Shown here piece after piece: positions 1-64,000 of a stretch of 64,000 nucleotides of DNA. Position numbers and translations under genes: made by a program. This DNA is from Candidatus Berkelbacteria bacterium. GTDB taxonomy: Bacteria > Patescibacteriota > UBA1384 > XYA2-FULL-43-10 > CAINNR01. The notes under the pieces are model-generated. The model had not been told where the DNA came from and did no database searches. It saw only the letters and a list, made by a program, of their open reading frames with translations. The stretch lies in assembly GCA_037142675.1 (NCBI GenBank), contig JBAXAF010000004.1, forward strand, positions 326 to 64,325, written 5' to 3'. How positions within the stretch are numbered: the first letter of the stretch is position 1; every line of letters begins with the position of its first letter.

Positions 1-755
1 TGTAGGTCATCGCGGTGCGGACCTGATGTTGTTAGCCCGGCGGCAATATCAATTCCCCTTTTAGCATTTAATTTGGCTGCAAAATCCCCTTCAGCTTTGG
101 CGTGATAAATTAGGTCAATCAGAGAATTTTTCTGGCCGGAAATTGTTTGATAAAAACCAGAAATCAAGCCAGCAAAATCTTCTACCGCCGCCTTTCTACT
201 GTTGGTGATAATTTCGGCTGTGGTTACCATTTCCGCATCCCAAAAATCAAGCTGATCCTCGGCAGCCCGCCCATCAGCGATCAACTTCAAAAGATTGTTT
301 CTTTGGGACAGAATCTTTTTGTAGTCCTGCAGCGCACGTAAATATTTATGATCTTTTTGCGATATAACAATATCTAAAAAACGTCGTCGCTCCTTTGGGT
401 CCCCTATTATTATTTCTAAACTCTCGGGCGAAAAGACAACTGATGGTAGGAGCCCAACAAAATCAGCAACCTTGCGCTTAATACCCCTTTCCTTAACCTG
501 AAAAACCAACCTCGGGGTTCGCTGAATAAAAATTTCGAGATCATCGCCAACAATTCTTGCGTAATCATTGTCAAATTTTATCATTTCGAGTCGGTTGTCA
601 CCACGGAAAGAACGGCACGAGGACAACGCCCCAATTGATTCCAAAATATTGGTCTTCCCTATCCCGTTTTTACCAATTAAAACAGTAATCTCCGATAATT
701 CGAGTTCAAAATTGGAGTGATTGCGATAATTTGTAAGAGACAAATGCTTAAGCAT
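1..755 (-). CDS. recF: DNA replication/repair protein RecF (5' part; runs off the window)
   Basis: Minus-strand translation MLKHLSLTNYRNHSNFELE...GKNGIGKTNILE (Walker A)...GPHRDD; truncated, so absent from the ORF track. Confidence 0.85.
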   Translation of the reverse strand, partial: MLKHLSLTNYRNHSNFELELSEITVLIGKNGIGKTNILESIGALSSCRSFRGDNRLEMIKFDNDYARIVGDDLEIFIQRTPRLVFQVKERGIKRKVADFVGLLPSVVFSPESLEIIIGDPKERRRFLDIVISQKDHKYLRALQDYKKILSQRNNLLKLIADGRAAEDQLDFWDAEMVTTAEIITNSRKAAVEDFAGLISGFYQTISGQKNSLIDLIYHAKAEGDFAAKLNAKRGIDIAAGLTTSGPHRDDL

Positions 756-774
756 AATATACAAAATCCTAAAT

Positions 775-860
775 TCTAATATTTAAACTCTAGACAATTT
801 TCAAAATTCAAATTTCTTAATGTTTTAAACATTTGAACATTTGGTAATTAGAACTTGTTT
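775..860. repeat. AT-rich palindromic intergenic repeat (family member)
   Basis: ctaaattctaa...ttttcaaaattcaaatttcttaatgttttaaacatttgaacatttgg...tttagg; same family as 12095-12205 and 20583-20690. Confidence 0.55.
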
Positions 861-890
861 AGGGTTTCGAATTTCGTGTTTAGAGTTTTT

Positions 891-1997
891 TTACTCTTCG
901 ACGCGGAGTGGCATAATAATATAAACGAAATCCTTAGACTTTTCAGGCCGAATTACGCCAGCCGAGAACCTATCATTGACCTCGAATACCAGCTTCTTAT
1001 CAGGCAAAACCTGCAAAATGTCACCGATATATTTAGCGTTAAATGTTATTTCCTCTGAGTCAACTGACACTGTTGCTGGAACTTTAGAGATATTGTCCCC
1101 CACCTGATCTGCAACTGATGTTATTGTGACTTCTGGCCCCTCAAAACGTATCTTAACGTTATTGCCACCTTGGCGCGCAAATAGCGATGCCATTTTGATT
1201 GCCGATGAAAACTCTTTAACCTCAATCTCTGCCGCCGACTTAAAGGCAGAAGGAATAATTTGTTTATAGTTAGGGAAAGAGCCCTCAATAAGCCTTGAAA
1301 CAACCTGAGTATCCCCTATGGTAAACGAAACCTGGTTGTCAGTTGCAGAGATTCCAACTTTTTCCAATCCTGAAGCAGCGGCGGTAATGCGTAAAATTTC
1401 CTGCATTGTTCTGGCTGGAACTATAAATTCTTTTTCGACATCTGACCCTGGTATACTAATTTTCTTTTCCGCCAATCGATAGCTATCGGTGGCGACTAGA
1501 TATAGAAAATCCTTTTCAAATTTAAAGTAAATGCCAGACAAAACGGGTCTAGTATCGTCTGTGGCGCAGGCGACTACAACCTCGGAGATTGCTTGCGTAA
1601 AATCTCCGGTGGCAAGATCAATTAATGAATCTTTAGAGATGTCGGGTAAAACGGGATATTCAGAGGAATCAATTCCTTTAATATTAGCCTCATACCTGGC
1701 ACTCTTCAGGTGCATAGTGGTCGCTTTTGATTCCAGATCCAAGCTTTCATCTGAGTTGGCGGCAATGAAGTCTGATATTAACCTGGCTGGAACAGTTAGC
1801 GCGCCCTCCTCGTCAACCTTAGCACCAATGGAGGTTGTCACACCAATCTCAAGGTCGGTGGCCGATAATTTTAATTGCCCATCCTTAGCCTCTAAGTAGA
1901 TATTCGACAAAACAGGCAAAGTTGTCCGGGTCCCAACGATTCTAGAAACGATTGAAAGGCCCTTGTTTAGGTTGGCCTGCGTACATGATATTTTCAT
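891..1997 (-). CDS. dnaN: DNA polymerase III beta sliding clamp
   Basis: 368 aa, MKISCTQANLNKGLSIVSRIV...; canonical position between recF and dnaA. Confidence 0.92.
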   Translation of the reverse strand: MKISCTQANLNKGLSIVSRIVGTRTTLPVLSNIYLEAKDGQLKLSATDLEIGVTTSIGAKVDEEGALTVPARLISDFIAANSDESLDLESKATTMHLKSARYEANIKGIDSSEYPVLPDISKDSLIDLATGDFTQAISEVVVACATDDTRPVLSGIYFKFEKDFLYLVATDSYRLAEKKISIPGSDVEKEFIVPARTMQEILRITAAASGLEKVGISATDNQVSFTIGDTQVVSRLIEGSFPNYKQIIPSAFKSAAEIEVKEFSSAIKMASLFARQGGNNVKIRFEGPEVTITSVADQVGDNISKVPATVSVDSEEITFNAKYIGDILQVLPDKKLVFEVNDRFSAGVIRPEKSKDFVYIIMPLRVEE

Positions 1998-2099
1998 ATT
2001 TCTCCTTAGATTTAACAGACTAAATATTTAAGATAAAAATTTAATAAATTTGTTTTAGTTTTTGTTTTAAATCACTAAATTTTTGTCTATTATTTGACC

Positions 2100-2430
2100 C
2101 ATCCTGTGAATAACTTTTGGTTCAAATTACAACTGATTTCCTTCTCAAAACCGTCTAAATTATTGGCACTTATCCACAGCCCTGTTGATAACTTCTGGGC
2201 TTTTCCACAGGATTGTAATTTGAACCGTTTTTCATTATTGATGGTGCAGAAGTTATCCACAACATACCAGGTAATTCACAGGTTTATCCACTTTTTTATT
2301 AACAGGTTGTTCTACTAAATTACCTACTATTCTATATTGCTTATCTGGTTATCCCCATTATTCACAGCCCTTATTATTATGATTGTTAGTTATTTAAAGT
2401 TTATAACTTATAAAGATGGGCTGTGAATAA
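2100..2430. promoter_or_regulatory. Candidate oriC: DnaA-box cluster plus AT-rich unwinding stretch
   Basis: TTATCCACA or 1-mismatch boxes at 2104, 2170, 2201, 2253, 2283, 2422; AT-rich 2360-2415; lies between dnaN and dnaA. Confidence 0.7.
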
Positions 2431-3816
2431 CTATTCGAATATCATCTCTTTAAGCATTTCAACCTCATCTTTAAATTGTTTGGAATTACCCATATCCTTA
2501 TTAACAGCCTTACAACCATGCATAATTGTAGTATGATCCTTCCCTCCTAATTCACGCCCAACCTCAGGAAAGGATAATCCAACAATATTATAAAGAATAT
2601 ACATTGCAACATGACGAGGTTTAATAACTTCCTTATTTCGTTTGGATGAGACTATATCATCAATTGATATGTTGTAGAATTTTTGTATAGTTTTTAAAAC
2701 TTTTTCAGCTGAAACAACCTGTCTTTTTGTGCTGTGTGAAACCTCGCTAGAGAGCAGTTTTTCAACAACGGCCATTGATGGTTTTTCATTAATAAGATCC
2801 ATGTGGGCAAAAAGTTTATTTAGAGTTCCTTCTAATTCACGAATGCTTGAACTAATATTTTTTGCAATAAATTCCAGAATTTCATTATCAATATTCTTTT
2901 TATGTTCCTGGCACTTCATTTTAAGTATAGCCAATCTCATTTCATAGTCCGGTAATTGAATATCAGCCACCATGCCCCACTCAAAGCGGCTAATCAAGCG
3001 TTTTTCCAATCCTTTAATCTCTTTCGGTGGACGATCAGAAGTAAGAATAATTTGTTTATTTTTCTGATGGAGGTGGTTAAAGGTGTGAAAAAATTCCTCT
3101 TTAGTACCTTCTTTATTGCCCAAAAACTGCACATCATCAACAATTAAAATATCAATATTGCGATAGCGATCTTTAAATTCCTTAGCCTTGCCGCCACGGA
3201 CAGAATCAATATAGTCATTGGTAAATGTTTCACAGGAGACATAAACCACTTTGGTTTTCGGTTTTTGACTAATGGCATAGTTTCCGATTGCTTGCGCCAA
3301 GTGAGTTTTCCCCAGGCCCGGATCGCCATAAATAAAGAGGGGATTATAACTTTTTCCCGGTTTCTGCGCCGATGCTTGAGCAGCAGCATTGGCCAACTGA
3401 TTTGATGAGCCGACTATAAAATTTTCAAAAGTGTAACTGTTCTTCAGGTAGCCATTTTCTTTGTTATCCACAGGCATCTCGTAGTCAGTATTTTCACTCG
3501 AGTTATCCACAGGCCTGTGAATAACTACTGGTACGTCGGTTGGTTTTTCGGCTTTTGTGGAAGTGGACGCGACTTTAAATTTTATCTCCTCAATAGGCTC
3601 CTTGAGCTGCTTTGTTAAAGCATTTTTGATTTCCTTAACATAATGTTTTCGAAGGTAGTCTTCGATAAAAAAAGATGGCACTCCGACTGTAAAAACGCCC
3701 TTTTTGAAGTCCAAAATAAACGTGCCGGCAAACCACGTTTGAAAGTTAGCTTTAGAAATTACCACCTCTAACTCCCCAAGAGCAACTGACCAGATTTTCT
3801 GTAGATCTTTCTCCAT
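2431..3816 (-). CDS. dnaA: Chromosomal replication initiator DnaA (native, low GC)
   Basis: Walker A GDPGLGKTHLAQAIGN; C-terminal DNA-binding domain; likely start MEKDLQKIW at 3816 rather than the ORF-track start; internal DnaA boxes at 3463 and 3503/3516 coincide with repeated PVDN codons. Confidence 0.93.
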   Translation of the reverse strand: MEKDLQKIWSVALGELEVVISKANFQTWFAGTFILDFKKGVFTVGVPSFFIEDYLRKHYVKEIKNALTKQLKEPIEEIKFKVASTSTKAEKPTDVPVVIHRPVDNSSENTDYEMPVDNKENGYLKNSYTFENFIVGSSNQLANAAAQASAQKPGKSYNPLFIYGDPGLGKTHLAQAIGNYAISQKPKTKVVYVSCETFTNDYIDSVRGGKAKEFKDRYRNIDILIVDDVQFLGNKEGTKEEFFHTFNHLHQKNKQIILTSDRPPKEIKGLEKRLISRFEWGMVADIQLPDYEMRLAILKMKCQEHKKNIDNEILEFIAKNISSSIRELEGTLNKLFAHMDLINEKPSMAVVEKLLSSEVSHSTKRQVVSAEKVLKTIQKFYNISIDDIVSSKRNKEVIKPRHVAMYILYNIVGLSFPEVGRELGGKDHTTIMHGCKAVNKDMGNSKQFKDEVEMLKEMIFE

Positions 3817-4040
3817 TTCGCTCCTCAAAATTACTGTACTAAAAACATAGCAAGTTATCCACAGGGGGTGCAAGCACCCCAACTAAAAACTAATAACTAA
3901 AAACTAATAACTAAAGAATTGGAGCGACTATTTTCATTATAATAGTTGATTTTCGCATACGCTTGTGTTACACTCTTTCAGTATCGAATAGATTCGAACT
4001 CCACAACTATTCGTTATTCACTATTAGTTATTCGTTATCA

Positions 4041-4178
4041 ATGAAGCGAACTTACCAACCAAACAATCGAAGACGACACAAAAACCACGGCTTTCTAACA
4101 AGAATGAAATCAGCCGATGGTGCTAATGTTATTGCAAGACGAAGAAAAAAGGGCCGCAAGAAATTAAGCGTAGCCTAA
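4041..4178 (+). CDS. rpmH: 50S ribosomal protein L34
   Basis: [45 protein letters not shown]. Confidence 0.93.
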
Positions 4179-4193
4179 ATTAGCTAACAGCTG

Positions 4194-4232
4194 TCAGCTA
4201 TTAGCTTTCAAGAGCCGTAAGGCTCTTTTTTG
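4194..4232 (+). terminator. Intrinsic terminator after rpmH
   Basis: agagccgtaaggctct hairpin followed by tttttt. Confidence 0.7.
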
Positions 4233-4402
4233 TTTTGTTTGGTATAAAATATCCACAGCATGAAGCTGTGTTATTTTTTAACGCTTTGTTTCATTTCTGT
4301 TTCTACCAGAAATGTTACTATTGGTCGCTCAATCATGGGTGGGTAGTCATGACTTTCACTTTCTTGTTATAATCTAGAAAACAACTAACATTTGGAGGCA
4401 AT

Positions 4403-4597
4403 ATGCCAGGAATCGAAAGTGGTCAAGGTGTTTATGGTAGCGATGTTACTCGGGAAGAAAATAAAGATTGGGCAGCAGGCAAAGGGGCCGAAGCAAATGC
4501 AAATGCAAATGAGTTGGCTAAGGGGTTGGGCAGGGAGAATCCTATTGCTCCAGAAGGACCAACACAGGATGAAGAGAGGTTGGATAAAGTCGCCTAA
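4403..4597 (+). CDS. Small hydrophilic hypothetical protein (64 aa)
   Basis: RBS ggagg 7 nt upstream; terminator hairpin 4612-4640; Ala/Asn/Glu-rich low-complexity sequence. Confidence 0.45.
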   Translation: MPGIESGQGVYGSDVTREENKDWAAGKGAEANANANELAKGLGRENPIAPEGPTQDEERLDKVA

Positions 4598-4642
4598 ATT
4601 AATAAGAAAATCAAAACTGAGCTCACCGGAGCTCTTTTTTGA

Positions 4643-4671
4643 TTGACAAAGAATGCTAAATCGTATATATT
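4643..4671 (+). promoter_or_regulatory. Near-consensus sigma70 promoter (TTGACA-17-TATATT)
   Basis: ttgacaaagaatgctaaatcgtatatatt read directly. Confidence 0.6.
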
Positions 4672-4698
4672 CAACGCGCATTAACCGAGCTTATGTGA

Positions 4699-5304
4699 GT
4701 GAGGTGCAAGGCTGTGGATTACCGTACCGCCATAGGCGTAGCTGCTGGCGCGATGATTCTGGCCGGGTATGCTGTATATATCATCGGGATGTTGCGTTCG
4801 GAGGGTAGCCCCCGGCCGGTGACGTGGAGCATCTGGGCGCTAACGGACCTGGCTATTCTTGGCAGCTTCTTGGTCAGCGGAGCTCATAGTGTCGGATGGA
4901 TGCAGTTGGGCACGACCGCCGGAAATGTGGCGGTCACAATTCTTTCGATAAGACGGGGGTTGTTTAGAGTCGGGCGGATTGATGTGGCATGCTTTCTGCT
5001 TGCATTTGCTGCAATCACTGCCCTTGTGATGTTTCATGACCCCGCAGCCACGCTTCTCTTCGGGTTAGCTTCAAAAACAATAGGCTTCATCCCAACAGGA
5101 CTGAAGTTGTGGTTCGCGATGAAGAACTTCAGGGCAGGTGATAGGGAGTTCTGGCCAACGTGGACGCTCTGGGCTGCTGCGGACATGGCAAGCATCTTCG
5201 CGGTTCAACATTTTGTGTCCATTGAGACGCTGGTCCCTGTGCAGTATAGTGCTCAATGCCTTCTAGTGCTTTATCTGAACAGCAAGATCCCCAAGTCCCC
5301 GTGA
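4699..5304 (+). CDS. GC-rich integral membrane protein, hypothetical (cassette A)
   Basis: 201 aa, multiple hydrophobic helices; terminator cccgtgacaaacgggg plus T-run at 5297-5323. Confidence 0.6.
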   Translation: MRCKAVDYRTAIGVAAGAMILAGYAVYIIGMLRSEGSPRPVTWSIWALTDLAILGSFLVSGAHSVGWMQLGTTAGNVAVTILSIRRGLFRVGRIDVACFLLAFAAITALVMFHDPAATLLFGLASKTIGFIPTGLKLWFAMKNFRAGDREFWPTWTLWAAADMASIFAVQHFVSIETLVPVQYSAQCLLVLYLNSKIPKSP

Positions 5305-5334
5305 CAAACGGGGCTTTTTTTATTGACTCACGAT

Positions 5335-5362
5335 TGACAAAGTATATACTTTTTGCTATAAT
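5335..5362 (+). promoter_or_regulatory. Sigma70-like promoter (TTGACA-16-TATAAT)
   Basis: ttgacaaagtatatactttttgctataat. Confidence 0.6.
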
Positions 5363-5432
5363 GCTCGTACACAGTAACGCGTAAATAGGCCGGGCCTGGG
5401 GGCCATCACAATTCCCAGCAGAGGACATAGAA

Positions 5433-6044
5433 ATGCCCAAGAGTCTCCGCGTCGTTCTGGTGGTTGTTGTGATGGTCCTGGCTAGCATGGCTGCGCACGC
5501 TGACGGCACGCTGTTCCAGCGCTTGGACATGGCTCGGGGCGCCGGGCCTTCGTTGACCACCGCTTGGCTCGATTCCTCGGGCCTCGAGTTGTGGTCGTTC
5601 TGCCAGCCGGACTTCCCGATGTACGAGTTGGGCAAGCTCTGGCCGGTCAAGGCCGACGAGGGCGACACCTTGCTTCTGGGAGGGTATGTCAGTTGGTGGG
5701 ACAAGGTCGACCAAGTCTTCCTGGAACCGTTCTGGGTGTACAACCACCCGCTTGACGGCGACTGGAAGATGGAAACCGGAGGTGGGGCTTACGTCCCTCT
5801 GAACGGTGGGCCCTGGGTCTTCTATACGTCCCAGGTGGCTCTGTCTCACCACGTGAGCAAGAACGTGCGCGCCGGGATCGCTGCCACCAACTGGTGGCAG
5901 GAAGGTGTCGGCAACAGTATCGCCATCGGTCCGAAGCTGAAGATCAGCGCTGGAGACACGTCGTGGCTGCTGCGTTACACCTTCGGTGTAGCCGGTGGAG
6001 CGCCCGATACCGCCCGCGTCGAGCTCAGCATCAAGCTGGACTGA
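5433..6044 (+). CDS. GC-rich secreted protein with signal peptide, OMP-like beta-rich (cassette B)
   Basis: MPKSLRVVLVVVVMVLASMAAHADG signal peptide; alternating aromatic/Gly pattern; terminator 6075-6112. Confidence 0.6.
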   Translation: MPKSLRVVLVVVVMVLASMAAHADGTLFQRLDMARGAGPSLTTAWLDSSGLELWSFCQPDFPMYELGKLWPVKADEGDTLLLGGYVSWWDKVDQVFLEPFWVYNHPLDGDWKMETGGGAYVPLNGGPWVFYTSQVALSHHVSKNVRAGIAATNWWQEGVGNSIAIGPKLKISAGDTSWLLRYTFGVAGGAPDTARVELSIKLD

Positions 6045-6118
6045 TGCTGAACACTGAGCAATGAACGAGTACAAGCGTCTGGCCGACTTCTGGTCAGGCG
6101 CTTTTTTAATTCAAATAA

Positions 6119-6907
6119 TTATTTCAGGTGATCCCAAATAAAATAAAACACAGCTCGCCAAGAATCGGCGATGTTTTTGTTTTCGTGAATCGACATATTC
6201 GAGTTCTTGTAGTCAAAGAGGACAAAAAGGTTATTGAAAATAACTATTGGTGCGGGAAACTCCTCTTTGTTAGGCATGTATTTAAGATTCGCAGGAGGTA
6301 AATTAAATCTTTCGACAATATAAGGATTGCGGATGTGTTCTTCAGGCGTTTTTCCGCGCTGACTTTTAGGTAAGATAGCTAGAATATTTACATCAAGCTT
6401 TTCAGCGGGCCTAACAAATTGTTTGAGAATTGGGTTTGATTCTGAGACAGTTTTGTACGAGTTCCCAAATATTAATACTTTGTTAAGTGGGGGTTTAAGC
6501 TCGGCGAATAATTGATAAAGTCGATCATAAAACTTTGTTATTTCATCAATTCCTCGATAATACTCCGTAATAGTTTGGCTTGTCACTCGATTATACTGTT
6601 CATCTATTTTTGGCAGTATTGAGCTAAGTTCCTGCTTTTTATTTGCCAATATTGACTCAAAAACAGACGGATCGGCGGGTTGATAAAGCGTTCTCTTGCC
6701 CTGCTCAATTGACAAGAGTAGTTTTTTTGAGATCAATCGATCGACATAATAATAAACAGCAGTTCTCTCAACGCCAGCGTTACGAGCTATCTCTGAAAAC
6801 GTTGCTTTGCCAAGTTCAACGGACGACAAATAAACCAAGACCTCAATTCGTTCTAGGCCAAGAGCTATCAACGGTTCGATGTCTTTTGAAGTGTCAAAAT
6901 ATTTCAC
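6119..6907 (-). CDS. TrmB-family HTH transcriptional regulator (paralog 1)
   Basis: N-terminal wHTH LGLERIEVLVYLSSVELGKATFSEIARNAGVERTAVYYYVDRL; low GC. Confidence 0.8.
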   Translation of the reverse strand: MKYFDTSKDIEPLIALGLERIEVLVYLSSVELGKATFSEIARNAGVERTAVYYYVDRLISKKLLLSIEQGKRTLYQPADPSVFESILANKKQELSSILPKIDEQYNRVTSQTITEYYRGIDEITKFYDRLYQLFAELKPPLNKVLIFGNSYKTVSESNPILKQFVRPAEKLDVNILAILPKSQRGKTPEEHIRNPYIVERFNLPPANLKYMPNKEEFPAPIVIFNNLFVLFDYKNSNMSIHENKNIADSWRAVFYFIWDHLK

Positions 6908-6966
6908 ATATCTATTATATCAATACTCCAAAACATGTCAAATATTTGGCAATAGTGTCTAAAGCA

Positions 6967-6995
6967 TTGACTAAAATAAGAATAAATGATACAAT
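6967..6995 (+). promoter_or_regulatory. Consensus sigma70 promoter TTGACT-17-TACAAT
   Basis: ttgactaaaataagaataaatgatacaat. Confidence 0.65.
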
Positions 6996-7080
6996 TCGGC
7001 GTTATGCTGAAGTCTCGGATTTTGGCATAAGGCAAAAAACACAAGGCTGGTTTGGTGCCTAACCAAACGGAGATAAATAG

Positions 7081-7674
7081 ATGATTAAGTTTCGCAACGC
7101 TGTTCTGGTGATGGTTGTGCTGGCGGATGTTTGCTCGGGTGTGCTGGCGCAAAGCGCCTTCATCCGCACTGAGGGTGCAGATGGTAAGGCACCGATGCAA
7201 ACGTTTGCCGCATGGGACGATACGTACGAAATCTGGCTCCAATCGTTCAACACCGATAGCTTCACTATTAGGGGTGGACCGCTCCAGAAGCTAGACAACG
7301 GGATGAAGTTGTCTGAGTGTTTGGCATGGACACCCAAAACTGGCGCGCTGGCGGTTAATGTCAACACCGGCAATGCCACGGTCTGCCAGAAGAGCAAGAC
7401 GTTCTGGGAGCTGGGCGCATATGCTCCGTTGAACGACGCGTCGAGTTGGGCGCTGGTGCTGTACGACGCTCGCCTCCTTGCACGGCTAACGCCCGAGCTG
7501 GCAATTGGTCCAGTCGCCTACGGCAAGTGGAGCGAGGGCGCCGGAAACGACTTCCTCTCCGCTGGCGTCGCCGTTGAGTACCGTGTGAAGGGCGGCTGTT
7601 TCTACGGCCGCTTGGCACGGAATCTCGTGTCTGATAAGAACGAGTTCCGGCTTCAATACGCCTTTGGCTTCTAG
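7081..7674 (+). CDS. GC-rich secreted OMP-like beta-barrel protein ending in aromatic F (cassette C)
   Basis: Signal peptide MIKFRNAVLVMVVLADVCSGVLAQSAF; C-terminus ...LQYAFGF (OMP C-terminal signature); terminator 7693-7733. Confidence 0.6.
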   Translation: MIKFRNAVLVMVVLADVCSGVLAQSAFIRTEGADGKAPMQTFAAWDDTYEIWLQSFNTDSFTIRGGPLQKLDNGMKLSECLAWTPKTGALAVNVNTGNATVCQKSKTFWELGAYAPLNDASSWALVLYDARLLARLTPELAIGPVAYGKWSEGAGNDFLSAGVAVEYRVKGGCFYGRLARNLVSDKNEFRLQYAFGF

Positions 7675-7747
7675 CCAACACAAGAACATCAATGCAAGCG
7701 CTGGGCCTTCGGGTCTGGCGCCTTTTTTTGTCCAAATTATGTAACCC

Positions 7748-7776
7748 TTGACAAACAAATATCACTAGGTTATAAT
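7748..7776 (+). promoter_or_regulatory. Consensus sigma70 promoter TTGACA-17-TATAAT
   Basis: ttgacaaacaaatatcactaggttataat. Confidence 0.65.
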
Positions 7777-7993
7777 TGCTCTACTATGGAATTCATACAT
7801 ATACAATCCATGCTCGGATACAAAATCAACCCAACTTTTCGTTGGGCCACCTTTAGTTTGTCTAACCGAGCTGATTCCTCATTTCATTATATAACGTGAT
7901 TTTTTAGAACTCATATATAACTTGAAGAACGTCTTGGTTAGCTAGACCAAGGCGTTTTTGTTTTAGCTATGTTCGTACACAATTTGAAAGGAA
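7777..7993 (+). promoter_or_regulatory. Long structured 5' leader with terminator-like hairpin; candidate riboswitch/attenuator
   Basis: Hairpins cccaacttttcgttggg and gaacgtcttggttagctagaccaaggcg followed by tttttgtttt; RBS aggaag before ATG. Confidence 0.4.
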
Positions 7994-9190
7994 GTGAGAA
8001 AGATGGCAAAAAAGACCGTGAGGTATTACCTGTTGTTGTCGTTGCTCTACCGATTTTCCAATACCTGCTTTGCCGCGACCTATGTAACATTTCTAATGAG
8101 CAGGGGAGGACTAAACCTGTTTCAGGTTAATATGGTCAATTTCATCTTCTTTGCGACGATGTTTTTGACCGAAATCCCGACCGGCGCCGTGGCCGACTGT
8201 TTCGGTCGCAAGCTGTCTTTTCTTATCTCTTGCTCGATTAACTGTGTTTCGTTGCTGGTGTATGCCCTGTCGCACACCTTCACTGGCTTTGCCACCGCCG
8301 AGGCAATGGGCGCAGTTGGGTCAACATTCTCGTCAGGCGCATTTCAGGCCTGGGTGGTTGATTCTCTTAACCACCACGGCTACCAGGAGGACTTTGGCAA
8401 GCTGTTCGCTCGCCAAAACCAGTTGGGCAACTTGGTCGGTATGGGTGCCGCCATCATTGGTGCACACCTGGCAACTATAAACCCGGCTTTCCCTTGGTTT
8501 CTGTCGGCTGCGTTTGTCTTCGCCACTGGTGTTGTCGCAATCTTTGTTATGAGGGAGGACTACCGGGAAAAAAGCAGTATCAATTTGTTGGCGACAGCCA
8601 AAGAGTTCGGCCGCAAGTTTGTGGTTAGCGCCCAAACAATCCGTGCTGGTGGGCCAGTAACACTAATGATGTTACTTGGACTGGTCTATTCCATTGGAGT
8701 CCAAGCCCCCAACATGCAGTGGCAGCCGTATTTCCGTAAGCACTTCGCCTCGGAAGCTGAATTGGGTTATTTGTGGGCTGGTGTCTCATTGGCGATCATC
8801 ATTGGCTCACAAATGTCAGCCATGATGCGTCGTGGGCCTGCGTTCGAGCGACTAGCGTTGATAGGAACCCAGGTTTCTATTGGCCTATTCATCGCGCTAG
8901 CGGGGATACAGTCGCCGTGGATGTTATCTGTTTTGTTTTACCTCATCCACGAGGCTGGGCGTGGGATGTTTTCACCGCTTAAGGATGCGTATCTCAACGA
9001 TGCCATCCAAAAGGAGGAGCGGGCAACCCTACTTTCCTGTGGTTCAATCTCTAGCCACATCGGTTCAATGGTTGGGCTAGTGATGTCTGGTCTTATGGCC
9101 AACAGGCTCTCAATCGCTCCCACCTGGATAGTGTCAGGGATTTTCCTTGTCGTCGGGACACTCGCAGTGTCTCGAATCAAGCGCACATGA
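7994..9190 (+). CDS. MFS-family transporter (cassette D)
   Basis: 398 aa, about 12 TM helices; GRK motif in loop 2-3; terminator gcggtctgc...gcagaccgc plus T-run at 9195-9228. Confidence 0.75.
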   Translation: MRKMAKKTVRYYLLLSLLYRFSNTCFAATYVTFLMSRGGLNLFQVNMVNFIFFATMFLTEIPTGAVADCFGRKLSFLISCSINCVSLLVYALSHTFTGFATAEAMGAVGSTFSSGAFQAWVVDSLNHHGYQEDFGKLFARQNQLGNLVGMGAAIIGAHLATINPAFPWFLSAAFVFATGVVAIFVMREDYREKSSINLLATAKEFGRKFVVSAQTIRAGGPVTLMMLLGLVYSIGVQAPNMQWQPYFRKHFASEAELGYLWAGVSLAIIIGSQMSAMMRRGPAFERLALIGTQVSIGLFIALAGIQSPWMLSVLFYLIHEAGRGMFSPLKDAYLNDAIQKEERATLLSCGSISSHIGSMVGLVMSGLMANRLSIAPTWIVSGIFLVVGTLAVSRIKRT

Positions 9191-9234
9191 CTCAGGCGGT
9201 CTGCTCCTCGCAGACCGCTTTTTTTGTCCCAAAT

Positions 9235-9990
9235 TTAGCCTTCGCCGACTTTTGCCTCGGTGGATTTCTCCCACAATAGAGTGTGGAAAATTTTCATTGC
9301 CTCGTATAGTTCTTTACTCTTAATAAGCATGCCAAAGTTCTCTTTTTGCGTGCTAAAAACACTAAGTTTTCCTGTGTCGTAGATTCCAATTCCAACCTCA
9401 ATTCTCATCCCATCTGGTCCCCATCGCAACTCTCGCAAGTACTCCAAGCCGTGTGATGATGTTTCATAGTTAATATCTGTATCTTTGTATCGAATAGTTT
9501 TGATAAATATTCCCTTTTCAATTCGAGCTTTGTCGATCTCGGCGATTGATCGTACCCCGCCAATCATTTGAGTTGCGCTCCCTGGCCAAATGTAGAGTGC
9601 CTCTTTTTTGCACTTCAACTCCTCGCGGATAACATTGCGCACCTGATCTGGCCCCTCAAAATAACTGACGCGTGGTTTGTGTGGGGTTAGATTAAATAAG
9701 TCTATAAAAGCCGGCAAACTATCTTTTAGTTTTGCCAATCTTTCATTCTCGAGCTCAATCAGGCGTTCTGGCGACTCAGCTTTGTAATTCATTCGGCCGT
9801 TTTTCTCGAACTTTGATATCAAACCCAGTTCAACTAGGTGATCAATAAAGTAATAAATTGATGTTCGTTTAATGCCGGCACGAGCAGCGATTGGAGTAAT
9901 GGTTGAACTGCCAAGCTCCAAAATAGCCAAGTAGACCTTGGCTTCCTTCTCGTCCAACCCAAATTTTACTAGTGTGTCCTCTTTGTTCAT
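9235..9990 (-). CDS. TrmB-family HTH regulator (paralog 2)
   Basis: FGLDEKEAKVYLAILELGSSTITPIAARAGIKRTSIYYFIDHL; start chosen at MNKEDTL (RBS gagga); ORF-track N-terminal 25 aa are GC-rich and atypical. Confidence 0.75.
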   Translation of the reverse strand: MNKEDTLVKFGLDEKEAKVYLAILELGSSTITPIAARAGIKRTSIYYFIDHLVELGLISKFEKNGRMNYKAESPERLIELENERLAKLKDSLPAFIDLFNLTPHKPRVSYFEGPDQVRNVIREELKCKKEALYIWPGSATQMIGGVRSIAEIDKARIEKGIFIKTIRYKDTDINYETSSHGLEYLRELRWGPDGMRIEVGIGIYDTGKLSVFSTQKENFGMLIKSKELYEAMKIFHTLLWEKSTEAKVGEG

Positions 9991-10156
9991 TCCTGTCATC
10001 CTCGGGCTTGCCTGCCCGCCTTTGGAGGGACCCGGGGATCCATTAATAGTTAAGACTTCGCACATATCGTCTAAAAAATCGTCGATAACACATTAATTCT
10101 AGCATAATTGGCACAAATTAGTCAAGTATTATTTGTCTAAATCATTGTCTAATATA

Positions 10157-10185
10157 TTGACAATATGCCAAATCAGTGATACAAT
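10157..10185 (+). promoter_or_regulatory. Consensus sigma70 promoter TTGACA-17-TACAAT
   Basis: ttgacaatatgccaaatcagtgatacaat. Confidence 0.65.
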
Positions 10186-10271
10186 GTGTTGTTACGATCG
10201 AAGTGGCAAACAAGCCAATCGCTCGTAAGGCAGATTACAACTTACGCCGGCGGGCTAACGCTAGGAATGAA

Positions 10272-10694
10272 ATGGATAACGATATTTGCGACTTTGGCTG
10301 TCCTGACGCCGTTGAGAACATCGCATTCAGTGGAAACACGTATTACGGCTTTGCTCGTTACGAAATCGCCACCGAGACCCGCGGGGGCATTCCTTACAAG
10401 ACTGAGGTTCGCGTCAACTATTTCCCCGTTGTTGATGGGCGCGTTCGGGTAGTAGATGTGGTTTTGATGCGATTCACCTGGGAGTCGTTTTACAAGACGC
10501 ATACGGTCGATGAAGCGCTGAAATCCAATTGGCCAGAAATATTGGCCGAGATGATCGCGGAGTCGCTGCCGGTTCGCATCGAGGAATTCTGCATCGCACG
10601 GCGCAAGAGTAGTGATCAGATGATACAGAATTTTAAGGAATGGCTGAAGTGTGAAAAGGGAATTGAGCTTTCGGAAGACCGCTCTGAACCGTAG
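10272..10694 (+). CDS. GC-rich hypothetical protein (operon E, gene 1)
   Basis: Start MDNDICDF with RBS aggaa; the ORF-track start 10176 would lie inside the promoter. Confidence 0.55.
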   Translation: MDNDICDFGCPDAVENIAFSGNTYYGFARYEIATETRGGIPYKTEVRVNYFPVVDGRVRVVDVVLMRFTWESFYKTHTVDEALKSNWPEILAEMIAESLPVRIEEFCIARRKSSDQMIQNFKEWLKCEKGIELSEDRSEP

Positions 10695-10719
10695 CAGGTT
10701 CGGAGCCGTTTCCGAGGGA
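10668..10719 (+). repeat. 52-nt hairpin-containing direct repeat, copy 1 (overlaps the 3' end of gene 1)
   Basis: ctttcggaagaccgctctgaaccgtagcaggttcggagccgtttccgaggga; about 92% identical to 11137-11188. Confidence 0.8.
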
Positions 10720-10756
10720 AATCAAGTGCTGGCGAGCCAAAACGCAAGGAAATAAC

Positions 10757-11131
10757 ATGAGTGGTACAGTTGACGATTTGATGGCAGCGCTTCGGATGAT
10801 CGACAGTCACTCGCAGCAGCTTGATGAAGAAAAAGAGACCCTGGCGTTGGCGCGGCGTGTCATCTCCGATCGTCACTTCCGGCAGCTGGTTCAGCGGCTG
10901 GAAACCGATCGGGTTGGATTGGCACGCGAGATCCTCGAAGCCGAGCAGATCCGCATCGACAACACCCCGATCGAAGATCTGTCGCTGTCGGTTCGGACAT
11001 ACAACGGCTTGAAGAAGAGTGGTATCAACACCCTCGGAGAGCTGGCTGAGTGCACGAAGGAGAAGTTGGCAGGCATCCGCAACTGGGGCCGCCGCTGCCA
11101 GGAAGAAGTAGATGAGATTCTGAAGAAATAG
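10757..11131 (+). CDS. Standalone RNA polymerase alpha-subunit C-terminal-domain-like protein
   Basis: IEDLSLSVRTYNGLKKSGINTLGELAECTKEKLAGIRNWGRRCQEEVDEILKK resembles the RpoA alpha-CTD helix-hairpin-helix. Confidence 0.6.
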   Translation: MSGTVDDLMAALRMIDSHSQQLDEEKETLALARRVISDRHFRQLVQRLETDRVGLAREILEAEQIRIDNTPIEDLSLSVRTYNGLKKSGINTLGELAECTKEKLAGIRNWGRRCQEEVDEILKK

Positions 11132-11136
11132 GAGTG

Positions 11137-11188
11137 CTTTCGGACGACCGCTCTGAACTGTAACAGGTTCGGAGCCGTTTCCGAGGGA
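11137..11188 (+). repeat. 52-nt direct repeat, copy 2
   Basis: ctttcggacgaccgctctgaactgtaacaggttcggagccgtttccgaggga. Confidence 0.8.
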
Positions 11189-11214
11189 GATAATCAGAAA
11201 GGTGGTTATGAAGT

Positions 11215-11625
11215 ATGTACATGTACCCTTTTGCATGGAGTGGCCAGGTATATAATCTGGGCGAAGGCGATGTCCAGATGCTGGTTGAGTTGTTGTGTGC
11301 AGGCCTAGACAAGGTGCTTGTAAACAACGATTACGAAGATGGCTCCAGGAAAGTGCGAATCTCGACTCACGACTATAAAAAGGCTAAATTCAACGACAAG
11401 CTGATCGAGCTCGAGTATACACTTCCCTGCAGGCATTTGCTTGTAGGACTGGGAAGTGGAGATTACCCGCGCTCCTTGCATCTTCCGCAAGCAATCGGTG
11501 GGGGGACCCTCGTCCGTAAGTCTCACGAGCCTGGCAAACCTATATACGTATGTCAGTTGGACATTGGAGACAGAAAGATAGAGCTGAAGGTGTGTTTCGT
11601 TGTGACTGAAGACAAGTTGAGATAG
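11215..11625 (+). CDS. GC-rich hypothetical protein (operon E, gene 3)
   Basis: RBS aaaggtgg; terminator ctccgggtcgtgattgattcggag plus T-run at 11660-11690. Confidence 0.55.
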   Translation: MYMYPFAWSGQVYNLGEGDVQMLVELLCAGLDKVLVNNDYEDGSRKVRISTHDYKKAKFNDKLIELEYTLPCRHLLVGLGSGDYPRSLHLPQAIGGGTLVRKSHEPGKPIYVCQLDIGDRKIELKVCFVVTEDKLR

Positions 11626-11750
11626 TCCAAGCAACTGCTGTCGGCAACCAACTTCGCCTCCGGGTCGTGATTGATTCGGAGCTTTTTTATTTCAAACTAG
11701 ATCCTTCGGCTACTCTCAGGATGACAATCTAAAAAATTCATGCTAAACTT

Positions 11751-12104
11751 TTGGCAATGTTAAACAATATCAACCGCCTGCGGAAGGCGGGGGAAATCCA
11801 AAAAGTATTCAAATTCGGCAAATCAATACGGTCTGCTAATTTTTCTATTCGCTATAATCCGAACCGCGCAAGCAATAATCGCTTCGCTGTTGTTGTTGGC
11901 ACAAAGGTGGACAAGCGAGCAACTCGCAGAAACGCTATAAAACGGCTTGTAAGAGAAGTTATTCGCTTAAATATACAATCTATCCCGACAAGCTTTGATA
12001 TTGTTCTCACGGCTCACAAACTAGCAAATTGGCCGATAAAACTGGTCGATGTCCAGCCAGAATTAACAGAACTGTTAAAACAAATTCGAAACTCTAAATC
12101 CTAA
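11751..12104 (+). CDS. rnpA: RNase P protein component
   Basis: 117 aa with conserved FAVVVGTKVDKRATRRNAIKRLVRE. Confidence 0.9.
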   Translation: MAMLNNINRLRKAGEIQKVFKFGKSIRSANFSIRYNPNRASNNRFAVVVGTKVDKRATRRNAIKRLVREVIRLNIQSIPTSFDIVLTAHKLANWPIKLVDVQPELTELLKQIRNSKS

Positions 12105-12205
12105 ATCCTAAACAAATCCAAATGATCCAATTTTCAAATATTTTAAACATTAAGACATTTGAATTTTGATATTGTTTAGAAATTAGATATTAGAATTTAG
12201 AAATT
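12095..12205. repeat. AT-rich palindromic intergenic repeat (family member)
   Basis: Nearly identical to 20583-20690: ...caaatgatccaattttcaaatattttaaacattaagacatttgaattttgatattgtttag... Confidence 0.7.
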
Positions 12206-12448
12206 ATGAAAAAAATCTTAATAAAAATCATTGAATTTTATCAGCGAACACTTTCGCCTGATCATGGATTTTTTTCATATAAATATCCAGCAGGATATTG
12301 CAAATATCATCCTGATTGCTCTGAATATTGTAAGCAGGCAATAGAGAAAAAAGGCGCTGTGAGGGGGATTGCGCTCGGAGCGTGGCGTGTGCTACGATGT
12401 AATCCATGGAGTTCTGGGGGGTACGATCCGGTGAATCATGAATCATGA
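12206..12448 (+). CDS. yidD: Membrane protein insertion efficiency factor YidD
   Basis: 80 aa, cysteine-rich YidD fold. Confidence 0.85.
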   Translation: MKKILIKIIEFYQRTLSPDHGFFSYKYPAGYCKYHPDCSEYCKQAIEKKGAVRGIALGAWRVLRCNPWSSGGYDPVNHES

Positions 12449-12509
12449 ATTGTGAATAATGGGCTCAAAACCATAATTCTTAATTCATAATTCTTAATTC
12501 AAGGAAAAA

Positions 12510-13382
12510 ATGTCTGCATTTTTCACAACCATCTTGTTTGTCCCGATCTATAACATGCTAATGTACTTGGTTGCCGTTATCCCTGGCCATCAAGTGGCAC
12601 TGGCTATTATCTTGCTAACTATTATCATTCGTCTGGTTCTTTTGCCATCTTCAATCAAGGCATCAAAATCTACAATTGAAATGCAGAAGATTCAACCACT
12701 ATTGAATGCTGTTCGGGCCAAATACAAGGGTGATCAGCTGAAAATGTCACAAGAAATGCAACGCCTGTTCAAGGAGCACAAGGTTTCGCCGTATGGAAGT
12801 TGTTTGCCACTAATTGTGCAGATGGTTGTACTTGTAGTTTTTTATCGGGTAATATTGATTGGTTTCAGCGCTGGCCACTTTAATCTCCTTTACTCATTTA
12901 TTCCCAAGCCTTCAGAGATTAATCTTGCCTTCTTTGGCATTGATGTTTCCAAGCCAGATCTGTGGGTTCTGCCAATTCTAGCTGGCGCGCTGCAGTTTGT
13001 TCAGACAAAAATGATGCCGCAGCCACCGCAATCAAAAGGTTCGAATGATCCAGCTGCAATGATGAACAAGCAAATAATCTATTTTTTGCCCTTGATTACA
13101 ATCTTCATCGGTCGTGCGCTTCCTGCGGGCCTGGCACTTTATTGGGTTCTAACATCCGTGGTTATGATTTTTCAGCAGTGGTATGTCAATAATCAATTTA
13201 AACTTGGTTTCTGGGGTAAGTTCCCTAATGTGCCAATTGCAGAGCTTCCTGAATACACCATAGATGATAAATCATCAGCCAAAGGCACTGAACTACACCC
13301 AGAACATGAAAAAATTATTCAGGCCGACGAAAAAAAGATCCGAGCTAAAGGCGTTGAGATTACAGTTCGAAAACGCAAGTAA
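12510..13382 (+). CDS. yidC: Membrane protein insertase YidC
   Basis: 290 aa, multi-TM; synteny rnpA-yidD-yidC. Confidence 0.88.
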   Translation: MSAFFTTILFVPIYNMLMYLVAVIPGHQVALAIILLTIIIRLVLLPSSIKASKSTIEMQKIQPLLNAVRAKYKGDQLKMSQEMQRLFKEHKVSPYGSCLPLIVQMVVLVVFYRVILIGFSAGHFNLLYSFIPKPSEINLAFFGIDVSKPDLWVLPILAGALQFVQTKMMPQPPQSKGSNDPAAMMNKQIIYFLPLITIFIGRALPAGLALYWVLTSVVMIFQQWYVNNQFKLGFWGKFPNVPIAELPEYTIDDKSSAKGTELHPEHEKIIQADEKKIRAKGVEITVRKRK

Positions 13383-13473
13383 GTTGCAAGTAACAAGTGA
13401 ATCAAGTAAAAAGTTGATAGAATTAAAAAATCCGCAATCAAATGCGGGTTTTTTAATTGAAATAGTCTAGCTT

Positions 13474-13752
13474 TTGAGCTATGATTCAAGCGTCATGAAA
13501 TATTTTGTCTACATGCTAGAGAATCAAAAAGGAAGACATTATATTGGAATAACAACTGATTTGGAACGCAGACTGGCCGAACATAATATTAATGGCGCCA
13601 AATCGACAAAGCCATTTGGACCGTGGAAAATGATTTATTCTGAGCAATTTGATTCCAGATCAGAGGCTTGCAAACGAGAGTGGCATTTAAAAAATTCACC
13701 AGGAAAGAAAGAAAAATCCGATATTATTAAACAATACGGAGAGGTCGCATAG
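13474..13752 (+). CDS. GIY-YIG domain nuclease (UPF0213-like)
   Basis: YFVYMLENQKGRHYIGITTDLERRLAEHN. Confidence 0.75.
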   Translation: MSYDSSVMKYFVYMLENQKGRHYIGITTDLERRLAEHNINGAKSTKPFGPWKMIYSEQFDSRSEACKREWHLKNSPGKKEKSDIIKQYGEVA

Positions 13753-13828
13753 TTGGTCTAGTGCGCTTGTTTCGAAAACAAGTAGGGCTGCAAGGCTCTC
13801 GCGAGTTCGAATCTCGCCCTCTCCGCCA
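13738..13828 (+). tRNA. tRNA-Ser (anticodon CGA)
   Basis: ggagaggtcgcatagttggtctagtgcgc...ttcgaaa anticodon loop, long variable arm, gagttcgaatctcgc T-arm, CCA encoded; overlaps the last 15 nt of the upstream ORF. Confidence 0.8.
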
Positions 13829-13888
13829 AGCTTAGCTTGGCAATTGAGACGCTTGGCGTCTCGCCAATAAATATAAATCGTAAATATT

Positions 13889-14203
13889 ATGTTTGATAAA
13901 GCAGTAGAATTTGAAAAACTAATTGAATATCAAGAAGGTGTTGTTGCAAGTCGAACTATCATCGACAAAAAAGCCGGTACGGTAACAGTGTTTGCTTTTG
14001 ATAAGGGTCAAGGGCTTTCCGAGCATATCGCGCCGTACGATGCCCTAGTTTATGCACTAGATGGTGAGGCTGAAATAATTGTTTCCGGCGAAAAACAACA
14101 GCTAGCAAAGGGTGAGATGTTGATAATGCCAGCTGGATCGCCTCATTCTCTGAAAGCTGCCGAGAAATTCAAAATGGTTTTAGTAATGATACGAGAGAAA
14201 TAA
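13889..14203 (+). CDS. Cupin-domain protein
   Basis: 104 aa small beta-barrel cupin pattern. Confidence 0.65.
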   Translation: MFDKAVEFEKLIEYQEGVVASRTIIDKKAGTVTVFAFDKGQGLSEHIAPYDALVYALDGEAEIIVSGEKQQLAKGEMLIMPAGSPHSLKAAEKFKMVLVMIREK

Positions 14204-14206
14204 ATA

Positions 14207-15358
14207 ATGAAATTTCCTAAAAACTTTCTTTTTGGATCGGCGACCTCGGCTCATCAAATTGAAGGCCATTTAAATAACGATTGGGCACGCTGGGAAAAAA
14301 CTCCTGGCCATATTTCCGATGGCACAACGTCCGAAACTGGTGCTGATAGTTGGAATAAGTGGCGAGATGATATTCGGCTGCTTAATAATACCTCTCAGAA
14401 TGCCTACAGATTTTCCATTGAATGGTCACGAATTGAGCCAGAAGAAGGTATGTTTGATGAAGACGCTACCCAGCATTACCGGGAAATTATCAACGAGCTA
14501 AATAAGAATAATATCACCCCAATGGTGACACTTTTCCATTTCACCTGTCCACTTTGGCTTGACGATATTGGCGGTGTTGCCAGCAGAAAATTCGCCCGGT
14601 ATTTTGCTCGCTTTGCCGGCAGGATGGCGAAAGAATTCGGCCACAAGGTTGATCTCTGGTCGGTGATTAATGAACCCAGTGTATATGTTAACGCCGGCTA
14701 CATTATTGGTCATTGGTACCCGGGCAAGCGCAACATTATTGGTGGGGTCAAGGCATTTTTTCACCTTGTTTCTGCTCACAAACAAGCGTACATAAGCATG
14801 AAGAATGCTAACCCGAGGGTCAAGGTAGGAATTGCTATGAATATGACTGCATTTGCACCAGTTAAAAACACTTGGTGCAACCGTGTTCTAACGAGGGTAG
14901 CAAAATGGTTGGTAAATGAATATTCAATAAATTTGGTTCGCAAAAACCTCGACTTTCTCGGCATAAATCATTATATGTCACACAAAATTCAATGCAAAAA
15001 ACCAGTCATGTTTGACGAGGGTGGAGTTAAAAGCGAATATGGCTGGAGCGTTCACCCAGAAGGACTCTATCAAGTAATAATGGAAGCCAAGCACTGGAAG
15101 CTGCCAATCTACATTACAGAGAACGGCACGGCTGATTCATCTGATAAATTGCGACAATCATTCATCACCAATTTTTTAGAAAAATGCTCCAAAGCCATTG
15201 CTGATGGCGCCGACCTTCGAGGCTACTTTCACTGGTCCCTGATTGACAATTTTGAATGGGCGAGCGGATATTCGATGAAATTTGGCCTGCACACCATAGA
15301 CAGAAAACCCCGCAAATCGGCGGAGATTTATAAGAAAATTATAGAAAGTTCTAGATAA
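14207..15358 (+). CDS. GH1-family beta-glucosidase-like glycoside hydrolase
   Basis: FLFGSATSAHQIEG N-terminal signature and ITENG catalytic motif. Confidence 0.8.
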   Translation: MKFPKNFLFGSATSAHQIEGHLNNDWARWEKTPGHISDGTTSETGADSWNKWRDDIRLLNNTSQNAYRFSIEWSRIEPEEGMFDEDATQHYREIINELNKNNITPMVTLFHFTCPLWLDDIGGVASRKFARYFARFAGRMAKEFGHKVDLWSVINEPSVYVNAGYIIGHWYPGKRNIIGGVKAFFHLVSAHKQAYISMKNANPRVKVGIAMNMTAFAPVKNTWCNRVLTRVAKWLVNEYSINLVRKNLDFLGINHYMSHKIQCKKPVMFDEGGVKSEYGWSVHPEGLYQVIMEAKHWKLPIYITENGTADSSDKLRQSFITNFLEKCSKAIADGADLRGYFHWSLIDNFEWASGYSMKFGLHTIDRKPRKSAEIYKKIIESSR

Positions 15359-15367
15359 ATTTTGAAT

Positions 15368-15400
15368 AAAAAAGCCCTGGCGTGACAACAACCAGGGTGG
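15368..15400. terminator. Bidirectional intrinsic terminator
   Basis: aaaaaagccctggcgtgacaacaaccaggg; T-run on the minus strand. Confidence 0.65.
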
Positions 15401-15423
15401 GCACTCTTGGCTTTCGAACCAGG

Positions 15424-16293
15424 TCAGGCAGACCTGACCGTGGCAGCATCCTCGGGCTGGCCAATGATCTGGCGGTACTTGTCGCGTAGCTCCGGCGACA
15501 ACCTCTCTGTCATGCTGATAGCGTCTCGACGGCCGCACAGGCTATCGTGGTGAGTGATGTGGGCGGCAACCAGTTTTTCGACTGCCGCCTCACGTTTGGC
15601 CGGTGGGAAGAGCGGGATCATGCACTCGGCATAATCGAGCCGGTAACTGGCGCTGCATGCTTCGTGGAAAAGCGCACGAAGACGCTTCTGGTCTCTAATG
15701 AAACCGAGCTCGGAGCTGAAACCGTTGACATCGCGGTAGGTGTACTGCGATCGGTGATGTTCAGCCGGGTGCATATCCATCTCGAGCAGGGAGAAGAACA
15801 GCCTCTCAAATGCTGCGTGTCGCAACCGCTTCGAGTCGATGGCGCGGATCGACCGCAGTGTTTCTTCGACGTTCCAGAAGCCATACCGGCAAAGCTGCAC
15901 GTTGGCGGCGTCACGGTCCTTTTTTGGGAGACCGACGATTGCTTTTCGCACTATGCGAATGTCGGAGTTCCGACGTGCGAGGTACTTCGGCATCCAGGTC
16001 ATAACCTCGTCGGTGTTCAGGTGACGACCAACGACCTCGAGATCGCGAAGCATGCCGTCGTAGTTGTAGCCATTTTCAACCACAATGGCTACAACTTTGC
16101 CTGCCTGCCCAGGTTGGAGCTCCTTTGGCAGTAGCGGAATGGCGGTGATGAGCGCAATCCTGAGCTGTTGGTGGCTGATCATCTTATCGATGACACCTGT
16201 TACCAGCTCCACCTTTCGCTCGGCGCTCATGTCTTGGAAGCAGTAGCTTAGCTGGCGCTCATATTCGTCCCCCCCAGATGTGGCTGACGGCAC
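15424..16293 (-). CDS. GC-rich hypothetical protein (island F)
   Basis: 289 aa; overlaps the upstream gene by 35 nt. Confidence 0.55.
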   Translation of the reverse strand: MPSATSGGDEYERQLSYCFQDMSAERKVELVTGVIDKMISHQQLRIALITAIPLLPKELQPGQAGKVVAIVVENGYNYDGMLRDLEVVGRHLNTDEVMTWMPKYLARRNSDIRIVRKAIVGLPKKDRDAANVQLCRYGFWNVEETLRSIRAIDSKRLRHAAFERLFFSLLEMDMHPAEHHRSQYTYRDVNGFSSELGFIRDQKRLRALFHEACSASYRLDYAECMIPLFPPAKREAAVEKLVAAHITHHDSLCGRRDAISMTERLSPELRDKYRQIIGQPEDAATVRSA

Positions 16294-16798
16294 AGTTGTA
16301 CCTGGCCATGACTAAGCAATGCAGCCGGTCTTCTGAGCGGTATTTGCTATTGGTCAGGCTTGAAGCATCCCTGGCCTGGTAATCGTAGCCGCCGAGGATA
16401 GTCAGCTCGTGAATTCGTCTTCCGACCTGTTTGCGCAGATGTTTTGTTTCGATCTTCCGGCACCAGTTGATCGCCGCCCAGAGTAGGGCCGCTGATCTGT
16501 GGTTATCGCTGCAAATTTCGACCTCAGCGATAAACTGGTTACAGGCTGCAAGTCGAAGATTATCAGCCTTGTCGCCGAGAAGTGCAGCAATTCTTGAGAG
16601 TGATTGCTCGGACTGGTGGATAGTGCGCCCGGTCATCCCGCCACCAGGTGTGATAATCACCATCCAGTGGATTAAGGACTTGGCGCATACCATCAACTGG
16701 TGATAAGTCAGACTGTGTCCGAGTTGGGTCACCAGGGTCACGGCCGCGTCAATATCACCAGCGATGATCAGAGCAGACAACAATTGCAAGGATCTCAT
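16259..16798 (-). CDS. GC-rich hypothetical protein (island F)
   Basis: 179 aa; RBS gagagg; minus-strand promoter TTGATT-17-TATAAC at about 16842-16870. Confidence 0.55.
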   Translation of the reverse strand: MRSLQLLSALIIAGDIDAAVTLVTQLGHSLTYHQLMVCAKSLIHWMVIITPGGGMTGRTIHQSEQSLSRIAALLGDKADNLRLAACNQFIAEVEICSDNHRSAALLWAAINWCRKIETKHLRKQVGRRIHELTILGGYDYQARDASSLTNSKYRSEDRLHCLVMARYNCAVSHIWGGRI

Positions 16799-16919
16799 TG
16801 TAGGTTCCTCTCACAAATCGGGTTGATTGTGAAACACCTAAGTTATATCAGCAAGCAATATTTTAATCAAATTTAATAAAAAAAACGCGGCGAAGGAACT
16901 CGCCGCGTGTACTCTTTGC

Positions 16920-18578
16920 TCAGATGTATCCGCTTTTTAGCCGGAAGTACATTCTGGCACTCACGTAACGGAAGAGGCGGACAGCTCGCGCCAGCCTGAC
17001 TCGTTGTGACGGTGAACTCATCAGAAATCCTGCTACTGCATGCTCGTCTTCGGCTGTTGCCAGCTTTTCGATGGCGTAGGCATGCAGCCCCTTTGGATGT
17101 ATGGGGTAGAGCCACTTGCTTTTGAAACAAATAGCTTCGGTGATGATTGGAATATAAGCTGGCGCAAGCTCAGATTGCCGGCTTATTTTGATGCCTGTGA
17201 CTGTCGGCATCAGCCCATGCCAGTTGATTGAACGGACGACCCAGTCGCGCTCATTGGCGCTGACGTTATCCAGTAACCCAGCCAGCAGGACAGGACCAAT
17301 ACGCTGGATGGCGGCGCGGTACTCGACTTCTGACGCGCCTTTGCAGAATGTCATTGCGGCGCCAACATGTTCGGCCCCAAATCGGCGTTCAAGAGCCCCA
17401 AAACTCATTGTGTGTGCCAAAGGCTTCAGCATTGCCGGCACAATCAGCGGGTTTCTGGACAACTCTGGAATGATCTCCTGTTCGGGACCGAAGATTCCCA
17501 TTTGTGGGTACCTTGGCAAAAGCAATTCTTGGGTCGCCATCCGCGCTTCTGACCGGTCGATGCGATTGCAGTTTCTGATCACCTCGCCAGCATCAACTTC
17601 TTCCAGTGCAACCGCCCAGAGGATGATCATCTTGCCGCCTTGATTCCCCCGATAGAGCGCATCAGGTGCGCCCATCTCGAAGGCCTCGACTACCCAGTGT
17701 CTGTCTGTCGGCGACCTCCATGTCTGGATGGCTTCTTGCAGTTCTCTCTCCTCAATCGACTCGATCTCGTTTTGTTTTGACAGCGCCAAGATCGCCGACA
17801 CCTCGGTTACCGTGCCGCGCCGGCCAAGTAATACCGAAATGACGGGAAGCAGGAAACCAGCCATTGGGAGACCGTGGTTTGCTACCAGGTTCGCAGCCTC
17901 GTGAATAAGTAGCGGCTGTCGTCCCCGACGATCGATCGTCTCTGCCTCGTAGAAAAGGCTAATGATCTGCCGTTCGTCCAGCCCTTCTACCCGAAATCGG
18001 CTGGCAAGCGCAGAGATGTAATCGTAGCCGAGCTCGGCGGTGTGGTAGCCCCACCAGAACCGGTCTTGAGCGTGTTCGTATTGTGGGTCATGATACTCTG
18101 GCAGTACGCCACGTCGGGAGGTCTCAGAAGGTGGAGGAGCCAAGTCCATGCCCATTTTGATCTCGGCTAGCCCGAACTTGACCGCTCCATCGATGTAGGA
18201 AGTCAGTCGGTTCGTGCCATAAGGATATTCCATATGTAGCACAAACTCGGTGGTCTCGCAGACCAGGTCGTAATTTCCGGCCTTAATCTGCCTGCCAATC
18301 TTCACCGAACAGTAATCATCAAGCGCAAGTTTGAACTTCGCCTGATACTCTATTAGCCTGGCCAGTGTTGGGTAGCCAATACGGGCAGCAATGTGCTTGA
18401 GCAGTTTGACGTATGCCCAAAGGCGCACATCTCCCTTTTCGGTGGTCACTTCGCACTCGTCATCACACTTTGTGACCTTTGGCTGAAGGCGTCGGACCTG
18501 CTGCAAGAGCTTCAAGCTCTCCAACAGAAACGGCTCAAGTTTGCCACTAATCTCCAAAAGTGCAACCCATGGTCTCAT
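16920..18578 (-). CDS. GC-rich large hypothetical protein (island F)
   Basis: 552 aa; minus promoter TTGACA-16-TAAGAT at 18609-18636; terminator cgcggcgaaggaactcgccgcg at 16888-16910. Confidence 0.6.
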   Translation of the reverse strand: MRPWVALLEISGKLEPFLLESLKLLQQVRRLQPKVTKCDDECEVTTEKGDVRLWAYVKLLKHIAARIGYPTLARLIEYQAKFKLALDDYCSVKIGRQIKAGNYDLVCETTEFVLHMEYPYGTNRLTSYIDGAVKFGLAEIKMGMDLAPPPSETSRRGVLPEYHDPQYEHAQDRFWWGYHTAELGYDYISALASRFRVEGLDERQIISLFYEAETIDRRGRQPLLIHEAANLVANHGLPMAGFLLPVISVLLGRRGTVTEVSAILALSKQNEIESIEERELQEAIQTWRSPTDRHWVVEAFEMGAPDALYRGNQGGKMIILWAVALEEVDAGEVIRNCNRIDRSEARMATQELLLPRYPQMGIFGPEQEIIPELSRNPLIVPAMLKPLAHTMSFGALERRFGAEHVGAAMTFCKGASEVEYRAAIQRIGPVLLAGLLDNVSANERDWVVRSINWHGLMPTVTGIKISRQSELAPAYIPIITEAICFKSKWLYPIHPKGLHAYAIEKLATAEDEHAVAGFLMSSPSQRVRLARAVRLFRYVSARMYFRLKSGYI

Positions 18579-18684
18579 GGTTGGCCTCTATTCTTGAGTA
18601 TCGCACTCATCTTAGCTCATGATTGTTTTATGTCAATAAAAAAAGGCGGGTATTAGCCGCCGTTAGTATTTGTGCAAGCCAACT

Positions 18685-19503
18685 CTACTGTTGGCGTGGG
18701 TCCCTGACAGGCATGACTCCTTGGTTTGACAGACCGTGGTCTACAGTGTGGACCAGCGGGGAGCCGCCGGAGAGCGGTGACATGAGCCATGCGATATGGT
18801 TGGCCACGTCTTCAGCCTTGGTGTTCACCCCTAATGGAACGGCGTGTGGCACGGCCTCGTATAATGAGCCGAAGTTCTTAACTCCCTTCGCCGCGATGGT
18901 GTTGATCGGCCCAGCGTCCAGCAGGTGGATGCGCACATTGGACTTTCCCATGTCGCCGGCAAGGTAGAGCGCTATTGAATCCAGTAGAGATTTGGCACTC
19001 GCCATTTGCCAGTAGTCCTCGATGTACTTCTCGGCACCCAGGAGGAAAGTCATCGCCACTCCCACAGCACCGTCGTTTAGCCGCCGGCCGAACCCCATGG
19101 CACCTGGGCAGAGTAAGGCTTTCGACATCCAGTGGAAGGAAAGGGCATTGAGACTGAGTGTCTCGATCCATTCCTCGGTGGTCATTGAGAGGAAGTTTCG
19201 TCCTTCCTGCTGAATGCTTGCAGGAGCAGCAGCCACGCTGTGGAGGTATCCATCAAGCATGATCCCTCTGTCTTGCAGTTCGCAGCGCAGGCGGACAAAA
19301 TCATCCTCGATCGAGAAATCACACGGGAGGATGATCTCGCCATCCTGGCGGAATTTTTCCGCTCTTTCAACAATGCTCGGATGGCATGTGATTACGGGCC
19401 TTCCTCCGTGGTTGCGAACTGCTTCAACGGTAGCCGTTCCGATGCCGCCGCGTAGGCCGACGCCGGAAACAAGTATGGTTCGTCCTTCAAGTAATCGTGA
19501 CAC
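18685..19503 (-). CDS. FabI-like enoyl-ACP reductase / SDR family (island F)
   Basis: ILVSGVGLRGGIG...Y-x6-K (YWQMASAKSLLD)...DAGPINTIAAKG...VDHG aligns with FabI; GTG start with RBS aagaggtg; promoter TTGACA-18-TATTTT at 19550-19579. Confidence 0.7.
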   Translation of the reverse strand: MSRLLEGRTILVSGVGLRGGIGTATVEAVRNHGGRPVITCHPSIVERAEKFRQDGEIILPCDFSIEDDFVRLRCELQDRGIMLDGYLHSVAAAPASIQQEGRNFLSMTTEEWIETLSLNALSFHWMSKALLCPGAMGFGRRLNDGAVGVAMTFLLGAEKYIEDYWQMASAKSLLDSIALYLAGDMGKSNVRIHLLDAGPINTIAAKGVKNFGSLYEAVPHAVPLGVNTKAEDVANHIAWLMSPLSGGSPLVHTVDHGLSNQGVMPVRDPRQQ

Positions 19504-19667
19504 TAGAAAGCACCTCTTTGGGTTGCTGGTTTTATGGGTCTGCAAGAAGGAAAATACCATTTTTTATTATTGATGTCAATGACATCCAGGGCGGTAGAAC
19601 TAATATCTGACCAATCTGATAATTTTTGTGGTAAAATAGATCTAAATATTAAGGAGGAGGAAATATT

Positions 19668-20597
19668 ATGAAGTGGAAAGAGATTTTGCTAAAAGCGTTC
19701 GAGTACATTAAAAAGTACCGCGCGTTGTGGTATTTGGGTATTTTGGCAGCTCTGACTGAAGGTGGGTCCGGCAGCAATTTTTCCAGCATGAAAAATTCTA
19801 CAAGCGGGAATTCTGGTGGTTTAACTGACACAATGCAGTCATCACTACTCCGGGCCTCTGATTGGGTCTCTAATAATCAGACCGAGGTTATTGTTATTTT
19901 TCTAGCTTTTGTTCTAATTTCATTAATTATTCTCTACATTTCCTATTCGGCACGAGCTGGACTCATCCATTCAATAGACAAGGCGGAATCTGGTGGCAAA
20001 AAACCAGAGTTCCACGAAGCATTTCATGCCGGACAAAAATATTTTTGGCGTTTTCTTGGCTTATCTCTTTTAATGGCTTTGATGATTTTTGCCGTTGCCT
20101 TTGTTTTGGTCGGCCTAATAGCGATTTTTATCATTTTAGTTGCAGCTGTTAGCATGTGGTTCTTAATTGTGGCGATTCCAGTGGGGCTGTTGCTTGTTTT
20201 TGGAATTGTTCTTTTGGCGGTTTATCTTGGCTGGATATTGCAGCTAGCCTTCAGGGAGGTTGTTATTAAAGAAAAAAGCATTTCAGCAGCTTTCACCGGT
20301 GCCAGAGAGCTTATTCATCATAATTTCACAAATGTTGTTTTGGCATGGTTGATACAGGCAGCTGTCAATTTAGTTGCCGGAATTGCCATGGCAATTGTAG
20401 TTTTGGTCATTGGTGGAGCATTATTTGCCATTGGGGTTGGAATTTATTTCGCCGGCGGGTTATCTGCCGTTCTGGCCTATGGGTCCATTGCGATCATATT
20501 ATTTATTGCCCTAGCATTATTTATCAGTGGTATTATTGCTGCTTACATTTCAACTTACTGGACAATTGTGTATAAAAATCTAAGCACGAAATCCTAA
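19668..20597 (+). CDS. Hypothetical multi-TM membrane protein (native)
   Basis: RBS aaggaggagg; 309 aa, hydrophobic. Confidence 0.65.
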   Translation: MKWKEILLKAFEYIKKYRALWYLGILAALTEGGSGSNFSSMKNSTSGNSGGLTDTMQSSLLRASDWVSNNQTEVIVIFLAFVLISLIILYISYSARAGLIHSIDKAESGGKKPEFHEAFHAGQKYFWRFLGLSLLMALMIFAVAFVLVGLIAIFIILVAAVSMWFLIVAIPVGLLLVFGIVLLAVYLGWILQLAFREVVIKEKSISAAFTGARELIHHNFTNVVLAWLIQAAVNLVAGIAMAIVVLVIGGALFAIGVGIYFAGGLSAVLAYGSIAIILFIALALFISGIIAAYISTYWTIVYKNLSTKS

Positions 20598-20690
20598 ATT
20601 CTAAACAAACCCAAATGATCAAATTTTCAAATATTTTAAACATTAAGACATTTGAGTTTTGATATTGTTTAGATATTAGAATTTAGAAAT
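20583..20690. repeat. AT-rich palindromic intergenic repeat (family member)
   Basis: Near copy of 12095-12205. Confidence 0.7.
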
Positions 20691-20705
20691 TTCCCCGGAG
20701 GGGAC

Positions 20706-22355
20706 ATGGTCGACATTGATCAAAAATTATTTAACTTGCGGCGGCAAGACGAAGAGGAGCTAACTCAAGCTTTGGCCGCTCGGCTTGGAATGGGTTACGT
20801 CGACATGGTCGGCTATCCTTTTGCGCCCGAGCTTTACATGTTGTTCCCGGCCGAAATAATGCTTCAATATGCCTTTGTCCCATATCTTAAAATCGGCAAA
20901 GAGATTAAGCTTGCCATTACAAATAGTTTAAACGATCGGTTGAAGAATTATTTAAATGAATATTCTCAGGCCAATAACACTAAGTTTGCCTTTTCGATAG
21001 TTTCTAAAACTGGCTTGCTCTATACTGTTGACTATTTTACCAAGCAGCAGGCCGAATTACAGAAAAAAAACCTGGCTATTTCTCAGCACCAAGAAGACCT
21101 AATTGACAAGGTTAGAACAGTGGCCGATATCGCCGAGGCAGCCAAAAGAGTCACAACCACTGAGCTGCTTGATTTGGTTCTAGTTTCAGCGGCGAAGATG
21201 AACGCATCAGATATTCATATTGAACCAGGGGAGGCAGATTTTCTTGTTCGTTTTCGAGTTGATGGTGTTTTGCAAGATGTCCTTAGGGCGAACTTGTCAG
21301 CATACAAATTTTTACTATCTCGAATTAAATTTTTAGCCAAACTGAAAATGGACGTAATGGTTGAGCCACAAGATGGCCGGTTCACCATTAAGCATGGATC
21401 AAGTGAAGTGGATTTGCGTGTGTCTACCTTACCTTCGGCTTACGGCGAAAGCATTGTTCTGCGTCTTTTGGGCCAAGAAATGTCAATTAAAAAATTAACT
21501 GATTTGGGCTTTCGCCCTGACGCACTGAAAATTATTAAAGATGCAATTTCCAAGCCACATGGGATGATATTAAATACAGGTCCGACTGGTTCTGGTAAAT
21601 CTACCACGCTCTATGCAGTAATTATGGAATTAAAAAAACCCGGAATCAAGATTATTTCACTCGAAGATCCTATTGAGTACCGGATATCGGGTGTTGAGCA
21701 AAGTCAGGTGGATCCTGAGGCCGGGTATACTTTTGCAGATGGTCTGCGAGCCGCCCTGCGCCAAGATCCGGACATTCTAATGGTTGGCGAGATACGCGAC
21801 AAGGAAACGGCTGAAATTGGCGTCCAGGCAGCTCTGACGGGCCACTTACTACTTTCAACTCTCCACTCAAATACTGCTGCTGCCGCATTACCGCGTCTTT
21901 TGGAAATTGGTGTCCGGCCATTTCTCTTGGCTGGTTCAATAAATTTAATTATGGGCCAGCGCCTAGTTCGGAGAATCTGTAAGTCATGTGCGCAACAATT
22001 TACTCCCACTGAACCAGTTTGGGAAGAGATACGAAATATACTTGTGCCAATTAAGGATCGGATAGAGCCACAAATTGCAGCTATGCTTGATTTGCCCATT
22101 GCCCAAGTTAAACTTAAACGCGGCATTGGCTGCCCAGCTTGCAATAAATCCGGATATTCTGGTCGTCAAGTCATTGTCGAGGTTTTGGTGCCAACTCCTG
22201 CTATGGAGGCTTTAATTGGCCGAGAAGCCACAATTGCCGAGTTTACAAAAACAGCCCTGACAGAAGGCCTAATTACCATGGAGCAAGATGGTTTGATTCA
22301 GGTTCTAAAAGGAGTTACAACTACAACTGAAGTTTGGCGAGTCACAAAAGATTAA
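20706..22355 (+). CDS. pilB: Type IV pilus / type II secretion assembly ATPase (PilB/GspE family)
   Basis: GPTGSGKSTTLYA Walker A, Asp box, CxxC...CxxC C-terminal motifs. Confidence 0.85.
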   Translation: MVDIDQKLFNLRRQDEEELTQALAARLGMGYVDMVGYPFAPELYMLFPAEIMLQYAFVPYLKIGKEIKLAITNSLNDRLKNYLNEYSQANNTKFAFSIVSKTGLLYTVDYFTKQQAELQKKNLAISQHQEDLIDKVRTVADIAEAAKRVTTTELLDLVLVSAAKMNASDIHIEPGEADFLVRFRVDGVLQDVLRANLSAYKFLLSRIKFLAKLKMDVMVEPQDGRFTIKHGSSEVDLRVSTLPSAYGESIVLRLLGQEMSIKKLTDLGFRPDALKIIKDAISKPHGMILNTGPTGSGKSTTLYAVIMELKKPGIKIISLEDPIEYRISGVEQSQVDPEAGYTFADGLRAALRQDPDILMVGEIRDKETAEIGVQAALTGHLLLSTLHSNTAAAALPRLLEIGVRPFLLAGSINLIMGQRLVRRICKSCAQQFTPTEPVWEEIRNILVPIKDRIEPQIAAMLDLPIAQVKLKRGIGCPACNKSGYSGRQVIVEVLVPTPAMEALIGREATIAEFTKTALTEGLITMEQDGLIQVLKGVTTTTEVWRVTKD

Positions 22356-22387
22356 ATAGCTATTATTTTGAATCGAGTGTCAGGTAC

Positions 22388-22416
22388 TTGATTTTTTATT
22401 TGTTTTGTGCTATAAT
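22388..22416 (+). promoter_or_regulatory. Consensus promoter TTGATT-17-TATAAT
   Basis: ttgattttttatttgttttgtgctataat. Confidence 0.6.
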
Positions 22417-22496
22417 GAAATGTTCCAGGGCGAGAGACAGTCTGTCTTTATGACCCCTCAGAGAACATCGTGTCGTGCATAAGGAGAGTGGAGAGC

Positions 22497-23051
22497 ATGC
22501 GCTCTATCACTGCTAGCTTGATTGTTCTGATTCTCGTTGCGAGCATCGCTTTCGCGCAGGGCAAGGACGCCAGGCGCCAGCGACCGCCGAACCCACAACA
22601 GGCGTTCCAGCGGGGACAGACCTGTAACACGCCGCAACAGCGGCGCCTGCAGCCCCATCGGCAGTACGACGCTCCTCGCCGCAACGACCGCGACCACGGA
22701 CGCCGCCCGATCACATTGGGCAGCATCCTCCACGACATCTTCAGCTCGCCTGTCGTCATCGTGGACGAGCGGCCAGACTACTATCCGCAGGTTTGCCAAA
22801 CGTCGCGCGTCGCAAAGGTTGTCGATGTGGACGGCGAAAATGTGTATGTGAACGCGCCGTTTGCAGTTGGTAGCCGAGTCCTTGATGTGTCATGGGTTCT
22901 CGACCCGGTGACAGACAGGAGAATATGTCGAAAAACCGACGCGACGCTAGTTGTTGTCGCATCAGATGGCCACAGATCTTCGCTCTGTCGGGTCATAAGT
23001 ACGGAGCCATGGTGCTTCGTCGCCCCGGGAGACGAAATAGTAGTACGCTAG
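22497..23051 (+). CDS. GC-rich small secreted protein (cassette G)
   Basis: MRSITASLIVLILVASIAFAQG signal peptide; RBS aaggagag; terminator gtgtctggcaatgaaattgccagacac at 23065-23100. Confidence 0.55.
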   Translation: MRSITASLIVLILVASIAFAQGKDARRQRPPNPQQAFQRGQTCNTPQQRRLQPHRQYDAPRRNDRDHGRRPITLGSILHDIFSSPVVIVDERPDYYPQVCQTSRVAKVVDVDGENVYVNAPFAVGSRVLDVSWVLDPVTDRRICRKTDATLVVVASDGHRSSLCRVISTEPWCFVAPGDEIVVR

Positions 23052-23210
23052 CTTGATTGTTCACGGTGTCTGGCAATGAAATTGCCAGACACCATTTTTA
23101 TTGGTTAATTTGAAACTAAAGTAACAAAAAAACCGCCCAGCATACTGCAGAAATTGCAATATGACCAAGGCGGTTTAATTTGTAACTCGAGAATCGTCAG
23201 TGCTAGAGAG

Positions 23211-23549
23211 CTATTTGACTGTTCCCTGTTGGATGCCTGTTCCAAGACCAACGGCGACTCTGGCAATGTAGTATGCGAGTATAATAATTATTATGCCGAT
23301 AATAGCGTTAATCACACCTTGCTGTCCCTTTTTAGCTGAATCCGGGTTGCCAGCAGCAGTAATGTAGAGAATACCTGAATAAATTAAATATGCAATTGCT
23401 AAAATTCCGGCAATCAATAAAACAAAATTAATAACAGTATTTGCAATGCTGGAGATTTGAGTACTGCCACCTGTTTGAGCAGGTTTAAGGAAATTAAATG
23501 TAGCAGCATGCGCTTTTGGCATTAACCAATTTGTAATCGTCGAAATCAT
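23211..23549 (-). CDS. Pilin-like small membrane protein with the Y-I-T-A-x-G-(N/D) C-terminal hairpin motif
   Basis: Signal/TM, ...LYITAAGNPDSAKKGQQGV..., second TM. Confidence 0.6.
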   Translation of the reverse strand: MISTITNWLMPKAHAATFNFLKPAQTGGSTQISSIANTVINFVLLIAGILAIAYLIYSGILYITAAGNPDSAKKGQQGVINAIIGIIIIILAYYIARVAVGLGTGIQQGTVK

Positions 23550-23627
23550 CGATCCTCCTTAAAAATTATTTTTTTATCGTTGCTAATTTAATAGTATTAC
23601 AGGCAAATTTGGTTGTCAAGCTTTTAC

Positions 23628-25976
23628 TTAAGCTACAATTAGGCCAAAGGTATTTATCAGCACATTAGCGGATAAAATTACCGCTAGTCCGATGACAGCC
23701 CAGACAATAGTTTTTTTAGCATTTTCGGCCTTTGAGTCATCGCCTAACGAGGTGATATAGAGAAAGCTTCCATAAAGGATAAGAAAAACAGCGACGACTT
23801 CGGCATAATAAATTGCCAGCTGAATGATTCGCCAGATAAAGCCGTTGTTATGACCAATAATGTCCATAATACTAGCGTTCGGACCGCCAAAACTTGTGGG
23901 CACAATGGTATTTGTATTAGATACTGGGTCGGGACTGTTGCCTATAATACCTTGTACTTCGGCAATGGTTGTTCTAACCAACATTACGCATAGTACGGCG
24001 CCGACAATCCCATAAACAGAAAATAATATTGCTTTTTTGCCAGTTTCTGCGCCCTTGGAGTCGCCGCCTGCGGTAATGTATTTCATGCCAGCGAGAATAA
24101 TGGCTAAGATTGCCACAATTCCCATTATCAATAGGGAGAAGCTGCCAATTTTATGGACTAGTCCGTCAATAGTTGTTAAAGCAGATTTTTGTAAATTCGC
24201 TGCCCATCCTGGGGTGACACTGCCTCCAGTAGTACCGTCTCCGCCGTTGCCTCCAGTTTCATCTCCTCCAGTCATGTTTTTGACGACGGTGATATTGGCG
24301 CTAACCACTGGGGAGGTGCCGTCATATTCGGGATAAGTCGCATCTGATGCATTTGCTTTTAATCCAAAAACTTTTAGCATCACCGTATATGTGCCGGCGG
24401 TGGAACCTGATGCGTCCCAAGTAACAACTTTAGGGCTGGCAATGGTAATTTCATTTTGTACAAATGGGCCAAAGGAACCTTTTTCAAAGCATCCAGTTGA
24501 ATCATTGTTTGTAATAGTATCTTGGCTGGCAGTACAAATGTACCAAGAAATTTTGCCAACTCGCCCTGGGCCAGTTGTATTTGTTAAATTATTTGGGTTC
24601 AAATTTGATGCAGTAATCTTTATCTGTACATTTTTAGCGGTAGCCTGGTTGCTTAAATCAACTGATGCTGGTGTGGTTACTGTCATCGGCACGGAGCCGC
24701 CGCCAGGTGTTACTATATCTCCTACTGCTGGTAAAACAGTGACGGTTTTTGAAACGTTGCCAAAGCTGTTGTCGCCGCTTAGTGTGCTGTATGCTTTTAG
24801 CATCAGGGTGCGTGCCGCAGGGTTGGAGGTGCTTGTGTCTTGGCTGGTATCTGGGCCCCAATCAAATGTACCACTGCGCTTGGCCCCATCCCAAGTGCAG
24901 CCAGTGCTGTCAGAGGTTAATTGGCTATCACTACCATTGAAGTCGATATTACAAAAAGTTTTTTGATCAATATTGAAAAGCACTCGATCGAGTGATGCTC
25001 CATTTGTCATATTTAAGCCACTGAGTTTAACTGAGAAAGTAACAACTTGGCTTTCAGAATGCTGAATTGTTCCAACGCTTGAAATTGTTAATCCGCTAGA
25101 ACTTGAATCACCTTGAATCTGTCTGTTATAATTCGCAACCGCGGCATCAATCTTGGTTTTGTTTATTGTGTCACCAATATTGTCTGCCTCGGCGGATGCA
25201 GAATGCAGAACTGCCAATGCTAAAGAGTTGGCGTGAGGTTTACTATAATGATAGCTATCATCAATTCTAACACCATAAGCGTATTGGCTTTGGGTAGCGC
25301 TAGTAATTGACTCTGAAGTGACATCGCTGTCGCAGATTCCAAGTGAATCAGTGCATAACGCAAGAACACTGGGATCCTTGGTTAATACTAAGTTTCCAGC
25401 GACCCGAAAATTACTAGCTGCTAGCAAGGCGGCGTGATCGTAAAGAGTGATAGCGCTACTTAGGGCTTGGACATCGGGGCCATTATTTGAACCTTGCGCT
25501 TTACCTTTCGCCCAAACTAAGAATTTGCGAGTCGCTGATGAACTAGCCGCGAGATCACCATAGGTGTAGTTGTAAGGTGGCATCGGCACAATCGCCATTG
25601 ATGCGGTGATGTAGTTTCCATCACTATCCGGATTGCTTTGATAAGGAACAATATAAGCTGGGTGGATACTGCTGCTACTGCCCATAACTGAACTGATTTC
25701 GGCGGTATTGTATATTTTGAGAAACGGCAGACTTGAGCCTGAAATACTGGAAATTGAATATTTGCTGGCCGGTACAGCGGCAATGGTTTCTGCGGAGTAA
25801 GTAAAATCCAGGTCGTGACCGTCGCCAACAAAGACATTGTTTGGATCGGCCGAGGCGAAAAATCCCTTGTACACTACCAGTGAGGTGATGAATAAAATAA
25901 CCAAACCGAAAAGTACGATCAGTAAGTTTCCAATAAATCTTTTTGAAAGTGTCTGCTTTTTCATTAAATTCCCCAA
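23628..25976 (-). CDS. Large surface protein with two C-terminal pilin-like TM-hairpin modules
   Basis: 782 aa; N-terminal TM; Ser/Thr/Gly-rich extracellular region; ...KYITAGGDSKGAETGKK... and ...YITSLGDDSKAENAKK... Confidence 0.6.
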   Translation of the reverse strand: MGNLMKKQTLSKRFIGNLLIVLFGLVILFITSLVVYKGFFASADPNNVFVGDGHDLDFTYSAETIAAVPASKYSISSISGSSLPFLKIYNTAEISSVMGSSSSIHPAYIVPYQSNPDSDGNYITASMAIVPMPPYNYTYGDLAASSSATRKFLVWAKGKAQGSNNGPDVQALSSAITLYDHAALLAASNFRVAGNLVLTKDPSVLALCTDSLGICDSDVTSESITSATQSQYAYGVRIDDSYHYSKPHANSLALAVLHSASAEADNIGDTINKTKIDAAVANYNRQIQGDSSSSGLTISSVGTIQHSESQVVTFSVKLSGLNMTNGASLDRVLFNIDQKTFCNIDFNGSDSQLTSDSTGCTWDGAKRSGTFDWGPDTSQDTSTSNPAARTLMLKAYSTLSGDNSFGNVSKTVTVLPAVGDIVTPGGGSVPMTVTTPASVDLSNQATAKNVQIKITASNLNPNNLTNTTGPGRVGKISWYICTASQDTITNNDSTGCFEKGSFGPFVQNEITIASPKVVTWDASGSTAGTYTVMLKVFGLKANASDATYPEYDGTSPVVSANITVVKNMTGGDETGGNGGDGTTGGSVTPGWAANLQKSALTTIDGLVHKIGSFSLLIMGIVAILAIILAGMKYITAGGDSKGAETGKKAILFSVYGIVGAVLCVMLVRTTIAEVQGIIGNSPDPVSNTNTIVPTSFGGPNASIMDIIGHNNGFIWRIIQLAIYYAEVVAVFLILYGSFLYITSLGDDSKAENAKKTIVWAVIGLAVILSANVLINTFGLIVA

Positions 25977-26563
25977 ACAGAAGTCTTAAACCCGGCAATA
26001 TTGCCAACCAATACAACCAGCATTAACAGCGCAGCACCCATGAGAGTGCTGAACAAAATATCTTTTGCTTCATTAATTGAGCTGGAGTCTCCTCTGCTAG
26101 TCATGTATTTAAACCCTGCATATATAACCATTAGGATTGAAAGTGCAACCGCGACTTTCATTGCAAAGCCGTACATTTTGCTAATATATTCGGTGTATGT
26201 ATAGCGTGTCCCGCTTTGTATTGCGTTGTCGGTTCCTCCATTTGGAAAACTAACGCCAACACCAACTCCCGCACCAGCATTAGTAGTTGTGTCAACGACT
26301 GTGGTTCCGGCCGGAGTGGCGGCCAAGGCAACAACTTTGTCATGATTGCTAGAAGAAGTTTCGGCAGCATCAATTTGTTCGTCTGTCACCGAGCTTTCAT
26401 TCCCCGTTACCGGGAGCATACAGGCGGTTGGCGCCGAGATGGGGTCATCAAAATAAACTGTAGAGTCTTCGGCCAGAATGTGGCTAGCAAAGCAAGCAAA
26501 AAGACTACAGACAATTGGTATTGTTGCCAGAGCCACTGTAATTTTATTACATCGATGAATCAT
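25964..26563 (-). CDS. Pilin-like membrane protein (third carrier of the motif)
   Basis: ...FKYMTSRGDSSSINEAKDILF... followed by a TM helix. Confidence 0.55.
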   Translation of the reverse strand: MIHRCNKITVALATIPIVCSLFACFASHILAEDSTVYFDDPISAPTACMLPVTGNESSVTDEQIDAAETSSSNHDKVVALAATPAGTTVVDTTTNAGAGVGVGVSFPNGGTDNAIQSGTRYTYTEYISKMYGFAMKVAVALSILMVIYAGFKYMTSRGDSSSINEAKDILFSTLMGAALLMLVVLVGNIAGFKTSVWGI

Positions 26564-26568
26564 TTTTG

Positions 26569-27258
26569 TTATTTATGGATATACCAATAGCCATTTAGCG
26601 CGCAAGAATTAAAAATATTTTCTACTGTGTCCTGGGTATTGTTGTTGTGAGGATCATTAATGTACACTGTGTTGCCGACAATTTTTGTTAGCACGATATA
26701 ATGGCTTCCCTTTGTATATTTTTGATTTTGACAATCACCAATAGTCATTATTATCGGAAGCAAATAATTGGATGGGTTTTGCGAATGCCATTTCAGATGT
26801 CTTTTTGCATCACTTGCTGATTGCTTCAGGATTTGTAGATTGTAGCGTTTGGCGAGTGCCGCAAGGCAGCCGGGAAAGTTGTATGTGCCGCCGTCAGTTC
26901 GGCGATATCCATTATCAAGACAATACTTGGCAGTTATCTGAGGTGTCACTTGCTGGCTTGTCCAATAACTTAAAACCATGGCGGCGGCTGTTGGTCCGCA
27001 GCCAGAGGTTGCAATTGTCGCTGGAGATTTTGCACCAGTTCTATCGTTAACCATCATCCCGTATTTATCTATATTTGAATCGTTGTACCAGGTTTGTTTA
27101 TAAAGTGGAACAGCGCAACTTGAATCGGGACCATTAGCAGAGACGGAAATTTTAGTTTGTACATAGGCAAAAACTATTGTCACCAAGGCAACTAACAAAG
27201 GGGCGGAGATAATTAATGCCACCAATTGTGTTTTTTTCAACTTAAATTTCAGACGCAT
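26569..27258 (-). CDS. C39-like (papain-fold) cysteine peptidase domain protein
   Basis: SGCGPTAAAMVLSYW catalytic Cys context; N-terminal TM. Confidence 0.65.
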   Translation of the reverse strand: MRLKFKLKKTQLVALIISAPLLVALVTIVFAYVQTKISVSANGPDSSCAVPLYKQTWYNDSNIDKYGMMVNDRTGAKSPATIATSGCGPTAAAMVLSYWTSQQVTPQITAKYCLDNGYRRTDGGTYNFPGCLAALAKRYNLQILKQSASDAKRHLKWHSQNPSNYLLPIIMTIGDCQNQKYTKGSHYIVLTKIVGNTVYINDPHNNNTQDTVENIFNSCALNGYWYIHK

Positions 27259-27262
27259 ATTT

Positions 27263-28672
27263 TTACCAAGTTGATTTTCTCAGAAGCGATGTAATATTGG
27301 CTGCGGCAGTATCGAGTGAGGCCTGAGAGCTCTGCGAGTGGTTATTGACGCGTGTTATTGCATCCTTGAATTGAAGGTCAACATCGACAGGATAGCGTCC
27401 CTTGTTCCATGTGATGATTGAATTGACAATATTCTCAGATGGTGGCTCACCAACACCCCTGTCCTTCAGAACTGGCGTTGGGTTCTCCTCCGGTTTTTTT
27501 GTTGATAATTCTTTGGTTGATGATTGATATGTACTAGCAGACTCAGTTGACAAGTTGAGAATAAAATTCCAGGCTGTATCAGGAAGAGTTGAATTTTGTG
27601 GCACAACATAACTAGTATATCTAGAATAGTCAACCATAGGGTTTAAATTACCGACCTGAGGGACCAAACTTCTTTCATAATCAAAGTTTGGATAAATTTG
27701 GGCAAAGTAATTTGTCAGATTAGTGTAGGAAAAAATGATTCCTACTTTTCCCTGGGCGAAAGCTTCGATGTCGATTGGCATGCTTGAGTTCCATGTGTAT
27801 TGTGGGCTTGTGGGGTTAGAATACTTTGTATAAAAATCCAGTGCATTTTTTCCGGCATAGACATCAGCGTTGGTGGTATTTTTAATTGGTAAATTAAGAG
27901 TTGATTGGCTCAGGTCGTCAGAAATTATTTTTGTTTGATTTTGGAGCATTAAAAGAGAGAAAATGTCAGCAGGGTATGAAATATTGTTGCTTGTTCCGAT
28001 CGCGGCACCAGCAATTTGAATGTTTGCGCCGTTCCTGACTGTTAGGTAGGGGATTAGAGCATCAAAATCTTCCCAGGTTGTTGGTGTGTTCTTAAAAATT
28101 GTTGAGATTTTTTCCAATTTGGCTTCATCATCTCCCGCTGAATTTTTAGCTCTTTCTTGTGCTTGTTCAAAAATTCTTGGGTTGTAATATATTTGCAAAA
28201 CATCAGTTGTTGGCGGCATGGCGTAAACCTGTTTATCAAAAATACTGTCAGAGACAACACTAGGGATAAAATATTCTGTCGGTTTAATTTTGGCGTTGTC
28301 TAGCAGTGCATTTGGTGCTGCTGCTAGTTTGTCTTTATGACGATATACCCAATCGTTGGGAATGGCCCAAACATCAGGGCCTTGTCCCGAAAGAATTGAG
28401 TTGAGAGAGTCGTTCTCATAGCCGCTGGTTAATGTTTTTTTTACATATTTTATGTCGATGTCTTTATTTTGGGCTGAAAAGTCTTTGATGATGGGATTGA
28501 AAACGTCTTCATCAACAAATCCCCAGATTACCAGAGAATTCGGTGCTGTGGCAGCCGGAGCGGTTCCACAGCCAGTTAGAGTTAATGCCATCGCAACGGC
28601 TAGTGTCGAGGTGCCAAAAATCTTTAGAAACTTGTTCCAAGCGAAACTTCTATGCTTTTTACTGTTTGCCAT
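27263..28672 (-). CDS. Lipoprotein, extracellular solute-binding-protein-like
   Basis: Lipobox LTGC after the signal peptide; 469 aa. Confidence 0.6.
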   Translation of the reverse strand: MANSKKHRSFAWNKFLKIFGTSTLAVAMALTLTGCGTAPAATAPNSLVIWGFVDEDVFNPIIKDFSAQNKDIDIKYVKKTLTSGYENDSLNSILSGQGPDVWAIPNDWVYRHKDKLAAAPNALLDNAKIKPTEYFIPSVVSDSIFDKQVYAMPPTTDVLQIYYNPRIFEQAQERAKNSAGDDEAKLEKISTIFKNTPTTWEDFDALIPYLTVRNGANIQIAGAAIGTSNNISYPADIFSLLMLQNQTKIISDDLSQSTLNLPIKNTTNADVYAGKNALDFYTKYSNPTSPQYTWNSSMPIDIEAFAQGKVGIIFSYTNLTNYFAQIYPNFDYERSLVPQVGNLNPMVDYSRYTSYVVPQNSTLPDTAWNFILNLSTESASTYQSSTKELSTKKPEENPTPVLKDRGVGEPPSENIVNSIITWNKGRYPVDVDLQFKDAITRVNNHSQSSQASLDTAAANITSLLRKSTW

Positions 28673-28755
28673 TTCCCACTCCTGTTTTGTTATCTCGGAC
28701 TTGGGTCCCGAGAATCTATATTATTGGATCCTGAATCAAGTTCAGGATGACAGTA

Positions 28756-29628
28756 TTAAATATCCAAACTTTTCAAATAATCCTTAAGATCATCTCTTAA
28801 ATCGTCTCTCATTAATGCAAACTCGATATTGGTTTTAAGATAATTCAGGGGATTGCCAGTATCGTAAGATTTGCAACCTTTAACTTCGCAGCCATAAAGA
28901 GGCCCGTTTTTTACAATTGCATTCATGCCATCAACTAGCCAAATTTCATTGTCATTTCCAGGCACTGTCTCTTTTAGTGCCGGAAATATATCTGGTGTCA
29001 AAATAAAAGCACCTCGTTGTGCCAGGTTTGATGGTGGATTCTCTGGCCCAGGTTTTTCAACAATCCCTTTAAGTTCATGCACACCTCCACCAATATCTTT
29101 GCCGTCTAAAATTCCATATTGCGAATACTCTCGATCATTGGCCACTCTAAAGGCAGCAATAACTGGCCTTTCATATTTAGCATAAACCTCGGACATCTGG
29201 GTAATGGTAGGTGGATTAGCGAGATCGATTTCATCGGCCCAATGGACAACGAAGGGTTCGTTTCCAACCACTGCCTCAGCATTAAGAACTGGCGTTCCGT
29301 TACCGTAGTTTCCTTTCTGTCGTATGTAAACAAACTCAGCCATTCTAGAAATTTTTCTTATCTGATCTAGTATTTCCAACTTGCCATTTTTCTCGAGAAA
29401 ATTCTCCATTTCAGCGTCGTCATCAAAAAAATCCTCGATCTCGTGTTTGTGTGGATTGGTGACGATTATAATTTCTTCTATGCCGGACTTTACTAATTCT
29501 TCGACAACATAAAGAATCGTTGGTTTATCAACGACGGGTAACATCTCTTTTGGAATTGTTTTTACCGCTGGCAAAAAACGGGTACCATAACCCGCGGCCG
29601 GAATCACAGCCTTCCTGATCTTGCTCAT
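28756..29628 (-). CDS. galU: UTP-glucose-1-phosphate uridylyltransferase
   Basis: KAVIPAAGYGTRFLPAVKTIPKEMLPVVDKP. Confidence 0.88.
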   Translation of the reverse strand: MSKIRKAVIPAAGYGTRFLPAVKTIPKEMLPVVDKPTILYVVEELVKSGIEEIIIVTNPHKHEIEDFFDDDAEMENFLEKNGKLEILDQIRKISRMAEFVYIRQKGNYGNGTPVLNAEAVVGNEPFVVHWADEIDLANPPTITQMSEVYAKYERPVIAAFRVANDREYSQYGILDGKDIGGGVHELKGIVEKPGPENPPSNLAQRGAFILTPDIFPALKETVPGNDNEIWLVDGMNAIVKNGPLYGCEVKGCKSYDTGNPLNYLKTNIEFALMRDDLRDDLKDYLKSLDI

Positions 29629-29689
29629 ATTTCCACCCTGCTTATTGTTTTATCCATTAAGAATATTTTAAACTTAATATTATGTTTGT

Positions 29690-29810
29690 AAATGACTAAT
29701 ATCTAATTACTAATTCCTAATAAAATGCTCAATGCTCAAATGTCTAATTTTGGAATTTGATATTTGGAATTTGTTTAGAAATTAGAAATTAGGATTTAGA
29801 AATTGATTTT
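29690..29810. repeat. AT-rich intergenic repeat (family member)
   Basis: ...ttggaatttgatatttggaatttgtttagaaattagaaattaggatttagaaatt. Confidence 0.5.
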
Positions 29811-29813
29811 AGT

Positions 29814-30188
29814 CTAGCCCATCTCAATTTTCAGTGATTTAGTTTTTGACCTGGCGTCTTTTGGAATAATGATAGAAAGTAAGCCATTCTTCAGTTGTGC
29901 CTTGGCTTTTTCGGAGTTAACAGCAATTGGCAAAACAAATGTGCGACCAAAAGGCCCCCAGTAGCATTCTTGAACAAAATGTTGTTCATCTACTGCTTTG
30001 TGACCACTTTTCCGCTCGCCGCGAATAGTTACAACCTCGTCGGTAATTTGAACATCAATATCTGCTGGTGAGGTACCGGCAATTGGCGCCAAAATATAGA
30101 TATTTTCGTCATCTTGATAAACATCAATAGCGAGTTGACCCTCGGTCTCCTCGTCACCAACATTTATGTTGATATTGTCCTCACCCAT
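29814..30188 (-). CDS. Hsp20/alpha-crystallin small heat-shock protein
   Basis: 124 aa ACD fold, ...AIDVYQDDENIYILAPIAG... Confidence 0.82.
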   Translation of the reverse strand: MGEDNININVGDEETEGQLAIDVYQDDENIYILAPIAGTSPADIDVQITDEVVTIRGERKSGHKAVDEQHFVQECYWGPFGRTFVLPIAVNSEKAKAQLKNGLLSIIIPKDARSKTKSLKIEMG

Positions 30189-30511
30189 ATAAGACCCCTC
30201 TCTATATAGAAGAATGAATTATGAATGCAGAATTGTGAATTATGGTTTACCCAACATTCATCATTCTTGATTCAGTATTCACGTTATTTTTATCCCTATA
30301 ACCATTATAATCTGCAATAATATCGCCGTCAACAACCCCCCGTCATTCCGGATCTTCCGCAGTCTTTCGAAGATGACCCCGCGGGGTGACCCTGTGGGCT
30401 CGATCCGGAATCTGACAAACAAATTTCGAATTTGCGAAAAATCAAGATCAAAAAAAGAGCGGGGCTTGTTAGCCCCGCTATGTGCGGCGTTGGACTTGCT
30501 GGTTTTTGGCA

Positions 30512-30694
30512 TCACCGGAAAATCAGGAAGGTGATGACCGCCGGCGGAAGCCAGGCCGTGATAACCATGATTACGCCGATTGTACCTGCGGTTATCCTCC
30601 ACTTACTCATCTGGTGTTTAGCTGCCCATACTAGGAGATAGCCAGCTGCCAGGAGCTGGCATACTACAAGGACCATAAAGACAAGCGGTTGCAT
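30512..30694 (-). CDS. GC-rich 60-aa two-TM membrane peptide (cassette H)
   Basis: MQPLVFMVLVVCQLLAAGYLLVWAAK...; terminator agcggggcttgttagccccgct at 30448-30480. Confidence 0.45.
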   Translation of the reverse strand: MQPLVFMVLVVCQLLAAGYLLVWAAKHQMSKWRITAGTIGVIMVITAWLPPAVITFLIFR

Positions 30695-30706
30695 GACGTT
30701 TCCCTT

Positions 30707-31543
30707 CTATTGAAGTTTGGACAGCACTTCTAACACGGCCAGTGACCCGTAACCGATCTGTTGACGTCGCCCATGGTGAAACAGCAGGCACTCTGAGGGT
30801 GGTGGGTTGTTATCGTACTCAGTCGGAAGACCTAGCAGTGCCCGCTCGAGGAGTGTCATGCCAGAGCAGTTCTGTCGGACCGTCTGCCTGAAGGCCGTGA
30901 TGACATCGGCCAGTTCCGAGCTGACATCAGTTTGGTGGTCAGTCAGCAGTCTTTCGGCGAAAAAGGCTGAGACCGAAGGGGTGTAGAAGAGGGTCGAGGT
31001 CATGAAGTCCTCTACAGAACGCAGGCTTCTGGCTACATATTCCACGGTCCTCTTGGTGGCTTCGCCTAGACCACCCAGAAGGAAGTGGAGCCTGAGAATG
31101 TTGATCGAACTGGTCGGGTCCCAGTAGCTACCCGGGTTGTAGGGTGAGTAGTCGTCCTTGACCCAAACCCCGGTGCCCTTCTCGCTCTCGGAATTGGCGA
31201 TCAGTAGGTCGCGTGTCGGTGAGAGTGAATCGACGGATATCAACCCGGCTCTCACTAGCAGCCAGATGATAAACGCTGTATCCTCCCAGTCCGGAGGATA
31301 GAACGGGTTGAAGCACCAGAGCGCTCGTCCCTCACACTCATCCGGCACCCTCCTCGAGCTGAGAAATGTCAGCGCTTCAGCTACCTGTTTCTCGTCCATG
31401 TCGGTGAGCTGCGCGAGATAGACAACGATCGCCGTTATTGCGACCGTATCGACAGTTCTCGCCTCCCCCGTCTCCTTGTTATACATCGTCGTCGGCACCT
31501 GACCCGATTTCAGCTGCCCCGACAACTTTGTAGCGCCGATTGC
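30707..31543 (-). CDS. GC-rich hypothetical protein (cassette H)
   Basis: Start MAIGATKL with RBS gggag; about 278 aa. Confidence 0.55.
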   Translation of the reverse strand, partial: AIGATKLSGQLKSGQVPTTMYNKETGEARTVDTVAITAIVVYLAQLTDMDEKQVAEALTFLSSRRVPDECEGRALWCFNPFYPPDWEDTAFIIWLLVRAGLISVDSLSPTRDLLIANSESEKGTGVWVKDDYSPYNPGSYWDPTSSINILRLHFLLGGLGEATKRTVEYVARSLRSVEDFMTSTLFYTPSVSAFFAERLLTDHQTDVSSELADVITAFRQTVRQNCSGMTLLERALLGLPTEYDNNPPPSECLLFHHGRRQQIGYGSLAVLEVLSKLQ

Positions 31544-31689
31544 CATAATTATCACTCCCGTCCAAGTTTGTCCGATTTGTCAGACAGCTAATTATAGGTG
31601 GGTTACTTGCTAATATCTATACCGATTGACAGAAATACCGAAAAGATCTAAAATTAGTCTATAAATCAGTTGTCTAAAAGGTTCGACAA

Positions 31690-32442
31690 ATGTTTGTTAA
31701 ACAGCTTGAACAATTAGGACTCAATGAAACAGAAGCCAAAACATACTTGGCGCTTTTGAAAATCGGCAGTTCCTCGGTCGGAACTTTAAGCAAAGAATCG
31801 GGCATTGCTAGGACGACTCTTTACTATTCCATTGAAGAGTTGAAGAAGAAGGGTTTTGTCTTTGAAAAGCTTATAGATCAGAAAAAGCGCTTGATCCCAC
31901 GATCGCCGGAGTTCTTGGGTAAAAAAGCTGAGAAACTAGCGCAGCAGGCTCATGAGACGGCTAAGTCGATTTCCAGTCTTATTCCAGCATTAAAAAAGCT
32001 AGCCAAGGAAGATAGCTCTTATTCGACAGTCAACCACTATGAAGGCAAAGAGAGTGTTTGGGAAGTTTTTGAGATTATTCTGCGATCAAATAAAGATAGT
32101 TTGTGGTTTGGCTTTGGTCAGAGTTTTCTTGAGAATTATGATTTTGATTATTTTGTAACCAATTTCAGTAAAAAACGCCGACAGTTTGGACGCACAAAAT
32201 CCTTTAACATAATCCCGCCATTCAAAAGTGCAGCAAAAATAGCCACAAGGGGAGAAACCGATTTTCAAGAATTTCGGTTCTTGGGTAAAGATCAGAACTT
32301 TAATGCTGGTATTTGTATATTTGGAAATAAAATAGCAATTTTTTCATATGACAATGTTTTGTCGGCGACTTTAATTCAAGGCGACGCAATCGCAGAAATA
32401 GCTAGCACTATGTTTAAAATGATATGGAAATCTCTGAGCTAA
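31690..32442 (+). CDS. TrmB-family HTH regulator (paralog 3)
   Basis: LGLNETEAKTYLALLKIGSSSVGTLSKESGIARTTLYYSIEEL; promoter TTGACA-17-TAAAAT at 31625-31653. Confidence 0.8.
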   Translation: MFVKQLEQLGLNETEAKTYLALLKIGSSSVGTLSKESGIARTTLYYSIEELKKKGFVFEKLIDQKKRLIPRSPEFLGKKAEKLAQQAHETAKSISSLIPALKKLAKEDSSYSTVNHYEGKESVWEVFEIILRSNKDSLWFGFGQSFLENYDFDYFVTNFSKKRRQFGRTKSFNIIPPFKSAAKIATRGETDFQEFRFLGKDQNFNAGICIFGNKIAIFSYDNVLSATLIQGDAIAEIASTMFKMIWKSLS

Positions 32443-32454
32443 AGTATAAAAAAA

Positions 32455-32487
32455 CCAGCTTGGCAACTGCGCCAAGCTGGAACGGCT
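32455..32487. repeat. Hairpin direct repeat, copy A (also the terminator of cassette I)
   Basis: ccagcttggcaactgcgccaagctggaacggct. Confidence 0.7.
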
Positions 32488-32493
32488 AAAGTT

Positions 32494-33270
32494 TCACTGT
32501 TCGTCGACCCACCGTGCGATGCTCTCGAGCATTTGCCGCTCTGTCGGGTTATCAGCGTTGGGTAGCTTGGTGATGAGTGGTCGCTTGACTTCGACGTAGT
32601 GAAACGCCTTGGTTTCGGGTGGTTTCAGCGGTTTCCATCTCGTGGAGTGGATTTGAAGATCGAGCTTTTTTCTGGCCGACAATCCTCTCTTGTAATTAGG
32701 GCTAACCACCATACATTTTGTCTCGTTTAATACCCTGCAGCGAGAGTAGAAGTGGTTGGCAACTTCTATTGCAGACTTTCGAACGCACCAAACAACGTTG
32801 TCTTGTGGGTCTAACGCGTCAAGTACTGCTGTACCTAACCACGTGCTTCCAGAAGGAGCGTCCAACAGAACGTGATCAGCGCCAAGTTTTTTCAGGCGTG
32901 CTAGGATATCTCTAACTGAAAAGGCAAATTCCAAGTACCCGACGATCGTTTCTTGGATATTTGACCGCCACCGTTCGGCTGGGTCCTCGCTGACTGGTAC
33001 AACATATGCGCCATGATAAGCAGCGAGTTGCTTGAATGAGAGTCGTTTCACAGTGTCGTTGCTATTGAATCTTCTCATGTCTATCAGCTGGTTTGATGTA
33101 ACCGTCACGCTATCAACCAACGACAACATCTCCAGCATGTATGACCCATCAAAGTCCAAATCCACCAGGCATGTCTTTCGCCCCGCCTTGGCAAGCTCTA
33201 CCGCTAAAGCGATACTGAGCGTGGTTTTGCCCGTCCCACCAACTTGAGACACGATCGCTGTCGTTTTCAT
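32494..33270 (-). CDS. ParA/MinD-family P-loop ATPase (GC-rich, cassette I)
   Basis: AIVSQVGGTGKTTLSIALAVELAKAGRKTCLVDLD deviant Walker A. Confidence 0.7.
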   Translation of the reverse strand: MKTTAIVSQVGGTGKTTLSIALAVELAKAGRKTCLVDLDFDGSYMLEMLSLVDSVTVTSNQLIDMRRFNSNDTVKRLSFKQLAAYHGAYVVPVSEDPAERWRSNIQETIVGYLEFAFSVRDILARLKKLGADHVLLDAPSGSTWLGTAVLDALDPQDNVVWCVRKSAIEVANHFYSRCRVLNETKCMVVSPNYKRGLSARKKLDLQIHSTRWKPLKPPETKAFHYVEVKRPLITKLPNADNPTERQMLESIARWVDEQ

Positions 33271-33297
33271 ATTCCTAACCTCTTCCTTCTCGCTGTT

Positions 33298-33330
33298 TCC
33301 GGCTTGGCGTAACTGCCAAGCCGGAACGGT
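33298..33330. repeat. Hairpin direct repeat, copy B
   Basis: ccggcttggcgtaactgccaagccggaacggtt; about 80% identical to copy A. Confidence 0.7.
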
Positions 33331-34137
33331 TCAATCGTCCATGAGCTGGTTAAGCTTGTCTAGAGCCTCTAGTGTTAAGGAATCATCGATATTCCCCGAA
33401 TAGCAGCCGTAAGTGAGTTGCAGGGTGTCGAAAGCCTCTAATGGAGTCATGGCTTGCCTGATTCTAGCTCGAATGAGCTCCAATAGTCTGGGCTTGATTA
33501 ATGCTGTGCCTGGTTCCATGGAGTGAAAACGAACTTCGTACAACAGTGCGTCAAGGTTAGAGCACTGATGAGCACGATCCTTGGCCCCAGCCATCCACGG
33601 CTGCACACGGTTGTAAACGTTGATGACTTCCTTGGTGGTTCGACATTCGGAGAGAAGTCCATACCTTTCGAGCTGATCGGCGCCAGGTGAATTCTCAAAG
33701 ACTTCCTTAGCCTCAGCGACACTTCGTGAGTTCTTCAGTGCTTGCGTCGAAATCAAATGCCACTTGGCCCACGCTAGATCTGCGGCGGCTCTGTCATGTA
33801 CTTGTTTTGCCGCGTTGAATACCTTTCTGATTGCAGCCGTTTCAGAAAGTGCAATCCATTTTTCCAGAGCTAGATGGCGTAGCTTCTCGGGGCTGGCCCA
33901 AAAAGCTACCTCGGCCTCACTAGGACTTTGGGCCATCTTGATGGCTTTTGTAGTTAGTTTAGCCCATTTGGTATTGAACCTCCTCCTCGTTGGACTGTCC
34001 GTGTGGTGATACTGATACGTCATGCGGTCAAACTCTTTAGCGTCGGTGGCGTTATTGATAAACCATTTGATATATCTGTCTATCACCTCTTGCTCTCGAC
34101 GCTCCAGATCCACAGCCATATTCTTTTTTTGTTTCAT
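33331..34137 (-). CDS. GC-rich hypothetical protein (cassette I)
   Basis: 268 aa; RBS aagggcgaggag. Confidence 0.55.
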   Translation of the reverse strand: MKQKKNMAVDLERREQEVIDRYIKWFINNATDAKEFDRMTYQYHHTDSPTRRRFNTKWAKLTTKAIKMAQSPSEAEVAFWASPEKLRHLALEKWIALSETAAIRKVFNAAKQVHDRAAADLAWAKWHLISTQALKNSRSVAEAKEVFENSPGADQLERYGLLSECRTTKEVINVYNRVQPWMAGAKDRAHQCSNLDALLYEVRFHSMEPGTALIKPRLLELIRARIRQAMTPLEAFDTLQLTYGCYSGNIDDSLTLEALDKLNQLMDD

Positions 34138-34314
34138 TCTCCTCGCCCTTACAAATTGTTTATCTGAAACTACTTATTATTGCACTTGTAGGGGATCCAA
34201 CAATAACCTGGTTGGATATTTCACAAAAAATAATTTTAGCGCTTGCATTTCGATCTCAAAGATTATACAATTGTGTTAACTAATATCGTTAACAGACAAA
34301 TCTAGTCAGAGGGT

Positions 34315-35094
34315 TTGAAAAAAGGAAAAGGAATGCCAAAGATAAATTTAGAACAATTTGGGATGAGCAGTGAGGAAGCCAAGGTATATTTGGCTCTAGT
34401 AAAGCGTGGGTCGTCGGGAGTAATGGATATCTCCCATGAATCAAATCTTAGTCGCTCAACCACCTATTATCATTTGGAAGCCCTGCTTTCCAAAGGACTG
34501 GTTTCACAATCGTTTAATGGCAAGAAGCACATTTACACACCATCAAAGCCAAAGGTTTTAGAACGAATCTTAGAACAAAAGGAACTGGAACTTGCGGATC
34601 AAAAACAAAGTTTACCCAGCTTGCTAAAACGGATTGAAAACATTGCCGCCCAACAGGCGACGGATCCGGAAGCACAAATATTAAAGGGTAAAATTGGTCT
34701 TTTACAGATTCTTGACAGTGTTCTTGGTGCTTCGGGTGACATTTACTTCATTGGCTCGCATGATGTTGTTCTCAAAAACGAGAGCTTGTTTTCAACAGAA
34801 TTTTTTCTTCGTAATTTTACAGCCAAACGCCGGCAAAAAGGAAAAAGTGTTGCCTGGATCATTGGCGATGAAAGTGAAATTACTTTGCGCCAGAAGCGCG
34901 AACAAGATACGGAGTTTCGGAAAATTAAAGTTTGGTCAGAACTTGCGAACATGAATGGCGGTTTAATTGTCTATGGCTCAAAGGTGTTGTTTTACAGTGT
35001 TTCAGGAGAAGCTACAGCTTATATCATCCACAATCCAGTAACTTCCGAGATCTTAAAAGTTATGTTTAAAATGATATGGAGTTCATTGGAATAA
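34315..35094 (+). CDS. TrmB-family HTH regulator (paralog 4)
   Basis: FGMSSEEAKVYLALVKRGSSGVMDISHESNLSRSTTYYHLEAL. Confidence 0.8.
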   Translation: MKKGKGMPKINLEQFGMSSEEAKVYLALVKRGSSGVMDISHESNLSRSTTYYHLEALLSKGLVSQSFNGKKHIYTPSKPKVLERILEQKELELADQKQSLPSLLKRIENIAAQQATDPEAQILKGKIGLLQILDSVLGASGDIYFIGSHDVVLKNESLFSTEFFLRNFTAKRRQKGKSVAWIIGDESEITLRQKREQDTEFRKIKVWSELANMNGGLIVYGSKVLFYSVSGEATAYIIHNPVTSEILKVMFKMIWSSLE

Positions 35095-35789
35095 AAAATC
35101 AAATTATTTCAGTTGGGTATTTTTTCCTCGATCTTATTTTCCCCAAAAAATGTGTTAATTGTGGGGAATTTGGTAGTTTTTGTTGTCAGAAATGTTTGGA
35201 GAAAATTAAGTCGATCGAAACTCAAGTTTGTCCGAAGTGTGGGAAAATATCGGACAGGGGAAAATGGTGTGCTAGCTGTAAAGGAAAGTCCAATCTTTCC
35301 GGCATCATTGTCGGTGCGCAATATCGAACCGGACCGACTAAGGAACTGATTCATCACCTGAAATACAATTTCATTCTTGACCTGTCGCCTATTTTGGCTG
35401 ATTTGCTGATAGACCAGCTCATTGACATCGACCTTCGCGGTGACATTATTGTCACATCTGTCCCGCTTCACCGCCGGCGACAAAACGAAAGGGGATTCAA
35501 TCAGGCCGAAGTCTTGGCCAAAATTGTGGCGAAAAAAGTTGGTTACAATTATTTGCCACTGCTCAAAAGAAAAATCCACAAAAAAACTCAAGTTGAGCTT
35601 TCTGGTGTGCAAAGAAGAGAGAACTTGGCGGGGATTTTTGATCCTGCTGATGTGAAAAATATAGTCGGAAAAACCATTATATTGATCGACGATGTCTCGA
35701 CCACCGGCACAACTTTGGAAGAATGTGCAAAGGTTTTGAGGGAAAATGGCGCCAAGCAAGTTTGGGGTTTGGTGGCGGCAAGGGGATAA
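35076..35789 (+). CDS. comF: ComF-family competence protein (phosphoribosyltransferase fold)
   Basis: N-terminal CxxC x2 zinc ribbon; C-terminal PRTase motif IILIDDVSTTGTT. Confidence 0.8.
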   Translation: MEFIGIKNQIISVGYFFLDLIFPKKCVNCGEFGSFCCQKCLEKIKSIETQVCPKCGKISDRGKWCASCKGKSNLSGIIVGAQYRTGPTKELIHHLKYNFILDLSPILADLLIDQLIDIDLRGDIIVTSVPLHRRRQNERGFNQAEVLAKIVAKKVGYNYLPLLKRKIHKKTQVELSGVQRRENLAGIFDPADVKNIVGKTIILIDDVSTTGTTLEECAKVLRENGAKQVWGLVAARG

Positions 35790-35882
35790 TAGTGAAATCA
35801 ATTTCTAATATCTAACTCCTAATTTCTAAACAAATACCAAATGTGAAATAAAAAATCTGCAAACGAGTTGTAGATTTTTTTT

Positions 35883-35972
35883 TGGCGGAGAGGGCGAGAT
35901 TCGAACTCGCGAGACCCTTGCAGGCCTTCCAGTTTTCAAGACTGGTGCACTCAACCACTATGCGACCTCTCC
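35883..35972 (-). tRNA. tRNA-Ser (anticodon TGA)
   Basis: Reverse complement ggagaggtcgcatagtggttgagtgcacc...cttgaaa loop...gagttcgaatctcgccctctccgcca; long variable arm. Confidence 0.8.
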
Positions 35973-36326
35973 AAAAAAATTATCTATTAAGTCAGTTGCT
36001 TTTGGGGTAATTGATCTTCTGCTGTGGAGACACTTTTTTACTAAATATTCTTGTTCGTTAGAATTTAAAACATACAACCAGTCATAAGCATTAATTTTAG
36101 TTTTTTTAACGATATAGCCAGTTGAATTAGAATGAATTCGTCGAAGGTCTACTTCCCCGCTACCAGAAAATCTAACCTGGATTCTTTTTAATATTCCATC
36201 TTTTTCAACAATTAGGTCGTAAGCTGCAGATTCGGTTAGCGGAATTGAAACATCGAAGCCTAATTTTGTCAGGCTCGCTATTGCTTTTGCTACTGCGTAA
36301 TCACCTTTTCTTTGGGTGTTTCTCAT
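35958..36326 (-). CDS. PD-(D/E)xK-fold nuclease-like small protein
   Basis: Start MRNTQRKGDYAVAKAIASLTKLGFDVSIPLTESAAYDLIVEKDGILKRIQVR has an Hjc/restriction-endonuclease-like D...E.K pattern; the ORF-track N-terminus overlaps the tRNA and was trimmed. Confidence 0.5.
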   Translation of the reverse strand: MRNTQRKGDYAVAKAIASLTKLGFDVSIPLTESAAYDLIVEKDGILKRIQVRFSGSGEVDLRRIHSNSTGYIVKKTKINAYDWLYVLNSNEQEYLVKKCLHSRRSITPKATDLIDNFFGEVA

Positions 36327-36373
36327 ACCAATATTATATCCGGTATGGGCAACAGTTTCAATTAAATGATTTC

Positions 36374-36466
36374 TGGCGGAAGGTGAGGGATTCGAACCCT
36401 CGTGGCGGCTTTTAGACCACCGACGGTTTAGCAAACCGTTCCCTTAAGCCACTCGGGCAACCTTCC
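36374..36466 (-). tRNA. tRNA-Ser (anticodon GCT)
   Basis: Reverse complement ggaaggttgcccgagtggcttaagggaacggtttgctaaaccgt...gagggttcgaatccctcaccttccgcca. Confidence 0.75.
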
Positions 36467-36597
36467 ACAGTTTCTAACCGATTCTAGCATTTTCAAAGTC
36501 GAATGACAACCGCTTGACAGCATCTCTTAGCGTCTGTTACGTTCATGGGGCCGAAAGGCGTACCTATCAAACGCTCTTGAAAGGAGCGAATACAATC

Positions 36598-37995
36598 ATG
36601 TCGGATACTCTTCTGTCTGCGGACGAGATCTGGGCTGCAGCGTTGCCGCTCCTTACCGAGCGGATTAGGCTCACGTCGATTGTCACTATGTTACGCAATG
36701 CTGAGGTTATCAGCTACGATGGCACGACGTTTGTGCTTGCTGTGAATGGTGACTTTTCCAGGGGGTTGCTTGTGGACGGTTTGCATCTTCCGACGATTAC
36801 CACCTGCTTGGAGCAAGTCGCCAAACAGCCAGTTCAACTTCAGGTTGAGGCGTCAGCTAATGCTGTGCCTTTGGCTGCTGTTGGATGTGCTGCAGAGCAA
36901 GTGCGACAGGAAAGTTTGCCCGTGGCTCAGCCACTGAATACCAGGTCGTCGCATGAGCAGCTTGAGACTATGCCGCTCAACGACCGTCATACCTTCGACA
37001 ACTTTGTTATGGCTGACTGCAATCGTTTTGCATTCAGCGCTGCCCAACAGGTTTGCCGAAACCCCGGGCGCAGCTACAATCCACTGCTCATCCACAGTAA
37101 GTCGGGTTTGGGCAAGACCCACCTGATGCAAGCGATCGGGCACGAGATACGCTCCCAGCACAGTGACATGGAAGTCGTCTACGTGTCCGCCGAGAACTTC
37201 GTCAACCAGATCATCTCTGCTATCCGCGACAATCGCACCGCCGAGTTCAGGCGGCGCTACCGCTACGTGGATGTCTGGCTGGTGGACGACATCCAGTTCA
37301 TCGCCGCCCTTGATGGCCCGGCGTCCGAAGAGGAGTTCTTCCACACCCTCAACACACTGTGTATCAACGACAAGCAAGTCGTCATCGCGTCGGATGTGCC
37401 GCCTCGTCAGTTGCAGATCGTGAATGTCCGTCTACGGAGCCGCCTCGAGATGGGAATTTTGGCCGACTTGCGTGCTCCGGATCTCGAAACTCGCATCGCC
37501 ATTCTCGAGAAAATGGCTGAGGCGGAGAAGACTCATATTCCTCGTGAAGTTTTGGAGTATTTGGCCAAGAAGGTAGAGAACAATATCCGAGTTCTTGGTG
37601 GGGCACTGCTGCAGTTAGTCGCCTATGCATCGTTGCATGGTAAACTAACTCTGGCGCTGGCCGGAGAAGCTCTGGAGAGCTACTCCACCAGCAAAGATGG
37701 GCGGCAGTTCAGTCTGGCCGAGATTGTTACCTACATCGCTGAACGATTCACCCAGAAGGCAAGTGATATCACTGGCCCAAAACGGAGCAAGGAGCTCGCC
37801 TGGCCACGGCAAGTAGCGATTTACCTCTGTCGGGAGCTGACCGACTACTCGCTGAGTGATATCGGTCACTTCTTCAACGACCGAGACCACTCAACCATCA
37901 ACTATAATTATGGAGTGGTACGCGACAGGATAGGAGAGGACGAGCAAACCCTCTGGCTGATGAACGACATGAAGGCACAACTGCGCGGTAGCTAG
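36598..37995 (+). CDS. Second, GC-rich DnaA-family replication initiator paralog (cassette J)
   Basis: Start MSDTLL (RBS aaaggagcg); AAA+ SKSGLGKTHLMQAIGHE; C-terminal HTH ...RQVAIYLCRELTDYSLSDIGHFFNDRDHSTINY...; terminator ccgccctgtgtatccgggcgg plus T-run at 38008-38040. Confidence 0.8.
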   Translation: MSDTLLSADEIWAAALPLLTERIRLTSIVTMLRNAEVISYDGTTFVLAVNGDFSRGLLVDGLHLPTITTCLEQVAKQPVQLQVEASANAVPLAAVGCAAEQVRQESLPVAQPLNTRSSHEQLETMPLNDRHTFDNFVMADCNRFAFSAAQQVCRNPGRSYNPLLIHSKSGLGKTHLMQAIGHEIRSQHSDMEVVYVSAENFVNQIISAIRDNRTAEFRRRYRYVDVWLVDDIQFIAALDGPASEEEFFHTLNTLCINDKQVVIASDVPPRQLQIVNVRLRSRLEMGILADLRAPDLETRIAILEKMAEAEKTHIPREVLEYLAKKVENNIRVLGGALLQLVAYASLHGKLTLALAGEALESYSTSKDGRQFSLAEIVTYIAERFTQKASDITGPKRSKELAWPRQVAIYLCRELTDYSLSDIGHFFNDRDHSTINYNYGVVRDRIGEDEQTLWLMNDMKAQLRGS

Positions 37996-38230
37996 CCGCG
38001 CATCGAGTTCCGCCGCCCTGTGTATCCGGGCGGTTTTTTCTTTGGCAGCTGGACGAATCGAAAGAAAATTGCTACTATTTATTCAGTGACATGTTTTTTG
38101 CTACAAGTAATTGATCGGCCCTCCTGCGCTCATGTTCGTCTCGTGGTTTTCATCCACGCTGCCGAAACTTTGCTTCGGAAGGGCGCGACAAAATACTATT
38201 AGAAGTAATTATTGAAGTCGCGGAGGGAAT

Positions 38231-38749
38231 ATGGCAGAAAAAGATATTGAAAAGAAGCCTGCGGTGAAGCCTGAGATTTTATCAACGGACAAACCAATTT
38301 TCTATTGGCAGGCAATTGAATTCGAAAGTCATGAAAAGCCAAATAATTGGCTTTTATACATCATTCTAATCGCTATTGCTTTGACCGCATTGATGATTTA
38401 TCTGAAAATGTGGCTTGGAGCAGCCGTCGTCGTTGCCGCTTGTTTTGCTCTTTACAGCCAGTCAGCTTCACGTGGCAAAAAACGGAGTTATGCTGTTTAC
38501 AACCAGGGAATAACTGTTGATAACAAGGTTTATACCTTTGATCAATTCAAATCCTTCTGGATCTTCACTTACCAAGAAAGGGCGATTATCCGTTTCGAGC
38601 AACTGAAGCGCTTCGCGATACCAATCGAAATGCCAATTGGTGAAGAAAATCCGGAACAAGTTCGGTTGTTTCTTACCAAGCATTTGCCAGAAATAGAAGG
38701 TCGCGGCGAAGATGTGACTGACACTATTAACAGATGGATTAAATTTTGA
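38231..38749 (+). CDS. Hypothetical membrane protein (native)
   Basis: 172 aa, two TM helices. Confidence 0.55.
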   Translation: MAEKDIEKKPAVKPEILSTDKPIFYWQAIEFESHEKPNNWLLYIILIAIALTALMIYLKMWLGAAVVVAACFALYSQSASRGKKRSYAVYNQGITVDNKVYTFDQFKSFWIFTYQERAIIRFEQLKRFAIPIEMPIGEENPEQVRLFLTKHLPEIEGRGEDVTDTINRWIKF

Positions 38750-38880
38750 CAGAGTCAAAATAAAACTCTAAATTCTAATTTCTAAACTCTAAACAAATTT
38801 GAAATTCAAATTTCTCAATGTTTTAAACATTTGATCATTTGAGATTTAGACATTGTTTGAGACTTAGTACTTATAATTTA
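38750..38880. repeat. AT-rich intergenic repeat (family member)
   Basis: ...ttctcaatgttttaaacatttgatcatttgagatttagacattgtttgag... Confidence 0.5.
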
Positions 38881-38897
38881 GGATTTGTTTTATTTTT

Positions 38898-38973
38898 GCC
38901 CGCGTAGCTCAGTGGATAGAGCGTCCGGTTGCGGTCCGGAAGGTCGTTGGTCCGATTCCAATCGCGGGTACCA
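38898..38973 (+). tRNA. tRNA, Arg-like (anticodon read as GCG; atypical T-loop)
   Basis: gcccgcgtagctcagtggatagagcg tccgg ttgcggt ccgga...cgcgggtacca; T-loop tccgatt deviates from TTCGAAT, so the call is tentative. Confidence 0.5.
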
Positions 38974-39041
38974 AGCCGCTTTGCGGCAAGCAAAAAGTTT
39001 ATCAAGTTCATAAAGTTGAAAGTTCAAGGAAAGATTACTTT

Positions 39042-40310
39042 ATGCCGGAAATTAGAAAACTTAAAAACGGAATTACGCTGGTTTTATCCGAAGAAAAAAG
39101 AACTGAGGCTGTGAGCCTCATTGTTTATATTGGTGCCGGTTCTCGTTACGAAGATGATCGTGTCGCTGGTATGACTCATTTTTTGGAGCACATTCTATTT
39201 GATGGGACCGAAAAAAGACCGACAGCGCTAGATGTAACAAAGGAAATTGATGCCATTGGTGCTGATGTTAATGCTCATCCAATGGAGGAATACACCAACT
39301 TTCACATTAAGGCGGCGGCTGAGCACCTGGAAATTATCGCAGATATTTTTTCCGACATGCTACTGAATTCTCGGATTACCGAAGCAGACATTGCCAAGGA
39401 AAAGAAAGTTATTGCCGAAGAGATCAAGATGCGAACTGATATTGCTCCGAGCCACGTATTCAATGTTTTTGATGAGGCAATTTTCGCAGGGAATAATTTG
39501 GGTCGTTATGCCGCCGGTGAACTTGAAGTGATTGATAATATCTCCAGAGATGATGTTATAGATTTCTATAAAAAGTACTATCTTGGAAACAATGTTTTTA
39601 TCTCAGTTTGTGGTAATTTTGCTGGCAGGACGGCTGACGAAATTTCAGATTTAATCGAATCAAAGTTTAATTTTCCTAGCGGTATTGTTAAATTAGAAAA
39701 ATCTCTTGAATTTAAACAGGAGAAATTGCGTTTTTTGGCTAAAAACAGTCAGCAAACGAACTTTATTGTCGGTTATTATGGCTGCTCTTTTAATTCACCT
39801 GATCGTATTGGGCTTAAGCTTTTGTCGATAATTCTTGGTGGTAATATGAGTTCGCGACTTCACACCGAACTCCGGGAAAAAAGAGGCCTGGCTTATGATG
39901 TTAGAACTTTTAGTTCATCAATCTCTGACATTGGAATTATCGAAACTGTTGCCGGGGTTGCCGATGAAAAGGCCGGCGAAGCGCTGTCCGCGGTTATTGC
40001 AGAGTATGAAAAGACTAAAGCCGGCGTCACAGAAGATGAACTTTCGATGGCAAAGTCCTATCTTTTGGGTCAAATGAAGATTGGTTTCGAAGATTCAGAA
40101 AATTTTGGTGAGTTTAATTTATCACAAGTTTTTTATACTGGTAGCACTGAAACACTCTCGGATATTTCGGAAAAAATTGCTAAAATAACTACAGCGGATA
40201 TTAAAAATTTAGCTAATAAATATTTTGATAACAAAAAACTTTCTGTTGCCGTGATTGCTAAAGAGGCTGTTCGGCAGGAAATTGAAGCAATAATAAAAAA
40301 TATTAAATAG
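39042..40310 (+). CDS. M16-family zinc peptidase (insulinase-like)
   Basis: HFLEHILFDG inverted zincin motif HxxEH. Confidence 0.82.
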   Translation: MPEIRKLKNGITLVLSEEKRTEAVSLIVYIGAGSRYEDDRVAGMTHFLEHILFDGTEKRPTALDVTKEIDAIGADVNAHPMEEYTNFHIKAAAEHLEIIADIFSDMLLNSRITEADIAKEKKVIAEEIKMRTDIAPSHVFNVFDEAIFAGNNLGRYAAGELEVIDNISRDDVIDFYKKYYLGNNVFISVCGNFAGRTADEISDLIESKFNFPSGIVKLEKSLEFKQEKLRFLAKNSQQTNFIVGYYGCSFNSPDRIGLKLLSIILGGNMSSRLHTELREKRGLAYDVRTFSSSISDIGIIETVAGVADEKAGEALSAVIAEYEKTKAGVTEDELSMAKSYLLGQMKIGFEDSENFGEFNLSQVFYTGSTETLSDISEKIAKITTADIKNLANKYFDNKKLSVAVIAKEAVRQEIEAIIKNIK

Positions 40311-40317
40311 GAGAAAT

Positions 40318-40920
40318 ATGGAAAAACCAAAAGTTGAACGAACAATGATTGCTATCAAATCCGAATCAATTCAGCGGCAGATTATAGGTGAACTTCTGAC
40401 TAAGTTTGAAAAACGTGGACTTAAAATGACCGCCTGCAAAATGTTGGCACCAGATGCGGAGTTGATTGGCAAACATTATGCGGATGACGAATCCTGGTAC
40501 GTCTCATCTGGAACAAAAACTAGGGCTAATTATGAGGCGAAAGGGGATAAGGATTTGTTAGAGCCGATTGAATACGGGAAAAGAACTAGGGATCTTTTAA
40601 TGGATAGTCTAAAAGATCGCCCAATTTTGGTAATGATTTGGGAGGGACCGCACGCAGTCGCACTTGGAAGAAAGACCGCTGGTGCAACTAATCCGTTGAT
40701 TGCAGATATTGGCTCTATTCGAGGTGATTACAGCCACGATTCCTATGAAGTTTCTGACGAGGTTAAGCGGTCAATCCAGACTTTAGTTCATGCATCCGGA
40801 TCGAGCGAAGAGGCCGAGACCGAAATTGCAATCTGGTTTCGCCCTGAAGAAATTCTTAATTACGATTTAGTTTTGGAAAATGTTTTTTTTACCCAAGATT
40901 GGGGACGAGTCAAACGCTGA
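40318..40920 (+). CDS. ndk: Nucleoside diphosphate kinase (with insertion)
   Basis: ERTMIAIKSESIQRQIIGELLTKFEKRGLKM...GATNPLIADIGSIRGDY. Confidence 0.8.
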   Translation: MEKPKVERTMIAIKSESIQRQIIGELLTKFEKRGLKMTACKMLAPDAELIGKHYADDESWYVSSGTKTRANYEAKGDKDLLEPIEYGKRTRDLLMDSLKDRPILVMIWEGPHAVALGRKTAGATNPLIADIGSIRGDYSHDSYEVSDEVKRSIQTLVHASGSSEEAETEIAIWFRPEEILNYDLVLENVFFTQDWGRVKR

Positions 40921-40988
40921 AGCGCAATTTCTAATTTCTAGACTCTAATTTCTAATAAATATCTAATGTCAAAATGTCTAATTAGCGC

Positions 40989-42128
40989 TTGAATCATTGG
41001 AAATTTATTAGATCGATTAGGGCAATTAGGTTAATTATGAATTATCTCGTAGCTTTTATTGCGACACTTATCCTCTCGGTATTATTTACCGGAGTAGTTC
41101 GCAATTTTGCGCTGAAAAAAAACTTGGCTCCGGAGTTGCGGGATCGCGATGTCCACAAAAACCGCGTGCCTCGAATTGGTGGTCTGGCAATTTTCGCTGC
41201 TTTTTTCATTATCTCAATTATTTATTTTGCTTTCATTAATCCGCACGCAACCATAGGCGCTGGGCAGTGGCTCGGTCGCGACAAACGAATTGTTAGTATT
41301 TGGTTTTCTACTTTGATTATTGTTGGCGCAATGCTCTACGATGATCTTCGCGGCCTTTCAGCTTGGAAAAAATTTGGTTTTCAAGCATTAGCTGCGCTAA
41401 TTGTTGTTGCCGGAGGAATTGGAGTTGGGACACTATCAAATCCATTCGGACATGCAATCAATTTGAACTCAGTTATTATTAGCTTCAATATTTTTGGTGC
41501 CACTCATCACATTTGGCTTTGGTCGGATTTACTAGCGTTTTTCTGGCTTATTGGTATGATGAATGTCATTAACTTTATTGACGGGATTGATGGGTTGGCG
41601 GCTGGTGTTTCCGGCATAGCCGCCTTCATTATTTTTATGCTTAGTTTGGCTGTTAGCCAAAGCGCTGTGGCAATGATAGCCATTGTGCTTTGTGGCGCAG
41701 CAATCGGGTTCCTCTATTGGAACTTTTACCCGGCAAAAATTTTTATGGGTGATTCCGGCTCAATGTTCCTTGGTTTTATGCTGGGGGTCCTGCCATTAAT
41801 TTCCGGTGGGAAACTGGCCACAGCCTTTTTAGTACTAGGTTTTGCCATTGTCGACGGTTTAATTGTCGCTGGCGCCCGCATTCTTCGAGGAAAAAATCCT
41901 TTTACTACTGCGGACAAAACTCACTTGCACCACCGATTTTTAGCTGCCGGTTTTTCCGTACCAGCAACAGTTCTCTCGCTTTATGCTATTGCTGCACTTT
42001 TTGGTTGGGTGGCTTTGCGTTCAACGACACTGAACAAAATTATCGCTTCCAGTTTTCTAATTGTTGTCATTGCCTCGTTAATATTAATTTTGAATCAAAT
42101 AAAGAAAATTCGAAATCCTAAACCCTAA
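40989..42128 (+). CDS. MraY/WecA-family polyprenyl-phosphate N-acetylhexosamine-1-phosphate transferase
   Basis: MMNVINFIDGIDGLAAG and FMGDSGSMFLGF motifs; alternative start MNYLVAF at 41036. Confidence 0.8.
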   Translation: MNHWKFIRSIRAIRLIMNYLVAFIATLILSVLFTGVVRNFALKKNLAPELRDRDVHKNRVPRIGGLAIFAAFFIISIIYFAFINPHATIGAGQWLGRDKRIVSIWFSTLIIVGAMLYDDLRGLSAWKKFGFQALAALIVVAGGIGVGTLSNPFGHAINLNSVIISFNIFGATHHIWLWSDLLAFFWLIGMMNVINFIDGIDGLAAGVSGIAAFIIFMLSLAVSQSAVAMIAIVLCGAAIGFLYWNFYPAKIFMGDSGSMFLGFMLGVLPLISGGKLATAFLVLGFAIVDGLIVAGARILRGKNPFTTADKTHLHHRFLAAGFSVPATVLSLYAIAALFGWVALRSTTLNKIIASSFLIVVIASLILILNQIKKIRNPKP

Positions 42129-42240
42129 ATTCTAGACAAATCCAAATGACCAAAAATCAAAAATTCAAAAATTTTTTGAGCATTAAAACATTTGTATTTT
42201 GGAATTTTTTAGAGTTTAGATATTAGAATTTAGAGCTTGG
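42120..42240. repeat. AT-rich intergenic repeat (family member)
   Basis: cctaaaccctaaattctagacaaatccaaatgacc...ttagagtttagatattagaatttagag. Confidence 0.5.
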
Positions 42241-42367
42241 AGTGGTCATGTTTGAGCACAATGGAAAAAAGTGGGTAAAAATTGTTTTTATAGTTTTGTT
42301 AGTTTTAATGCTGGTCTTCACCATTCTGCCATTTTTGGGTAGCCTAAAATGATACAATAGTAATGTT

Positions 42368-42850
42368 ATGAATAATTCTGACTTCACATTTAAAGGTCAG
42401 CGGCCAGATGAGAAGGTTTTTAATGTTGTCCGTCGGCATCCAATAGTTTTCTTTTGGTCACTTTTGCAATCAACACTGGCGTTGGCAGTAGCTATCATCG
42501 TTCTAATTTATTTTGATTTTGGTGATATGTTCTACATCATTGGTGGTCTGGCGGCGTTATTCATTTTTGCCGTCGTCTCCAAAGTTTGGTTTATTTACGC
42601 CAATAGTTTTTGTCTAATTACCAGCCAGCGAGTGATAAATGTTGATCAGCGTGGATTTTTTAATCGTCAAATTACTGAAACCGAGTTTTCAAAAATTCAG
42701 GATGTAACGAATTCCACCTCTGGAATGATTGGTACAACACTAAATGTCGGTCAGATTGAAATTCAAACTGCCGGCAAGGAGAACAAATTAACTATCAAAC
42801 ATATTCCAGATCCGTACCAAGTTCAGCAAGAAATCACAAAAAATATTTAG
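42368..42850 (+). CDS. Membrane protein with bacterial PH-like domain
   Basis: Two TM helices then a beta-rich domain. Confidence 0.5.
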   Translation: MNNSDFTFKGQRPDEKVFNVVRRHPIVFFWSLLQSTLALAVAIIVLIYFDFGDMFYIIGGLAALFIFAVVSKVWFIYANSFCLITSQRVINVDQRGFFNRQITETEFSKIQDVTNSTSGMIGTTLNVGQIEIQTAGKENKLTIKHIPDPYQVQQEITKNI

Positions 42851-42854
42851 AGTA

Positions 42855-45800
42855 CTAGGTTATATTTTCGTTTCCGACTATCTCTTTTAATTTTCTCTTA
42901 ACTACTGGGCTTAAGTCAAGGCGGTTTTTTATTTTGATCTCTTCCCAGCCCTCACCATTTTTCGGTACTTTCATAATTACCGGGCTAGTTCCAGGGTGAG
43001 TTGCAATTACAGTTTTTATGTCCTTTAAAATGTGCGGTGCTGAGCCACGAGGTATGGTAATTTGCAGTGGTTCAGGTTTGGTATCAATTGGTGCTGCTGG
43101 CGCTTTTGCTGCTGGCGCTGGTTGATTATATCCTCCGGAATATCCACCGCCATTACCGCCTCCTCCACCGCCCCAACTATTTAATTTCTTCTTTCCCCTG
43201 GGCACGAAATCGGGGATTTTATCATCGCCAACAGGAAAAATTTCTTCGGCTAGTATTTTTAGTTCGCCATCTTTGTTGCTAATGTAGCCATCGACAACAA
43301 CAACCCTGTCCGGTGTGAAAATTGTCGGCGTGGCAGCGAAAATTTTCGGAAAAACCAGAACTTCAATGTTTTTTGTTTGATCTTCGACTTTAATAAAAGC
43401 CATTTTCTGACTATGTTTTTTGGTGATTATTTCCTGAACATTCATAATAATTCCAGCAACTCGGACAAATTGATTGTCCATTTCAGCTGAAATCTCGATC
43501 ATTTTCTTCTGTTGATGAGGTTCAATTAAGGGCGCAATTTCAGACAATGGATGCTCGGAAACGTACATCCCTAAAAGCTCGCGCTCCCAGGCCAATCGTT
43601 GTTTCTTCTCGGCTGGCTGTGTGGCCTCGAATTCAATTTTGGCAGTTGCAATTACGTCTTCACTGAAAAGTGATGACTGATTGGTGTCTCGATTCTTTTT
43701 GGCGCCAGCAGCGAATGCCAGCATTCGTTCCATGTTGAATATCAGCTCGTTGCGCTCAGCTAAATCATCTAAGGCTCCAGCCATCGCTAGTGCCTCTAGG
43801 GATTTTTTGTTAATCACTTTTGATCCGAGCCGCAACAGAACATCGGCAACGTCTTTGAATTTGCCATTATTTTTTCGATCCTCAACAATTTCTTCTGCCA
43901 CCGCAGACCCGACATGTTTTATGGCCGAGAGCCCAAACCTGACATTACCGGTTTCTTTCACCACACCGAAGTCGACAAATGATTCGTTAATCGACGGTGG
44001 AAGCACGGCAATTCCCATTCGTTTACACTCCTCAATTTCCATTGCCAATTTATCCAAATCATCTTTGTTTGAGGTCATAAGTGCCGACATATACTCTGGC
44101 GGAAAGTTGGATTTCAGATAGGCTGTTTGATAGGCGACCAAAGCATAGCTAGCAGCGTGAGCTTTGTTAAAACCGTAACCGGCAAATGTTTCTATTTGAG
44201 TCCAAAGTTCGTTGGTTGTGGCCTCGCTCATACCTCGCTCAATAATTTGGCGGAAAAATTTATCTTTTTGCGCTGACATTTCTTTAATGATTTTTTTGCC
44301 GATTGCTTTACGGAATTTATCAACCTCTTCCCAGTTGTAGCCGGCGAGTTCAATAGCAATCATTAAAACATCGTCTTGATAAACAATTAGCCCCAGCGAC
44401 TGCTTTAAAACCGCTTCTAGTCGTGGGTCGGAGTATTTGATTCTTGATGGATTGTGTTTCCTGGCAACATATTCGGGAATAAAGGCCATTGGCCCTGGGC
44501 GGTAGAGCGCCACCATGGCCATAATGTCGAGAATGGTTGTCGGCCGAAGTTCCTTAATGTTTTTGCGCATGCCTTCTGATTCGAGTTGGAAAACACCAAT
44601 TGTTTCGCCGCGCGAGAGCATTTCGTAAGTTTTTTTGTCATCAAGCGGGATTTCGTCCAATATTATTTGAACGCCTTGAGTTTTGGCGATGATCTTTATA
44701 ACATTTTGAATAATTGACAGGTTCGCTAAGCCCAAGAAGTCCATTTTAATTAAGCCAATACCGTCCTCACCCACGGCGTGCATTTCGTATTGAGTAATTA
44801 GACGGTCGCCCTTAGCATCCATCATAACCGGCGTATAGTTCGTAATCTCTTCCGGGGCAATAACAACACCGGCAGCGTGGACAGATGCATGTCTAACGAC
44901 GCCCTCGAGCCTTCTGGCAATATCAATGCACTGTTTAACCCTTGGGTCAGAGTCGTATAAATTTCGTAGTTCGGCCACTTCTTTTAGCGCTTTATCTAAA
45001 GTGGTTTTTAGCGGCGGAATTAATTTGGCAATGATATCAACCTCGGAGTAACTCATGCCGAGTACGCGGCCGACGTCGCGGACGGCCATTCTGGCTGCCA
45101 TAGTTCCAAAGGTAATAATTTGTGCCACGTGGTCGCTGCCGTATTTGTTGGAAACATAGCGAATAATTTCGTCCCGCCCAGCGTCAGCAATATCAGCGTC
45201 AATATCAGGCGCAGATGGACGAAATGGATTTAAAAATCGTTCAAAAGGTAAGTTATAATCAAAAGGATTTAATTGTTTGCCGGTAATTCCTAGTGCGTAG
45301 GAGATGAAGCAGCCGGCTGCTGAGCCCCTGGTATTGGTTGGGATTCCTTGTTGCTTGGCAAAGTGAAAGAAGTCTTGAACAATTAAAAAGTAGCCTAAAT
45401 ACCCCTTGTCCTTAATTACTTTGAATTCATAATCAATACGTTCGCGGATTCGCGGAGTAATTTCTGAAACTATTTTTGGCAATCTTTCATCAATAAGTTT
45501 GCGTAAGTATGTTTCGTATGTTTCACCAGCCGGCAGCGGAAACTCTGGGAACCTAAATTTACCGAGCTCAATTTGCACGTCGCATTTATTCATGACCTCA
45601 ATTGTATTGGTTAGCACTTCTGGGTGGTCGGGGAAGTTGCTCGACATTTGGGCGTGAGTTAGGAGAGAATAGTCATCGCCTGCCATTGTCATTCTGTTGG
45701 TGTCGCCGACTAACTTACCAGTTTGCAAACAAATCAGCGCGTCGTGAGCAATGTTGTCATCTGAATTAACGTAGTGCGGATCGTTTGTGGCAATAACTTT

Positions 45801-46421
45801 TAATCCAAATTCTTCGGCCAGCTTAAAAATATTGTTGTTGGCAATTTTTTGTTCCGGCACAGTGTTTGGGTGATGTTGAACTTCAAGATAAAAATCCTCT
45901 TTGGGGAAAATTTCCAAATATTCTTTTAGCGCTTTTCTGCCCTCCTCAATATTTTCCAATGATTTTCGCGGGATTTCTCCCTGGACGCAAGCGGAGCAAG
46001 CAATTAAACCCTCAGAGTGCTCTTTGAGTAGTTTTTTGTCGATGCGCGGTTTGTAATAATAGCCATCCAAGTGGGCGAGTGATGTTAGTTTCATTAAGTT
46101 TCGGTAGCCGGCTTCATTTTTAGCTAATAAAATCAAGTGATAAGTAGAGGAGTCAACCCTTGGTTGCTTGTCTTTCATTGTCCTGGGCGCAACGTAGGTT
46201 TCAATACCTAGAATAGGCTTAATTCCTTGCTTGGTGCACTCCTCATAAAACTCAACAATGCCGTGCATCACGCCGTGGTCAGTTAAAGCTAATGCCGGCT
46301 GCCCATCATTTTTAGCCTTTGCTACCAAATCAGGAATCTTGCCCATGCCGTCTAGCATAGAATAATGTGAGTGAACGTGGAGATGCACAAAGTCTTTAGT
46401 TTTTGGTTTGTCGTCAGGCAT
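42855..46421 (-). CDS. dnaE: DNA polymerase III alpha subunit
   Basis: 1188 aa; PHP domain HLHVHSHYSMLDG; polymerase core. Confidence 0.93.
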   Translation of the reverse strand: MPDDKPKTKDFVHLHVHSHYSMLDGMGKIPDLVAKAKNDGQPALALTDHGVMHGIVEFYEECTKQGIKPILGIETYVAPRTMKDKQPRVDSSTYHLILLAKNEAGYRNLMKLTSLAHLDGYYYKPRIDKKLLKEHSEGLIACSACVQGEIPRKSLENIEEGRKALKEYLEIFPKEDFYLEVQHHPNTVPEQKIANNNIFKLAEEFGLKVIATNDPHYVNSDDNIAHDALICLQTGKLVGDTNRMTMAGDDYSLLTHAQMSSNFPDHPEVLTNTIEVMNKCDVQIELGKFRFPEFPLPAGETYETYLRKLIDERLPKIVSEITPRIRERIDYEFKVIKDKGYLGYFLIVQDFFHFAKQQGIPTNTRGSAAGCFISYALGITGKQLNPFDYNLPFERFLNPFRPSAPDIDADIADAGRDEIIRYVSNKYGSDHVAQIITFGTMAARMAVRDVGRVLGMSYSEVDIIAKLIPPLKTTLDKALKEVAELRNLYDSDPRVKQCIDIARRLEGVVRHASVHAAGVVIAPEEITNYTPVMMDAKGDRLITQYEMHAVGEDGIGLIKMDFLGLANLSIIQNVIKIIAKTQGVQIILDEIPLDDKKTYEMLSRGETIGVFQLESEGMRKNIKELRPTTILDIMAMVALYRPGPMAFIPEYVARKHNPSRIKYSDPRLEAVLKQSLGLIVYQDDVLMIAIELAGYNWEEVDKFRKAIGKKIIKEMSAQKDKFFRQIIERGMSEATTNELWTQIETFAGYGFNKAHAASYALVAYQTAYLKSNFPPEYMSALMTSNKDDLDKLAMEIEECKRMGIAVLPPSINESFVDFGVVKETGNVRFGLSAIKHVGSAVAEEIVEDRKNNGKFKDVADVLLRLGSKVINKKSLEALAMAGALDDLAERNELIFNMERMLAFAAGAKKNRDTNQSSLFSEDVIATAKIEFEATQPAEKKQRLAWERELLGMYVSEHPLSEIAPLIEPHQQKKMIEISAEMDNQFVRVAGIIMNVQEIITKKHSQKMAFIKVEDQTKNIEVLVFPKIFAATPTIFTPDRVVVVDGYISNKDGELKILAEEIFPVGDDKIPDFVPRGKKKLNSWGGGGGGNGGGYSGGYNQPAPAAKAPAAPIDTKPEPLQITIPRGSAPHILKDIKTVIATHPGTSPVIMKVPKNGEGWEEIKIKNRLDLSPVVKRKLKEIVGNENIT

Positions 46422-46518
46422 TTTGTCTGGCTTAATCTTATATTTTATGGTAGAATTACGATTGAATTAAGAATTATGAATTAAGAATTATGGCAAAAAC
46501 ATTCATGATTCATACCTC

Positions 46519-47784
46519 ATGATTCATAATTCATTTTATTTTGTGTTGGGTCGGGAAAATAAAATTAGCCAAACAGAATTGGAGTGCGTTTTGGCTAGTT
46601 TTGATTTTGGTTTTTCCCCCGCGAACATTTCTATCTTATCTGATCAAGTTTTAGAGATCAAACTAGAGGCTAGCAGCGACCAAGTCAAAAAATTAATTGA
46701 AATTCTTGGCGGCACGGTGAAAATCTTTCAGAAAATCGCTCCAGCTAATGAAAAAATCGAGAATCTGCTTTTGGCTGAAGATAAATCATCAAAAATAATT
46801 TTTGGCTTATCAAATTACTCTGTTGCCAAGGTCGATACCTTTCGAATGGCGTTGTCGGCTAAAAAGGCGGCAAAAAAATCAATTCGAATTATCGACGGCA
46901 AAGAGGGTGGCAGACTTTCAAGCGCTCAATCTTTTCAGTACAAAATGGATATTGATAATGTTGAGTATGGTTTATTTGAAACTGGAATTGGCAAGTTAAT
47001 TGCAGTGCAAAATATCAACGAGTGGACTCGCCACGACTACGGTAAGCCAAAGTCAGACGCTAAATCAGGCATGTTGCCACCGAAACTGGCTAGAATGATG
47101 GTGAACTTGGCCGTAGGCCAAGTTAATGACGAAACCAGAATTAATAATGACGAAGACAGTGGTTCCTCATTCCTCATTCGTCATTCGGGTTTACGACCTT
47201 TGGTCGTTGATCCCTTTTGTGGTTCGGGAAACGTTTTAATTGAGGCAGTTTCTGTTGGTTGTAATGTCGTTGGTTCTGATCTGTCAGAAAAAGCTGTATC
47301 TGACACGAAAGAAAATCTTGAATGGTTCCTTAAATCAGTCATCCCCGATCCAGTCGGGGATCCACTAATAGTAGATTCCCGCCTTTGCGGGAATGACATT
47401 GTTGTTGCTGATGCCGCTAAGTTTGACTTCTCTGACATCAAAGAAGATTTTATCATCGCCACTGAGCCATTTTTAGGCCAACCGCGAACATCAAAATTAC
47501 GAATCGAAGAAGAGGCCGAAGCCAAAAGCGAAATTACTCAATTGTATATGGATTTTCTTCGCAACTTGAAGCTAACAGCCAATAGCCAAAAGCTGAAAGC
47601 TATCGCAATAGTTTTTCCTCTCTTTGAACTGGCCAATGGAAAAAAGTTATCAATTTTCAATGATTGTGTTGACTTTATCCGTGATATCGGCTACACTACT
47701 GTTTGTCCACCTTTGGAATATGGACGTGATTATCAAGTTGTCAAACGACAAATCGTTATATTAAAGCTATCAGCTGACAGCTAA
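46519..47784 (+). CDS. THUMP/UPF0020-type class I SAM-dependent RNA methyltransferase-like protein
   Basis: DPFCGSGNVLIEA motif I; PPKLARMMVNLA. Confidence 0.6.
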   Translation: MIHNSFYFVLGRENKISQTELECVLASFDFGFSPANISILSDQVLEIKLEASSDQVKKLIEILGGTVKIFQKIAPANEKIENLLLAEDKSSKIIFGLSNYSVAKVDTFRMALSAKKAAKKSIRIIDGKEGGRLSSAQSFQYKMDIDNVEYGLFETGIGKLIAVQNINEWTRHDYGKPKSDAKSGMLPPKLARMMVNLAVGQVNDETRINNDEDSGSSFLIRHSGLRPLVVDPFCGSGNVLIEAVSVGCNVVGSDLSEKAVSDTKENLEWFLKSVIPDPVGDPLIVDSRLCGNDIVVADAAKFDFSDIKEDFIIATEPFLGQPRTSKLRIEEEAEAKSEITQLYMDFLRNLKLTANSQKLKAIAIVFPLFELANGKKLSIFNDCVDFIRDIGYTTVCPPLEYGRDYQVVKRQIVILKLSADS

Positions 47785-47805
47785 TAGCTATTAGCTTAAA
47801 GAAAA

Positions 47806-48087
47806 ATGGCACATAAGAAAGCTGGCGGTAGTACAAGTTTAGGGCGGGATTCGGTCTCCAAGCGACTTGGGGTCAAGATTTTTGGTGATGAAAAAATTGT
47901 TGCTGGTAATATCATCATTCGTCAAAAAGGTACCAGATACTTGGCAGGTGCTAATGTTGGCGAGGGTAATGATCGCACACTTTATGCTAAAAAAGACGGT
48001 TTTGTTAAATATTCTCAAATCAAAAAAACTACATTTTCCGGTTCAAAGATCAAAAAGACCAGGGTTGCAGTAGCTGATCAAAAGTAA
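47806..48087 (+). CDS. rpmA: 50S ribosomal protein L27
   Basis: [27 protein letters not shown]... Confidence 0.92.
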
Positions 48088-48099
48088 GTTTCTGACAAA

Positions 48100-48640
48100 A
48101 GGCATCTTGAAAGATGTTTTTTGTCAGCCACTTGTTGTCGGCTGCATTCTGTGAAAACGGAGAGGTGCCCCAATGATTTGGGGAGTTGTATGGCAGACAT
48201 GCCCCTTAAGAGACGCGATAGCGCGTTCTCCATCCACGTAAGGGTAAGGTCCCAGATGAACATCGAAGCACACACCGTAGTCGTGCCTCCTGGTCTCTTG
48301 GGGCGAAGCCCCGTGACCTAGAGGCTACATTATGTCGAAGGATGCCAAGTCGAAAGAAGAGCCAGTAGAACAACGTCCTGGATCGCCAATGGCTAGCGCA
48401 CTGGCGACAGAGTGGGCGACTGGCTATTGGGGCGAGTCCAGTGTTGACGCACGCGGCAAGGCTGGGCAGAAGTAAAACAATAGTAAGCGCTCGAGGTTCA
48501 CGTGCGATTCCTCGATCGCAATCGAACAACACTCACTAATCTGGTGAGAGTTACCGCGAGAAAAGCGGATGTTTGCCCGGCGCAGGCGTGAGAGCCCCTG
48601 CGCCGCTCTCTCTGAGTTCAATCAATTGAAAATAGAGATG
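48100..48640. other. GC-rich 540-nt unassigned segment: candidate structured ncRNA and/or a 49-aa ORF (48332-48481)
   Basis: Markedly GC-rich versus flanks; many local hairpins (ccccaatgatttgggg, cggcgcaggcgtgagagcccctgcgccg); no convincing long ORF. Confidence 0.3.
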
Positions 48641-48682
48641 GGCGGATCAGAAAAATGACAAAATCAGAATGAAGAATGACGA

Positions 48683-49312
48683 ATGAAAGTAAAAGAAAAA
48701 ATTATGCACAAAGTAAACCTTTCAAAATTCATGAAAAAGAATATCCCCGACATTCACACCGGAGATACTGTTAAAGTTCACCAGAAAATCAAAGAAGGTG
48801 ACAAGGAGCGCGTACAGATTTTTGAAGGCCTGGTTATTGCCACCCACGGTGGGAAAAGCCTCGATGGTTCGTTTACTGTTCGCAAAGAATCATTTGGCGT
48901 TGGCGTTGAAAGAATTTTCCCAGTTCACTCCCCACGTGTTGTTAAAATAGAACGAATTAAACAATCAAAAGTTCGTCGAAGCAAACTATATTTTATGCGC
49001 GAACTTTCCGGTAAAAATGCCAGGTTGAAAGAATTAAATCGCGATTACGCAATGTGGGAAGAAAAAGGCGTTGAAGAAGAGCTAGAAAAAATCGCCGAAG
49101 AAACTGCCAAACTTGCTGAAGCCGCCGCCGCCGAAAAAGAAGCCGAAGAAGCCGAATTTGAGAAAAAGGCCGAAACTGCCATTAAAGCCCATGGTCACAC
49201 TCCTGGCGAAAATGAGCCAAAAGACGAAGAAGATGTTACTCCAGGCTCAGCCGAAGATGAGAAAAAAGCCCAGTCAACTGAAGAAAAAGCCGACAAAGCC
49301 GCAGAAAAATAA
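48683..49312 (+). CDS. rplS: 50S ribosomal protein L19 with Glu/Ala/Lys-rich C-terminal extension
   Basis: ...TGDTVKVHQKIKEGDKERVQIFEGLVIATHGG... Confidence 0.88.
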   Translation: MKVKEKIMHKVNLSKFMKKNIPDIHTGDTVKVHQKIKEGDKERVQIFEGLVIATHGGKSLDGSFTVRKESFGVGVERIFPVHSPRVVKIERIKQSKVRRSKLYFMRELSGKNARLKELNRDYAMWEEKGVEEELEKIAEETAKLAEAAAAEKEAEEAEFEKKAETAIKAHGHTPGENEPKDEEDVTPGSAEDEKKAQSTEEKADKAAEK

Positions 49313-49363
49313 TATTTACTTGCTCTATAGAAAAAACGCCCCAGAAATGGTGGCGTTTTTTGG
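49297..49363 (+). repeat. 67-nt direct repeat copy 1 (rplS 3' end plus terminator)
   Basis: agccgcagaaaaataatatttacttgctctatagaaaaaacgccccagaaatggtggcgttttttggt. Confidence 0.9.
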
Positions 49364-49429
49364 TGTTGTTGATTTATTTGATGTGATACAATTATTTTAA
49401 ATATTTCAAATAAAAACTAGGAGCACAAA

Positions 49430-50848
49430 ATGGGCGATAATGAAGACGAACTACAATCACTTGGGGAAGAGCAACGAATATTTGAGGCCCAGCAGGACGA
49501 AGCAGCGCGGTTGGCTGCGTCTACCCGCGAAGCGGAGCTGCGGGCTGATCACATTGCTCATGTGGCGGCGGCTAGCCACTCTGATCTTAGAAAAGCTGCG
49601 GTCGAACGGGACGCAGAGATGAGGGCGACTGGTTTGGCTGAGATACGCGAAACACTGGGTTCGCCCGAAGGTGTTCAGGAAAAAGCCGACGTACTAAGAT
49701 CAGAATTTGACGCCAGCTTGCTCGAGATTGCAGAATTAAGACAAAGCATTGCAAGAATCAGGGAATTTGTCCCAGAAGGCAGGCCAATGTCACCAGTTCT
49801 TGCAACTAAGATTGAGGCAATCGAACAGCGTCGAGCTGGAATTGAGAATGGTCTAGGTGCATTGCTGCAAAAGTCAGACGAGGCAAAAAGTTTAGCAGAG
49901 AATGTTAAAAGTTACGATCGGCTAAAGACTGAAATCGATCTGCTCCGTCAGGGAACAGATGAAATCTATGCCATGCCTGGAGTCGCTGATATACTTTACC
50001 AAGAAGCGATTGATACAGACGAAAAGGAAACTTGGGCTGTTGAAGCCGGGAAACAGGAGCGTCGAATAGCCAGAGAGCAAGCATTGGCTATCGAAAAAGA
50101 AACCGCCCAAGCGGCCGAAAAGGAGAAATCGCTCAAAGAAGAGATAATCAAGAAAATAAGTGATCGCGCTAGCCGCATACCGACAAATACAGGCACGGAA
50201 AAAGACCCTCGCCGAGTTGAGTTCACTGAGCCATTAATTTCTGCTTTTTTAGATGATGCATTGGAACAATCTGGAATTAATGGAATTGAACTAACCGCAG
50301 CTAGTGCCGACAGGAGAAGAGAGTTAATTAGAGCCGTAGCTCAACAAATTGAATTTGGTTTAAATACCCGTTGGAATGGACAAGACTATCCCAATGGCTT
50401 TGGCTCTGATCCAAGCGAGGCAAAAAGGGTTTATGCTCAAAGTGATCCTAAGAACTTCGGAAGACAACTTGGTAACATGCTGGGGACTCAAATGCACGAG
50501 GCGGGTAGTCCTGATGTGCTAGGCCATGTTATTGGTTCCGATAGTGGCGTTCGGGTTCGTGAGGCTCGTAAATGGCATAGAAGCATTCCGTTTATTGTTG
50601 GTTTTGCTAGGGGAACACAGGAGGTTCGTTCGGCAACAAAAATTCAAGAACAACCATATCGTTTGGTTGACGCCCATGCTTCGCAGGCTTTATTTGGAGG
50701 TCTAGCAAGTCGTGTAAGGCTTGGTGAAATGGTTTTCAGAGATAATATTGCCAGATCTGCGTTTGAGCAAGGAGTTACAAGGTCTGAGCAAATTTATCAG
50801 AGAGCTCATAGCGTCGACGCCAATGAACAGGTAGCCGCAGAAAAATAA
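49430..50848 (+). CDS. Hypothetical coiled-coil protein (472 aa) flanked by direct repeats
   Basis: RBS taggagc; moderately GC-rich; ends ...QVAAEK, reusing the repeat-encoded last codons. Confidence 0.6.
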   Translation: MGDNEDELQSLGEEQRIFEAQQDEAARLAASTREAELRADHIAHVAAASHSDLRKAAVERDAEMRATGLAEIRETLGSPEGVQEKADVLRSEFDASLLEIAELRQSIARIREFVPEGRPMSPVLATKIEAIEQRRAGIENGLGALLQKSDEAKSLAENVKSYDRLKTEIDLLRQGTDEIYAMPGVADILYQEAIDTDEKETWAVEAGKQERRIAREQALAIEKETAQAAEKEKSLKEEIIKKISDRASRIPTNTGTEKDPRRVEFTEPLISAFLDDALEQSGINGIELTAASADRRRELIRAVAQQIEFGLNTRWNGQDYPNGFGSDPSEAKRVYAQSDPKNFGRQLGNMLGTQMHEAGSPDVLGHVIGSDSGVRVREARKWHRSIPFIVGFARGTQEVRSATKIQEQPYRLVDAHASQALFGGLASRVRLGEMVFRDNIARSAFEQGVTRSEQIYQRAHSVDANEQVAAEK

Positions 50849-50901
50849 TATTTACTTGCTCTATAGAAAAAACGCCCCAGAAATGGTGGCGTTTTTTTGG
50901 T
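50833..50901 (+). repeat. 67-nt direct repeat copy 2
   Basis: Identical to copy 1 apart from one extra T in the T-run. Confidence 0.9.
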
Positions 50902-50959
50902 TAAGTTGCTTGATGGCTAGCGATTAAAAAAACCGACCAAGCGAGGGCGAGGTCGGGTG

Positions 50960-51556
50960 CTATTGGCCACCGAGGCCAGTTAGGTTATAAGAAAATCCAA
51001 TTGAGACTTGTGGGTCGTTGGTAAATAGCTTGATCTCGAGGTGTCTACCAACTTTGCGAACGACTCCAACACCAAAGTTGTGCTCCTTGGCGCTCCACAG
51101 GCCACGGAGTTGGATTTTCGTCCCTTTGACCGATAGTTCCCAGCGCTCTATCTCCAGCGTAGGTGACATTTCGGCCTTCACCATTAAAGGCTGGTAATAA
51201 CGGACAGAATTCCTACTTGTTAGGTAGTGAACCTGAAAGTAGATTTCCTGGTCCCCGGCCAGAAACACGGTCGGCCCTGGCTTCTGCACCACTCTCAGTC
51301 CAAGTAGAAACGGCTTGTGCAGACAGGACATTCCCGCCCCGATCACCCTGAAACTCATTACAGCTTCGTCCGTTTTGCCGCCCCCATCCCTTGTCAGCCG
51401 CAAGCTCATTGTTGTCGTATAAAGCGTAGACGATACGATGTTCTTGCTAGCCTCAAGGCTAATGACAATGGGAAGACTTGGCCAATCTTCTTTTTTTTCC
51501 TCTGCCCAAAGTGGTAGGCAGAAGAAAAATGCGACTATAATCATCGCGATTTTCAT
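50960..51556 (-). CDS. GC-rich secreted protein (cassette L)
   Basis: Start MKIAMIIVAFFFCLPLWA signal peptide; minus promoter TTCACA-16-TATAAT; terminator ccgaccaagcgagggcgaggtcgg at 50927-50950. Confidence 0.55.
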   Translation of the reverse strand: MKIAMIIVAFFFCLPLWAEEKKEDWPSLPIVISLEASKNIVSSTLYTTTMSLRLTRDGGGKTDEAVMSFRVIGAGMSCLHKPFLLGLRVVQKPGPTVFLAGDQEIYFQVHYLTSRNSVRYYQPLMVKAEMSPTLEIERWELSVKGTKIQLRGLWSAKEHNFGVGVVRKVGRHLEIKLFTNDPQVSIGFSYNLTGLGGQ

Positions 51557-51664
51557 TTTGCCCACATCCTTTGGTATGCGCAGATGGTTCCGCGGCAATT
51601 ATAGCACTTAAATTTGAATTGTGAACCAAGAATTATGGATGATGGGATAATTAGTTACGTTGTA

Positions 51665-51693
51665 TTGACAAATCAATGCAACATATGTTACAA
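51665..51693 (+). promoter_or_regulatory. Promoter TTGACA-17-TTACAA(T) giving a leaderless transcript
   Basis: ttgacaaatcaatgcaacatatgttacaat; ATG at 51704 lies about 3 nt after the predicted TSS. Confidence 0.5.
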
Positions 51694-51703
51694 TTTAATC
51701 ACT

Positions 51704-51958
51704 ATGCAACATAACGATTACATCTCAACAATTGAAGCATCTAGCATTCTTGGGTTGGACCGAACTCAGGTATTCCGCCTGATCCAGAGTGGAAAAATTC
51801 CGGCTGTAAAAATCGGCCGTAATTTCGCAATTAAAAAATCAGACCTGGGAATTTACGGTGGAGAAGTATCAACAAAAGAAAAAAAGAACATCGAACTATC
51901 GGTAGACAGAGTTTTTGCGGAATATGGTGACGTGATCAAAAAATTGGGAGAGGAGTGA
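51704..51958 (+). CDS. HTH (excisionase/MerR-like) antitoxin candidate
   Basis: ISTIEASSILGLDRTQVFRLIQSGKIPAVKIGRNFAIKKSDL; 4-nt overlap (ATGA) with the downstream toxin. Confidence 0.65.
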   Translation: MQHNDYISTIEASSILGLDRTQVFRLIQSGKIPAVKIGRNFAIKKSDLGIYGGEVSTKEKKNIELSVDRVFAEYGDVIKKLGEE

Positions 51959-52377
51959 TCTACAAAATCTCAATCGAAGAGGTTGAGCTTATTGCTCACC
52001 GAATGGCAAAAAATATAATGGAGTGGGATGAGCCGATTCCCGATTTTTCAACTCGCTATCCGAATGTTCTGGAGAGCTGCTTGGCTGTGCCGTTTCAATC
52101 GTTTGGCCGCAAAGATTTGTATTCTACTTTGGTCAAAAAGGCGGCAATTTTGTTTTATTTAATGATAAAAAACCATCCGTTTCAAAACGGAAATAAACGG
52201 GTTGCAGTGACCACACTTTTCACCTTCTTGGGAAAAAATGACAAGTGGCTGAAAGTTGATAATCAAGAACTCTATAATTTTGCTGTTTGGGTCGCATCTT
52301 CACCAGCAGAATTTCAGGCAGAAATTCTCGCCGCCGCTGAGAAATTTATTAAAAGAAATTTAGTTAGTTCAAGCTAA
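51955..52377 (+). CDS. doc: Doc/Fic-family toxin
   Basis: HPFQNGNKRVAVTTLFTFL matches the Doc motif HxFx(D/N)GNKR. Confidence 0.8.
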   Translation: MIYKISIEEVELIAHRMAKNIMEWDEPIPDFSTRYPNVLESCLAVPFQSFGRKDLYSTLVKKAAILFYLMIKNHPFQNGNKRVAVTTLFTFLGKNDKWLKVDNQELYNFAVWVASSPAEFQAEILAAAEKFIKRNLVSSS

Positions 52378-52380
52378 AAA

Positions 52381-52728
52381 ATGGATAAAACAAAGAACAA
52401 AACCACCGGAAATGCTGGGGAAGATTTGGCAGCGGAGTTTCTCAACCGACAGAAATACAAAATTCTTGGCCGCAACATTTCTTATCCTTTTGGGGAAATT
52501 GATATTTTGGCGGATGATAGGGGGACTATTGTGATTGTTGAAGTCAAAACTGTCAAAGGAGGTGGCTGGGGAAGCGCAGTTGATCTGGTCCGGAATAAAA
52601 AACAGCAGAAATTGAGACTTTTGGCGCTGGAAATCGAGAGGGAATATCCGAATAAAAATATTCGAATTGATGTTATTGGCGTTGATAATGGAAAAATCAA
52701 TTATATAAAAAACGCCGTCGAGGGCTAG
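52381..52728 (+). CDS. YraN/UPF0102-family PD-(D/E)xK endonuclease
   Basis: GEDLAAEFLNRQKYKILGRN...GEIDILADDRGTIVIVEVKT. Confidence 0.75.
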   Translation: MDKTKNKTTGNAGEDLAAEFLNRQKYKILGRNISYPFGEIDILADDRGTIVIVEVKTVKGGGWGSAVDLVRNKKQQKLRLLALEIEREYPNKNIRIDVIGVDNGKINYIKNAVEG

Positions 52729-52747
52729 CGAATTTGGTCTAAAAACC

Positions 52748-52907
52748 CTTGACAACCTGATGTAAATCAGGTATTTTGACATCTGGTGGTTGTCTTTGCG
52801 CCGAGCGTGGATGCGGAGTGCGAAGGCATTACTACTACCGCGTTTTACGCGGCTGCCCCCCACGGCAGGGCCAGGGTCCATGTGATCCTGGCCACTATTT
52901 TTTTTAG
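52748..52907 (+). promoter_or_regulatory. Promoter plus GC-rich structured leader of about 120 nt ending in an intrinsic terminator, immediately upstream of gltX (T-box/attenuator-like)
   Basis: TTGACA-17-TATTTT at 52748-52776; hairpins ccgcgttttacgcgg, ctgccccccacggcag, ggccagggtccatgtgatcctggcc plus T8. Confidence 0.45.
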
Positions 52908-52990
52908 CCCGACTTTGTGCTAAGCTGAGGGAGATAAAATGAAGTTAGTACACGGATCTATTGCGCGGATTATCACGGATGGGAATAACA

Positions 52991-54409
52991 ATGGAACAAT
53001 CAAACAATAAAACAATGATTCGCACCCGCTTTGCTCCAAGTCCAACCGGTGAACTTCACATTGGTGGTGCCAGAACTGCACTATTTTCATATTTATTCGC
53101 CAAAAATCAAGCTGGCGAATTTTTGTTGCGCATTGAAGATACTGACCGCGAGAGATTTGTTGAGGGTGCAACTGAGCGGATTATCGAATCACTGGGCTGG
53201 CTGGGAATTGTAGCTGACAACGCTGGCAAGCCAATGGTTCAGTCTGAGCGCCTGGATAAATATCGAAAAGTCGCTTTTGATTTAGTAAATGAGGGGAAAG
53301 CTTACCTTTGCACTTGTACTAAAGAAAAACTAGCAGAGGACCGCGAGCGTCAGCAAAAAGAAAATAAACCACCGCGATACGAAGGTCATTGTCGTGATGC
53401 TAGTATAGACATTAAGACCCTAGCCGAAGGTTGCTACACCATCCGGATGAAGATGCCACAATCAGGGACTATTATTGTTGATGATTTGATCCGAGGCCGT
53501 GTGGAATTCGATGCGGCCTTAATTGACGATCAGGTAATTCTAAAATCTGACGGTTTCCCGACATATCACCTAGCATCTGTTGTTGATGACCACGAAATGG
53601 AAATTACCCATGTCATTCGCTCGGAAGAGTGGTTGTCGTCAACGCCAAAGCATGTTGTTCTTTATGAAATGCTGGGCTGGAGTGCGCCGGAATTTGCTCA
53701 CCCTTCAATGATTTTGGGACCGGATCACTCAAAGCTTTCGAAGCGCCACGGTGCAACATCAGTTATCGATTATAAAAATCAAGGTTATTTACCAAAGGCG
53801 CTAGTGAACTTTATGGCTCTTTTAGGCTGGAATCCGAAGGACGACAGAGAAATCTTCTCGCTAGAAGAATTAATTGGCGAATTTAAACTGGAAAACGTTA
53901 ATAAAAGTGGCGCAATTTTTGACATTGAAAAACTGAATTGGATGAATGGGGAGTATATCCGAGTCGAAAGTCGAAAGTCGAAAGTCGAAAGTCTGAAGGA
54001 TTTTGGTATAGAAGAATTATCAGCCGGAGAATTGGAACTAATTGGTCGTGGCGGGTTTAAAACTTTGAAAGAAGCGGCGGACTATATCATTCAATTGCGC
54101 AAAACACCGGAGTACGATTCATCACTCCTAATTTTCAAAAAATCCGATCGTGAAAAAACCACTATTGGGTTGAAAGCTGCCAGCTGTCAGCTGCTAGCTG
54201 TTAGTTTATGGGAACAAGAAGAAATACAAAAAACCTTGGAATCAATCGTATCTGAGAAAAATTTAACGAACGGCGATGTATTTTGGCCTGTGCGGGTGGC
54301 ACTATCTGGCGCGGAAAAGTCACCGAGTCCAGTTGAATTATTACTAGCTCTCGGTAAAGAAGAATCAATCAAACGAATTACAAAAGCTATAGATGACCTC
54401 AAAAACTAA
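52991..54409 (+). CDS. gltX: Glutamyl-tRNA synthetase
   Basis: IRTRFAPSPTGELHIGGARTALFSY (HIGH), KLSKRHG (KMSKS); start 52991 or 53015. Confidence 0.9.
   Translation: MEQSNNKTMIRTRFAPSPTGELHIGGARTALFSYLFAKNQAGEFLLRIEDTDRERFVEGATERIIESLGWLGIVADNAGKPMVQSERLDKYRKVAFDLVNEGKAYLCTCTKEKLAEDRERQQKENKPPRYEGHCRDASIDIKTLAEGCYTIRMKMPQSGTIIVDDLIRGRVEFDAALIDDQVILKSDGFPTYHLASVVDDHEMEITHVIRSEEWLSSTPKHVVLYEMLGWSAPEFAHPSMILGPDHSKLSKRHGATSVIDYKNQGYLPKALVNFMALLGWNPKDDREIFSLEELIGEFKLENVNKSGAIFDIEKLNWMNGEYIRVESRKSKVESLKDFGIEELSAGELELIGRGGFKTLKEAADYIIQLRKTPEYDSSLLIFKKSDREKTTIGLKAASCQLLAVSLWEQEEIQKTLESIVSEKNLTNGDVFWPVRVALSGAEKSPSPVELLLALGKEESIKRITKAIDDLKN
53963..53997 (+). repeat. Heptanucleotide tandem repeat (gtcgaaa)x4 plus a degenerate copy inside the gltX CDS
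   Basis: gtcgaaagtcgaaagtcgaaagtcgaaagtctgaa. Confidence 0.9.
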
Positions 54410-55511
54410 AACAAAGATTATCCAAGTTATTGCTGACTCGTCACTGGGTGGTGGGGCGAGGCATGTGCTGGGTTTAATATCAAACATTGATAAAGAAAAG
54501 TTTGAGGTTCTTTTAATTGCGCCGCGTGGTTGGTTAACGACTGAAGCAATGAAAATCAAGGATATCAAAGTAAAAATAGTCGAATTTAAAAGTAAGTGGG
54601 ATTTATCATCCCTCACAAAACTCAAAAAAGATGTCGCTGAGTTTCGCAAAAGTGGTGATCCCTTCGCGCCGATTATTATTCATGCTCACGGACCGCGAGC
54701 GGGATCTTTTTGTAAAATGGCACTACGACCAGGCGAGAAATTTATCTACACCGAGCATATTTGGAGTGATGATTATCATTTGAAAAATCCACTGAATTCA
54801 ATTTTGCAGAAGAGCGGACTTCGAGGAATTTACCGCCGATCAGATTCATTAATTGCTGTTTCAAAATCGGTCAAAACCTTTATTGAGAAATTTGGTGTTG
54901 ATAAAAATAAAATTACTATCATCCCAAACGCTGTGGAAATTAGTGATGATAATGCGGAAAAAAACCATTCGGATAAGTTAATGGTTGGCACTATCGGCAA
55001 TTTATATAAACAAAAAGGTCAGCAGTATTTAATTCAGGCATTTGCTAGGGTTGCCGCCAGTTTGCCGAAAGCCAGGCTGGAAATTATTGGTGACGGGCCG
55101 GAAAAGCAGAAACTACTGGACTTAATCAAAGAGTTAGATTTGGAATCCAGGGTGCAACTTTTGGGCAAAATTGACAAACCAAAAAGATATTTAGATAAGT
55201 GGGATTTGTTTGTTCTGCCATCGCTGTCGGAAACCTTTGGCTTAGTAATACTGGAAGCCTTTGCGTCTCGTGTCCCGGTTGTGGCAACACGGGTTGGTGG
55301 CATTCCTGAGCTGATTATTGATGACAAAACCGGCTACCTTGTCCCGCCGGCTGATTCTGAAAAATTGGCCAAAGCAATTTCTTATCTCTTGGCGGAAAAA
55401 AAGAAACGGGAAGCACTGGCCAGCGAAGCCTACGCGCTTTTGAAAAAGCACTACGATTGGGAAAAGGTAATTAAAGAAATTGAAAACGAATATTTAAAGC
55501 TCTCGAAATAA
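54393..55511 (+). CDS. GT4-family (group 1) glycosyltransferase
   Basis: ETFGLVILEAFASRVPVVATRVGGIPELI (EX7E region). Confidence 0.82.
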   Translation: MTSKTKTKIIQVIADSSLGGGARHVLGLISNIDKEKFEVLLIAPRGWLTTEAMKIKDIKVKIVEFKSKWDLSSLTKLKKDVAEFRKSGDPFAPIIIHAHGPRAGSFCKMALRPGEKFIYTEHIWSDDYHLKNPLNSILQKSGLRGIYRRSDSLIAVSKSVKTFIEKFGVDKNKITIIPNAVEISDDNAEKNHSDKLMVGTIGNLYKQKGQQYLIQAFARVAASLPKARLEIIGDGPEKQKLLDLIKELDLESRVQLLGKIDKPKRYLDKWDLFVLPSLSETFGLVILEAFASRVPVVATRVGGIPELIIDDKTGYLVPPADSEKLAKAISYLLAEKKKREALASEAYALLKKHYDWEKVIKEIENEYLKLSK

Positions 55512-55550
55512 AAAAATCCCCTTGTCCGAATAAATCGGACAAGGGGAGTG

Positions 55551-55731
55551 ATTATTGATTCCGCCATTTTTCCTCATTTCTTGCCCGCATCTCCGCAGCC
55601 TCCGTTGAGCTTTTGGCCTCCTCCATCCACTTGTCCGGGATCTCAATTCCCTTATCTTTGGCTATCTCGATGAAGTGGCAAACAACGTGCTCCCAGTCGG
55701 CGATCTTTACGTTTCTCAGGGCTGCCCACAA
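55551..55731 (-). CDS. GC-rich small ORF; either TTG-initiated 59 aa or a 70-aa ORF interrupted by an in-frame TGA
   Basis: Minus strand: ATG ACT GAG ... GAT CTG TGA TTG TGG GCA... = MTEQTELMDL*(L)WAALRNVKIADWEHVVCHFIEIAKDKG...; terminator ccccttgtccgaataaatcggacaagggg at 55517-55547. Confidence 0.4.
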
Positions 55732-55869
55732 TCACAGATCCATCAGCTCCGTCTGCTCAGTCATTTTAAACTCTTTTCCAGATACCTGATTGGCATCTAT
55801 TGTAATGTTGGGGCTAATTCCCCTCAGTTGCGGGCGCGATCTATTCGATCGTGCCCGGTTCTGATAAGG

Positions 55870-55956
55870 CTAGCTACAAAGCGATAGCATGAAATACATG
55901 GCGAAAAGGCCTATTATGATCCCCAAAACGACGATGACCAGGTTGAGAATTTCCAT
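55870..55956 (-). CDS. 28-aa single-TM peptide (MEILNLVIVVLGIIIGLFAMYFMLSLCS)
   Basis: RBS cgagg 7 nt upstream; downstream of the minus promoter TTGACG-17-TACAAT (56048-56076). Confidence 0.4.
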   Translation of the reverse strand: MEILNLVIVVLGIIIGLFAMYFMLSLCS

Positions 55957-56124
55957 TTTTTTCCTCGTGTCACGTGTCGGCTAATGTCGCCTGTAAGTTG
56001 TTTGCTCGCTTCAGACTTTTGGGTTGTTCCTTAGCCTGACAGGTAACATTGTACCATAACCTTAGCAATACGTCAATACAAAATGACGAAAAATTCTACT
56101 AAAATAACTTTAAAACGATCTCAT

Positions 56125-56154
56125 TTGACAAAATATGACGAGTTTTGCTATAAT
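56125..56154 (+). promoter_or_regulatory. Consensus promoter TTGACA-18-TATAAT for TrmB paralog 5
   Basis: ttgacaaaatatgacgagttttgctataat. Confidence 0.6.
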
Positions 56155-56193
56155 ATAGTCGTATATTAGTGACGAAAATAAGAGTAGTAAAAA

Positions 56194-56928
56194 ATGGAAA
56201 CTTTGGAGATTCTAAAATCAATTGGATTAAATGACAATGAAAGCAAGGTTTACCTAGCTGTCCTTGAACTCGGTGCATCGACGGTTTTGCCCATCTCAAA
56301 AAAGTCCGGAATAAAACGGACCTATTGTTACGATATTTTGGAAAGCTTGCTAAAAAAGGGTTTTGTTAGTCACTTTAGTAAAAATGGTCGCCGTCGCTAC
56401 CTGGCTGCTGACCCAAAGCAAATCGAGGCGTTGTTAGAAAATAAATTAAACCGATTTTCAGAAGCTTTGCCACAACTGCGGTCAATTTATAATTCATCGC
56501 CAGAAAAACCAACAATTCGATTTTTTGAGGGTAAGGAAATCAAAAATATTTATGAAATGTTGCCGTCAGCGAAATACATTGATTCCATAGCCTCCCCTGA
56601 GTACATTTACCAATATCTTGGCAATTACTTTGATGAAATTGTAAAATTAATAGCTAAAAAGAAGGTAGCTGTTCGGGAAATTGTGCCAGAGAAAAATAAG
56701 GATGCTGGCTATATTAAGAATTTTCAAAAGCCAGACGAGGAGCTTAGATTTTTACCAAAAGAAGTCCAGTTGTCGACGGATATAATAATTTTTGATGACA
56801 AGGTTGCACTGATTTCATTTGCAAAAAAGGTTCACGCGGTGTTAATTGAAAGTTCGAGTATTGTGGAGACTCAGCGCTATATGTTTGATTTGATCTGGCA
56901 GATGGCAAAAAGTCCGTCTTCGAGGTAG
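56194..56928 (+). CDS. TrmB-family HTH regulator (paralog 5)
   Basis: IGLNDNESKVYLAVLELGASTVLPISKKSGIKRTYCYDILESL. Confidence 0.8.
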   Translation: METLEILKSIGLNDNESKVYLAVLELGASTVLPISKKSGIKRTYCYDILESLLKKGFVSHFSKNGRRRYLAADPKQIEALLENKLNRFSEALPQLRSIYNSSPEKPTIRFFEGKEIKNIYEMLPSAKYIDSIASPEYIYQYLGNYFDEIVKLIAKKKVAVREIVPEKNKDAGYIKNFQKPDEELRFLPKEVQLSTDIIIFDDKVALISFAKKVHAVLIESSSIVETQRYMFDLIWQMAKSPSSR

Positions 56929-56948
56929 AATAAATTTATTGGAGGACT

Positions 56949-57707
56949 ATGTTTTGGCAGAAGGAAGAAAACCGAGGGTCTTGGGCGGCTTACACTGATG
57001 TGATGAAAATTCACCCAATTTCTCGTGTTACCGCCGATAAGGTTTTGGTTTTGGCGCCACATCCAGATGACGATGTTTTAGGTTGCGGAGGACTCTTGGC
57101 CGAGCTATCTGAGGCTGGTGCAAAAATCAAAGTGGTTTATTTTACTGATGGTTCTCGTGGCAACCGCGAGGCTAAGTTTTCTGAAAATTTAATCGCACAG
57201 AGGGAAGAAGAATCGGTTGAAGCTGGAAAAGTTTTAAAAATCTCTGAACAGAAATTTCTTCGGCTACCCCATAATTCCTTGAAGTCTAGTATTGAGTTGG
57301 CGGCGATTATCCGCAAAGAAATTGAGTTCGACAAACCTGACTTAATTTTAGCACCCTCATTTGAGGAACCGCACCCAGACCATTTAGCGGTTTTGGAGGC
57401 ACTAAATTTAGGTTTAAAAAATTATTCTGAAGGTTTAAATATTTGGTTGTATGAAGTTTTTGGAACCGGGCGGTTAAATCGCCTGTTTATTATAGATGAT
57501 TTTGTTGAAGTGAAAACAGAAGCTCTTAAGTGCCACAAAAGTCAGTACAAAATTAAAAAATATGACGAGGCAATATTGTCCTTGAATAAATTTCGGGCAC
57601 TGTCGGCTGGAATTGGAAATTATGCCGAGGGTTATTATTCCACCGGTCCGCGAACATTTCAAAAATTATTTGAGTTTTACCAGCGTCATCACGAAAGTAG
57701 AATTTGA
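56949..57707 (+). CDS. PIG-L/LmbE-family N-acetylglucosaminyl deacetylase (paralog 1)
   Basis: VLAPHPDDDVLGCGG zinc-binding motif. Confidence 0.8.
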   Translation: MFWQKEENRGSWAAYTDVMKIHPISRVTADKVLVLAPHPDDDVLGCGGLLAELSEAGAKIKVVYFTDGSRGNREAKFSENLIAQREEESVEAGKVLKISEQKFLRLPHNSLKSSIELAAIIRKEIEFDKPDLILAPSFEEPHPDHLAVLEALNLGLKNYSEGLNIWLYEVFGTGRLNRLFIIDDFVEVKTEALKCHKSQYKIKKYDEAILSLNKFRALSAGIGNYAEGYYSTGPRTFQKLFEFYQRHHESRI

Positions 57708-57740
57708 GGAGTTATCATTTCTAAGGTATTAAAAATCGTT

Positions 57741-58364
57741 TTGACAGGTGGGGCTTGTGGCGGAAAAACCACGACTATCGAAGCTGTCAAAAAAGATCTT
57801 GGTGATCGAGTTATTGTCGTCCCCGAAGTTGCATCTCAACTTATTCGGCCACTAGAAAAAGGAGGAGTCGGAATACCGGGCGTTGATATCGAGTGGTCGC
57901 AGGAATGGCAGGATGAATTACAACAACAAATTCTAGTAAAACAATTAAATGATGAAAACATATCGATTAGTGAAGCCGAAATGTTTGAAGGGCCGTCCAT
58001 CGTACTTTGCGACAGAGGAGTTCTCGACGGGGCCGTTTATATGTCTGGTGGGCTAGAAGAGTTTCTCGAAAAGTTTCATTTGGAGTACAGCGCTTGTATT
58101 TCGCGATACGATGCGATTATTCACCTCAATTCATTGGCTGTTGATGATCCGGAAAAATTCATCGAGTTTTTTAAATCAAACTCAGCAAGACATAGACAAG
58201 TTGACAAGGCGGCGTTACTTGATAAAGCGATTTTTGAGGTCTGGAAAGGCCACCAGAATCACCTGCGAGTTGCTTCGACTGAAGAGATGGAAGAAAAAAT
58301 TGAATTGGTGCTATCAGAAATACGAAAGGAATTAGGGCGGGTTAATGCAGAATTGGGGGGCTGA
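57741..58364 (+). CDS. P-loop NTPase (AAA_28 / nucleoside-kinase-like)
   Basis: TTG start; LTGGACGGKTTT Walker A. Confidence 0.6.
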   Translation: MTGGACGGKTTTIEAVKKDLGDRVIVVPEVASQLIRPLEKGGVGIPGVDIEWSQEWQDELQQQILVKQLNDENISISEAEMFEGPSIVLCDRGVLDGAVYMSGGLEEFLEKFHLEYSACISRYDAIIHLNSLAVDDPEKFIEFFKSNSARHRQVDKAALLDKAIFEVWKGHQNHLRVASTEEMEEKIELVLSEIRKELGRVNAELGG

Positions 58365-58428
58365 AATTGGTAGCGAGGGCAAGCTTGGGGTTATTTGAGT
58401 TTTATCAACGCCATCATGAAAGCAAAAT

Positions 58429-59184
58429 ATGAGCATTAAAAAACAATTTCTGTCGGCATTTAGAACTATGAATTTTGCTGCCGCTGAGGCTGGTTGGCGA
58501 ATTTTCACCAGTGGCGCCGATTTTAAAGTGGTGGAAGAATTACCAAATAATGATATTTTAATTATTGCCCCGCACCCGGATGATGAGATTTTTGCTTGCT
58601 CCGGAGTAATATCTAGAGTAAAAAAGGATCAAAAAATTAAAATAGCCTACATTTTTTCTGGAGATAAACTATCGCGATCAGAGCGAGCTAGTGCGAGAGA
58701 AGAAGAGTCAAAAAGTGCAGTAGAACAATCTGAAAATCTCGAGCAAATATTTTGTCGTCAACCAGACAATTCGATTGTGGACAAAGAAACAATTTATGAT
58801 CTTTCGACTATTATCTTGGAAATGAAACCAGGGATTATTCTAACGCCGAACTTTTCTTGCCCAAATGACGACCATCGTGAGGCGACGAAGGCAATTGTTG
58901 AGGCATTAAAACTGGCAAAAATAAAAGGCCAAGATCTCAAAGAAATTTCTATTTGGCTTTACGGCGTTTGGGGGCCATTACCGTATTTTAATCGATTGTT
59001 GAAAGTTGACGTAGATAAAAAAGAAAAGGCAATGGAGAAGTTCTTATCGCAACATAAGGACCGAAATTATATTAAGGCTATAAAATCGCTCGATGATTAC
59101 TATGGCGAAATTTACGGTTTAGCTTACTCCACCGAAGCCTTTTTCGCCGTGCCGGCAGATTTGCTGCTCAAGCTCTATAAATAA
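58429..59184 (+). CDS. PIG-L/LmbE-family deacetylase (paralog 2)
   Basis: IIAPHPDDEIFACSG. Confidence 0.8.
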   Translation: MSIKKQFLSAFRTMNFAAAEAGWRIFTSGADFKVVEELPNNDILIIAPHPDDEIFACSGVISRVKKDQKIKIAYIFSGDKLSRSERASAREEESKSAVEQSENLEQIFCRQPDNSIVDKETIYDLSTIILEMKPGIILTPNFSCPNDDHREATKAIVEALKLAKIKGQDLKEISIWLYGVWGPLPYFNRLLKVDVDKKEKAMEKFLSQHKDRNYIKAIKSLDDYYGEIYGLAYSTEAFFAVPADLLLKLYK

Positions 59185-59225
59185 ATTGAACTAATAAAAA
59201 ACTCTGGCGCCATGCCAGAGCCGTG

Positions 59226-59681
59226 TCATCCTCCATTTTTCTTGGCGATGTTCTTTTTCCGGCCAGATCCTTGGAGTGAAGCCATCAGCAACTTTTCATC
59301 ATCGGAGAGGTATCGGTTGCAGGCCTCGGCGATGCTGTGCTGGGTGCACTTCAGACGTTTGTGCATTTTGGCGGCAGACGGGTAGATGTTGGCTTTCAAG
59401 CGCCAGCGGACTGCGACCAAAACGCGTTTGGTTTTGTCGCAGGTATGACGTCCGCGTTGTCGTTTTGGCTTTTGGGGCCACTTGGTCTTTCTTTTTCTCT
59501 TCCGCTCTGCTGGCGCCAGATCCCTGGTCAAGATCTGCCCGATCCTTGTCCCGGTTACCCCGTAGTGCTTCCCCAGTTCCTCGTTGGTTTGGTACTTGCG
59601 TTCACCGCGGATCATCGCTCGAACTCGGGCGATCAGATCCTTGGTGTCAACTTTAGTTTCGGCCAAACTGACCACCTCCAT
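59226..59681 (-). CDS. GC-rich small DNA-binding protein with sigma-70 region-4-like HTH and basic tail
   Basis: EELGKHYGVTGTRIGQILTRDL; KRKRKTKWPQKPKRQRGR; promoter TTGACC-17-TATATT at 59694-59722, so the mRNA is (near-)leaderless; start 59681 or 59690. Confidence 0.5.
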   Translation of the reverse strand: MEVVSLAETKVDTKDLIARVRAMIRGERKYQTNEELGKHYGVTGTRIGQILTRDLAPAERKRKRKTKWPQKPKRQRGRHTCDKTKRVLVAVRWRLKANIYPSAAKMHKRLKCTQHSIAEACNRYLSDDEKLLMASLQGSGRKKNIAKKNGG

Positions 59682-59769
59682 CGTTCTCATGACAATATAG
59701 CGGAAAAAACAACTCCGGTCAATCAGCGGATTGATAATTAGGCACAAATATGGTAAAATTTTCTAGTAA

Positions 59770-59843
59770 TCCCGGGTAGTATAATGGCAGTACGGTGGAT
59801 TCTGGCTCCATTAATCTAGGTTCGACCCCTAGCCCGGGAACCA
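59770..59843 (+). tRNA. tRNA-Gln (anticodon CTG)
   Basis: tcccggg tagtataatggcagtac g gtgga ttctggc tccat ... ggttcgacccctagcccgggaacca. Confidence 0.8.
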
Positions 59844-59875
59844 ATTTTTGTTTCAGGGCAGGCGAGAGCGCGAAA

Positions 59876-59977
59876 GGGGTCGGGAAAAATGCTGTTTTCC
59901 CGCCGGAGGAAATTATTCAAAACCGTGGGTTTTGAAAAGCCTCGAAGAGGCGCGCGAGACCCCTAGCCCGGGAACCA
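59876..59977 (+). repeat. tRNA-linked structured element, copy 1 (ends in an exact copy of the tRNA-Gln 3' 20 nt)
   Basis: ggggtcgggaaaaatgctgttttcccg...ttcaaaaccgtgggttttgaa...gacccctagcccgggaacca. Confidence 0.8.
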
Positions 59978-59978
59978 T

Positions 59979-60055
59979 GGCCCGGTCGTCTAGTGGCCTA
60001 GGATACTTGGTTCTCATCCAAGAGATCATGGGTTCGACTCCCATCCGGGCTACCA
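59979..60055 (+). tRNA. tRNA-Glu (anticodon CTC)
   Basis: ggcccggtcgtctagtggcctaggatacttggttctcatccaagagatcatgggttcgactcccatccgggctacca; hairpin plus T6 terminator at 60058-60090. Confidence 0.8.
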
Positions 60056-60112
60056 TGAAAAGTGCATCACTTCGGTGATGCTTTTTTCATGGTAAATGGA
60101 AGTCGAACGGGA

Positions 60113-60208
60113 AGGGGTCGGGAAACGGGAGTTTCCCGCAGAGGAAGATAATAGAAACCGTGAGTTTCTATAAGCCGAAGGCGTGTGAGCCTCCCATCCG
60201 GGCTACCA
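60113..60208 (+). repeat. tRNA-linked structured element, copy 2 (ends in an exact copy of the tRNA-Glu 3' 18 nt)
   Basis: ggggtcgggaaacgggagtttcccg...atagaaaccgtgagtttctat...ctcccatccgggctacca; terminator ctgaagttttgcttcag plus T-run at 60213-60238. Confidence 0.8.
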
Positions 60209-60271
60209 AAAAATTCTGAAGTTTTGCTTCAGGATTTTTTGTTTTGATCAAATTGAGCTAGAATAGAGTGG

Positions 60272-61771
60272 ATGAAAAAATTTTTTCAGGCGCCTAATTT
60301 TAGAAGTTGGCAGTTTTGGCTAAAGATTTTTTTGGTCGTTCTAATTATTGCTGGCGGGATCGCTGGTATATTGTTGATTAAAAAACACCGAGTAGCGGCA
60401 CCAGCCGCTGAGATTAAAGCTCCTGTTGAAGTTGCTGTTACCCCAATTGCTCCACCAGAAGAAGCAAAAAAAGCTGTTATCGCTGCGCCTCCTAAGGTTA
60501 AGACTTCTGGAAAAACTTCAACTAAGGCCAATTCAGATGGATCAAAGACGGTTACATCTGCCACTGGACCAGTTAATTCTGCCAACACAGCTGTTGCTGC
60601 CGCGGCTGGGCCTTCGGCTGGTATTGCCGGTATTCATTATATCGACCAAACAGGTTCGCATGCTGATTTGGGTGATCAACTTAAAACGTATATGTCGAAT
60701 AACTTATTAGTTAAAGGCGAAGTTAGCAGTATGTACTCGATAATTCTGCAAAACGCCGGAGACACCGGCTGGGCCGGACTTTATTCCGGGTCGTATAATC
60801 AAGACGCGAACGGCCAAATAACTTCCGCCTGGGGCTATATAACGCTAAACAGCTACTATTATGAAGGTAATCCATACTTCCTTGACTACATGAAACTAAT
60901 TTTGTCGCACGAATATGGCCACCACTACTCCTTGTATTACAAATGGATAGTTTGGCAGATTCCTTCTGGTCAACGCTTCCCCGATTCTTATTATTCCGTT
61001 CGGCCGCTGACAAAGTCAGGAACAGCTCCTGATTACTCACTGGGTTGGGCCAACTGCGATGCGGAAATAATTGCGGAGGATTACTCTTATCTCTATTCCG
61101 GTTATGGCTATCATGGCATGGCAGCGACCTACGGTTATCCATCTGCTGGGACAAAAACTTGGTTGGTTAATGAGCCAGCCGGGTCATCTGCTTCAGCGCC
61201 AGCGTCAGACAGCGCACCAACAGTCTCAATTACCGCACCAGCCAGTGGCGCAACTGTTTCTGGAACGGTGCCATTTTCAGCCACGGCTTCTGATGATAAT
61301 GGTGTAACAAAGGTGAGCTTTTACATTGACAACAATTTATTAGTTGAAGACTCCGTCGCACCATATGAAACGTCATTCAATTCTGCAAGTTATGGCAATG
61401 GAGTTCATTCTTTGCGGGCTAGAGCAACTGACACGGCTGGACAAACTGCTGATTCGACAGTCTCTATTATCATTAATAACGCGACGACCGACACGGAAAA
61501 CCCGACGGTTACCATTGGCGACCCAGCTGACAATCCTCATGCTTGGGCAAATGGTAATTTACACATTGCAGTTACGGCAACAGACAACGTTGCGGTGCAG
61601 AAAATCGAGATCTATATTAATGATCAACTAGCTCTAACTGAGAACTCAGGATCAGTTTCTGCTGTTTGGAATTATAATGATGCTCCAGCCGGAACCTACA
61701 CACTAAAAGCAAAAGCCTACGATGCTTCCGGCAACACCGCCGAAACTAGCATTGTGGTAAACAAAAGTTAG
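60272..61771 (+). CDS. Membrane-anchored putative zinc metalloprotease (HExxH) with C-terminal Ig-like repeats
   Basis: N-terminal TM; Pro/Ala-rich linker; LSHEYGHH; two repeated modules of about 90 aa. Confidence 0.6.
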   Translation: MKKFFQAPNFRSWQFWLKIFLVVLIIAGGIAGILLIKKHRVAAPAAEIKAPVEVAVTPIAPPEEAKKAVIAAPPKVKTSGKTSTKANSDGSKTVTSATGPVNSANTAVAAAAGPSAGIAGIHYIDQTGSHADLGDQLKTYMSNNLLVKGEVSSMYSIILQNAGDTGWAGLYSGSYNQDANGQITSAWGYITLNSYYYEGNPYFLDYMKLILSHEYGHHYSLYYKWIVWQIPSGQRFPDSYYSVRPLTKSGTAPDYSLGWANCDAEIIAEDYSYLYSGYGYHGMAATYGYPSAGTKTWLVNEPAGSSASAPASDSAPTVSITAPASGATVSGTVPFSATASDDNGVTKVSFYIDNNLLVEDSVAPYETSFNSASYGNGVHSLRARATDTAGQTADSTVSIIINNATTDTENPTVTIGDPADNPHAWANGNLHIAVTATDNVAVQKIEIYINDQLALTENSGSVSAVWNYNDAPAGTYTLKAKAYDASGNTAETSIVVNKS

Positions 61772-62517
61772 ATCTTTTTTCCGATTCCCCAAAGTATGTC
61801 AAAAATATTTTTAAAAACCTTAACCAGGTTTTTATTTTTGATTTCAATCACCATTGGCTCTGTTGCCGAATGGAGAACTAAAATGTCATCGCCAAAAATA
61901 TTGAAGTTTCCCAAGTCAGCCATCTTTTTTTCGATTAGCCGATATTCATATAACTTTGGAAGACTATTTTTTAATTTCATTTCGAAATCGTTTTCATTAA
62001 AAATCAACATTTGCCATTTAATCATTCTTTCTTGTTGGATTTTCAGAAATTTGCTGGTTAGTTTTCCCATATGCTCTTGCCAAAGAGGCCCGATTGACCC
62101 GGCGATAAAATCTGTTGTTCCAGTTGGCAACTTAGAATAAGCATCCAGCCAAAATCGGCGATAGGACTCCAGCCCTTCATAAATGGTTATTTCAGGTGAT
62201 TCTGCTTGGATCATCTTTTTTAATTCAGGCACTAAGGTTTTTGCTAGTTGAAATTCCTCAGCAGCGATATCAAGCAACTTTTCTGGATCAAGCGATTGGA
62301 AGTACTTAATTTTTGATTTCTCAAAACTAAAGACTAGTTTTTTGCTAATAAGTTTTTTTAATGATTCATAAACCACACTGCGATGCAGCTGAGTTTTTTC
62401 AATGATTTTTCCTGCGGAAGTTGTACCGATTTCTAAAAGGGCAGTGTAAGTTTTGGCTTCACTGCTAGTTAGGTGTAATTGTTCCAAGCGCGATCTAATT
62501 TGCTCGTTAATTGCCAT
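61768..62517 (-). CDS. TrmB-family HTH regulator (paralog 6)
   Basis: LHLTSSEAKTYTALLEIGTTSAGKIIEKTQLHRSVVYESLKKL. Confidence 0.8.
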   Translation of the reverse strand: MAINEQIRSRLEQLHLTSSEAKTYTALLEIGTTSAGKIIEKTQLHRSVVYESLKKLISKKLVFSFEKSKIKYFQSLDPEKLLDIAAEEFQLAKTLVPELKKMIQAESPEITIYEGLESYRRFWLDAYSKLPTGTTDFIAGSIGPLWQEHMGKLTSKFLKIQQERMIKWQMLIFNENDFEMKLKNSLPKLYEYRLIEKKMADLGNFNIFGDDILVLHSATEPMVIEIKNKNLVKVFKNIFDILWGIGKKI

Positions 62518-62600
62518 AATTTTTTATAAGTTTATTTTACTTTACTAAAAATATCTTATCACAAAACAATTAGATAATCAATATATGTTGTCGAAAATAG

Positions 62601-62629
62601 TTGACAAATAAAATAATCGATGATAGGAT
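62601..62629 (+). promoter_or_regulatory. Promoter TTGACA-17-TAGGAT
   Basis: ttgacaaataaaataatcgatgataggat. Confidence 0.5.
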
Positions 62630-62685
62630 GTTCTTTGCATGGGTTTGGGAGTTAGGAAACACCAAAAAATTCTGGAGGCGCTTCG

Positions 62686-63180
62686 ATGAACGCCAATACT
62701 GATAACAGCAAGCATTTGCTGCTATCTGAAATACTCAGAGGGGAAGATGTTGTTGGGTTGGCGGCTCGGTATCGGCGACTCAATTTTTCACAGCGGTCGT
62801 CAGTGAATGGCGAAGTCATTGATTTGTTTGCCAGTTATGTCGACGGTTTGAAAACTACCGGCGATGTTACAAACAAACCAATCGGTCGTGATGCATCGTA
62901 CAACATCTTGCTTTTCATTGAGCAAATCGCTGATTCTGGGATCCTGCTGAACCTCAGATTTAGAGACCGAATTGGCAAACTGGCGCGGTACGTAGCGCTC
63001 TGGGCTGGACAACAAAAACCAGGTTACCGACCGCATCAGGTTGTCAGCTTGGTGTTGCGGATAGGGTTTGCCGCCGATGTGCATGAGGTTTGGGCTGTCG
63101 CCGAAAGACTACTGACCCATCAGGACTTAGGCCTATTGGTGATTGAGGCCATGTCGAAAAAATGGCAGGCCGAACAGTGA
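62686..63180 (+). CDS. Moderately GC-rich hypothetical protein (cassette P)
   Basis: 164 aa; terminator gcggggagagaaaatctccccgc plus T-run at 63198-63228. Confidence 0.5.
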   Translation: MNANTDNSKHLLLSEILRGEDVVGLAARYRRLNFSQRSSVNGEVIDLFASYVDGLKTTGDVTNKPIGRDASYNILLFIEQIADSGILLNLRFRDRIGKLARYVALWAGQQKPGYRPHQVVSLVLRIGFAADVHEVWAVAERLLTHQDLGLLVIEAMSKKWQAEQ

Positions 63181-63282
63181 TGTGTGGAAATTGCTCTGCG
63201 GGGAGAGAAAATCTCCCCGCTTTTTTTGTTAGAACATCAAAAAAATATCACTAAAACTGGCGATTGATAAAAATTAATTAGT

Positions 63283-63441
63283 CTTTTTGGCGTTGGAGGC
63301 CGAAGATAATTAGGTAGAAAGTAAAGGCAAAAGTCAGCAAAATCGAAACAAAGACATCAATATGCCCCTGGAATATTGCCACGGCTGTGGCTATCCAAGT
63401 AATGACGATGATTGCTGTTGTCCAAAGTTGTTTAGTCATAG
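63283..63441 (-). CDS. 52-aa two-TM small membrane protein
   Basis: MTKQLWTTAIIVITWIATAVAIFQGHIDVFVSILLTFAFTFYLIIFGLQRQKD. Confidence 0.4.
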
Positions 63442-63443
63442 TT

Positions 63444-63965
63444 TTATATTAATTGCATTAATTTTTCTGCAGGTTGCTTAATTTTATTATACAGCGTTCC
63501 TCTGTCCTCAACCAAATCCTGAAACCACTCTGTCAGGAACTCCTTGGCTTTTTCTCTTTCAAACTCGTCGTAGGGGTCAGCCAGTTTTTCATTTTCGATT
63601 TGTGGACTTTCGAGTAAATATTTTTCCAAATCATCTATCATTTCGTTGTGCTCTTTGGCAAAACCTTGTAAGGCTAAATCCATACGGAAAGTCGGAGAAA
63701 TTTGCATAGCCATCATGTCATCAATTACTAATGTGCGGATGAAATGAATTAAATCTCGATGGAAATGCACGTTGTAGCTTTCAGCGATTCTCATTGCCTT
63801 AATGAAGCTTACGGCGGTGCTGCGATTGTAAAGCGATTCAGAAGGGTGGCCAATTGAGTTTTGCCATGTTCCTATTATTTGTTTTAGTGGTTGTTCATAA
63901 ACTTCAGCCATTTTTCTCAATATTTCTAAATACGTCTCAATAGCGCCATTATTTCTCTGAGACAA
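63444..63965 (-). CDS. Hypothetical protein (native, low GC)
   Basis: 173 aa ORF with an upstream AT-rich region. Confidence 0.5.
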   Translation of the reverse strand: MSQRNNGAIETYLEILRKMAEVYEQPLKQIIGTWQNSIGHPSESLYNRSTAVSFIKAMRIAESYNVHFHRDLIHFIRTLVIDDMMAMQISPTFRMDLALQGFAKEHNEMIDDLEKYLLESPQIENEKLADPYDEFEREKAKEFLTEWFQDLVEDRGTLYNKIKQPAEKLMQLI

Positions 63966-64000
63966 AAAGCGAATTCTGTCTTCAACAGATCTAAGGCCGA

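What the first reader, a model, noticed from the sequence alone, without database searches (positions are those of the whole stretch)
4200..11700. The near-universal rpmH-rnpA linkage is split by a 7.5-kb mosaic insert
rpmH ends at 4178 and rnpA-yidD-yidC begins at 11751; these genes are normally contiguous. The intervening block alternates GC-rich cassettes (membrane protein, two OMP-like secreted proteins, an MFS transporter, a three-gene operon) with two low-GC TrmB paralogs. Each cassette has its own promoter and terminator. An insertion at the chromosome's most conserved synteny point, right beside oriC, is unusual.
Basis: partly seen in the sequence, partly recalled or inferred. Interest (0 to 1): 0.7.

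Follow-up and report, generated by a model that had tools for sequence, protein, structure and literature searches.

The report
Variable gene island splitting rpmH–rnpA
In one group of tiny uncultured bacteria (Berkelbacteria), the normally inseparable rpmH and rnpA genes next to the replication origin are held apart by an old, constantly reshuffled island of transport and envelope genes, including porin-like barrel proteins that are unexpected in bacteria thought to lack an outer membrane.

Summary
rpmH (4042-4178) and rnpA (11757-12104) are 7.6 kb apart. Between them, GC-rich self-contained transcription units alternate with two low-GC TrmB regulator genes. Contigs from three other assembly sources are 100% identical across the junctions, so the joins are not assembly errors.

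This is not one recent insertion:
- **Relatives share the split.** Every Berkelbacteria relative recovered has the junction open, by 0.56 to 7.6 kb, in at least 8 configurations with partly shared genes of the same composition. In 61 outgroup loci the genes are contiguous.
- **The region recombines.** Synonymous divergence is mosaic along the locus, and an indel is flanked by a duplicated terminator.
- **No mobility genes were found**: no integrase, transposase, attC-like site or phage signal.
- **GC-rich genes are genome-wide.** About 20 lie in roughly 10 patches across the window.

I read it as a long-lived flexible island.

Two things were unexpected. The two "OMP-like" proteins belong to an unannotated family predicted with high confidence (pLDDT 95.6) to form 12-stranded KdgM/NanC-like outer-membrane barrels, with signal peptides and mostly C-terminal Phe. 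All five TrmB genes in the window sit divergently beside a GC-rich gene or operon.

The parts
4042..4178 (+). rpmH (ribosomal protein L34), left anchor of the island
   Evidence: Pfam PF00468, E 2e-21. The ATG at 4042 gives MKRTYQPN.... It is 93-98% identical in relatives.
4179..4402 (+). Conserved non-coding stretch: rpmH terminator (4210-4227), then promoter-like site (4344-4373) and Shine-Dalgarno sequence of the small ORF
   Evidence: for the sites. It is 88.6% identical at nucleotide level to L081, higher than the neighbouring core genes at 78-80%. No Rfam hit.
4403..4597 (+). Small acidic protein (64 aa); the most widely retained island gene
   Evidence: ORF with a GGAGG Shine-Dalgarno sequence. 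Equivalents lie in L081 (59 aa, called gene at the same position), L107/L115 (47% by tblastn) and probably L002. No family match.
4699..5304 (+). Multi-pass membrane protein (about 196-201 aa), GC .54; own promoter 4643-4671 and terminator 5297-5313
   Evidence: Orthologues lie at the same position in L081 (38% identity) and L115/L107 (46%) with GC .52-.53. No Pfam hit even at E<1.
5334..5362 (+). Perfect sigma-70-type promoter of barrel gene 1. Its spacer holds the palindrome AAGTATATACTT (5340-5351), a candidate operator.
   Evidence: 12/12 match. The same promoter and palindrome are conserved upstream of the L004 orthologue. The operator role is inferred.
5433..6044 (+). Secreted protein predicted to form a 12-stranded outer-membrane-type beta-barrel (barrel 1), GC .62, GC3 .80; terminator 6073-6103
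   Evidence: AlphaFold2 with a 71-sequence alignment gives pLDDT 95.6, a signal helix and 12 strands. Best Foldseek PDB hits are KdgM, NanC, FapF, OmpG, intimin and COG4313. Strands alternate hydrophobic and polar faces. Orthologues are 82% (L081) and 60% (L004) identical.
6119..6907 (-). TrmB-family regulator (low GC .38), divergent partner of barrel 2
   Evidence: PF01978, E 5e-11. 91% identical in L081 with dN/dS .06. The same divergent TrmB-barrel pairing occurs in L113 and L121.
6908..7080 (.). Divergent control region: TrmB promoter (6941-6914, 12/12), barrel 2 promoter (6967-6995) and the palindrome TGTCAAATATTTGGCA (6936-6951) over the TrmB -35 element
   Evidence: The palindrome is a perfect 16-mer in L081. 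The operator role is inferred.
7081..7674 (+). Barrel 2, a distant paralogue of barrel 1 that ends ...RLQYAFGF; GC .57; terminator 7698-7721
   Evidence: BLASTP to barrel 1 gives 28% identity, E 2e-4. It sits in the same HMM family. 80% identical in L081.
7994..9190 (+). MFS transporter (395-398 aa), GC .51; promoter 7748-7776 (12/12), terminator 9194-9220
   Evidence: PF07690, E 4e-22. All named relatives are CPR, at 40-45% identity. It lies next to rnpA in L081 and L115/L107.
9235..9990 (-). Second TrmB-family regulator (GC .42), divergent partner of the three-gene operon; promoter-like site 10125-10096
   Evidence: PF01978, E 1e-13. 95-96% aa identity and 86% nt identity to L003, where core genes are only 71-75% nt identical.
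10157..11681 (+). Three-gene operon. Promoter 10157-10185; ORF 10272-10694; stand-alone RNA polymerase alpha linker plus C-terminal domain protein 10757-11131; ORF 11215-11625; terminator 11658-11681. A 51-nt hairpin follows genes 1 and 2 (10669-10719 and 11138-11188).
   Evidence: PF03118, E 3.5e-19; aligns to RpoA residues about 205-301. Hairpins fold at -29 to -33 kcal/mol, z -3.7 to -5.0, with the upstream stop codon in the loop at 10669-10719 and in L003. The first two genes are present in swapped order in L003.
11721..12104 (+). rnpA with its own extended -10 promoter (TGcTAAACT); right anchor of the island
   Evidence: PF00825, E 4e-23. A TGCTAnnnT element directly after the upstream terminator is conserved in L081, L003, L004 and L107.

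Best explanation
The space between rpmH and rnpA, 2-9 kb to the right of oriC, is a long-lived flexible genomic island shared by a whole clade of Candidatus Berkelbacteria.

**How the site became permissive.** In this clade rnpA has its own promoter and rpmH its own terminator. The two genes are therefore no longer a transcriptional unit, and the site tolerates cargo. The existence of these signals is shown; that they are what makes the site permissive is inferred.

**What the cargo is.** It consists of self-contained units, each with its own promoter, ORF(s) and terminator. They encode envelope and transport functions:
- a small acidic protein
- a multi-pass membrane protein
- an MFS transporter
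- two porin-like 12-stranded beta-barrels
- a three-gene operon with a free RNA polymerase alpha C-terminal domain protein

Barrel 2 and the operon are each paired with a divergently transcribed TrmB-family regulator, which probably represses them through palindromes in the promoters. That regulatory step is inferred.

**How content turns over.** Change comes by homologous recombination, not by a mobile-element integrase.
- Related lineages exchange segments using rpmH, rnpA and other conserved island genes as homology arms.
- Cassettes are gained or lost between similar terminator hairpins.

**Composition.** The GC-rich composition is a property of this genome's accessory gene pool as a whole, not of this site.
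For: **Clade-wide split, contiguous elsewhere.**
- The rpmH-rnpA gap is 558 bp in L002, 850 in L004, about 900 (L098 group) or about 630 with HicBA (L106/L111), 4557 in L003, 6828 in L081 and 7576 here. L097 has a TrmB upstream of rnpA and L115 has a 355-aa gene plus small ORF, memb and MFS.
- In 61 outgroup loci rpmH to yidC is 463-833 bp.

**Shared genes with shared composition.**

**Mosaic divergence**.
- Window against L081: core genes have dS at or above 1.4, or saturated. Barrel 1 is .63, TrmB .72, barrel 2 .78 and rnpA .61. memb and MFS are saturated, with dN .59 and .36.
- Window against L003: TrmB .74, alpha-CTD .49 and rnpA .46, while dnaA, dnaN and yidC are saturated.
- Nucleotide identity shows the same pattern, 86-89% against 71-75%.
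- All comparable genes show purifying selection, dN/dS .03-.22.

**Indel mechanism.** The two extra genes in L081 are bracketed by two copies of one terminator (GAGAACAACGGCGC...GGCGCCTTTTTTAA). The window has a single terminator at that point.

**No mobility machinery.** There is no integrase or transposase in the Pfam, NCBIfam, PHROGs or PADLOC scans, no boundary repeats and no relatives on viral contigs.

**Autonomous units, and an rnpA promoter conserved in relatives**.

**TrmB pairing.**
- All five TrmB genes in the window are divergent neighbours of GC-rich genes. The fifth was predicted from the pattern and then confirmed.
- The TrmB-barrel pair recurs in L081, L113 and L121.

**Junctions are not artefacts**.
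Against: - The recombination inference rests on pairwise dS for a handful of short genes. Low dS in GC3-rich genes could partly reflect codon constraint, although the low-GC TrmB genes and rnpA show it too.
- rnpA has low dS in both comparisons, so unusually constrained synonymous sites cannot be excluded.
- No population-level or phylogenetic recombination test was run.
- Only one indel has a visible repeat signature.
- L003 has a scaffold gap (a run of N) inside its island.
- The regulatory role of TrmB and the palindromes is inferred from position only.
- The functions of four of the ten ORFs in the block are unknown.
- Why cargo genes stay GC-rich while co-inherited regulators do not is unexplained.
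Confidence: 0.75

Rival explanations
1. A single, fairly recent foreign insertion (a genomic island or mobile element from a higher-GC donor) landed between rpmH and rnpA in this genome.
For: - The composition is atypical: GC .49-.62 against about .40 for the core.
- Most cargo proteins have no Pfam family.
- At least one GC-rich gene elsewhere in the window, the second DnaA at 36514-37995, is a clear xenologue. It is 63% identical to the dnaA of a 68.5%-GC contig with the canonical dnaA-dnaN-recF order, and about 50-55% identical to many Armatimonadota DnaA, but only 33% identical to the resident DnaA.
- The tetranucleotide signature of GC-rich genes is closer to that donor-like contig (r .59-.66) than the core is (.30).
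Against: - Orthologous cargo sits at the same site, in the same order and with the same GC, in species whose core genes are saturated at synonymous sites.
- memb and MFS are shared even with a lineage whose rnpA is only 55% identical.
- Named relatives of the MFS are all CPR.
- There is no integrase, no att-like direct repeat and no phage or defence hit.
- The block contains two low-GC resident-type TrmB genes.
Confidence: 0.1
2. Assembly or binning chimera: GC-rich fragments of another organism were stitched into a Berkelbacteria contig.
For: The alternation of GC between .36 and .62 over a few hundred bases looks like what a chimera could produce.
Against: - Four assembly sources (NCBI MAG, ENA MEGAHIT-style contig, Logan contig of SRR7053514, JGI contig) give 100% identical sequence, and one of them spans both junctions.
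- The same interleaving occurs in at least five other species-level relatives.
- Promoters and terminators fit the gene boundaries.
Confidence: 0.02
3. An integron-like or other site-specific cassette array, in which cassettes are captured one by one at a fixed attachment site next to rpmH or rnpA.
For: The content is modular and single-gene units vary between relatives. Similar hairpin sequences (the terminators) lie at cassette ends, and one indel is flanked by a repeated hairpin.
Against: - There is no integrase anywhere in the block or among the window ORFs scanned.
- The hairpins are ordinary GC-stem plus T-tract terminators, not attC-like sites.
- Every cassette has its own strong promoter, unlike integron cassettes.
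- Genes lie in both orientations.
- The only long repeat (51-56 nt) is confined to the three-gene operon.
Confidence: 0.05
4. The high GC of the cargo is maintained within the lineage, by GC-biased gene conversion in frequently recombining accessory genes or by selection on these particular mRNAs. On this view it is not a mark of foreign origin. This rival concerns the cause of the mosaic composition and is compatible with the flexible-island explanation.
For: - The excess is at synonymous sites: GC3 .58-.80 against .31-.45.
- It persists in orthologues across saturated divergence.
- In three genomes with different backbones the barrel gene exceeds its adjacent TrmB regulator: window .57 against .38, L113 .64 against .47, L121 .57 against .50. 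The window and L113 TrmB partners are reciprocal best hits.
- The same genes show signs of recombination.
Against: - The TrmB genes and rnpA also look recombined but are low-GC.
- At least one GC-rich gene (the second DnaA) really is a xenologue from a high-GC lineage.
- No direct test of conversion bias was possible.
Confidence: 0.35

Closest known systems
Flexible genomic islands (gene-flux hotspots between conserved core genes, replaced by homologous recombination; described for marine bacteria and for enterobacterial surface-antigen loci). This comparison rests on my own knowledge.
   Same: The flanks are conserved core genes. Content differs between close relatives. The cargo is mostly envelope and transport proteins. 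Divergence is mosaic along the locus. No dedicated integrase is present.
   Different: The site is the rpmH|rnpA junction beside oriC, which was contiguous in the 61 outgroup loci examined here. The host is a CPR bacterium with a very small genome. The cargo has a strong, persistent GC3 excess over the backbone.
KdgM/NanC family of 12-stranded monomeric outer-membrane porins (PDB 4fqe, 4pr7, 2wjq)
   Same: The predicted fold is a 12-stranded antiparallel barrel of about 180 residues after a signal peptide, with TM-scores .55-.69. Strand faces alternate hydrophobic and polar. Most family members end in Phe. KdgM and NanC are substrate-specific sugar-acid channels under dedicated regulators, and here the genes sit beside sugar-regulator-type TrmB genes.
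   Different: No sequence-level relationship was found. There is no Pfam KdgM hit and no PDB hit with the family profile. Only 2 of 71 members touch PF13557, another outer-membrane barrel family. The organism belongs to a group reported to lack an outer membrane (PMC6744442).
TrmB-family sugar-sensing transcription regulators (PF01978; archaeal TrmB and TrmBL1)
   Same: They share the N-terminal winged-helix domain, a length of about 250 aa, and a position next to transport genes with palindromes in the target promoters.
   Different: The C-terminal part matches no known effector domain. There are at least five very divergent paralogues (21-38% identity) in 64 kb, each beside a GC-rich gene.
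The rpmH-rnpA(-yidD-yidC) origin-proximal gene cluster of bacteria
   Same: Gene order and orientation of dnaN-dnaA | rpmH ... rnpA-yidD-yidC are kept, and oriC lies beside it.
   Different: rpmH and rnpA are uncoupled, each with its own terminator or promoter, and lie 0.56 to 7.6 kb apart throughout this clade.

Membership tests
Integrase-mediated genomic island, prophage or ICE | Integrase, recombinase or transposase gene in or beside the element | tested here: not met
   Pfam, NCBIfam, PHROGs and PADLOC scans of all block ORFs, and Pfam scans of most window ORFs, found none.
Integrase-mediated genomic island, prophage or ICE | Flanking direct repeats (att sites), often at a tRNA gene | tested here: not met
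   No repeat pairs the two boundaries. The nearest tRNA, tRNA-Ser at 13738-13828, lies outside the block.
Integrase-mediated genomic island, prophage or ICE | Absent from the same site in close relatives | tested here: not met
Integron cassette array | intI integrase, attC sites at cassette ends, and promoterless cassettes | tested here: not met
   There is no integrase. Cassette ends are ordinary terminators. Each cassette has a consensus promoter.
Flexible genomic island (recombination hotspot) | Conserved core genes on both flanks with variable content between related genomes | tested here: met
   At least 8 configurations lie between rpmH and rnpA across the clade.
Flexible genomic island (recombination hotspot) | Divergence of island segments discordant with the flanking core | tested here: met
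   dS is .46-.78 for some segments against at least 1.4 or saturated for the core. memb and MFS are far more diverged. No formal recombination test was run.
KdgM/NanC porin family | 12-stranded transmembrane beta-barrel fold with a signal peptide | tested here: met
   AlphaFold2 pLDDT 95.6 with 12 strands. Foldseek top hits are 4pr7, 4fqe and 2wjq, E about 2e-6. This is a prediction, not a solved structure.
KdgM/NanC porin family | Sequence membership (Pfam KdgM family or detectable homology to solved members) | tested here: not met
   No Pfam hit for the window proteins. The family profile finds no PDB sequence at E<=1.
BAM-dependent outer-membrane proteins in general | C-terminal beta-signal ending in an aromatic residue | tested here: met
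   55 of 71 family members end in F or W. Barrel 2 ends YAFGF, while barrel 1 ends IKLD.
BAM-dependent outer-membrane proteins in general | The organism has an outer membrane and BamA | not testable with these tools
   Only 64 kb of the genome is available and no BamA-like gene was seen among the ORFs scanned. The literature reports that CPR lack an outer membrane (PMC6744442).
TrmB family regulators | N-terminal TrmB winged-helix DNA-binding domain | tested here: met
   PF01978, E 5e-11 and 1e-13.
TrmB family regulators | C-terminal sugar-binding effector domain as in archaeal TrmB | tested here: not met
   No second domain was detected. NCBIfam TrmB equivalog scores are far below cutoff, and the one gene tested (6119-6907) has no PDB sequence hit.

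The most novel reading that the evidence does not exclude
The TrmB-controlled barrels are genuine outer-membrane-type porins made by a bacterium that has no outer membrane of its own. An epibiotic Berkelbacterium would secrete them and have them inserted into the outer membrane of its diderm host, possibly by the host's BAM machinery through the conserved C-terminal Phe signal. This would open a nutrient channel that feeds the parasite's own MFS transporter. The Armatimonadota-like second DnaA and the GC-rich gene pool would then point to the host lineage. Alternatively, this CPR clade has an unrecognised outer layer that holds beta-barrels.
Probability: 0.12. Interest if true: 0.85.

Novelty: new member of a known kind. 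Interest (0 to 1): 0.5.

Why it matters
- **Gene order.** Even one of the most conserved gene junctions in bacteria can become a stable gene-flux hotspot once the two genes are transcriptionally uncoupled. That is a caution for synteny-based origin and operon prediction in CPR genomes.
- **CPR genome dynamics.** It gives a concrete, multi-genome example of how very small CPR genomes keep a flexible, recombining accessory compartment next to oriC.
- **Envelope biology.** It reveals an unannotated protein family of about 100 sequence clusters, with contexts in CPR genomes, that is confidently predicted to be an outer-membrane-type porin. The group is believed to have no outer membrane. If real, this bears directly on how these episymbionts obtain nutrients and on what their envelope looks like.
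- **A testable rule.** In all five cases in this window a low-GC TrmB regulator sits next to GC-rich cargo. This regularity could help annotate accessory modules in these genomes.

Tried and rejected
**Tried, with no useful result**
- AlphaFold2 on the barrel with only 4 sequences gave pLDDT 39.8 and was unusable. It was rescued with a 71-sequence alignment.
- The word-indexed homology search for barrel 1 found only 3 proteins. The full HMM search was needed.
- An exact look-up of rnpA found nothing, because the start codon choice differed.
- The search for related loci with the 71-sequence barrel alignment failed because the alignment was too diverse.
- The afdb50 fold library was not available.
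- Rfam found only tRNAs, and nothing in the conserved 4179-4402 spacer.
- PHROGs and PADLOC gave only weak wHTH or alpha-CTD domain echoes, with no phage or defence system.
- Viral-contig scans for the alpha-CTD protein, the second DnaA and the barrels were empty.
- The 51-nt hairpin repeat is confined to the three-gene operon and its L003 counterpart, so it is not a general cassette boundary.
- Pfam at E<1 gave nothing for the small ORF, memb, the two unknown operon genes or the two extra L081 genes.
- A PDB sequence search gave nothing for TrmB 6119.

**Considered and rejected**
- Assembly chimera.
- Integron.
- Prophage or ICE.
- A single recent foreign insert.

Full report
**1. What is there**

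The window begins at the replication origin of a Candidatus Berkelbacteria (CPR/Patescibacteria) chromosome. It is NCBI GCA_964526775.1, contig CAZGMR010000009.1, from position 412.

dnaN (891-1997) and dnaA (2431-3882) lie on the minus strand. Nine DnaA-box matches cluster between them at 2105-2430, and cumulative GC skew reaches its minimum near 4200.

rpmH is at 4042-4178. rnpA (11757-12104), yidD and yidC follow only after 7.6 kb. Between them lie:
- a 64-aa acidic ORF
- a multi-pass membrane protein
- a secreted protein (5433-6044)
- a TrmB regulator on the minus strand (6119-6907)
- a second secreted protein (7081-7674)
- an MFS transporter
- a second minus-strand TrmB (9235-9990)
- a three-gene operon whose middle gene is a free-standing RNA polymerase alpha linker plus C-terminal domain

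The plus-strand genes from 4699 on have GC .49-.62 and GC3 .58-.80. The TrmB genes and the flanks have GC .35-.45 and GC3 .31-.45.

Promoter-like and terminator-like sites are about twice as frequent as in shuffled sequence. They include three perfect -35/-10 matches positioned in front of genes and a terminator after each unit.

**2. Not an artefact**

Three contigs from other assembly sources are 100% identical to the window: an ENA contig (window 1-10155), a Logan contig of run SRR7053514 (window 3886-12130, which contains rpmH, the whole block and rnpA) and a JGI contig covering the right junction.

**3. Not a single insertion**

In 61 outgroup loci from many phyla, including Saccharibacteria and Parcubacteria, the distance from rpmH to yidC is 463-833 bp. 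That leaves room for rnpA and yidD only.

Every relative of this Berkelbacteria clade that I could recover has the junction open, each differently:
- **L081 group (dnaA 89% aa):** small ORF, memb, barrel 1, two extra genes, TrmB, barrel 2, MFS.
- **L115/L107:** a 355-aa gene, small ORF, memb, MFS.
- **L003:** a HicAB-like pair, a TrmB, a scaffold gap, then the orthologues of TrmB 9235, the alpha-CTD gene and its neighbour in swapped order.
- **L004:** barrel 1 alone.
- **L106/L111:** HicBA alone. Their near-identical relatives (L098 group) instead carry a 250-aa ORF with an OmpR-like motif.
- **L097:** a TrmB.
- **L002/L095:** only about 560 bp, probably the small ORF, but 4 kb of GC-rich genes between dnaA and rpmH.

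Orthologues keep the same composition as here.

**4. Evidence for recombination**

Between the window and L081, core genes have dS of at least 1.4 or are saturated. Barrel 1, TrmB 6119, barrel 2 and rnpA have dS .61-.78. memb and MFS are saturated, with dN .59 and .36.

Between the window and L003, TrmB 9235, the alpha-CTD gene and rnpA have dS .46-.74 and 86-89% nucleotide identity. dnaA, dnaN and yidC are saturated at 71-75%. All comparable genes have dN/dS .03-.22, so they are functional.

The two extra genes of L081 are bracketed by two copies of one terminator, where the window has a single terminator.

rnpA carries a conserved extended -10 element directly after whichever terminator precedes it, in all relatives.

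No integrase, transposase, att-like repeat, attC-like site, phage family, defence family or viral-contig relative was found.

I therefore read the region as a flexible genomic island maintained by homologous recombination. This is inference from pairwise comparisons, not a formal test.

**5. The mosaic composition is genome-wide**

About 20 GC-rich genes in roughly ten patches are spread over the 64 kb. One patch (15.4-19.6 kb) is absent from both L081 and L115, where GH1 and DUF7544 are adjacent.

After normalising for base composition, the block's GC-rich genes resemble the other GC-rich genes (r .77) more than the core (r .61). The TrmB genes resemble the core.

The origin of this gene pool is mixed:
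- Named relatives of the MFS are all CPR.
- The GC-rich second DnaA (36514-37995) is only 33% identical to the resident DnaA. It is 63% identical to the dnaA of a 68.5%-GC contig with canonical dnaA-dnaN-recF order, and about 50-55% identical to many Armatimonadota DnaA.
- That second DnaA is syntenic and even more GC-rich (.61) in a contig (L118) from the same metagenome as the L002-lineage contig L095.

In three genomes with different backbones, the barrel gene is more GC-rich than its adjacent TrmB regulator. Recent foreign origin therefore cannot be the whole explanation, and the cause remains open.

**6. The barrels**

A word-indexed search found only three relatives of barrel 1. A full HMM search of 1.8 billion representatives found 102, nearly all 185-205 aa, unnamed and from metagenomes.

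With 71 of them as the alignment, AlphaFold2 gave pLDDT 95.6, with a signal helix and 12 strands. The best Foldseek PDB matches are all transmembrane barrels. They are led by the 12-stranded porins KdgM and NanC, then FapF, OmpG, the intimin and invasin beta-domains and the COG4313 channel.

Other supporting features:
- Strands alternate hydrophobic and polar faces.
- 69 of 71 members have a signal-peptide-like N-terminus.
- 55 of 71 end in Phe or Trp.
- Two members touch Pfam PF13557, an outer-membrane barrel family.

There is no sequence-level link to any solved structure.

Contexts I could retrieve place the family in CPR-like genomes, again next to TrmB genes. L113 has three TrmB genes and two barrels. 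L121 comes from a soil MAG whose locus tag (BH11PAT4) suggests a Patescibacteria bin.

CPR are reported to lack an outer membrane (PMC6744442). This is the most surprising element, but it rests on a predicted structure.

**7. TrmB pairing**

All five TrmB genes in the window lie divergently next to a GC-rich gene or operon. I predicted the fifth (61768-62517, next to 62686-63180) from the pattern before Pfam confirmed it.

Palindromes overlap the promoters. AAGTATATACTT lies in the spacer of the barrel 1 promoter and is conserved in L004. TGTCAAATATTTGGCA lies over the -35 of TrmB 6119 and is a perfect palindrome in L081. Local repression by TrmB is the likely mechanism, but it is inferred.

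**8. Verdict**

The block is a new example of a known kind of feature, a flexible island, at an unusual and highly conserved site in an under-studied lineage. Its cargo, TrmB-paired porin-like barrels, deserves follow-up in its own right.

Noticed in passing
window 36514-37995 (+), with tRNA-Ser genes at 35883-35972 and 36374-36466 and a PD-(D/E)XK gene at 35958-36434: A second, GC-rich (.54) full-length DnaA. It is 33% identical to the resident DnaA. Its closest relatives are 61-69% identical, including the dnaA of a 68.5%-GC contig with dnaA-dnaN-recF order, followed by many Armatimonadota DnaA at about 50-55%. It is syntenic in the relative L118, where its GC is .61 in a .42 backbone. It looks like an old xenologue kept by the clade.
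   Followed up: partly
window 6119-6907(-), 9235-9990(-), 31690-32442(+), 34315-35094(+), 61768-62517(-): All five low-GC TrmB-family genes in the window are divergent neighbours of GC-rich genes (7081-7674; 10272-11625; 30707-31555; 33331-34137 with ParA-like 32494-33270; 62686-63180). The paralogues are only 21-38% identical to each other. Three have likely orthologues (two at 44-47% identity, one only a weak reciprocal best hit at 23%) clustered around barrel genes in L113.
   Followed up: partly
window 15424-19560: A four-gene GC-rich patch (three ORFs with no family match plus an enoyl-ACP-reductase-like SDR) lies between GH1 and DUF7544. Those two genes are adjacent in L081 and L115, so this is another variable site.
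   Followed up: partly
window 763-892, 12076-12205, 20574-20691, 29750-29810, 35795-35856, 38757-38892, 40925-40983, 42105-42242: An AT-rich, internally palindromic intergenic repeat family of up to about 120 nt, with arms like AATTTCTAAnnTCTAA. It occurs only in low-GC backbone spacers, and one copy sits between rnpA and yidD.
   Followed up: no
window 10669-10719 and 11138-11188; L003 5433-5471: A 51-nt GC-rich hairpin (-29 to -33 kcal/mol) without a T-tract follows the first two genes of the operon. At 10669-10719 and in L003 the stop codon of the upstream gene lies in the apical loop. The second copy looks like the leftover 3' end of a duplicated gene.
   Followed up: partly
window 49297-49361 and 50833-50897: An exact 65-nt duplicate containing a terminator-like hairpin and T-run, placed after two consecutive genes.
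   Followed up: no
window 13474-13752 and 13738-13828: A small GIY-YIG nuclease gene overlaps the start of tRNA-Ser(CGA) by 15 nt. In L081 the GIY-YIG gene is inverted and an extra 102-aa gene is present.
   Followed up: no
window 12471-12502 and 46462-46493 (also 30215-30248): A 32-nt perfect inverted repeat (CCATAATTCTTAATTCATAATTCTTAATTCAA). The two perfect copies each lie just upstream of a gene start (yidC and the gene at 46519).
   Followed up: no
L003 9104-9536; L106 604-1024; L111 1892-2312: A HicA/HicB-like toxin-antitoxin pair occupies the same rpmH|rnpA site in other members of the clade. In one population it is present in some contigs (L106, L111) and replaced by a different 250-aa ORF in others (L098 group).
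   Followed up: partly
window 6996-7080 and 5363-5432; L004 upstream of its barrel gene: The barrel mRNAs would have 5' leaders of about 70-85 nt with a stem-loop just before the Shine-Dalgarno sequence (for example GGTTTGGTGCCTAACCAAAC). The stem-loop is present, with different sequence, in orthologues.
   Followed up: no
window 20706-26563: A T2SSE-type ATPase and three T4SS-pilin-domain genes lie origin-proximal. This fits a report that secretion and pilus genes of Patescibacteria cluster near dnaA, rnpA and rpmH (bioRxiv 10.1101/2025.01.22.634366).
   Followed up: no

Follow-up and report, generated by a model that had tools for sequence, protein, structure and literature searches.

The locus and its two base compositions

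The window (the whole stretch of DNA that was analysed, 64,000 nucleotides) is origin-proximal chromosome (recF-dnaN-oriC-dnaA ...) of an uncultured, ultra-small Candidatus Berkelbacteria (Patescibacteria/CPR). DnaA boxes cluster at 2105-2430, and the backbone genes of this chromosome, for which backbone GC is ~40%, include core genes, T2SSE, and CPR-typical T4SS-pilin genes. A two-state HMM on 50-nt bins assigned 16.3 kb (25%) of the window to a high-GC state (GC 0.543; remainder 0.403). The GC3 range of 19 cassette ORFs in 13-14 transcription units (0.52-0.80) was disjoint from that of the 46 other genes of the window (0.31-0.45; Mann-Whitney p = 7e-10), and FYMINK was 0.23 in the cassette ORFs vs 0.315 in the other genes (p = 3e-7). 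The bimodality of composition in the window is real, and the two base-composition classes claimed in a preliminary description were borne out sharply by the HMM, GC3, and amino acids. The units and associated features are listed below, with promoters scored as matches of 12 to TTGACA-N16-18-TATAAT (cut-off, at least 10).

Unit A, 4643..5320, + strand: promoter 4643-4671 (11/12); ORF 4714-5304, multi-pass membrane protein without a family (GC 0.54, GC3 0.61); terminator 5297-5320
Unit B, 5334..6110, + strand: promoter 5334-5362 (12/12); ORF 5433-6044, secreted beta-rich product (GC 0.62, GC3 0.80); terminator 6073-6110
TrmB1, 6119..6941, - strand: promoter 6941-6914 (12/12); backbone GC; divergent from C
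Unit C, 6967..7730, + strand: promoter 6967-6995; ORF 7081-7674, secreted beta-rich product with C-terminal ...AFGF (GC3 0.70); terminator 7698-7730
Unit D, 7748..9227, + strand: promoter 7748-7776 (12/12); leader of ~180 nt with a terminator hairpin at 7925-7959; MFS transporter 8003-9190 (GC3 0.60); terminator 9194-9227
TrmB2, 9235..10125, - strand: promoter 10125-10096; divergent from E
E array, 10157..11690, + strand: promoter 10157-10185; leader of ~80 nt (10192-10271), its first ~70 nt conserved; E1 10272-10694; E2 10757-11131, RNA polymerase alpha C-terminal domain alone; E3 11215-11625; hairpin repeats 10667-10722 and 11136-11191; terminator 11658-11690
F block, 15360..19625, - strand: three units, F1, F2, and F3-F4
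F1, 18685-19503, - strand: FabI-like SDR; promoter 19579-19551; terminator 18661-18645
F2, 16920-18578, - strand: 552-aa orphan; promoter 18636-18609; terminator 16908-16885
F3 (16259-16798) and F4 (15424-16293), - strand: terminator ~15395-15366
Unit G, 22388..23105, + strand: promoter 22388-22416; ORF 22497-23051, secreted Arg/Pro/Gln-rich product; terminator 23065-23103
Unit H, 30458..31619, - strand: promoter 31619-31591; ORF 30707-31546, weak similarity to a terpene-cyclase domain, GC-rich tail; terminator 30479-30458
TrmB3, 31626..32442, + strand: promoter 31626-31654 (11/12); divergent from H, convergent with I
Unit I, 32455..34259, - strand: I1 33331-34137, orphan; I2 32494-33270, divergent ParA/MinD-type ATPase (GC3 of the unit 0.52-0.55); terminator 32480-32455
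TrmB4, 34333..35094, + strand: TrmB paralogue by Pfam
Unit J, 36514..38040, + strand: -35 box at 36514; DnaA 36598-37995; terminator ~38012-38040; adjoins tRNA-Ser
K insertion, 49297..50897, + strand: ORF 49430-50848 (472 aa) with its own promoter
Unit L, 50960..51625, - strand: promoter 51625-51598 (11/12); ORF 50960-51556, secreted beta-rich product (GC3 0.56)
gltX leader: structured 5' leader of ~130 nt with a terminator hairpin; not a coding unit
Unit N, 55517..56076, - strand: promoter 56076-56048; 28-aa hydrophobic peptide (55870-55956) and a 59-aa ORF; bidirectional terminator 55547-55517; divergent from TrmB5
TrmB5, 56125..56928, + strand: promoter 56125-56154 (12/12)
AAA_28 gene insertion, 57666..58433, + strand: gene 57741-58364, backbone GC
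Unit O, 59200..59722, - strand: promoter 59722-59694; ORF 59226-59666, very basic product (GC3 0.65); terminator 59222-59200; tRNA-Gln and tRNA-Glu adjoin
TrmB6, 61768..62607, - strand: divergent from P
Unit P, 62601..63230, + strand: promoter 62601-62629; ORF 62686-63180, orphan (GC3 0.52); terminator 63198-63230

Sixteen cassettes had originally been listed, all said to differ sharply in composition from their neighbours. Thirteen of these stood as high-GC coding units (A-J, L, O, and P), with F comprising three adjacent units rather than a single cassette, whereas K, the gltX leader, and N did not: K has a backbone-like GC3 of 0.37 with an amino-acid composition of the GC-rich type, and N, at only ~0.48 GC, is a borderline member of the high-GC set. 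Units B and C are distant paralogues (28% identity), and F2 had no Pfam match; in a set of 1.84 billion representatives it had 13 homologues, all remote. The secreted or membrane products (A, B, C, D, G, and L), together with the host-type informational products (DnaA, the RNA polymerase alpha C-terminal domain, and ParA), suggest possible roles at the host-cell interface.

Compositionally foreign ORFs set between near-consensus promoters and clean terminators look designed, and an engineered construct or assembly chimera had been proposed as one explanation. However, the window sequence occurs at 100% identity in the NCBI MAG GCA_964526775.1 and ENA assemblies, in the Logan assemblies of SRR7053514 and SRR7053317, and in the JGI 3300021473 metagenome, and identity across the cassette junctions holds in independent assemblies from several runs/samples. 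Megablast of window positions 4400-24400 against plasmids and E. coli genomes gave no match. Moreover, natural diverged relatives carry orthologous cassettes that co-diverged with the backbone under purifying selection, and unit J shows a gradual drift in composition. We therefore count an artificial origin as already refuted, its remaining probability being negligible.

Promoters, terminators, and TrmB regulators

Promoters scoring at least 10/12 preceded ~13/14 cassette units vs ~6/27 backbone units (tally from the promoter lists), so that near-consensus promoters are enriched at cassettes, yet not exclusive to them; four promoters in the window are perfect (12/12), two of which precede cassettes and two TrmB genes. 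GC-rich hairpins with T-run terminators lie 3' of at least 12/14 cassette units. The earlier claim that every cassette carries both signals holds for most units; J combines a perfect -35 with a poor -10. With its own promoter and terminator, each unit would be expressible without disturbing its neighbours.

A separate observation is that stronger consensus promoters on acquired than on native genes are not predicted by horizontal transfer alone.

All six TrmB paralogues (6/6) scored above the Pfam threshold, and high-GC neighbours accompany five of them (P = 0.036), a modestly significant association with cassettes. The divergent TrmB spacers are 94-100% conserved, whereas adjacent coding sequence is ~82% identical or replaced outright; for the spacer between TrmB1 and C, identity to the relative L096 is 94%, with flanking coding sequence at ~82%, and dN/dS against this genome is 0.19 for C and 0.06 for TrmB1. 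TrmB2 and E are both missing in L096, and TrmB2 is present in the relative L181. The TrmB-family repressors, divergent from these very strongly conserved promoter/operator spacers, would likely restrain the strong promoters.

Variation among relatives and the origin of unit J

In close relatives, the same intergenic sites are empty, filled with one gene, or occupied by a highly divergent allele. Six relatives (L096, L101, L102, L103, L106, and L107) have nothing at the F site, and ELA704 and L181 have only a FabI-like gene (53% identity) there. Unit G is missing in ELA704 (74-nt gap), and the corresponding site of L102 contains an allele with 38% identity and a GC of 0.64; the whole H-TrmB3-I-TrmB4 block is missing in L102 and L018. 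L096 has two private high-GC genes, a copy of unit D with 60% identity, and an allele of unit A with 38% identity vs 89% for the neighbouring dnaA. Overall, cassette alleles are 38-82% identical and flanking backbone proteins 70-97%, with dN/dS of ~0.2 for cassettes vs 0.01-0.08 for backbone genes. The presence of syntenic orthologues is accordingly mixed, some cassettes having them in relatives and others clearly lacking them.

For unit J, a donor can be identified. It aligns over its full length with solved DnaA structures (E = 3.5e-95), shares 64-65% identity with Armatimonadia DnaA vs 31-33% with the window's own DnaA, and nests among Armatimonadia dnaA genes. The surroundings of J-type genes in Armatimonadota contigs are uniformly 58-67% GC, whereas at three CPR loci the gene forms a 55-61% GC island within a 40-44% GC backbone. 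The GC3 of the J-type gene is 0.83-0.91 in Armatimonadia and declines to 0.81 and then 0.66, and synonymous changes from GC to AT outnumber the reverse by 70 to 5 overall; polarised third-position synonymous changes on four CPR branches gave GC-to-AT:AT-to-GC ratios of 10:2, 13:1, 31:2, and 16:0. This excess indicates that J is still drifting toward the recipient composition, while its dN/dS is 0.12-0.21. Judged by these comparisons, J is a full-length second dnaA acquired from Armatimonadia.

The donor is demonstrated for J alone among the units; for B, the FabI-like gene, E2, and F2, nucleotide and amino-acid composition alone points to a foreign origin. The high-GC units could instead be old CPR genes, native but compositionally special, in which selection (on translation or mRNA structure, for instance) or biased gene conversion kept GC-rich codons. 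Unit B has only two database homologues besides itself (82% and 60% identity), both on low-GC contigs, the former in a Berkelbacteria relative with conserved synteny. For the FabI-like gene and E2, close homologues carry Patescibacteria names or fall within that group where checkable (plus one phage-like contig for E2), and homologues of the FabI-like gene stand out as high-GC islands against three distinct CPR backbones. GC3 is also nearly equal within orthologous pairs (B, 0.80/0.79; C, 0.70/0.71; FabI-like, 0.64/0.66). Against native origin, J nests in Armatimonadia, and its overwhelmingly GC-to-AT synonymous changes indicate that its composition is decaying rather than maintained; the amino acids likewise follow the GC-rich pattern, and the presence/absence of units at given sites, with dS saturated for the alleles of A, D, and the FabI-like gene, points to replacement over vertical descent. 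Persistence of native GC-rich genes is accordingly quite improbable, and we conclude that the cassette units are horizontally acquired flexible genes. The massive recent transfer into hotspots proposed earlier thus stood as regards transfer into intergenic hotspots, as shown by the nesting and drift of J and the variability of sites among relatives, but not as regards recency for B, C, and J, which are common to relatives and diverged alongside the backbone.

Duplicated gene ends and the mode of acquisition

The duplication of upstream 3' ends noted previously was seen at K (65 nt, 100%), E2 (56 nt, 93%), the block of I and TrmB4 (43 nt, 77%), and tRNA-Glu (23 nt), with merely ~11 nt at F. At K, the 3' end of rplS with the terminator occurs on both sides of the gene as identical 65-nt copies (49297-49361 and 50833-50897), and the last 43 nt of TrmB4 repeat the 3' end of TrmB3 (32409-32451 vs 35061-35103). 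Additionally, the AAA_28 gene, not listed previously, has 43-nt direct repeats on either side (57666-57708 and 58391-58433; 84% identity). From its flanking repeats, K can be read as a genuine insertion that is compositionally backbone-like in GC3.

Such repeats, exact or near-exact and 43-65 nt long at K, E2, and AAA_28, together with the duplicated tRNA-Glu 3' end, would also fit units that move between CPR cells on a phage, plasmid, or small circular element not yet sampled, being true morons or cassettes that a recombinase encoded by the element, elsewhere in the genome, would deliver. Their moron architecture and the occurrence of differing units at common hotspots agree with such a cargo pool, as does a protein consisting of the alpha-CTD alone, with 52% identity to E2, on a phage-like contig (GC 0.33) that also encodes ligase, IS605 genes, and UvrD; the dS of J between the window and ELA704 (0.23, vs 0.5-1.0 for the backbone) suggests later exchange. 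However, Pfam tables running from the first position of the window through to the end of the contig, except ~16.9-17.3 kb inside F2, contained no tyrosine/serine recombinase, integrase, or transposase, and terminal inverted repeats were not found. PHROG gave no meaningful match for ten cassette proteins, K had no phage tblastn match, and close relatives of E2, F2, K, and I1 were absent from IMG/VR. Moreover, the repeats vary by site and copy the local target rather than a common element end. We regard both circulation on such an element and delivery by its recombinase as unlikely.

An integron-like cassette array without canonical attC, also suggested previously, draws on the E array, in which one promoter and leader precede three ORFs, each followed by an imperfect hairpin GACCGCTCYGA...TTCGGAGC; in L181, unrelated ORFs replace E1 and E3, while the promoter, leader, both hairpin repeats, and E2 are kept. 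For the whole window, this explanation fails on defining features: the Pfam tables contain no IntI-type recombinase, attI and R''/R' core sites are absent, no attC-like repeat common to the units was found in the window, and the E hairpin, searched beyond the array, was found at the E locus only. The remaining units have their own promoters and terminators and lie in both orientations. An integron-like system is consequently very improbable.

The attC-like appearance, with a matching hairpin after each ORF, is confined to the three-ORF E array.

We consider it probable that the window is a natural Berkelbacteria chromosome in which 13-14 autonomous units (19 ORFs, ~16 kb) were acquired horizontally from GC-rich bacteria. 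The units occupy spacers between conserved genes, at differing stages of drift toward the AT-rich recipient composition, and make up the genome's flexible portion, with gains, losses, and exchanges for divergent alleles at the same few intergenic sites, presumably through DNA uptake and recombination with the conserved flanks. Insertions appear to favour the upstream gene's 3' boundary, several duplicating 43-65 nt of this boundary; entry was probably by single-crossover (Campbell-type) or site-specific integration of circular DNA, which would share a short identical stretch with the target. Built of one to three ORFs between a predicted strong sigma-70-type promoter and an intrinsic terminator, and placed between conserved genes, each unit resembles the phage moron as defined previously (PMC2920897), from which the units differ in that they sit in a cellular chromosome.

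Composition and natural origin of the high-GC units

The GC profile across the window rises in repeated steps from approximately 0.40 to 0.50–0.61. In a two-state HMM, the high-GC state (mean GC 0.543) took up 16.3 kb, or 25% of the window, and the remainder had a mean of 0.403. GC3 separated the 19 ORFs of the high-GC units (0.52–0.80) completely from the 46 other genes (0.31–0.45; Mann–Whitney p = 7e-10), and the fraction of Phe, Tyr, Met, Ile, Asn, and Lys was 0.23 in the proteins of the high-GC set versus 0.315 in the others (p = 3e-7), as expected of genes with a long evolution in GC-rich genomes. The compositional bimodality proposed in the preliminary description was therefore borne out. 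Among the 16 cassettes that it listed (A to P), 13 are high-GC coding units (A–J, L, O, and P), but K, the gltX leader, and N differ: K (an ORF at 49430–50848) is a genuine insertion with backbone-like synonymous sites (GC3 0.37), and N is a small minus-strand unit with a GC of about 0.48. GC islands as sharp as these can lead to the mis-binning of CPR contig segments or to their rejection as contaminants.

Exact-protein look-ups found the window sequence in MAG GCA_964526775.1, in ENA assemblies of several samples, in a JGI lake metagenome, and in the Logan assemblies of SRR7053514 and SRR7053317, and all copies were 100% identical to the window across whichever cassette junctions they cover. 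Positions 4400–24400 gave zero megablast matches in plasmids or E. coli genomes, leaving a cloning origin without support. Because natural copies exist in these independent assemblies and the 4400–24400 segment matched no plasmid or E. coli genome, the engineered or chimeric construct once considered for this sequence is excluded, its probability being next to nil. The sequence is natural, carries the NCBI organism label Candidatus Berkelbacteria, and has a CPR-typical backbone (recF-dnaN-dnaA, rnpA-yidD-yidC, a T4SS-pilin/T2SSE cluster, dnaE, rpmA, rplS, gltX, and mraY) with a DnaA-box cluster (CPR oriC) at 2105–2430 and a pilus/ComF competence-type cluster. A whole-window Rfam scan at the gathering threshold returned six tRNAs and no other family. 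The dnaE gene (42855–46421, minus strand) is an intact ORF of 1188 aa in the window; the ENA copy of the contig differs by a 1-nt indel and has two gene calls there (458 and 730 aa), reflecting an assembly error or else a polymorphism in one record.

A second DnaA from Armatimonadia and the products of the other units

Unit J (36598–37995) encodes a full-length DnaA with both the AAA+ domain III (PF00308, 4.8e-60) and the DNA-binding domain IV (PF08299, 7.1e-23); its residues 10–463 align with PDB 8btg (E = 3.5e-95), and it is only 31–33% identical to the window's own DnaA. Its identity was 90% to the copy of Berkelbacteria ELA704, 65% to that of a Patescibacteria MAG (L018), 63–65% to those of Armatimonadia MAGs, and 48–55% to those of many other Armatimonadota, and the L018 copy was 77–80% identical to the Armatimonadia sequences. 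In a neighbour-joining tree, the CPR copies fell within the Armatimonadia clade. The homologues on Armatimonadota contigs lie in DNA of uniformly 58–67% GC, and at three CPR loci the gene forms an island of 55–61% GC in a backbone of 40–44% GC. Of the 80 loci fetched, 73 contained dnaN homologues.

Polarised substitutions gave the direction of transfer. Along the four CPR branches of J, third codon positions had accumulated 70 synonymous GC→AT changes versus 5 AT→GC changes (10:2, 13:1, 31:2, and 16:0 per branch), and GC3, 0.83–0.91 in Armatimonadia, has dropped to 0.81 in the L018 copy and to 0.66 in that of the window. The GC→AT excess and the falling GC3 therefore show transfer from Armatimonadia to CPR with ongoing amelioration, and J is clearly a captured gene that is drifting toward the recipient composition. 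Its dN/dS of 0.12–0.21 shows that J is still functional, and this whole dnaA gene has been kept under purifying selection in three CPR lineages. Between the window and ELA704, the dS of J was 0.23, compared with 0.53–1.0 in the backbone genes tested; this two- to four-fold lower value suggests that the J allele passed between the two lineages after their divergence. J offers a concrete, testable lead to a host or donor.

The horizontal origin put forward in the preliminary description is hence established, with donor and direction, for J; donors for the 12–13 other units were not found in homologue searches, and the qualifier "recent" fails for B, C, and J. The polarised analysis was confined to J, as the other units had no usable outgroups. 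Third-order Markov (k-mer) models of backbone, Armatimonadota, and Acidobacteriota DNA were discarded because they tracked GC content only, so that candidate donor phyla were not separable; they assigned J to the wrong phylum. The remaining units are probably foreign as well. The alternative, that the units are native genes whose GC content has been maintained, is quite improbable in our judgment; the Patescibacteria placement of the close homologues of the FabI-like gene and E2 speaks for it, and the amelioration of J stands against it.

Scans of the cassette proteins with Pfam, NCBIfam, PHROGs, and PADLOC were mostly empty. The family matches comprised an MFS transporter, an RNA polymerase alpha C-terminal domain (alpha-CTD), a divergent FabI-like SDR, a divergent ParA, and DnaA; PADLOC and PHROGs assigned no protein to a defence system or phage, and ten of the proteins had no meaningful match when compared with PHROG. 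Secreted or membrane products are encoded by A, B, C, D (the MFS transporter), G, and L, and informational-type products by E2 (a stand-alone alpha-CTD), I2 (a ParA/MinD-type ATPase), and O (very basic). H weakly matched a terpene-cyclase domain. B and C are distant paralogues, and their signal peptide, predicted strands, and the C-terminal ...AFGF of C lead us to guess that they could be outer-membrane barrels; an AlphaFold2 model of B from a three-sequence alignment was unusable (pLDDT 33). Only two other database homologues of B exist, each on a low-GC contig, and one of these is in a syntenic Berkelbacteria relative; for F2, 1.84 billion representatives yielded 13 remote homologues. Where checkable, the close homologues of the FabI-like gene and of E2 were named or placed in Patescibacteria.

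One relative of E2, 52% identical, lies on a phage-like contig (L183) with a GC of 0.33, a hint that proteins consisting of the alpha-CTD only travel on mobile elements. That the units are the cargo of an unsampled mobile element is nevertheless decidedly unlikely in our view: no close relatives of E2, F2, K, or I1 were found in IMG/VR, and K had no match among phages by tblastn. L183 itself is a 29-kb Logan contig of SRR21912360 that carries the E2 relative at 6045–6431 together with a DNA ligase, IS605 TnpA and TnpB, and a UvrD helicase, and is thus phage- or element-like.

Expression signals, insertion scars, and turnover

Promoters were scored by their matches, out of 12, to TTGACA-N16-18-TATAAT and are predictions from sequence alone. 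By our tally, a predicted promoter of at least 10/12 precedes approximately 13 of the 14 cassette units versus approximately 6 of the 27 backbone units with a usable spacer. Matches of 11–12/12 precede A, B, the D leader, E, and L; they also precede TrmB1, TrmB3, and TrmB5, which encode TrmB-family regulators, as well as HSP20, a PDDEXK gene, and an HTH–Fic pair, and none precedes a core operon in the window lists. Predicted terminators consisting of a hairpin and a T-run end at least 12 of the 14 units. A near-consensus promoter and a terminator, originally ascribed to every cassette, are thus features of nearly all; J is the promoter exception, with a perfect −35 but a poor −10 element, and some non-cassette genes have such promoters too.

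Four small or non-coding elements accompany the units and the backbone.

Leaders, non-coding stretch, and small peptide gene
7748–7993: D leader; 12/12 promoter at 7748–7776, low-GC leader of ~180 nt, and terminator-like hairpin at 7925–7959 just 5′ of the ribosome-binding site of the MFS transporter gene
48130–48620 (+): non-coding stretch of ~490 nt, GC 0.56, in the rpmA–rplS interval, 3′ of the rpmA terminator
52749–52940: structured gltX leader; promoter at 52749–52777, GC-rich leader of ~110–130 nt, and terminator at 52869–52905, followed by the gltX start
55870–55956 (−): N peptide, 28 aa, strongly hydrophobic (MEILNLVIVVLGIIIGLFAMYFMLSLCS), with a 10/12 promoter divergent from TrmB5

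The D leader, part of a block ~83% identical to the relative L096, may be an attenuator, riboswitch, or small RNA; neither it nor the gltX leader matched a T-box or other Rfam family in the whole-window scan at the gathering threshold. The 48130–48620 stretch is a candidate for a large structured RNA, as its predicted fold far exceeded those of shuffled sequences in stability on the plus strand (z = −4.3) and did so less strongly on the minus strand (z = −2.8); a permissive Rfam rescan of 48.1–48.6 kb gave no match even at E ≤ 1. The 28-aa peptide of N resembles a small membrane toxin or peptide.

Duplication of the 3′ ends of upstream genes, also proposed earlier, was confirmed, with copies of 43–65 nt at K, E2, TrmB3/TrmB4, and a gene with an AAA_28 domain.

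Direct repeats at insertion sites
K (49430–50848): 65 nt, 100% identical; rplS 3′ end plus its terminator
E2: 56 nt, 93%
AAA_28 gene insertion (57666–58433): 43 nt, 84%
TrmB3/TrmB4 ends around the I block: 43 nt, 77%
F: about 11 nt
tRNA-Glu 3′ end: 23 nt; 60038–60060 and 60191–60213

Since the repeat at K comprises the rplS 3′ end and its terminator, K terminates in the last L19 codons. The copy of the tRNA-Glu 3′ end sits 153 nt downstream with two hairpins intervening, and it resembles a scar left when DNA once integrated at this tRNA gene. J adjoins tRNA-Ser and O adjoins tRNA-Gln and tRNA-Glu, and most units lie away from tRNA genes. No terminal inverted repeats were detected around the units, and no repeat was common to them, a local hairpin repeat being present in the E array only. 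The sequence ATTTTGAAT, found at the left junctions of F and G, was dropped as a common insertion motif because it lies on the 3′ side of one unit but on the 5′ side of the other. A 1,531-nt Logan contig containing only K was rejected as a circular form; it is a product of the k=31 graph between the 65-nt repeats. The 43–65-nt scars, copies of the target 3′ end, call for a mechanism.

Relatives were retrieved via cassette homologues and one backbone gene, and their spacers differ in content. The spacer between GH1 and DUF7544, occupied in the window by the 4.3-kb F block, is empty (~20–160 nt) in six relatives; in ELA704 and the relative L181 it contains only one FabI-like gene, with 53% identity and saturated dS. 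L096 has 27 nt in place of TrmB2 and E, and carries two private high-GC genes after B. G is absent from ELA704, and the relative L102 has a G allele of 38% identity and a GC of 0.64; the 4.8-kb H-TrmB3-I-TrmB4 block is absent from L102 and L018. Every shared unit had diverged further than the genes beside it: identity to the alleles of relatives was 38% for A, 60% for D, and 80–82% for B and C, versus 70–91% for the backbone, and the dN/dS of the common units was approximately three times that of their neighbours. These patterns of presence, absence, and divergence therefore divide the units into classes: B, C, and J are old residents, A, D, the FabI-like gene, and G have been swapped for divergent alleles, and F2–F4, H, and I are private to one lineage. 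Syntenic orthologues in relatives thus exist for some cassettes (B, C, and J) and are lacking for others (F2–F4, H, and I). An HTH_17–Fic pair of backbone GC lies beside L in the window (51635–52377) and between HSP20 and a ComF-like gene in L018 (5683–6392); given these differing positions, this module too moves between sites.

A further family of AT-rich palindromic elements, ~125 nt in length, occupies backbone intergenic spacers.

AT-rich palindromic elements in the window
762–880
3883–3914
12087–12207
20580–20686
29696–29799
35805–35829
38768–38881
40931–41030
42111–42240

Each arm consists of three to four heptamers (NNNCTAA, e.g., CTAAATTCTAATATCTAA), and the pattern CTAANNNCTAANNNCTAA had 29 matches versus 0.22 expected. 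Two window copies are half-elements, the element is also present in ELA704, and breaks of Logan contigs coincide exactly with these elements. The spacer between NDK and MraY contains a degenerate copy in the window and a TrmB gene in L018.

The six TrmB paralogues are of backbone GC and mutually 21–37% identical. All contain the N-terminal winged-helix TrmB domain (PF01978; 42.8–63.2 bits versus a gathering score of 25.6), and their C-terminal ~170 aa matched no family. Five of the six have a high-GC neighbour (P = 0.036; six of six counting N), from which most are transcribed divergently. Between the window and L096, the spacer separating TrmB1 and C is 94% identical, and the coding DNA ~82%. 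TrmB may repress the units, and the paralogues with their highly conserved divergent promoter spacers could constitute a dedicated control layer. Full-text literature searches found no mention of TrmB in any Patescibacteria/CPR paper. In the E array, ~95 nt comprising the promoter and a 70-nt leader are identical in the window and L181, the first and third ORFs are unrelated between the two, and the hairpin repeat after each ORF is conserved in L181; the terminator of the array looks like a third, diverged copy of this repeat. The array is therefore a conserved platform for the expression of exchangeable ORFs.

Proposed explanation and comparison with known systems

In the best-supported explanation, moron-like transcription units of horizontal origin are scattered through the chromosome. 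Genes would be taken up from GC-rich bacteria and inserted at the 3′ boundary of conserved genes, with Campbell-type or site-specific integration proceeding through short identity. The local TrmB would keep the inserted units controlled, recombination among related populations would turn them over, and their products may act toward the host.

CPR/Patescibacteria represent a large share of bacterial diversity, and to our knowledge the host and the means of host interaction are unknown for most CPR lineages, Berkelbacteria included. A bolder reading, unlikely as we judge it, is that episymbiotic Berkelbacteria took the units from an Armatimonadia host as a strongly promoted, TrmB-gated, rapidly exchangeable toolkit to interact with or manipulate that host. 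Its components would be a host-type DnaA, an alpha-CTD, a ParA-type ATPase, and membrane proteins along with secreted barrel-like ones. In that case, the cassettes would reveal Armatimonadia as the host of Berkelbacteria, and scaffolds of regulator, promoter, leader, and hairpin with swappable ORFs, together with the 43–65-nt duplications, would point to an undescribed, recombinase-free cassette exchange. No publication connecting Patescibacteria to hosts among the Armatimonadota turned up in full-text literature searches.

An integron-like cassette system, suggested in the preliminary description, is highly improbable. The E array, the sole part of the window with an integron-like flavour, resembles integron cassettes in having one promoter, a hairpin-forming repeat after each ORF, and ORFs exchanged between relatives. 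However, IntI, attI, and an attC consensus are lacking in the window, the hairpin occurs at the E locus only, and the other units, rather than being promoterless, have their own promoters and face both directions. Likewise, no tyrosine or serine recombinase or other recombinase domain occurs in the Pfam tables, which extend from position 1 to the contig end except for ~16.9–17.3 kb inside F2, and F2 itself has no Pfam match.

Some integrative elements leave a duplicate of the 3′ end of the gene they target, classically a tRNA gene. The inserts at K, E2, the AAA_28 gene, and tRNA-Glu are similarly bracketed by direct repeats of the upstream 3′ end. In contrast to such elements, the targets in the window are mostly protein-coding, the inserts are single genes of 0.5–1.5 kb with no recombinase, and every repeat is specific to its own site. 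A classical genomic island has tRNA adjacency, an integrase, and flanking direct repeats; in the window, J and O adjoin tRNA genes and the 23-nt tRNA-Glu repeat exists, most units lie elsewhere, and the Pfam tables list no integrase.

Horizontal transfer and genomic islands are known in Patescibacteria, where up to 13% of genome length has been attributed to HGT (PMC12455944). As in those islands and islets, the DNA of the units is atypical and acquired, resides in a streamlined CPR genome, partly adjoins tRNA genes (J and O), and shows a detectable drift to the recipient composition. Unlike large islands, the window has single-gene units spread over many spacers and no integrase; its identified donor is Armatimonadia, with a full dnaA among the cargo, and its regulatory scaffolds are conserved with the ORFs within them swapped.

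The closest likeness is to phage morons. The term is reportedly due to Hendrix and Juhala. Morons are recognised by their own promoter and terminator, deviant GC, hotspots with different units, and residence in phages (PMC2920897). The units of the window share the predicted self-contained order of promoter, ORF, and terminator between two conserved genes, the deviant GC, the variable presence in relatives, and the occupation of a hotspot by different units. They differ in having no phage homologues (ten proteins against PHROG, and K by phage tblastn) and in lying in a cellular core chromosome (dnaA, rnpA, yidC, rplS, gltX, and dnaE) rather than in a phage or prophage, the gene tables of the window listing no phage structural or replication genes. 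They also differ in their unusually high density (~25% of 64 kb) and in their pairing with TrmB-family regulators. Moron-like units that make up a quarter of an origin-proximal region take this concept beyond phage genomics, into the streamlined genome of a cell.

Follow-up and report, generated by a model that had tools for sequence, protein, structure and literature searches.

Transmembrane β-barrels ending in a C-terminal phenylalanine count as a signature of cells with two membranes and of the Omp85 assembly pathway. Two genes for secreted proteins that resemble outer-membrane barrels, one of them with such an end, were found in a 64-kb stretch of DNA (64,000 nucleotides, hereafter the window) from a CPR bacterium, a Candidatus Berkelbacteria MAG. 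CPR bacteria are held to lack an outer membrane on the evidence of microscopy and gene content (no TonB-ExbBD, no PilQ; PMC6744442) and are listed among the groups that lost it (PMC10160955). The sequence-only reading of the window had taken its host to be of this kind, and both the host and the literature bear this out. Because CPR are thought to be without an outer membrane, Omp85, TonB and PilQ (PMC6744442, PMC10160955), neither a receiving membrane nor an insertase is on record for such proteins. The locus therefore raises the question of what the two proteins are, whether they are in use and which membrane they could enter.

Two genes for predicted barrels and their expression signals

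The two genes were designated barrel A (ORF A) and barrel B (ORF B). They and their expression signals are as follows.

5334-5362, + strand: barrel A promoter, TTGACA-17-TATAAT, 12/12 consensus, TG-extended; kept in the related locus L003
5363-5432, + strand: barrel A 5′ leader, with ribosome-binding site GAGGA
5433-6044, + strand: barrel A, 203 aa; signal peptide at residues 1-23 (5433-5501), then 12 predicted β-strands
6073-6103, + strand: barrel A intrinsic terminator, 13-bp stem and T-run
6967-6995, + strand: barrel B promoter, TTGACT-17-TACAAT, 10/12, TG-extended
6996-7080, + strand: barrel B 5′ leader, with ribosome-binding site GGAG and two hairpins that are conserved in L003 (one compensatory pair)
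7081-7674, + strand: barrel B, 197 aa; signal peptide at residues 1-23, then 12 predicted β-strands
7698-7721, + strand: barrel B intrinsic terminator

Both reading frames, their signal peptides, their richness in glycine and aromatic residues and their alternating strand pattern were confirmed as the sequence-only reading had described them. The signal peptides show n-, h- and c-regions in sequence. In barrel A, MPKSLRVVLVVVVMVLASMAAHA is followed by cleavage before DG (between AHA and D); in barrel B, MIKFRNAVLVMVVLADVCSGVLA is followed by cleavage before QS (between VLA and Q). A lipobox is absent from both and a lipoprotein reading was dropped on this ground. A Sec-type signal peptide was also found across the barrel family described below. 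The mature proteins are 174-180 aa long (~19 kDa). Their glycine content is 12.2% in A and 9.8% in B, versus 6.2% in core proteins; the corresponding values are 13.3%, 13.2% and 8.9% for aromatic residues and 6.1%, 3.4% and 1.2% for tryptophan. Barrel B ends in ...RLQYAFGF, with F at positions -1, -3 and -9, Y at -5 and L at -7, so that the YAFGF end noticed earlier was also confirmed. Barrel A ends in ...VELSIKLD and therefore has no terminal aromatic residue. The two proteins share 28% identity (pairwise E 2e-4) and, on this comparison, are weak, distant paralogues. Long ORFs on the opposite strand (5406-6074 and 7361-7765) were unsupported and were read as by-products of the high GC content.

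Each gene is flanked by its own strong promoter and its own terminator. The leader of barrel A is ~95-100% identical to that of L003, versus only 82% for the coding sequence; despite this conservation, no significant RNA fold was obtained for it. An Rfam scan of positions 3800-12600 gave no match. Comparison with the L003 orthologues gave a dN/dS of 0.19 for both barrels, which are thus under purifying selection, and their reading as pseudogenes or decaying cargo was dropped. The earlier suggestion of non-functional cargo is contradicted by this value, by the consensus promoters, ribosome-binding sites and terminators and by the presence of the locus in four diverged genomes.

Predicted fold and relatives

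Structures were predicted with AF2. Barrel A was modelled with a pLDDT of 95.4 and a pTM of 0.83 (75-sequence alignment) and barrel B with a pLDDT of 87.6 and a pTM of 0.75 (11-sequence alignment). Each model consists of one N-terminal helix (residues 3-20 in A, 4-21 in B) and 12 antiparallel, hairpin-connected strands of 6-14 residues each. Loops at either end of the barrel are very short, at 2-7 residues, and there is no insert between the signal peptide and strand 1. The models were compared with the PDB using Foldseek. The matches listed were almost all transmembrane β-barrels (KdgM, NanC, VhGalP, FapF, COG4313 (4rl8), OmpG, PcoB and designed 10-/12-strand barrels), and the best structural neighbours of both models were transmembrane barrels throughout. 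The outer-membrane β-barrel reading made from the sequence was thus upheld, the prediction giving 12-stranded barrels and no soluble fold. A and B are confidently predicted to be 12-stranded transmembrane β-barrels like the porins of Gram-negative outer membranes.

Known families gave little at the sequence level. Pfam and NCBIfam scans of A and B returned nothing usable. When the 11- and 75-sequence alignments were run against sequence profiles of the PDB, all matches were non-significant (8qyd, E 0.38; PorV, E 1.5). The family was delimited by an exhaustive HMMER search of 1.84 billion representatives, which gave ~78 representative clusters at 50% identity. Word-index searches found nine and three homologues for the two ORFs, and a search with the 11-sequence alignment found one locus in the GTDB species representatives and two in the JGI metagenomes. 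A CPR setting is indicated by the NCBI name of the source organism and by a gene content with T4SS-pilin and T2SSE genes. For loci L007, L009-L011, L015 and L016, the CPR assignment was made from gene content only. The terminal residue is F in 57/75 members (76%) and F, L or W in 68/75. A C-terminal phenylalanine was reportedly described by Struyve et al. in 1991 as a hallmark of insertase-dependent barrels. The C-terminus of the family fits the classical β-signal only in part because position -3 is often polar. A and B are probably functional members of this small family, which had no name before and occurs in CPR-type genomes.

The best global structural match was to the KdgM/NanC porins (4fqe, 4pr7, 2wjq; VhGalP 8xua), with TM 0.59-0.70 and rmsd 4.2-4.9 Å for ORF A. 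For KdgM 4pr7/4fqe, Foldseek gave E 2.6e-6, TM 0.61/0.70 and rmsd 4.2 Å. The alignments span ~180-214 columns, and the TM values for ORF B were 0.52/0.58. Like barrels A and B, these porins have 12 strands, ~170-210 residues, the size of a monomer and a polar, charged lumen. The known ones are substrate-inducible and under a dedicated repressor, which parallels the divergent TrmB gene at barrel B. However, the structural alignments contain 6-13% identity (11-13% in the comparison with the KdgM family), with no sequence similarity; the Pfam KdgM model matched neither the window proteins nor the 75 family members. Barrels A and B also differ by their shorter loops and by a CPR host without a known outer membrane.

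The only detectable sequence link of the family is to the COG4313/PF13557 channels (Pput2725, 4rl8), which are twelve-stranded barrels (PMC4493636). Three of the 75 members match PF13557 at E ≤ 1, and two of these, the distant members P0078 (26.5 bits) and P0048 (23.3 bits), lie above its gathering threshold of 22 bits, with matches confined to the C-terminal half of the model. The window proteins had no Pfam match at E ≤ 0.1, and ORF B had none to PF13557 at E ≤ 1. The structure 4rl8 and FapF (5o65/5o68) are among the top structural matches, but COG4313 channels have ~260-300 aa, and the solved COG4313 and FapF chains have 254-296 residues. Barrels A and B are ~80-100 residues shorter and have no room for the N-terminal extension and long loops of these proteins. 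COG4313 channels occur in proteobacteria, whereas the barrel family occurs in CPR.

Designed 10-/12-strand barrels (8uzl, 9fdg, 6x9z) are likewise minimal and short-looped, with TM up to 0.63. In vitro, such minimal barrels need no BAM to fold into bilayers, and BAM-independent insertion is therefore physically possible. Unlike barrels A and B, whose lumen carries a conserved Arg/Asp/Glu/Trp/Tyr set, they have no conserved lumen. Outer-membrane barrels of phages (Aeromonas phage phiAS5; BFVD matches) have a similar small barrel fold as accessory cargo of a mobile pool. The likeness is at the level of the fold only (6-12% identity among the top BFVD matches), and the genes of A and B sit in chromosomal TrmB arrays, unlike the phage-encoded barrels. 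It is rather likely that the family is a CPR-specific, TrmB-regulated one of small porin-type channels, minimal short-loop kin of outer-membrane channels.

TrmB regulator and neighbouring genes

The genes and sites around the two barrels are as follows.

4714-5304, + strand: 196-aa polytopic membrane protein, directly upstream of barrel A; GC-rich, with its own terminator at 5297-5313
6119-6907, - strand: TrmB-family regulator of 'T1' type, divergent from barrel B (PF01978, E 4.8e-11)
6914-6941, - strand: TrmB gene promoter, 12/12, back-to-back with the barrel B promoter
6957-6971, + strand: candidate TrmB operator GTCTAAAGCATTGAC, overlapping the -35 element of the barrel B promoter
7748-9190, + strand: MFS transporter unit, with promoter 7748-7776 (12/12), hairpin 7925-7959 and MFS gene 8003-9190

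Orthologues of the T1 TrmB protein adjoin barrel B-type genes in L003 (91%), L001 (46%) and L006 (39%), and a divergent TrmB gene lies upstream of a family member in most contexts examined. Barrel A has no divergent TrmB gene. In the Pfam scan, the TrmB protein (6119-6907) did not match the sugar-binding C-terminal domain known from TrmB. The candidate operator is a 15-nt motif. Its sole other exact copy in the window is at 10147-10161, over the -35 element of the next TrmB-divergent cargo promoter, and the motif is also exact in L003 and L007. Copies with up to two mismatches are not above chance in the window (8 found versus 5.2 expected). The gene arrangement and the shared motif suggest that TrmB may control barrel B. 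A literature search on TrmB in CPR or Patescibacteria found no report.

The 196-aa membrane protein occupies the same position in L003, where it is only 39% identical, and had no Pfam or NCBIfam match. The MFS unit has a long leader with a terminator-like hairpin and a GC-rich gene; in L003 it holds the same place, following barrel B. The stretch from dnaA/rpmH to rnpA contains a B-type orthologue or another family member in the window and in L003, L008 and L006, and the barrel locus has been kept in four diverged genomes. Further cargo genes of the TrmB arrays look like genes for small secreted proteins rich in Gly and aromatic residues and ending in F or W. These other cargo proteins were compared with the barrel family by hhalign, with a negative result, and had no Pfam matches.

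Proposed receiving membrane and alternative readings

A mechanism can be proposed from these elements. Each barrel gene would be transcribed alone from its strong sigma-70-type promoter. Barrel B would probably be repressed by the divergent TrmB protein through the operator over the -35 element, and a small-molecule signal would lift the repression. The precursor would cross the cytoplasmic membrane by Sec, the signal peptide would then be cleaved and the barrel would enter a lipid bilayer lying beyond the cytoplasmic membrane of the producing cell. We infer from the models that the conserved polar lumen of Arg, Asp, Glu, Trp and Tyr could form a solute channel, which might feed the neighbouring inner-membrane importers, i.e. 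the MFS transporter and the 196-aa membrane protein. As to the bilayer, we favour the membrane of the cell to which the epibiont is attached, entered by self-insertion or with help from the host machinery, and consider it more likely than a cryptic outer lipid layer belonging to the CPR cell. The wider proposal is put forward tentatively: CPR may carry lineage-specific outer-membrane-type β-barrels that are assembled without canonical BAM and act as nutrient taps in the host-cell membrane or as porins of an unseen outer lipid layer.

Several other readings were weighed. The one that survives best is that some CPR lineages, among them this Berkelbacteria group, possess an outer lipid layer or membrane patches that have escaped recognition and of which the barrels are native porins, with a non-BamA or highly divergent Omp85 insertase reading the phenylalanine. 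This would account for the terminal phenylalanine of 76% of the members in a family whose observed contexts are all of CPR type, and for barrel genes that adjoin inner-membrane transporters, an arrangement suited to uptake across two membranes. The other array cargo, with its F or W ends, points the same way, and the envelope architecture of CPR is known from few imaged organisms (PMC8871954). Nevertheless, microscopy and gene content point to CPR without an outer membrane (PMC6744442), its loss in CPR is on record (PMC10160955), and the annotated genes of the window (64 kb) include no Omp85/POTRA family. The family is also rare (~78 clusters) and accessory, whereas one would expect a general porin native to these cells to be common and part of the core. 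We therefore consider this reading unlikely. A literature search combining Patescibacteria with porin or β-barrel found nothing relevant.

The barrels could also be secreted or wall-associated proteins that do not span a membrane, with a ligand-binding or structural role or with oligomerisation through the hydrophobic surface. The lack of a receiving membrane on record and the very short loops on both sides would suit such proteins, and an alternating hydrophobic/polar pattern alone fails to tell inside from outside. All 12 predicted strands have a hydrophobic face and a polar face, and the hydrophobic share of one face per strand is 58-87% across the family. In ORF A the polar face holds 16/19 charged strand residues (manual count) and almost all highly conserved positions (R30, D32, E52, W54, G67 and Y85, and also Y120, P122, G148, G166, R181 and R195). 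The overall entropies of the two strand faces were 2.80 and 2.46, a non-significant difference (p = 0.21). From the charged and conserved residues, the polar face is read as a constrained interior and the hydrophobic face, with its variable residues, as the exterior; this fits a polar lumen better than a surface exposed to solvent. A 12-strand lumen would probably be too wide to be packed by ~52 hydrophobic side chains, and in their overall GRAVY near -0.1, together with one strictly hydrophobic face, A and B are like outer-membrane proteins. Of the 50 PDB neighbours listed for either model, the sole non-membrane entry was a designed metalloprotein, at rank 43 for ORF A. Barrels without a membrane are thus doubtful, and are placed behind native porins.

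A recent import of both genes from a GC-rich Gram-negative donor, with no adapted role in the CPR cell, is very unlikely. Base composition speaks for it. The GC content is 62.3% in A (GC3 0.80) and 57.4% in B (GC3 0.70), for a window mean of 43.9%, and core genes have 37-44% (GC3 0.30-0.45), so that the excess over the host noted from the sequence is real. It is gene-sharp at its boundaries; the TrmB gene between the two GC-rich barrels has a host-like 37.9%. The fold and the terminal phenylalanine are typical of diderm outer-membrane proteins, and cassette content varies between related genomes. However, the excess is common to most accessory genes of the window, among them the MFS gene, whose homologues are almost all CPR-named (one distant, fragmentary match is named Latescibacteria). 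It recurs in four related contigs, one of them from a genome of 55% GC, where the cargo genes next to TrmB show it. Most of the contexts examined for the ~78 clusters have CPR-typical TrmB neighbours and none looks diderm. No relative was found in IMG/VR contigs with the 11-sequence alignment, nor by tblastn of ORF A against 50,697 phage records and against plasmid records. The promoters and terminators are AT-rich and of host type, and the dN/dS of 0.19 does not suit genes without a role. Between genomes that share 43-49% identity in DnaA, DnaN and YidC, the identity of barrel B reaches 67-69%, which points to exchange within CPR. The different donor proposed by the sequence-only reading, if a Gram-negative one was meant, thus found no support.

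Least probable of all is that the barrel is an artefact of amphipathic β-rich sequence with another fold: the alignment of barrel B has only 11 sequences and there is no experimental relative by sequence, but the five models of each protein lie within 1-2 pLDDT points of one another, the deeper 75-sequence alignment raised the confidence to 95.4, two independent queries shared their 12-strand topology and their neighbours, and two family members independently pass the Pfam threshold for a 12-strand outer-membrane channel family.

If insertion into a membrane outside the cytoplasmic membrane of the CPR cell is correct, a supposedly monoderm lineage would make and use porins, and the conserved C-terminal phenylalanine would point to an uncharacterised recognition step, by the BAM of the host or by a new insertase. 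The barrels are small (~19 kDa) and easy to synthesise and refold, and the question is therefore directly testable. Two meanings are possible. Either the single-membrane picture of CPR is incomplete, or epibionts export porins into the membrane of another cell. CPR epibionts are unable to make their own nucleotides, lipids or amino acids, and exported porins would give a concrete route for nutrient theft by CPR. The answer also matters for the loss or retention of the outer membrane in Terrabacteria.

Gene pair and the rpmH-rnpA island

The two supported reading frames at the barrel coordinates, ORF A (barrel A) and ORF B (barrel B), come from a MAG (GCA_964526775.1), of which the window covers the larger part of one 67.7-kb contig, and are both named 'hypothetical protein' of Candidatus Berkelbacteria at NCBI. 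At 28% identity (E 2e-4) they are distant paralogues, and each forms a monocistronic unit with a predicted promoter, RBS and terminator.

Barrel genes and island flanks
3963-4178: rpmH, island flank
5334-5362, +: barrel A promoter, 12/12 consensus
5433-6044, +: barrel A (ORF A), 203 aa, RBS GAGGA
6073-6103, +: barrel A terminator
6967-6995, +: barrel B promoter, 10/12 consensus
7081-7674, +: barrel B (ORF B), 197 aa, RBS GGAG
7698-7721, +: barrel B terminator
11751-13382: rnpA/yidD/yidC, island flank (rnpA, 11751-12104)

Both genes are located in a 7.5-kb island (window 4200-11700) between rpmH and rnpA/yidD/yidC, in the order 64-aa ORF, 196-aa membrane protein, barrel A, TrmB (-), barrel B, MFS transporter, second TrmB (-) and three small ORFs. 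rpmH and rnpA are ordinarily adjacent; here they are interrupted by GC-rich cargo genes and two TrmB genes. Related genomes (L003, L006 and L008) hold differing cassette sets at this site, with five TrmB/cargo units in L006 and a TrmB plus a barrel only in L008, and the island looks like a variable hotspot beside replication-origin genes. Downstream of a 12/12 promoter, the MFS gene carries a leader of roughly 225 nt (window 7777-8002). A terminator-like hairpin and T-run (7925-7959) in this leader are suggestive of an attenuator or riboswitch; the leader gave no Rfam match. The second TrmB is divergent from a GC-rich cassette, one gene of which (10757-11131, +) encodes a 124-aa stand-alone protein with a match to the RNA polymerase alpha-subunit C-terminal domain (PF03118, E 3.5e-19).

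Predicted fold and family

Signal peptides, Gly/aromatic richness, alternating beta-strands and an outer-membrane-protein-like end of the second protein had been proposed by the sequence-only reading, and all were recovered. Both Sec signal peptides are typical (AHA-DG in ORF A, VLA-QS in ORF B), and neither has a lipobox. Gly makes up 12.2% (A) and 9.8% (B) of the mature proteins, aromatics 13% of both and Trp 6.1% (A) and 3.4% (B), versus 6.2, 8.9 and 1.2%, respectively, in core proteins. ORF B ends in RLQYAFGF and ORF A in VELSIKLD.

AlphaFold2 models were obtained for ORF A (75 family members; pLDDT 95.4, pTM 0.83) and ORF B (11 homologues; pLDDT 87.6, pTM 0.75). Both start with a single N-terminal helix, which is the signal peptide, and continue as 12 antiparallel strands with turns of 2-7 residues between them. 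Nearly all PDB matches listed by Foldseek for either model are transmembrane beta-barrels, including KdgM (TM 0.61/0.70, rmsd 4.2 A), NanC, VhGalP, FapF, the COG4313 channel 4rl8, OmpG and PcoB, together with intimin/invasin beta-domains and designed 10- and 12-strand barrels. The sole non-membrane entry among those listed is a designed metalloprotein (rank 43, ORF A). The models and their neighbours therefore speak for 12-stranded barrels and against a soluble non-barrel fold; that the barrel is a modelling artefact is very improbable.

Every strand has a hydrophobic face (58-87% A/V/L/I/M/F/W/Y/C across the family) opposite a polar face (12-63% hydrophobic). In ORF A, 16 charged residues were counted by us on the polar face versus 3 on the hydrophobic face. 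Strongly conserved positions are nearly all on the polar face (R30, D32, E52, W54, G67, Y85, Y120, P122, G148, G166, R181 and R195); taken overall, the two faces differ modestly in entropy, without reaching significance (p = 0.21). Conservation on a polar face combined with variability on a hydrophobic one is what a lipid-embedded barrel with a functional lumen would be expected to show.

Few relatives were retrieved by word-index search, and exhaustive HMMER of 1.84 billion representatives gave 78 clusters (E <= 1e-3), none with an informative name in any source. Nearly all members are 185-210 aa long and almost all start with a signal peptide. No sequence match of any member to a solved structure was found. 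P0078 and P0048, both distant members, score above the gathering threshold of PF13557 (COG4313 outer-membrane channels) over the C-terminal half of the profile. On this basis the family sits close to a known group of outer-membrane channels, as a branch that is short and divergent; the window barrels themselves give no PF13557 match. The terminal residue is Phe in 57 of 75 members and F, L or W in 68. This conserved Phe is the sharpest puzzle of the family and implies recognition by something.

Probable TrmB regulation, selection and origin

A TrmB-family gene lies divergently just upstream of the barrel gene, or of a short operon with the barrel last, in the window (B), L001, L003 (B), L006, L007 (twice), L008, L009, L010 and L016. 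This arrangement is not seen at barrel A or its L003 orthologue, nor in L011 and L015. Beside barrel B-type genes the regulator is of the type of gene 6119-6907 (T1) in the window, L003 (91%), L001 (46%) and L006 (39%).

TrmB regulators in the window
6119-6907, -: TrmB regulator
9235-9990, -: TrmB regulator
31690-32442, +: TrmB regulator
34333-35094, +: TrmB regulator
56194-56928, +: TrmB regulator
61768-62517, -: TrmB regulator

These six regulators (about 250 aa each, 21-34% mutual identity within 64 kb) gave no Pfam match for their C-terminal domains, and several are divergent from GC-rich genes without known function. No link between TrmB and CPR was found in the searchable literature.

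The T1 promoter (6941-6914, -) is back to back with that of barrel B, whose -35 is covered by the 15-nt imperfect palindrome GTCTAAAGCATTGAC (6957-6971). Its single further exact copy in 64 kb (10147-10161) lies over the -35 of the next TrmB-divergent cargo promoter; about 0.01 exact matches would be expected by chance (our own estimate, not a tool computation). Exact copies occupy equivalent places in L003 (13341-13355) and L007 (6391-6405), and mismatched copies occur at window 10069-10083 and 10135-10149. The motif GTCTAAnnnATTGAC, on cargo-promoter -35s in TrmB-divergent intergenic regions, is a candidate operator of this TrmB subgroup. TrmB would repress barrel B, and a small-molecule effector would relieve this repression. 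The MFS transporter and polytopic membrane protein among barrel neighbours fit a solute-uptake theme, as association only.

A SAM-dependent methyltransferase gene directly precedes the barrel in one TrmB-divergent unit in L007 (6489-8101), L009 (7171-8594) and L010 (7011-8696); a similar one lies in a neighbouring cassette in L001 and L006, so the pairing is recurrent. Other TrmB-array cargo also has signal peptides and Gly/aromatic-rich beta-like sequence, mostly ending in F or W.

Barrel-like-looking cargo
L006 1437-1940, 5346-5882 and 7922-8440
L003 11489-12439
Window 50960-51556, -

The 167-aa and 172-aa cargo proteins of L006 are paralogues (E 1e-10). Comparison by hhalign revealed no relation between this cargo and the barrel family, and no Pfam match was obtained; judged from sequence, it may represent further small barrel families.

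The suggestion of non-functional cargo fared poorly. It is unlikely because dN/dS versus orthologues in L003, a related 97.8-kb contig, is 0.19 for both barrels (core genes, 0.05-0.06), each gene has its own promoter, RBS and terminator, and the barrel A promoter and 70-nt leader (5334-5432) are 95-100% identical to L003 9906-10000, the CDS only 82%. This leader may serve as a binding site for a protein or as another kind of regulatory element; its predicted RNA structure is not significant (z = +1.17).

GC content does lie far above the host's, as had been claimed: 62.3% in barrel A (GC3 0.80) and 57.4% in barrel B (GC3 0.70), with 37.9% in the TrmB between them and core GC3 of 0.30-0.45. Window GC3 is bimodal, about a quarter of genes (accessory) reaching 0.55-0.80, many adjoining TrmB genes.

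GC-rich accessory set in the window
4714-6044, 7081-9190, 10176-11625 and 15424-19503
22497-23051, 30707-31546, 36598-37995 and 50960-51556

GC3 shifts coincide with gene edges in the window, L001, L003, L006, L008 and even the 55%-GC L007. In all genomes examined, TrmB genes are at backbone GC and adjacent cargo is 10-25 points higher. A different donor had been envisaged; no diderm-looking genome was seen among the family contexts examined, and no barrel relatives were found in phage records or IMG/VR, nor ORF A relatives in plasmids. Relatives of the GC-rich MFS are almost solely CPR-named (Parcubacteria, Pacebacteria, Sungbacteria and Taylorbacteria), the lone other being a distant fragmentary match (Latescibacteria). 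For barrel B, identity is 67-69% between genomes that share 43-49% in DnaA, DnaN and YidC, and its dS versus L003 (0.6-0.8) amounts to roughly half the core-gene value. This suggests that cassettes were exchanged within CPR rather than imported from Gram-negative donors. Recent foreign cargo is a very unlikely description of the barrels.

Two further GC-rich loci were noted. A four-gene block (15424-19560, -; proteins of 289, 179 and 552 aa and a short-chain dehydrogenase) between GH1 and DUF7544 is probably a lineage-specific insertion because it is missing from otherwise syntenic L003; three of its four proteins had no Pfam match. A second DnaA-like gene (36598-37995, +; 465 aa, Bac_DnaA and Bac_DnaA_C, without DnaA_N) is well separated from the canonical dnaA (2431-3816).

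Target membrane and meaning

The window, a small part of the genome, has no Omp85/POTRA or other outer-membrane marker in its annotated gene set. CPR are reported to lack TonB-ExbBD and PilQ, microscopy being consistent with absence of a Gram-negative envelope (PMC6744442), and are counted among lineages in which the outer membrane was lost (PMC10160955); descriptions exist for few CPR envelopes (PMC8871954).

On balance, we lean towards functional, Sec-exported, porin-type 12-stranded transmembrane barrels of a rare family so far encountered in CPR-type genomes only, barrel B at least being probably TrmB-controlled. Given such channels, insertion into the membrane of an attached host cell is ranked first, as a tentative subjective choice, because minimal short-loop barrels can self-insert and CPR are epibionts. 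Insertion into a cryptic outer layer belonging to the CPR cell itself is, on the same subjective scale, unlikely. Outside the channel reading, a non-membrane role is likewise unlikely.

The barrel fold itself is already known. In the searchable literature, no description was found of this sequence family, of its linkage to TrmB genes or of its presence in a phylum regarded as monoderm.
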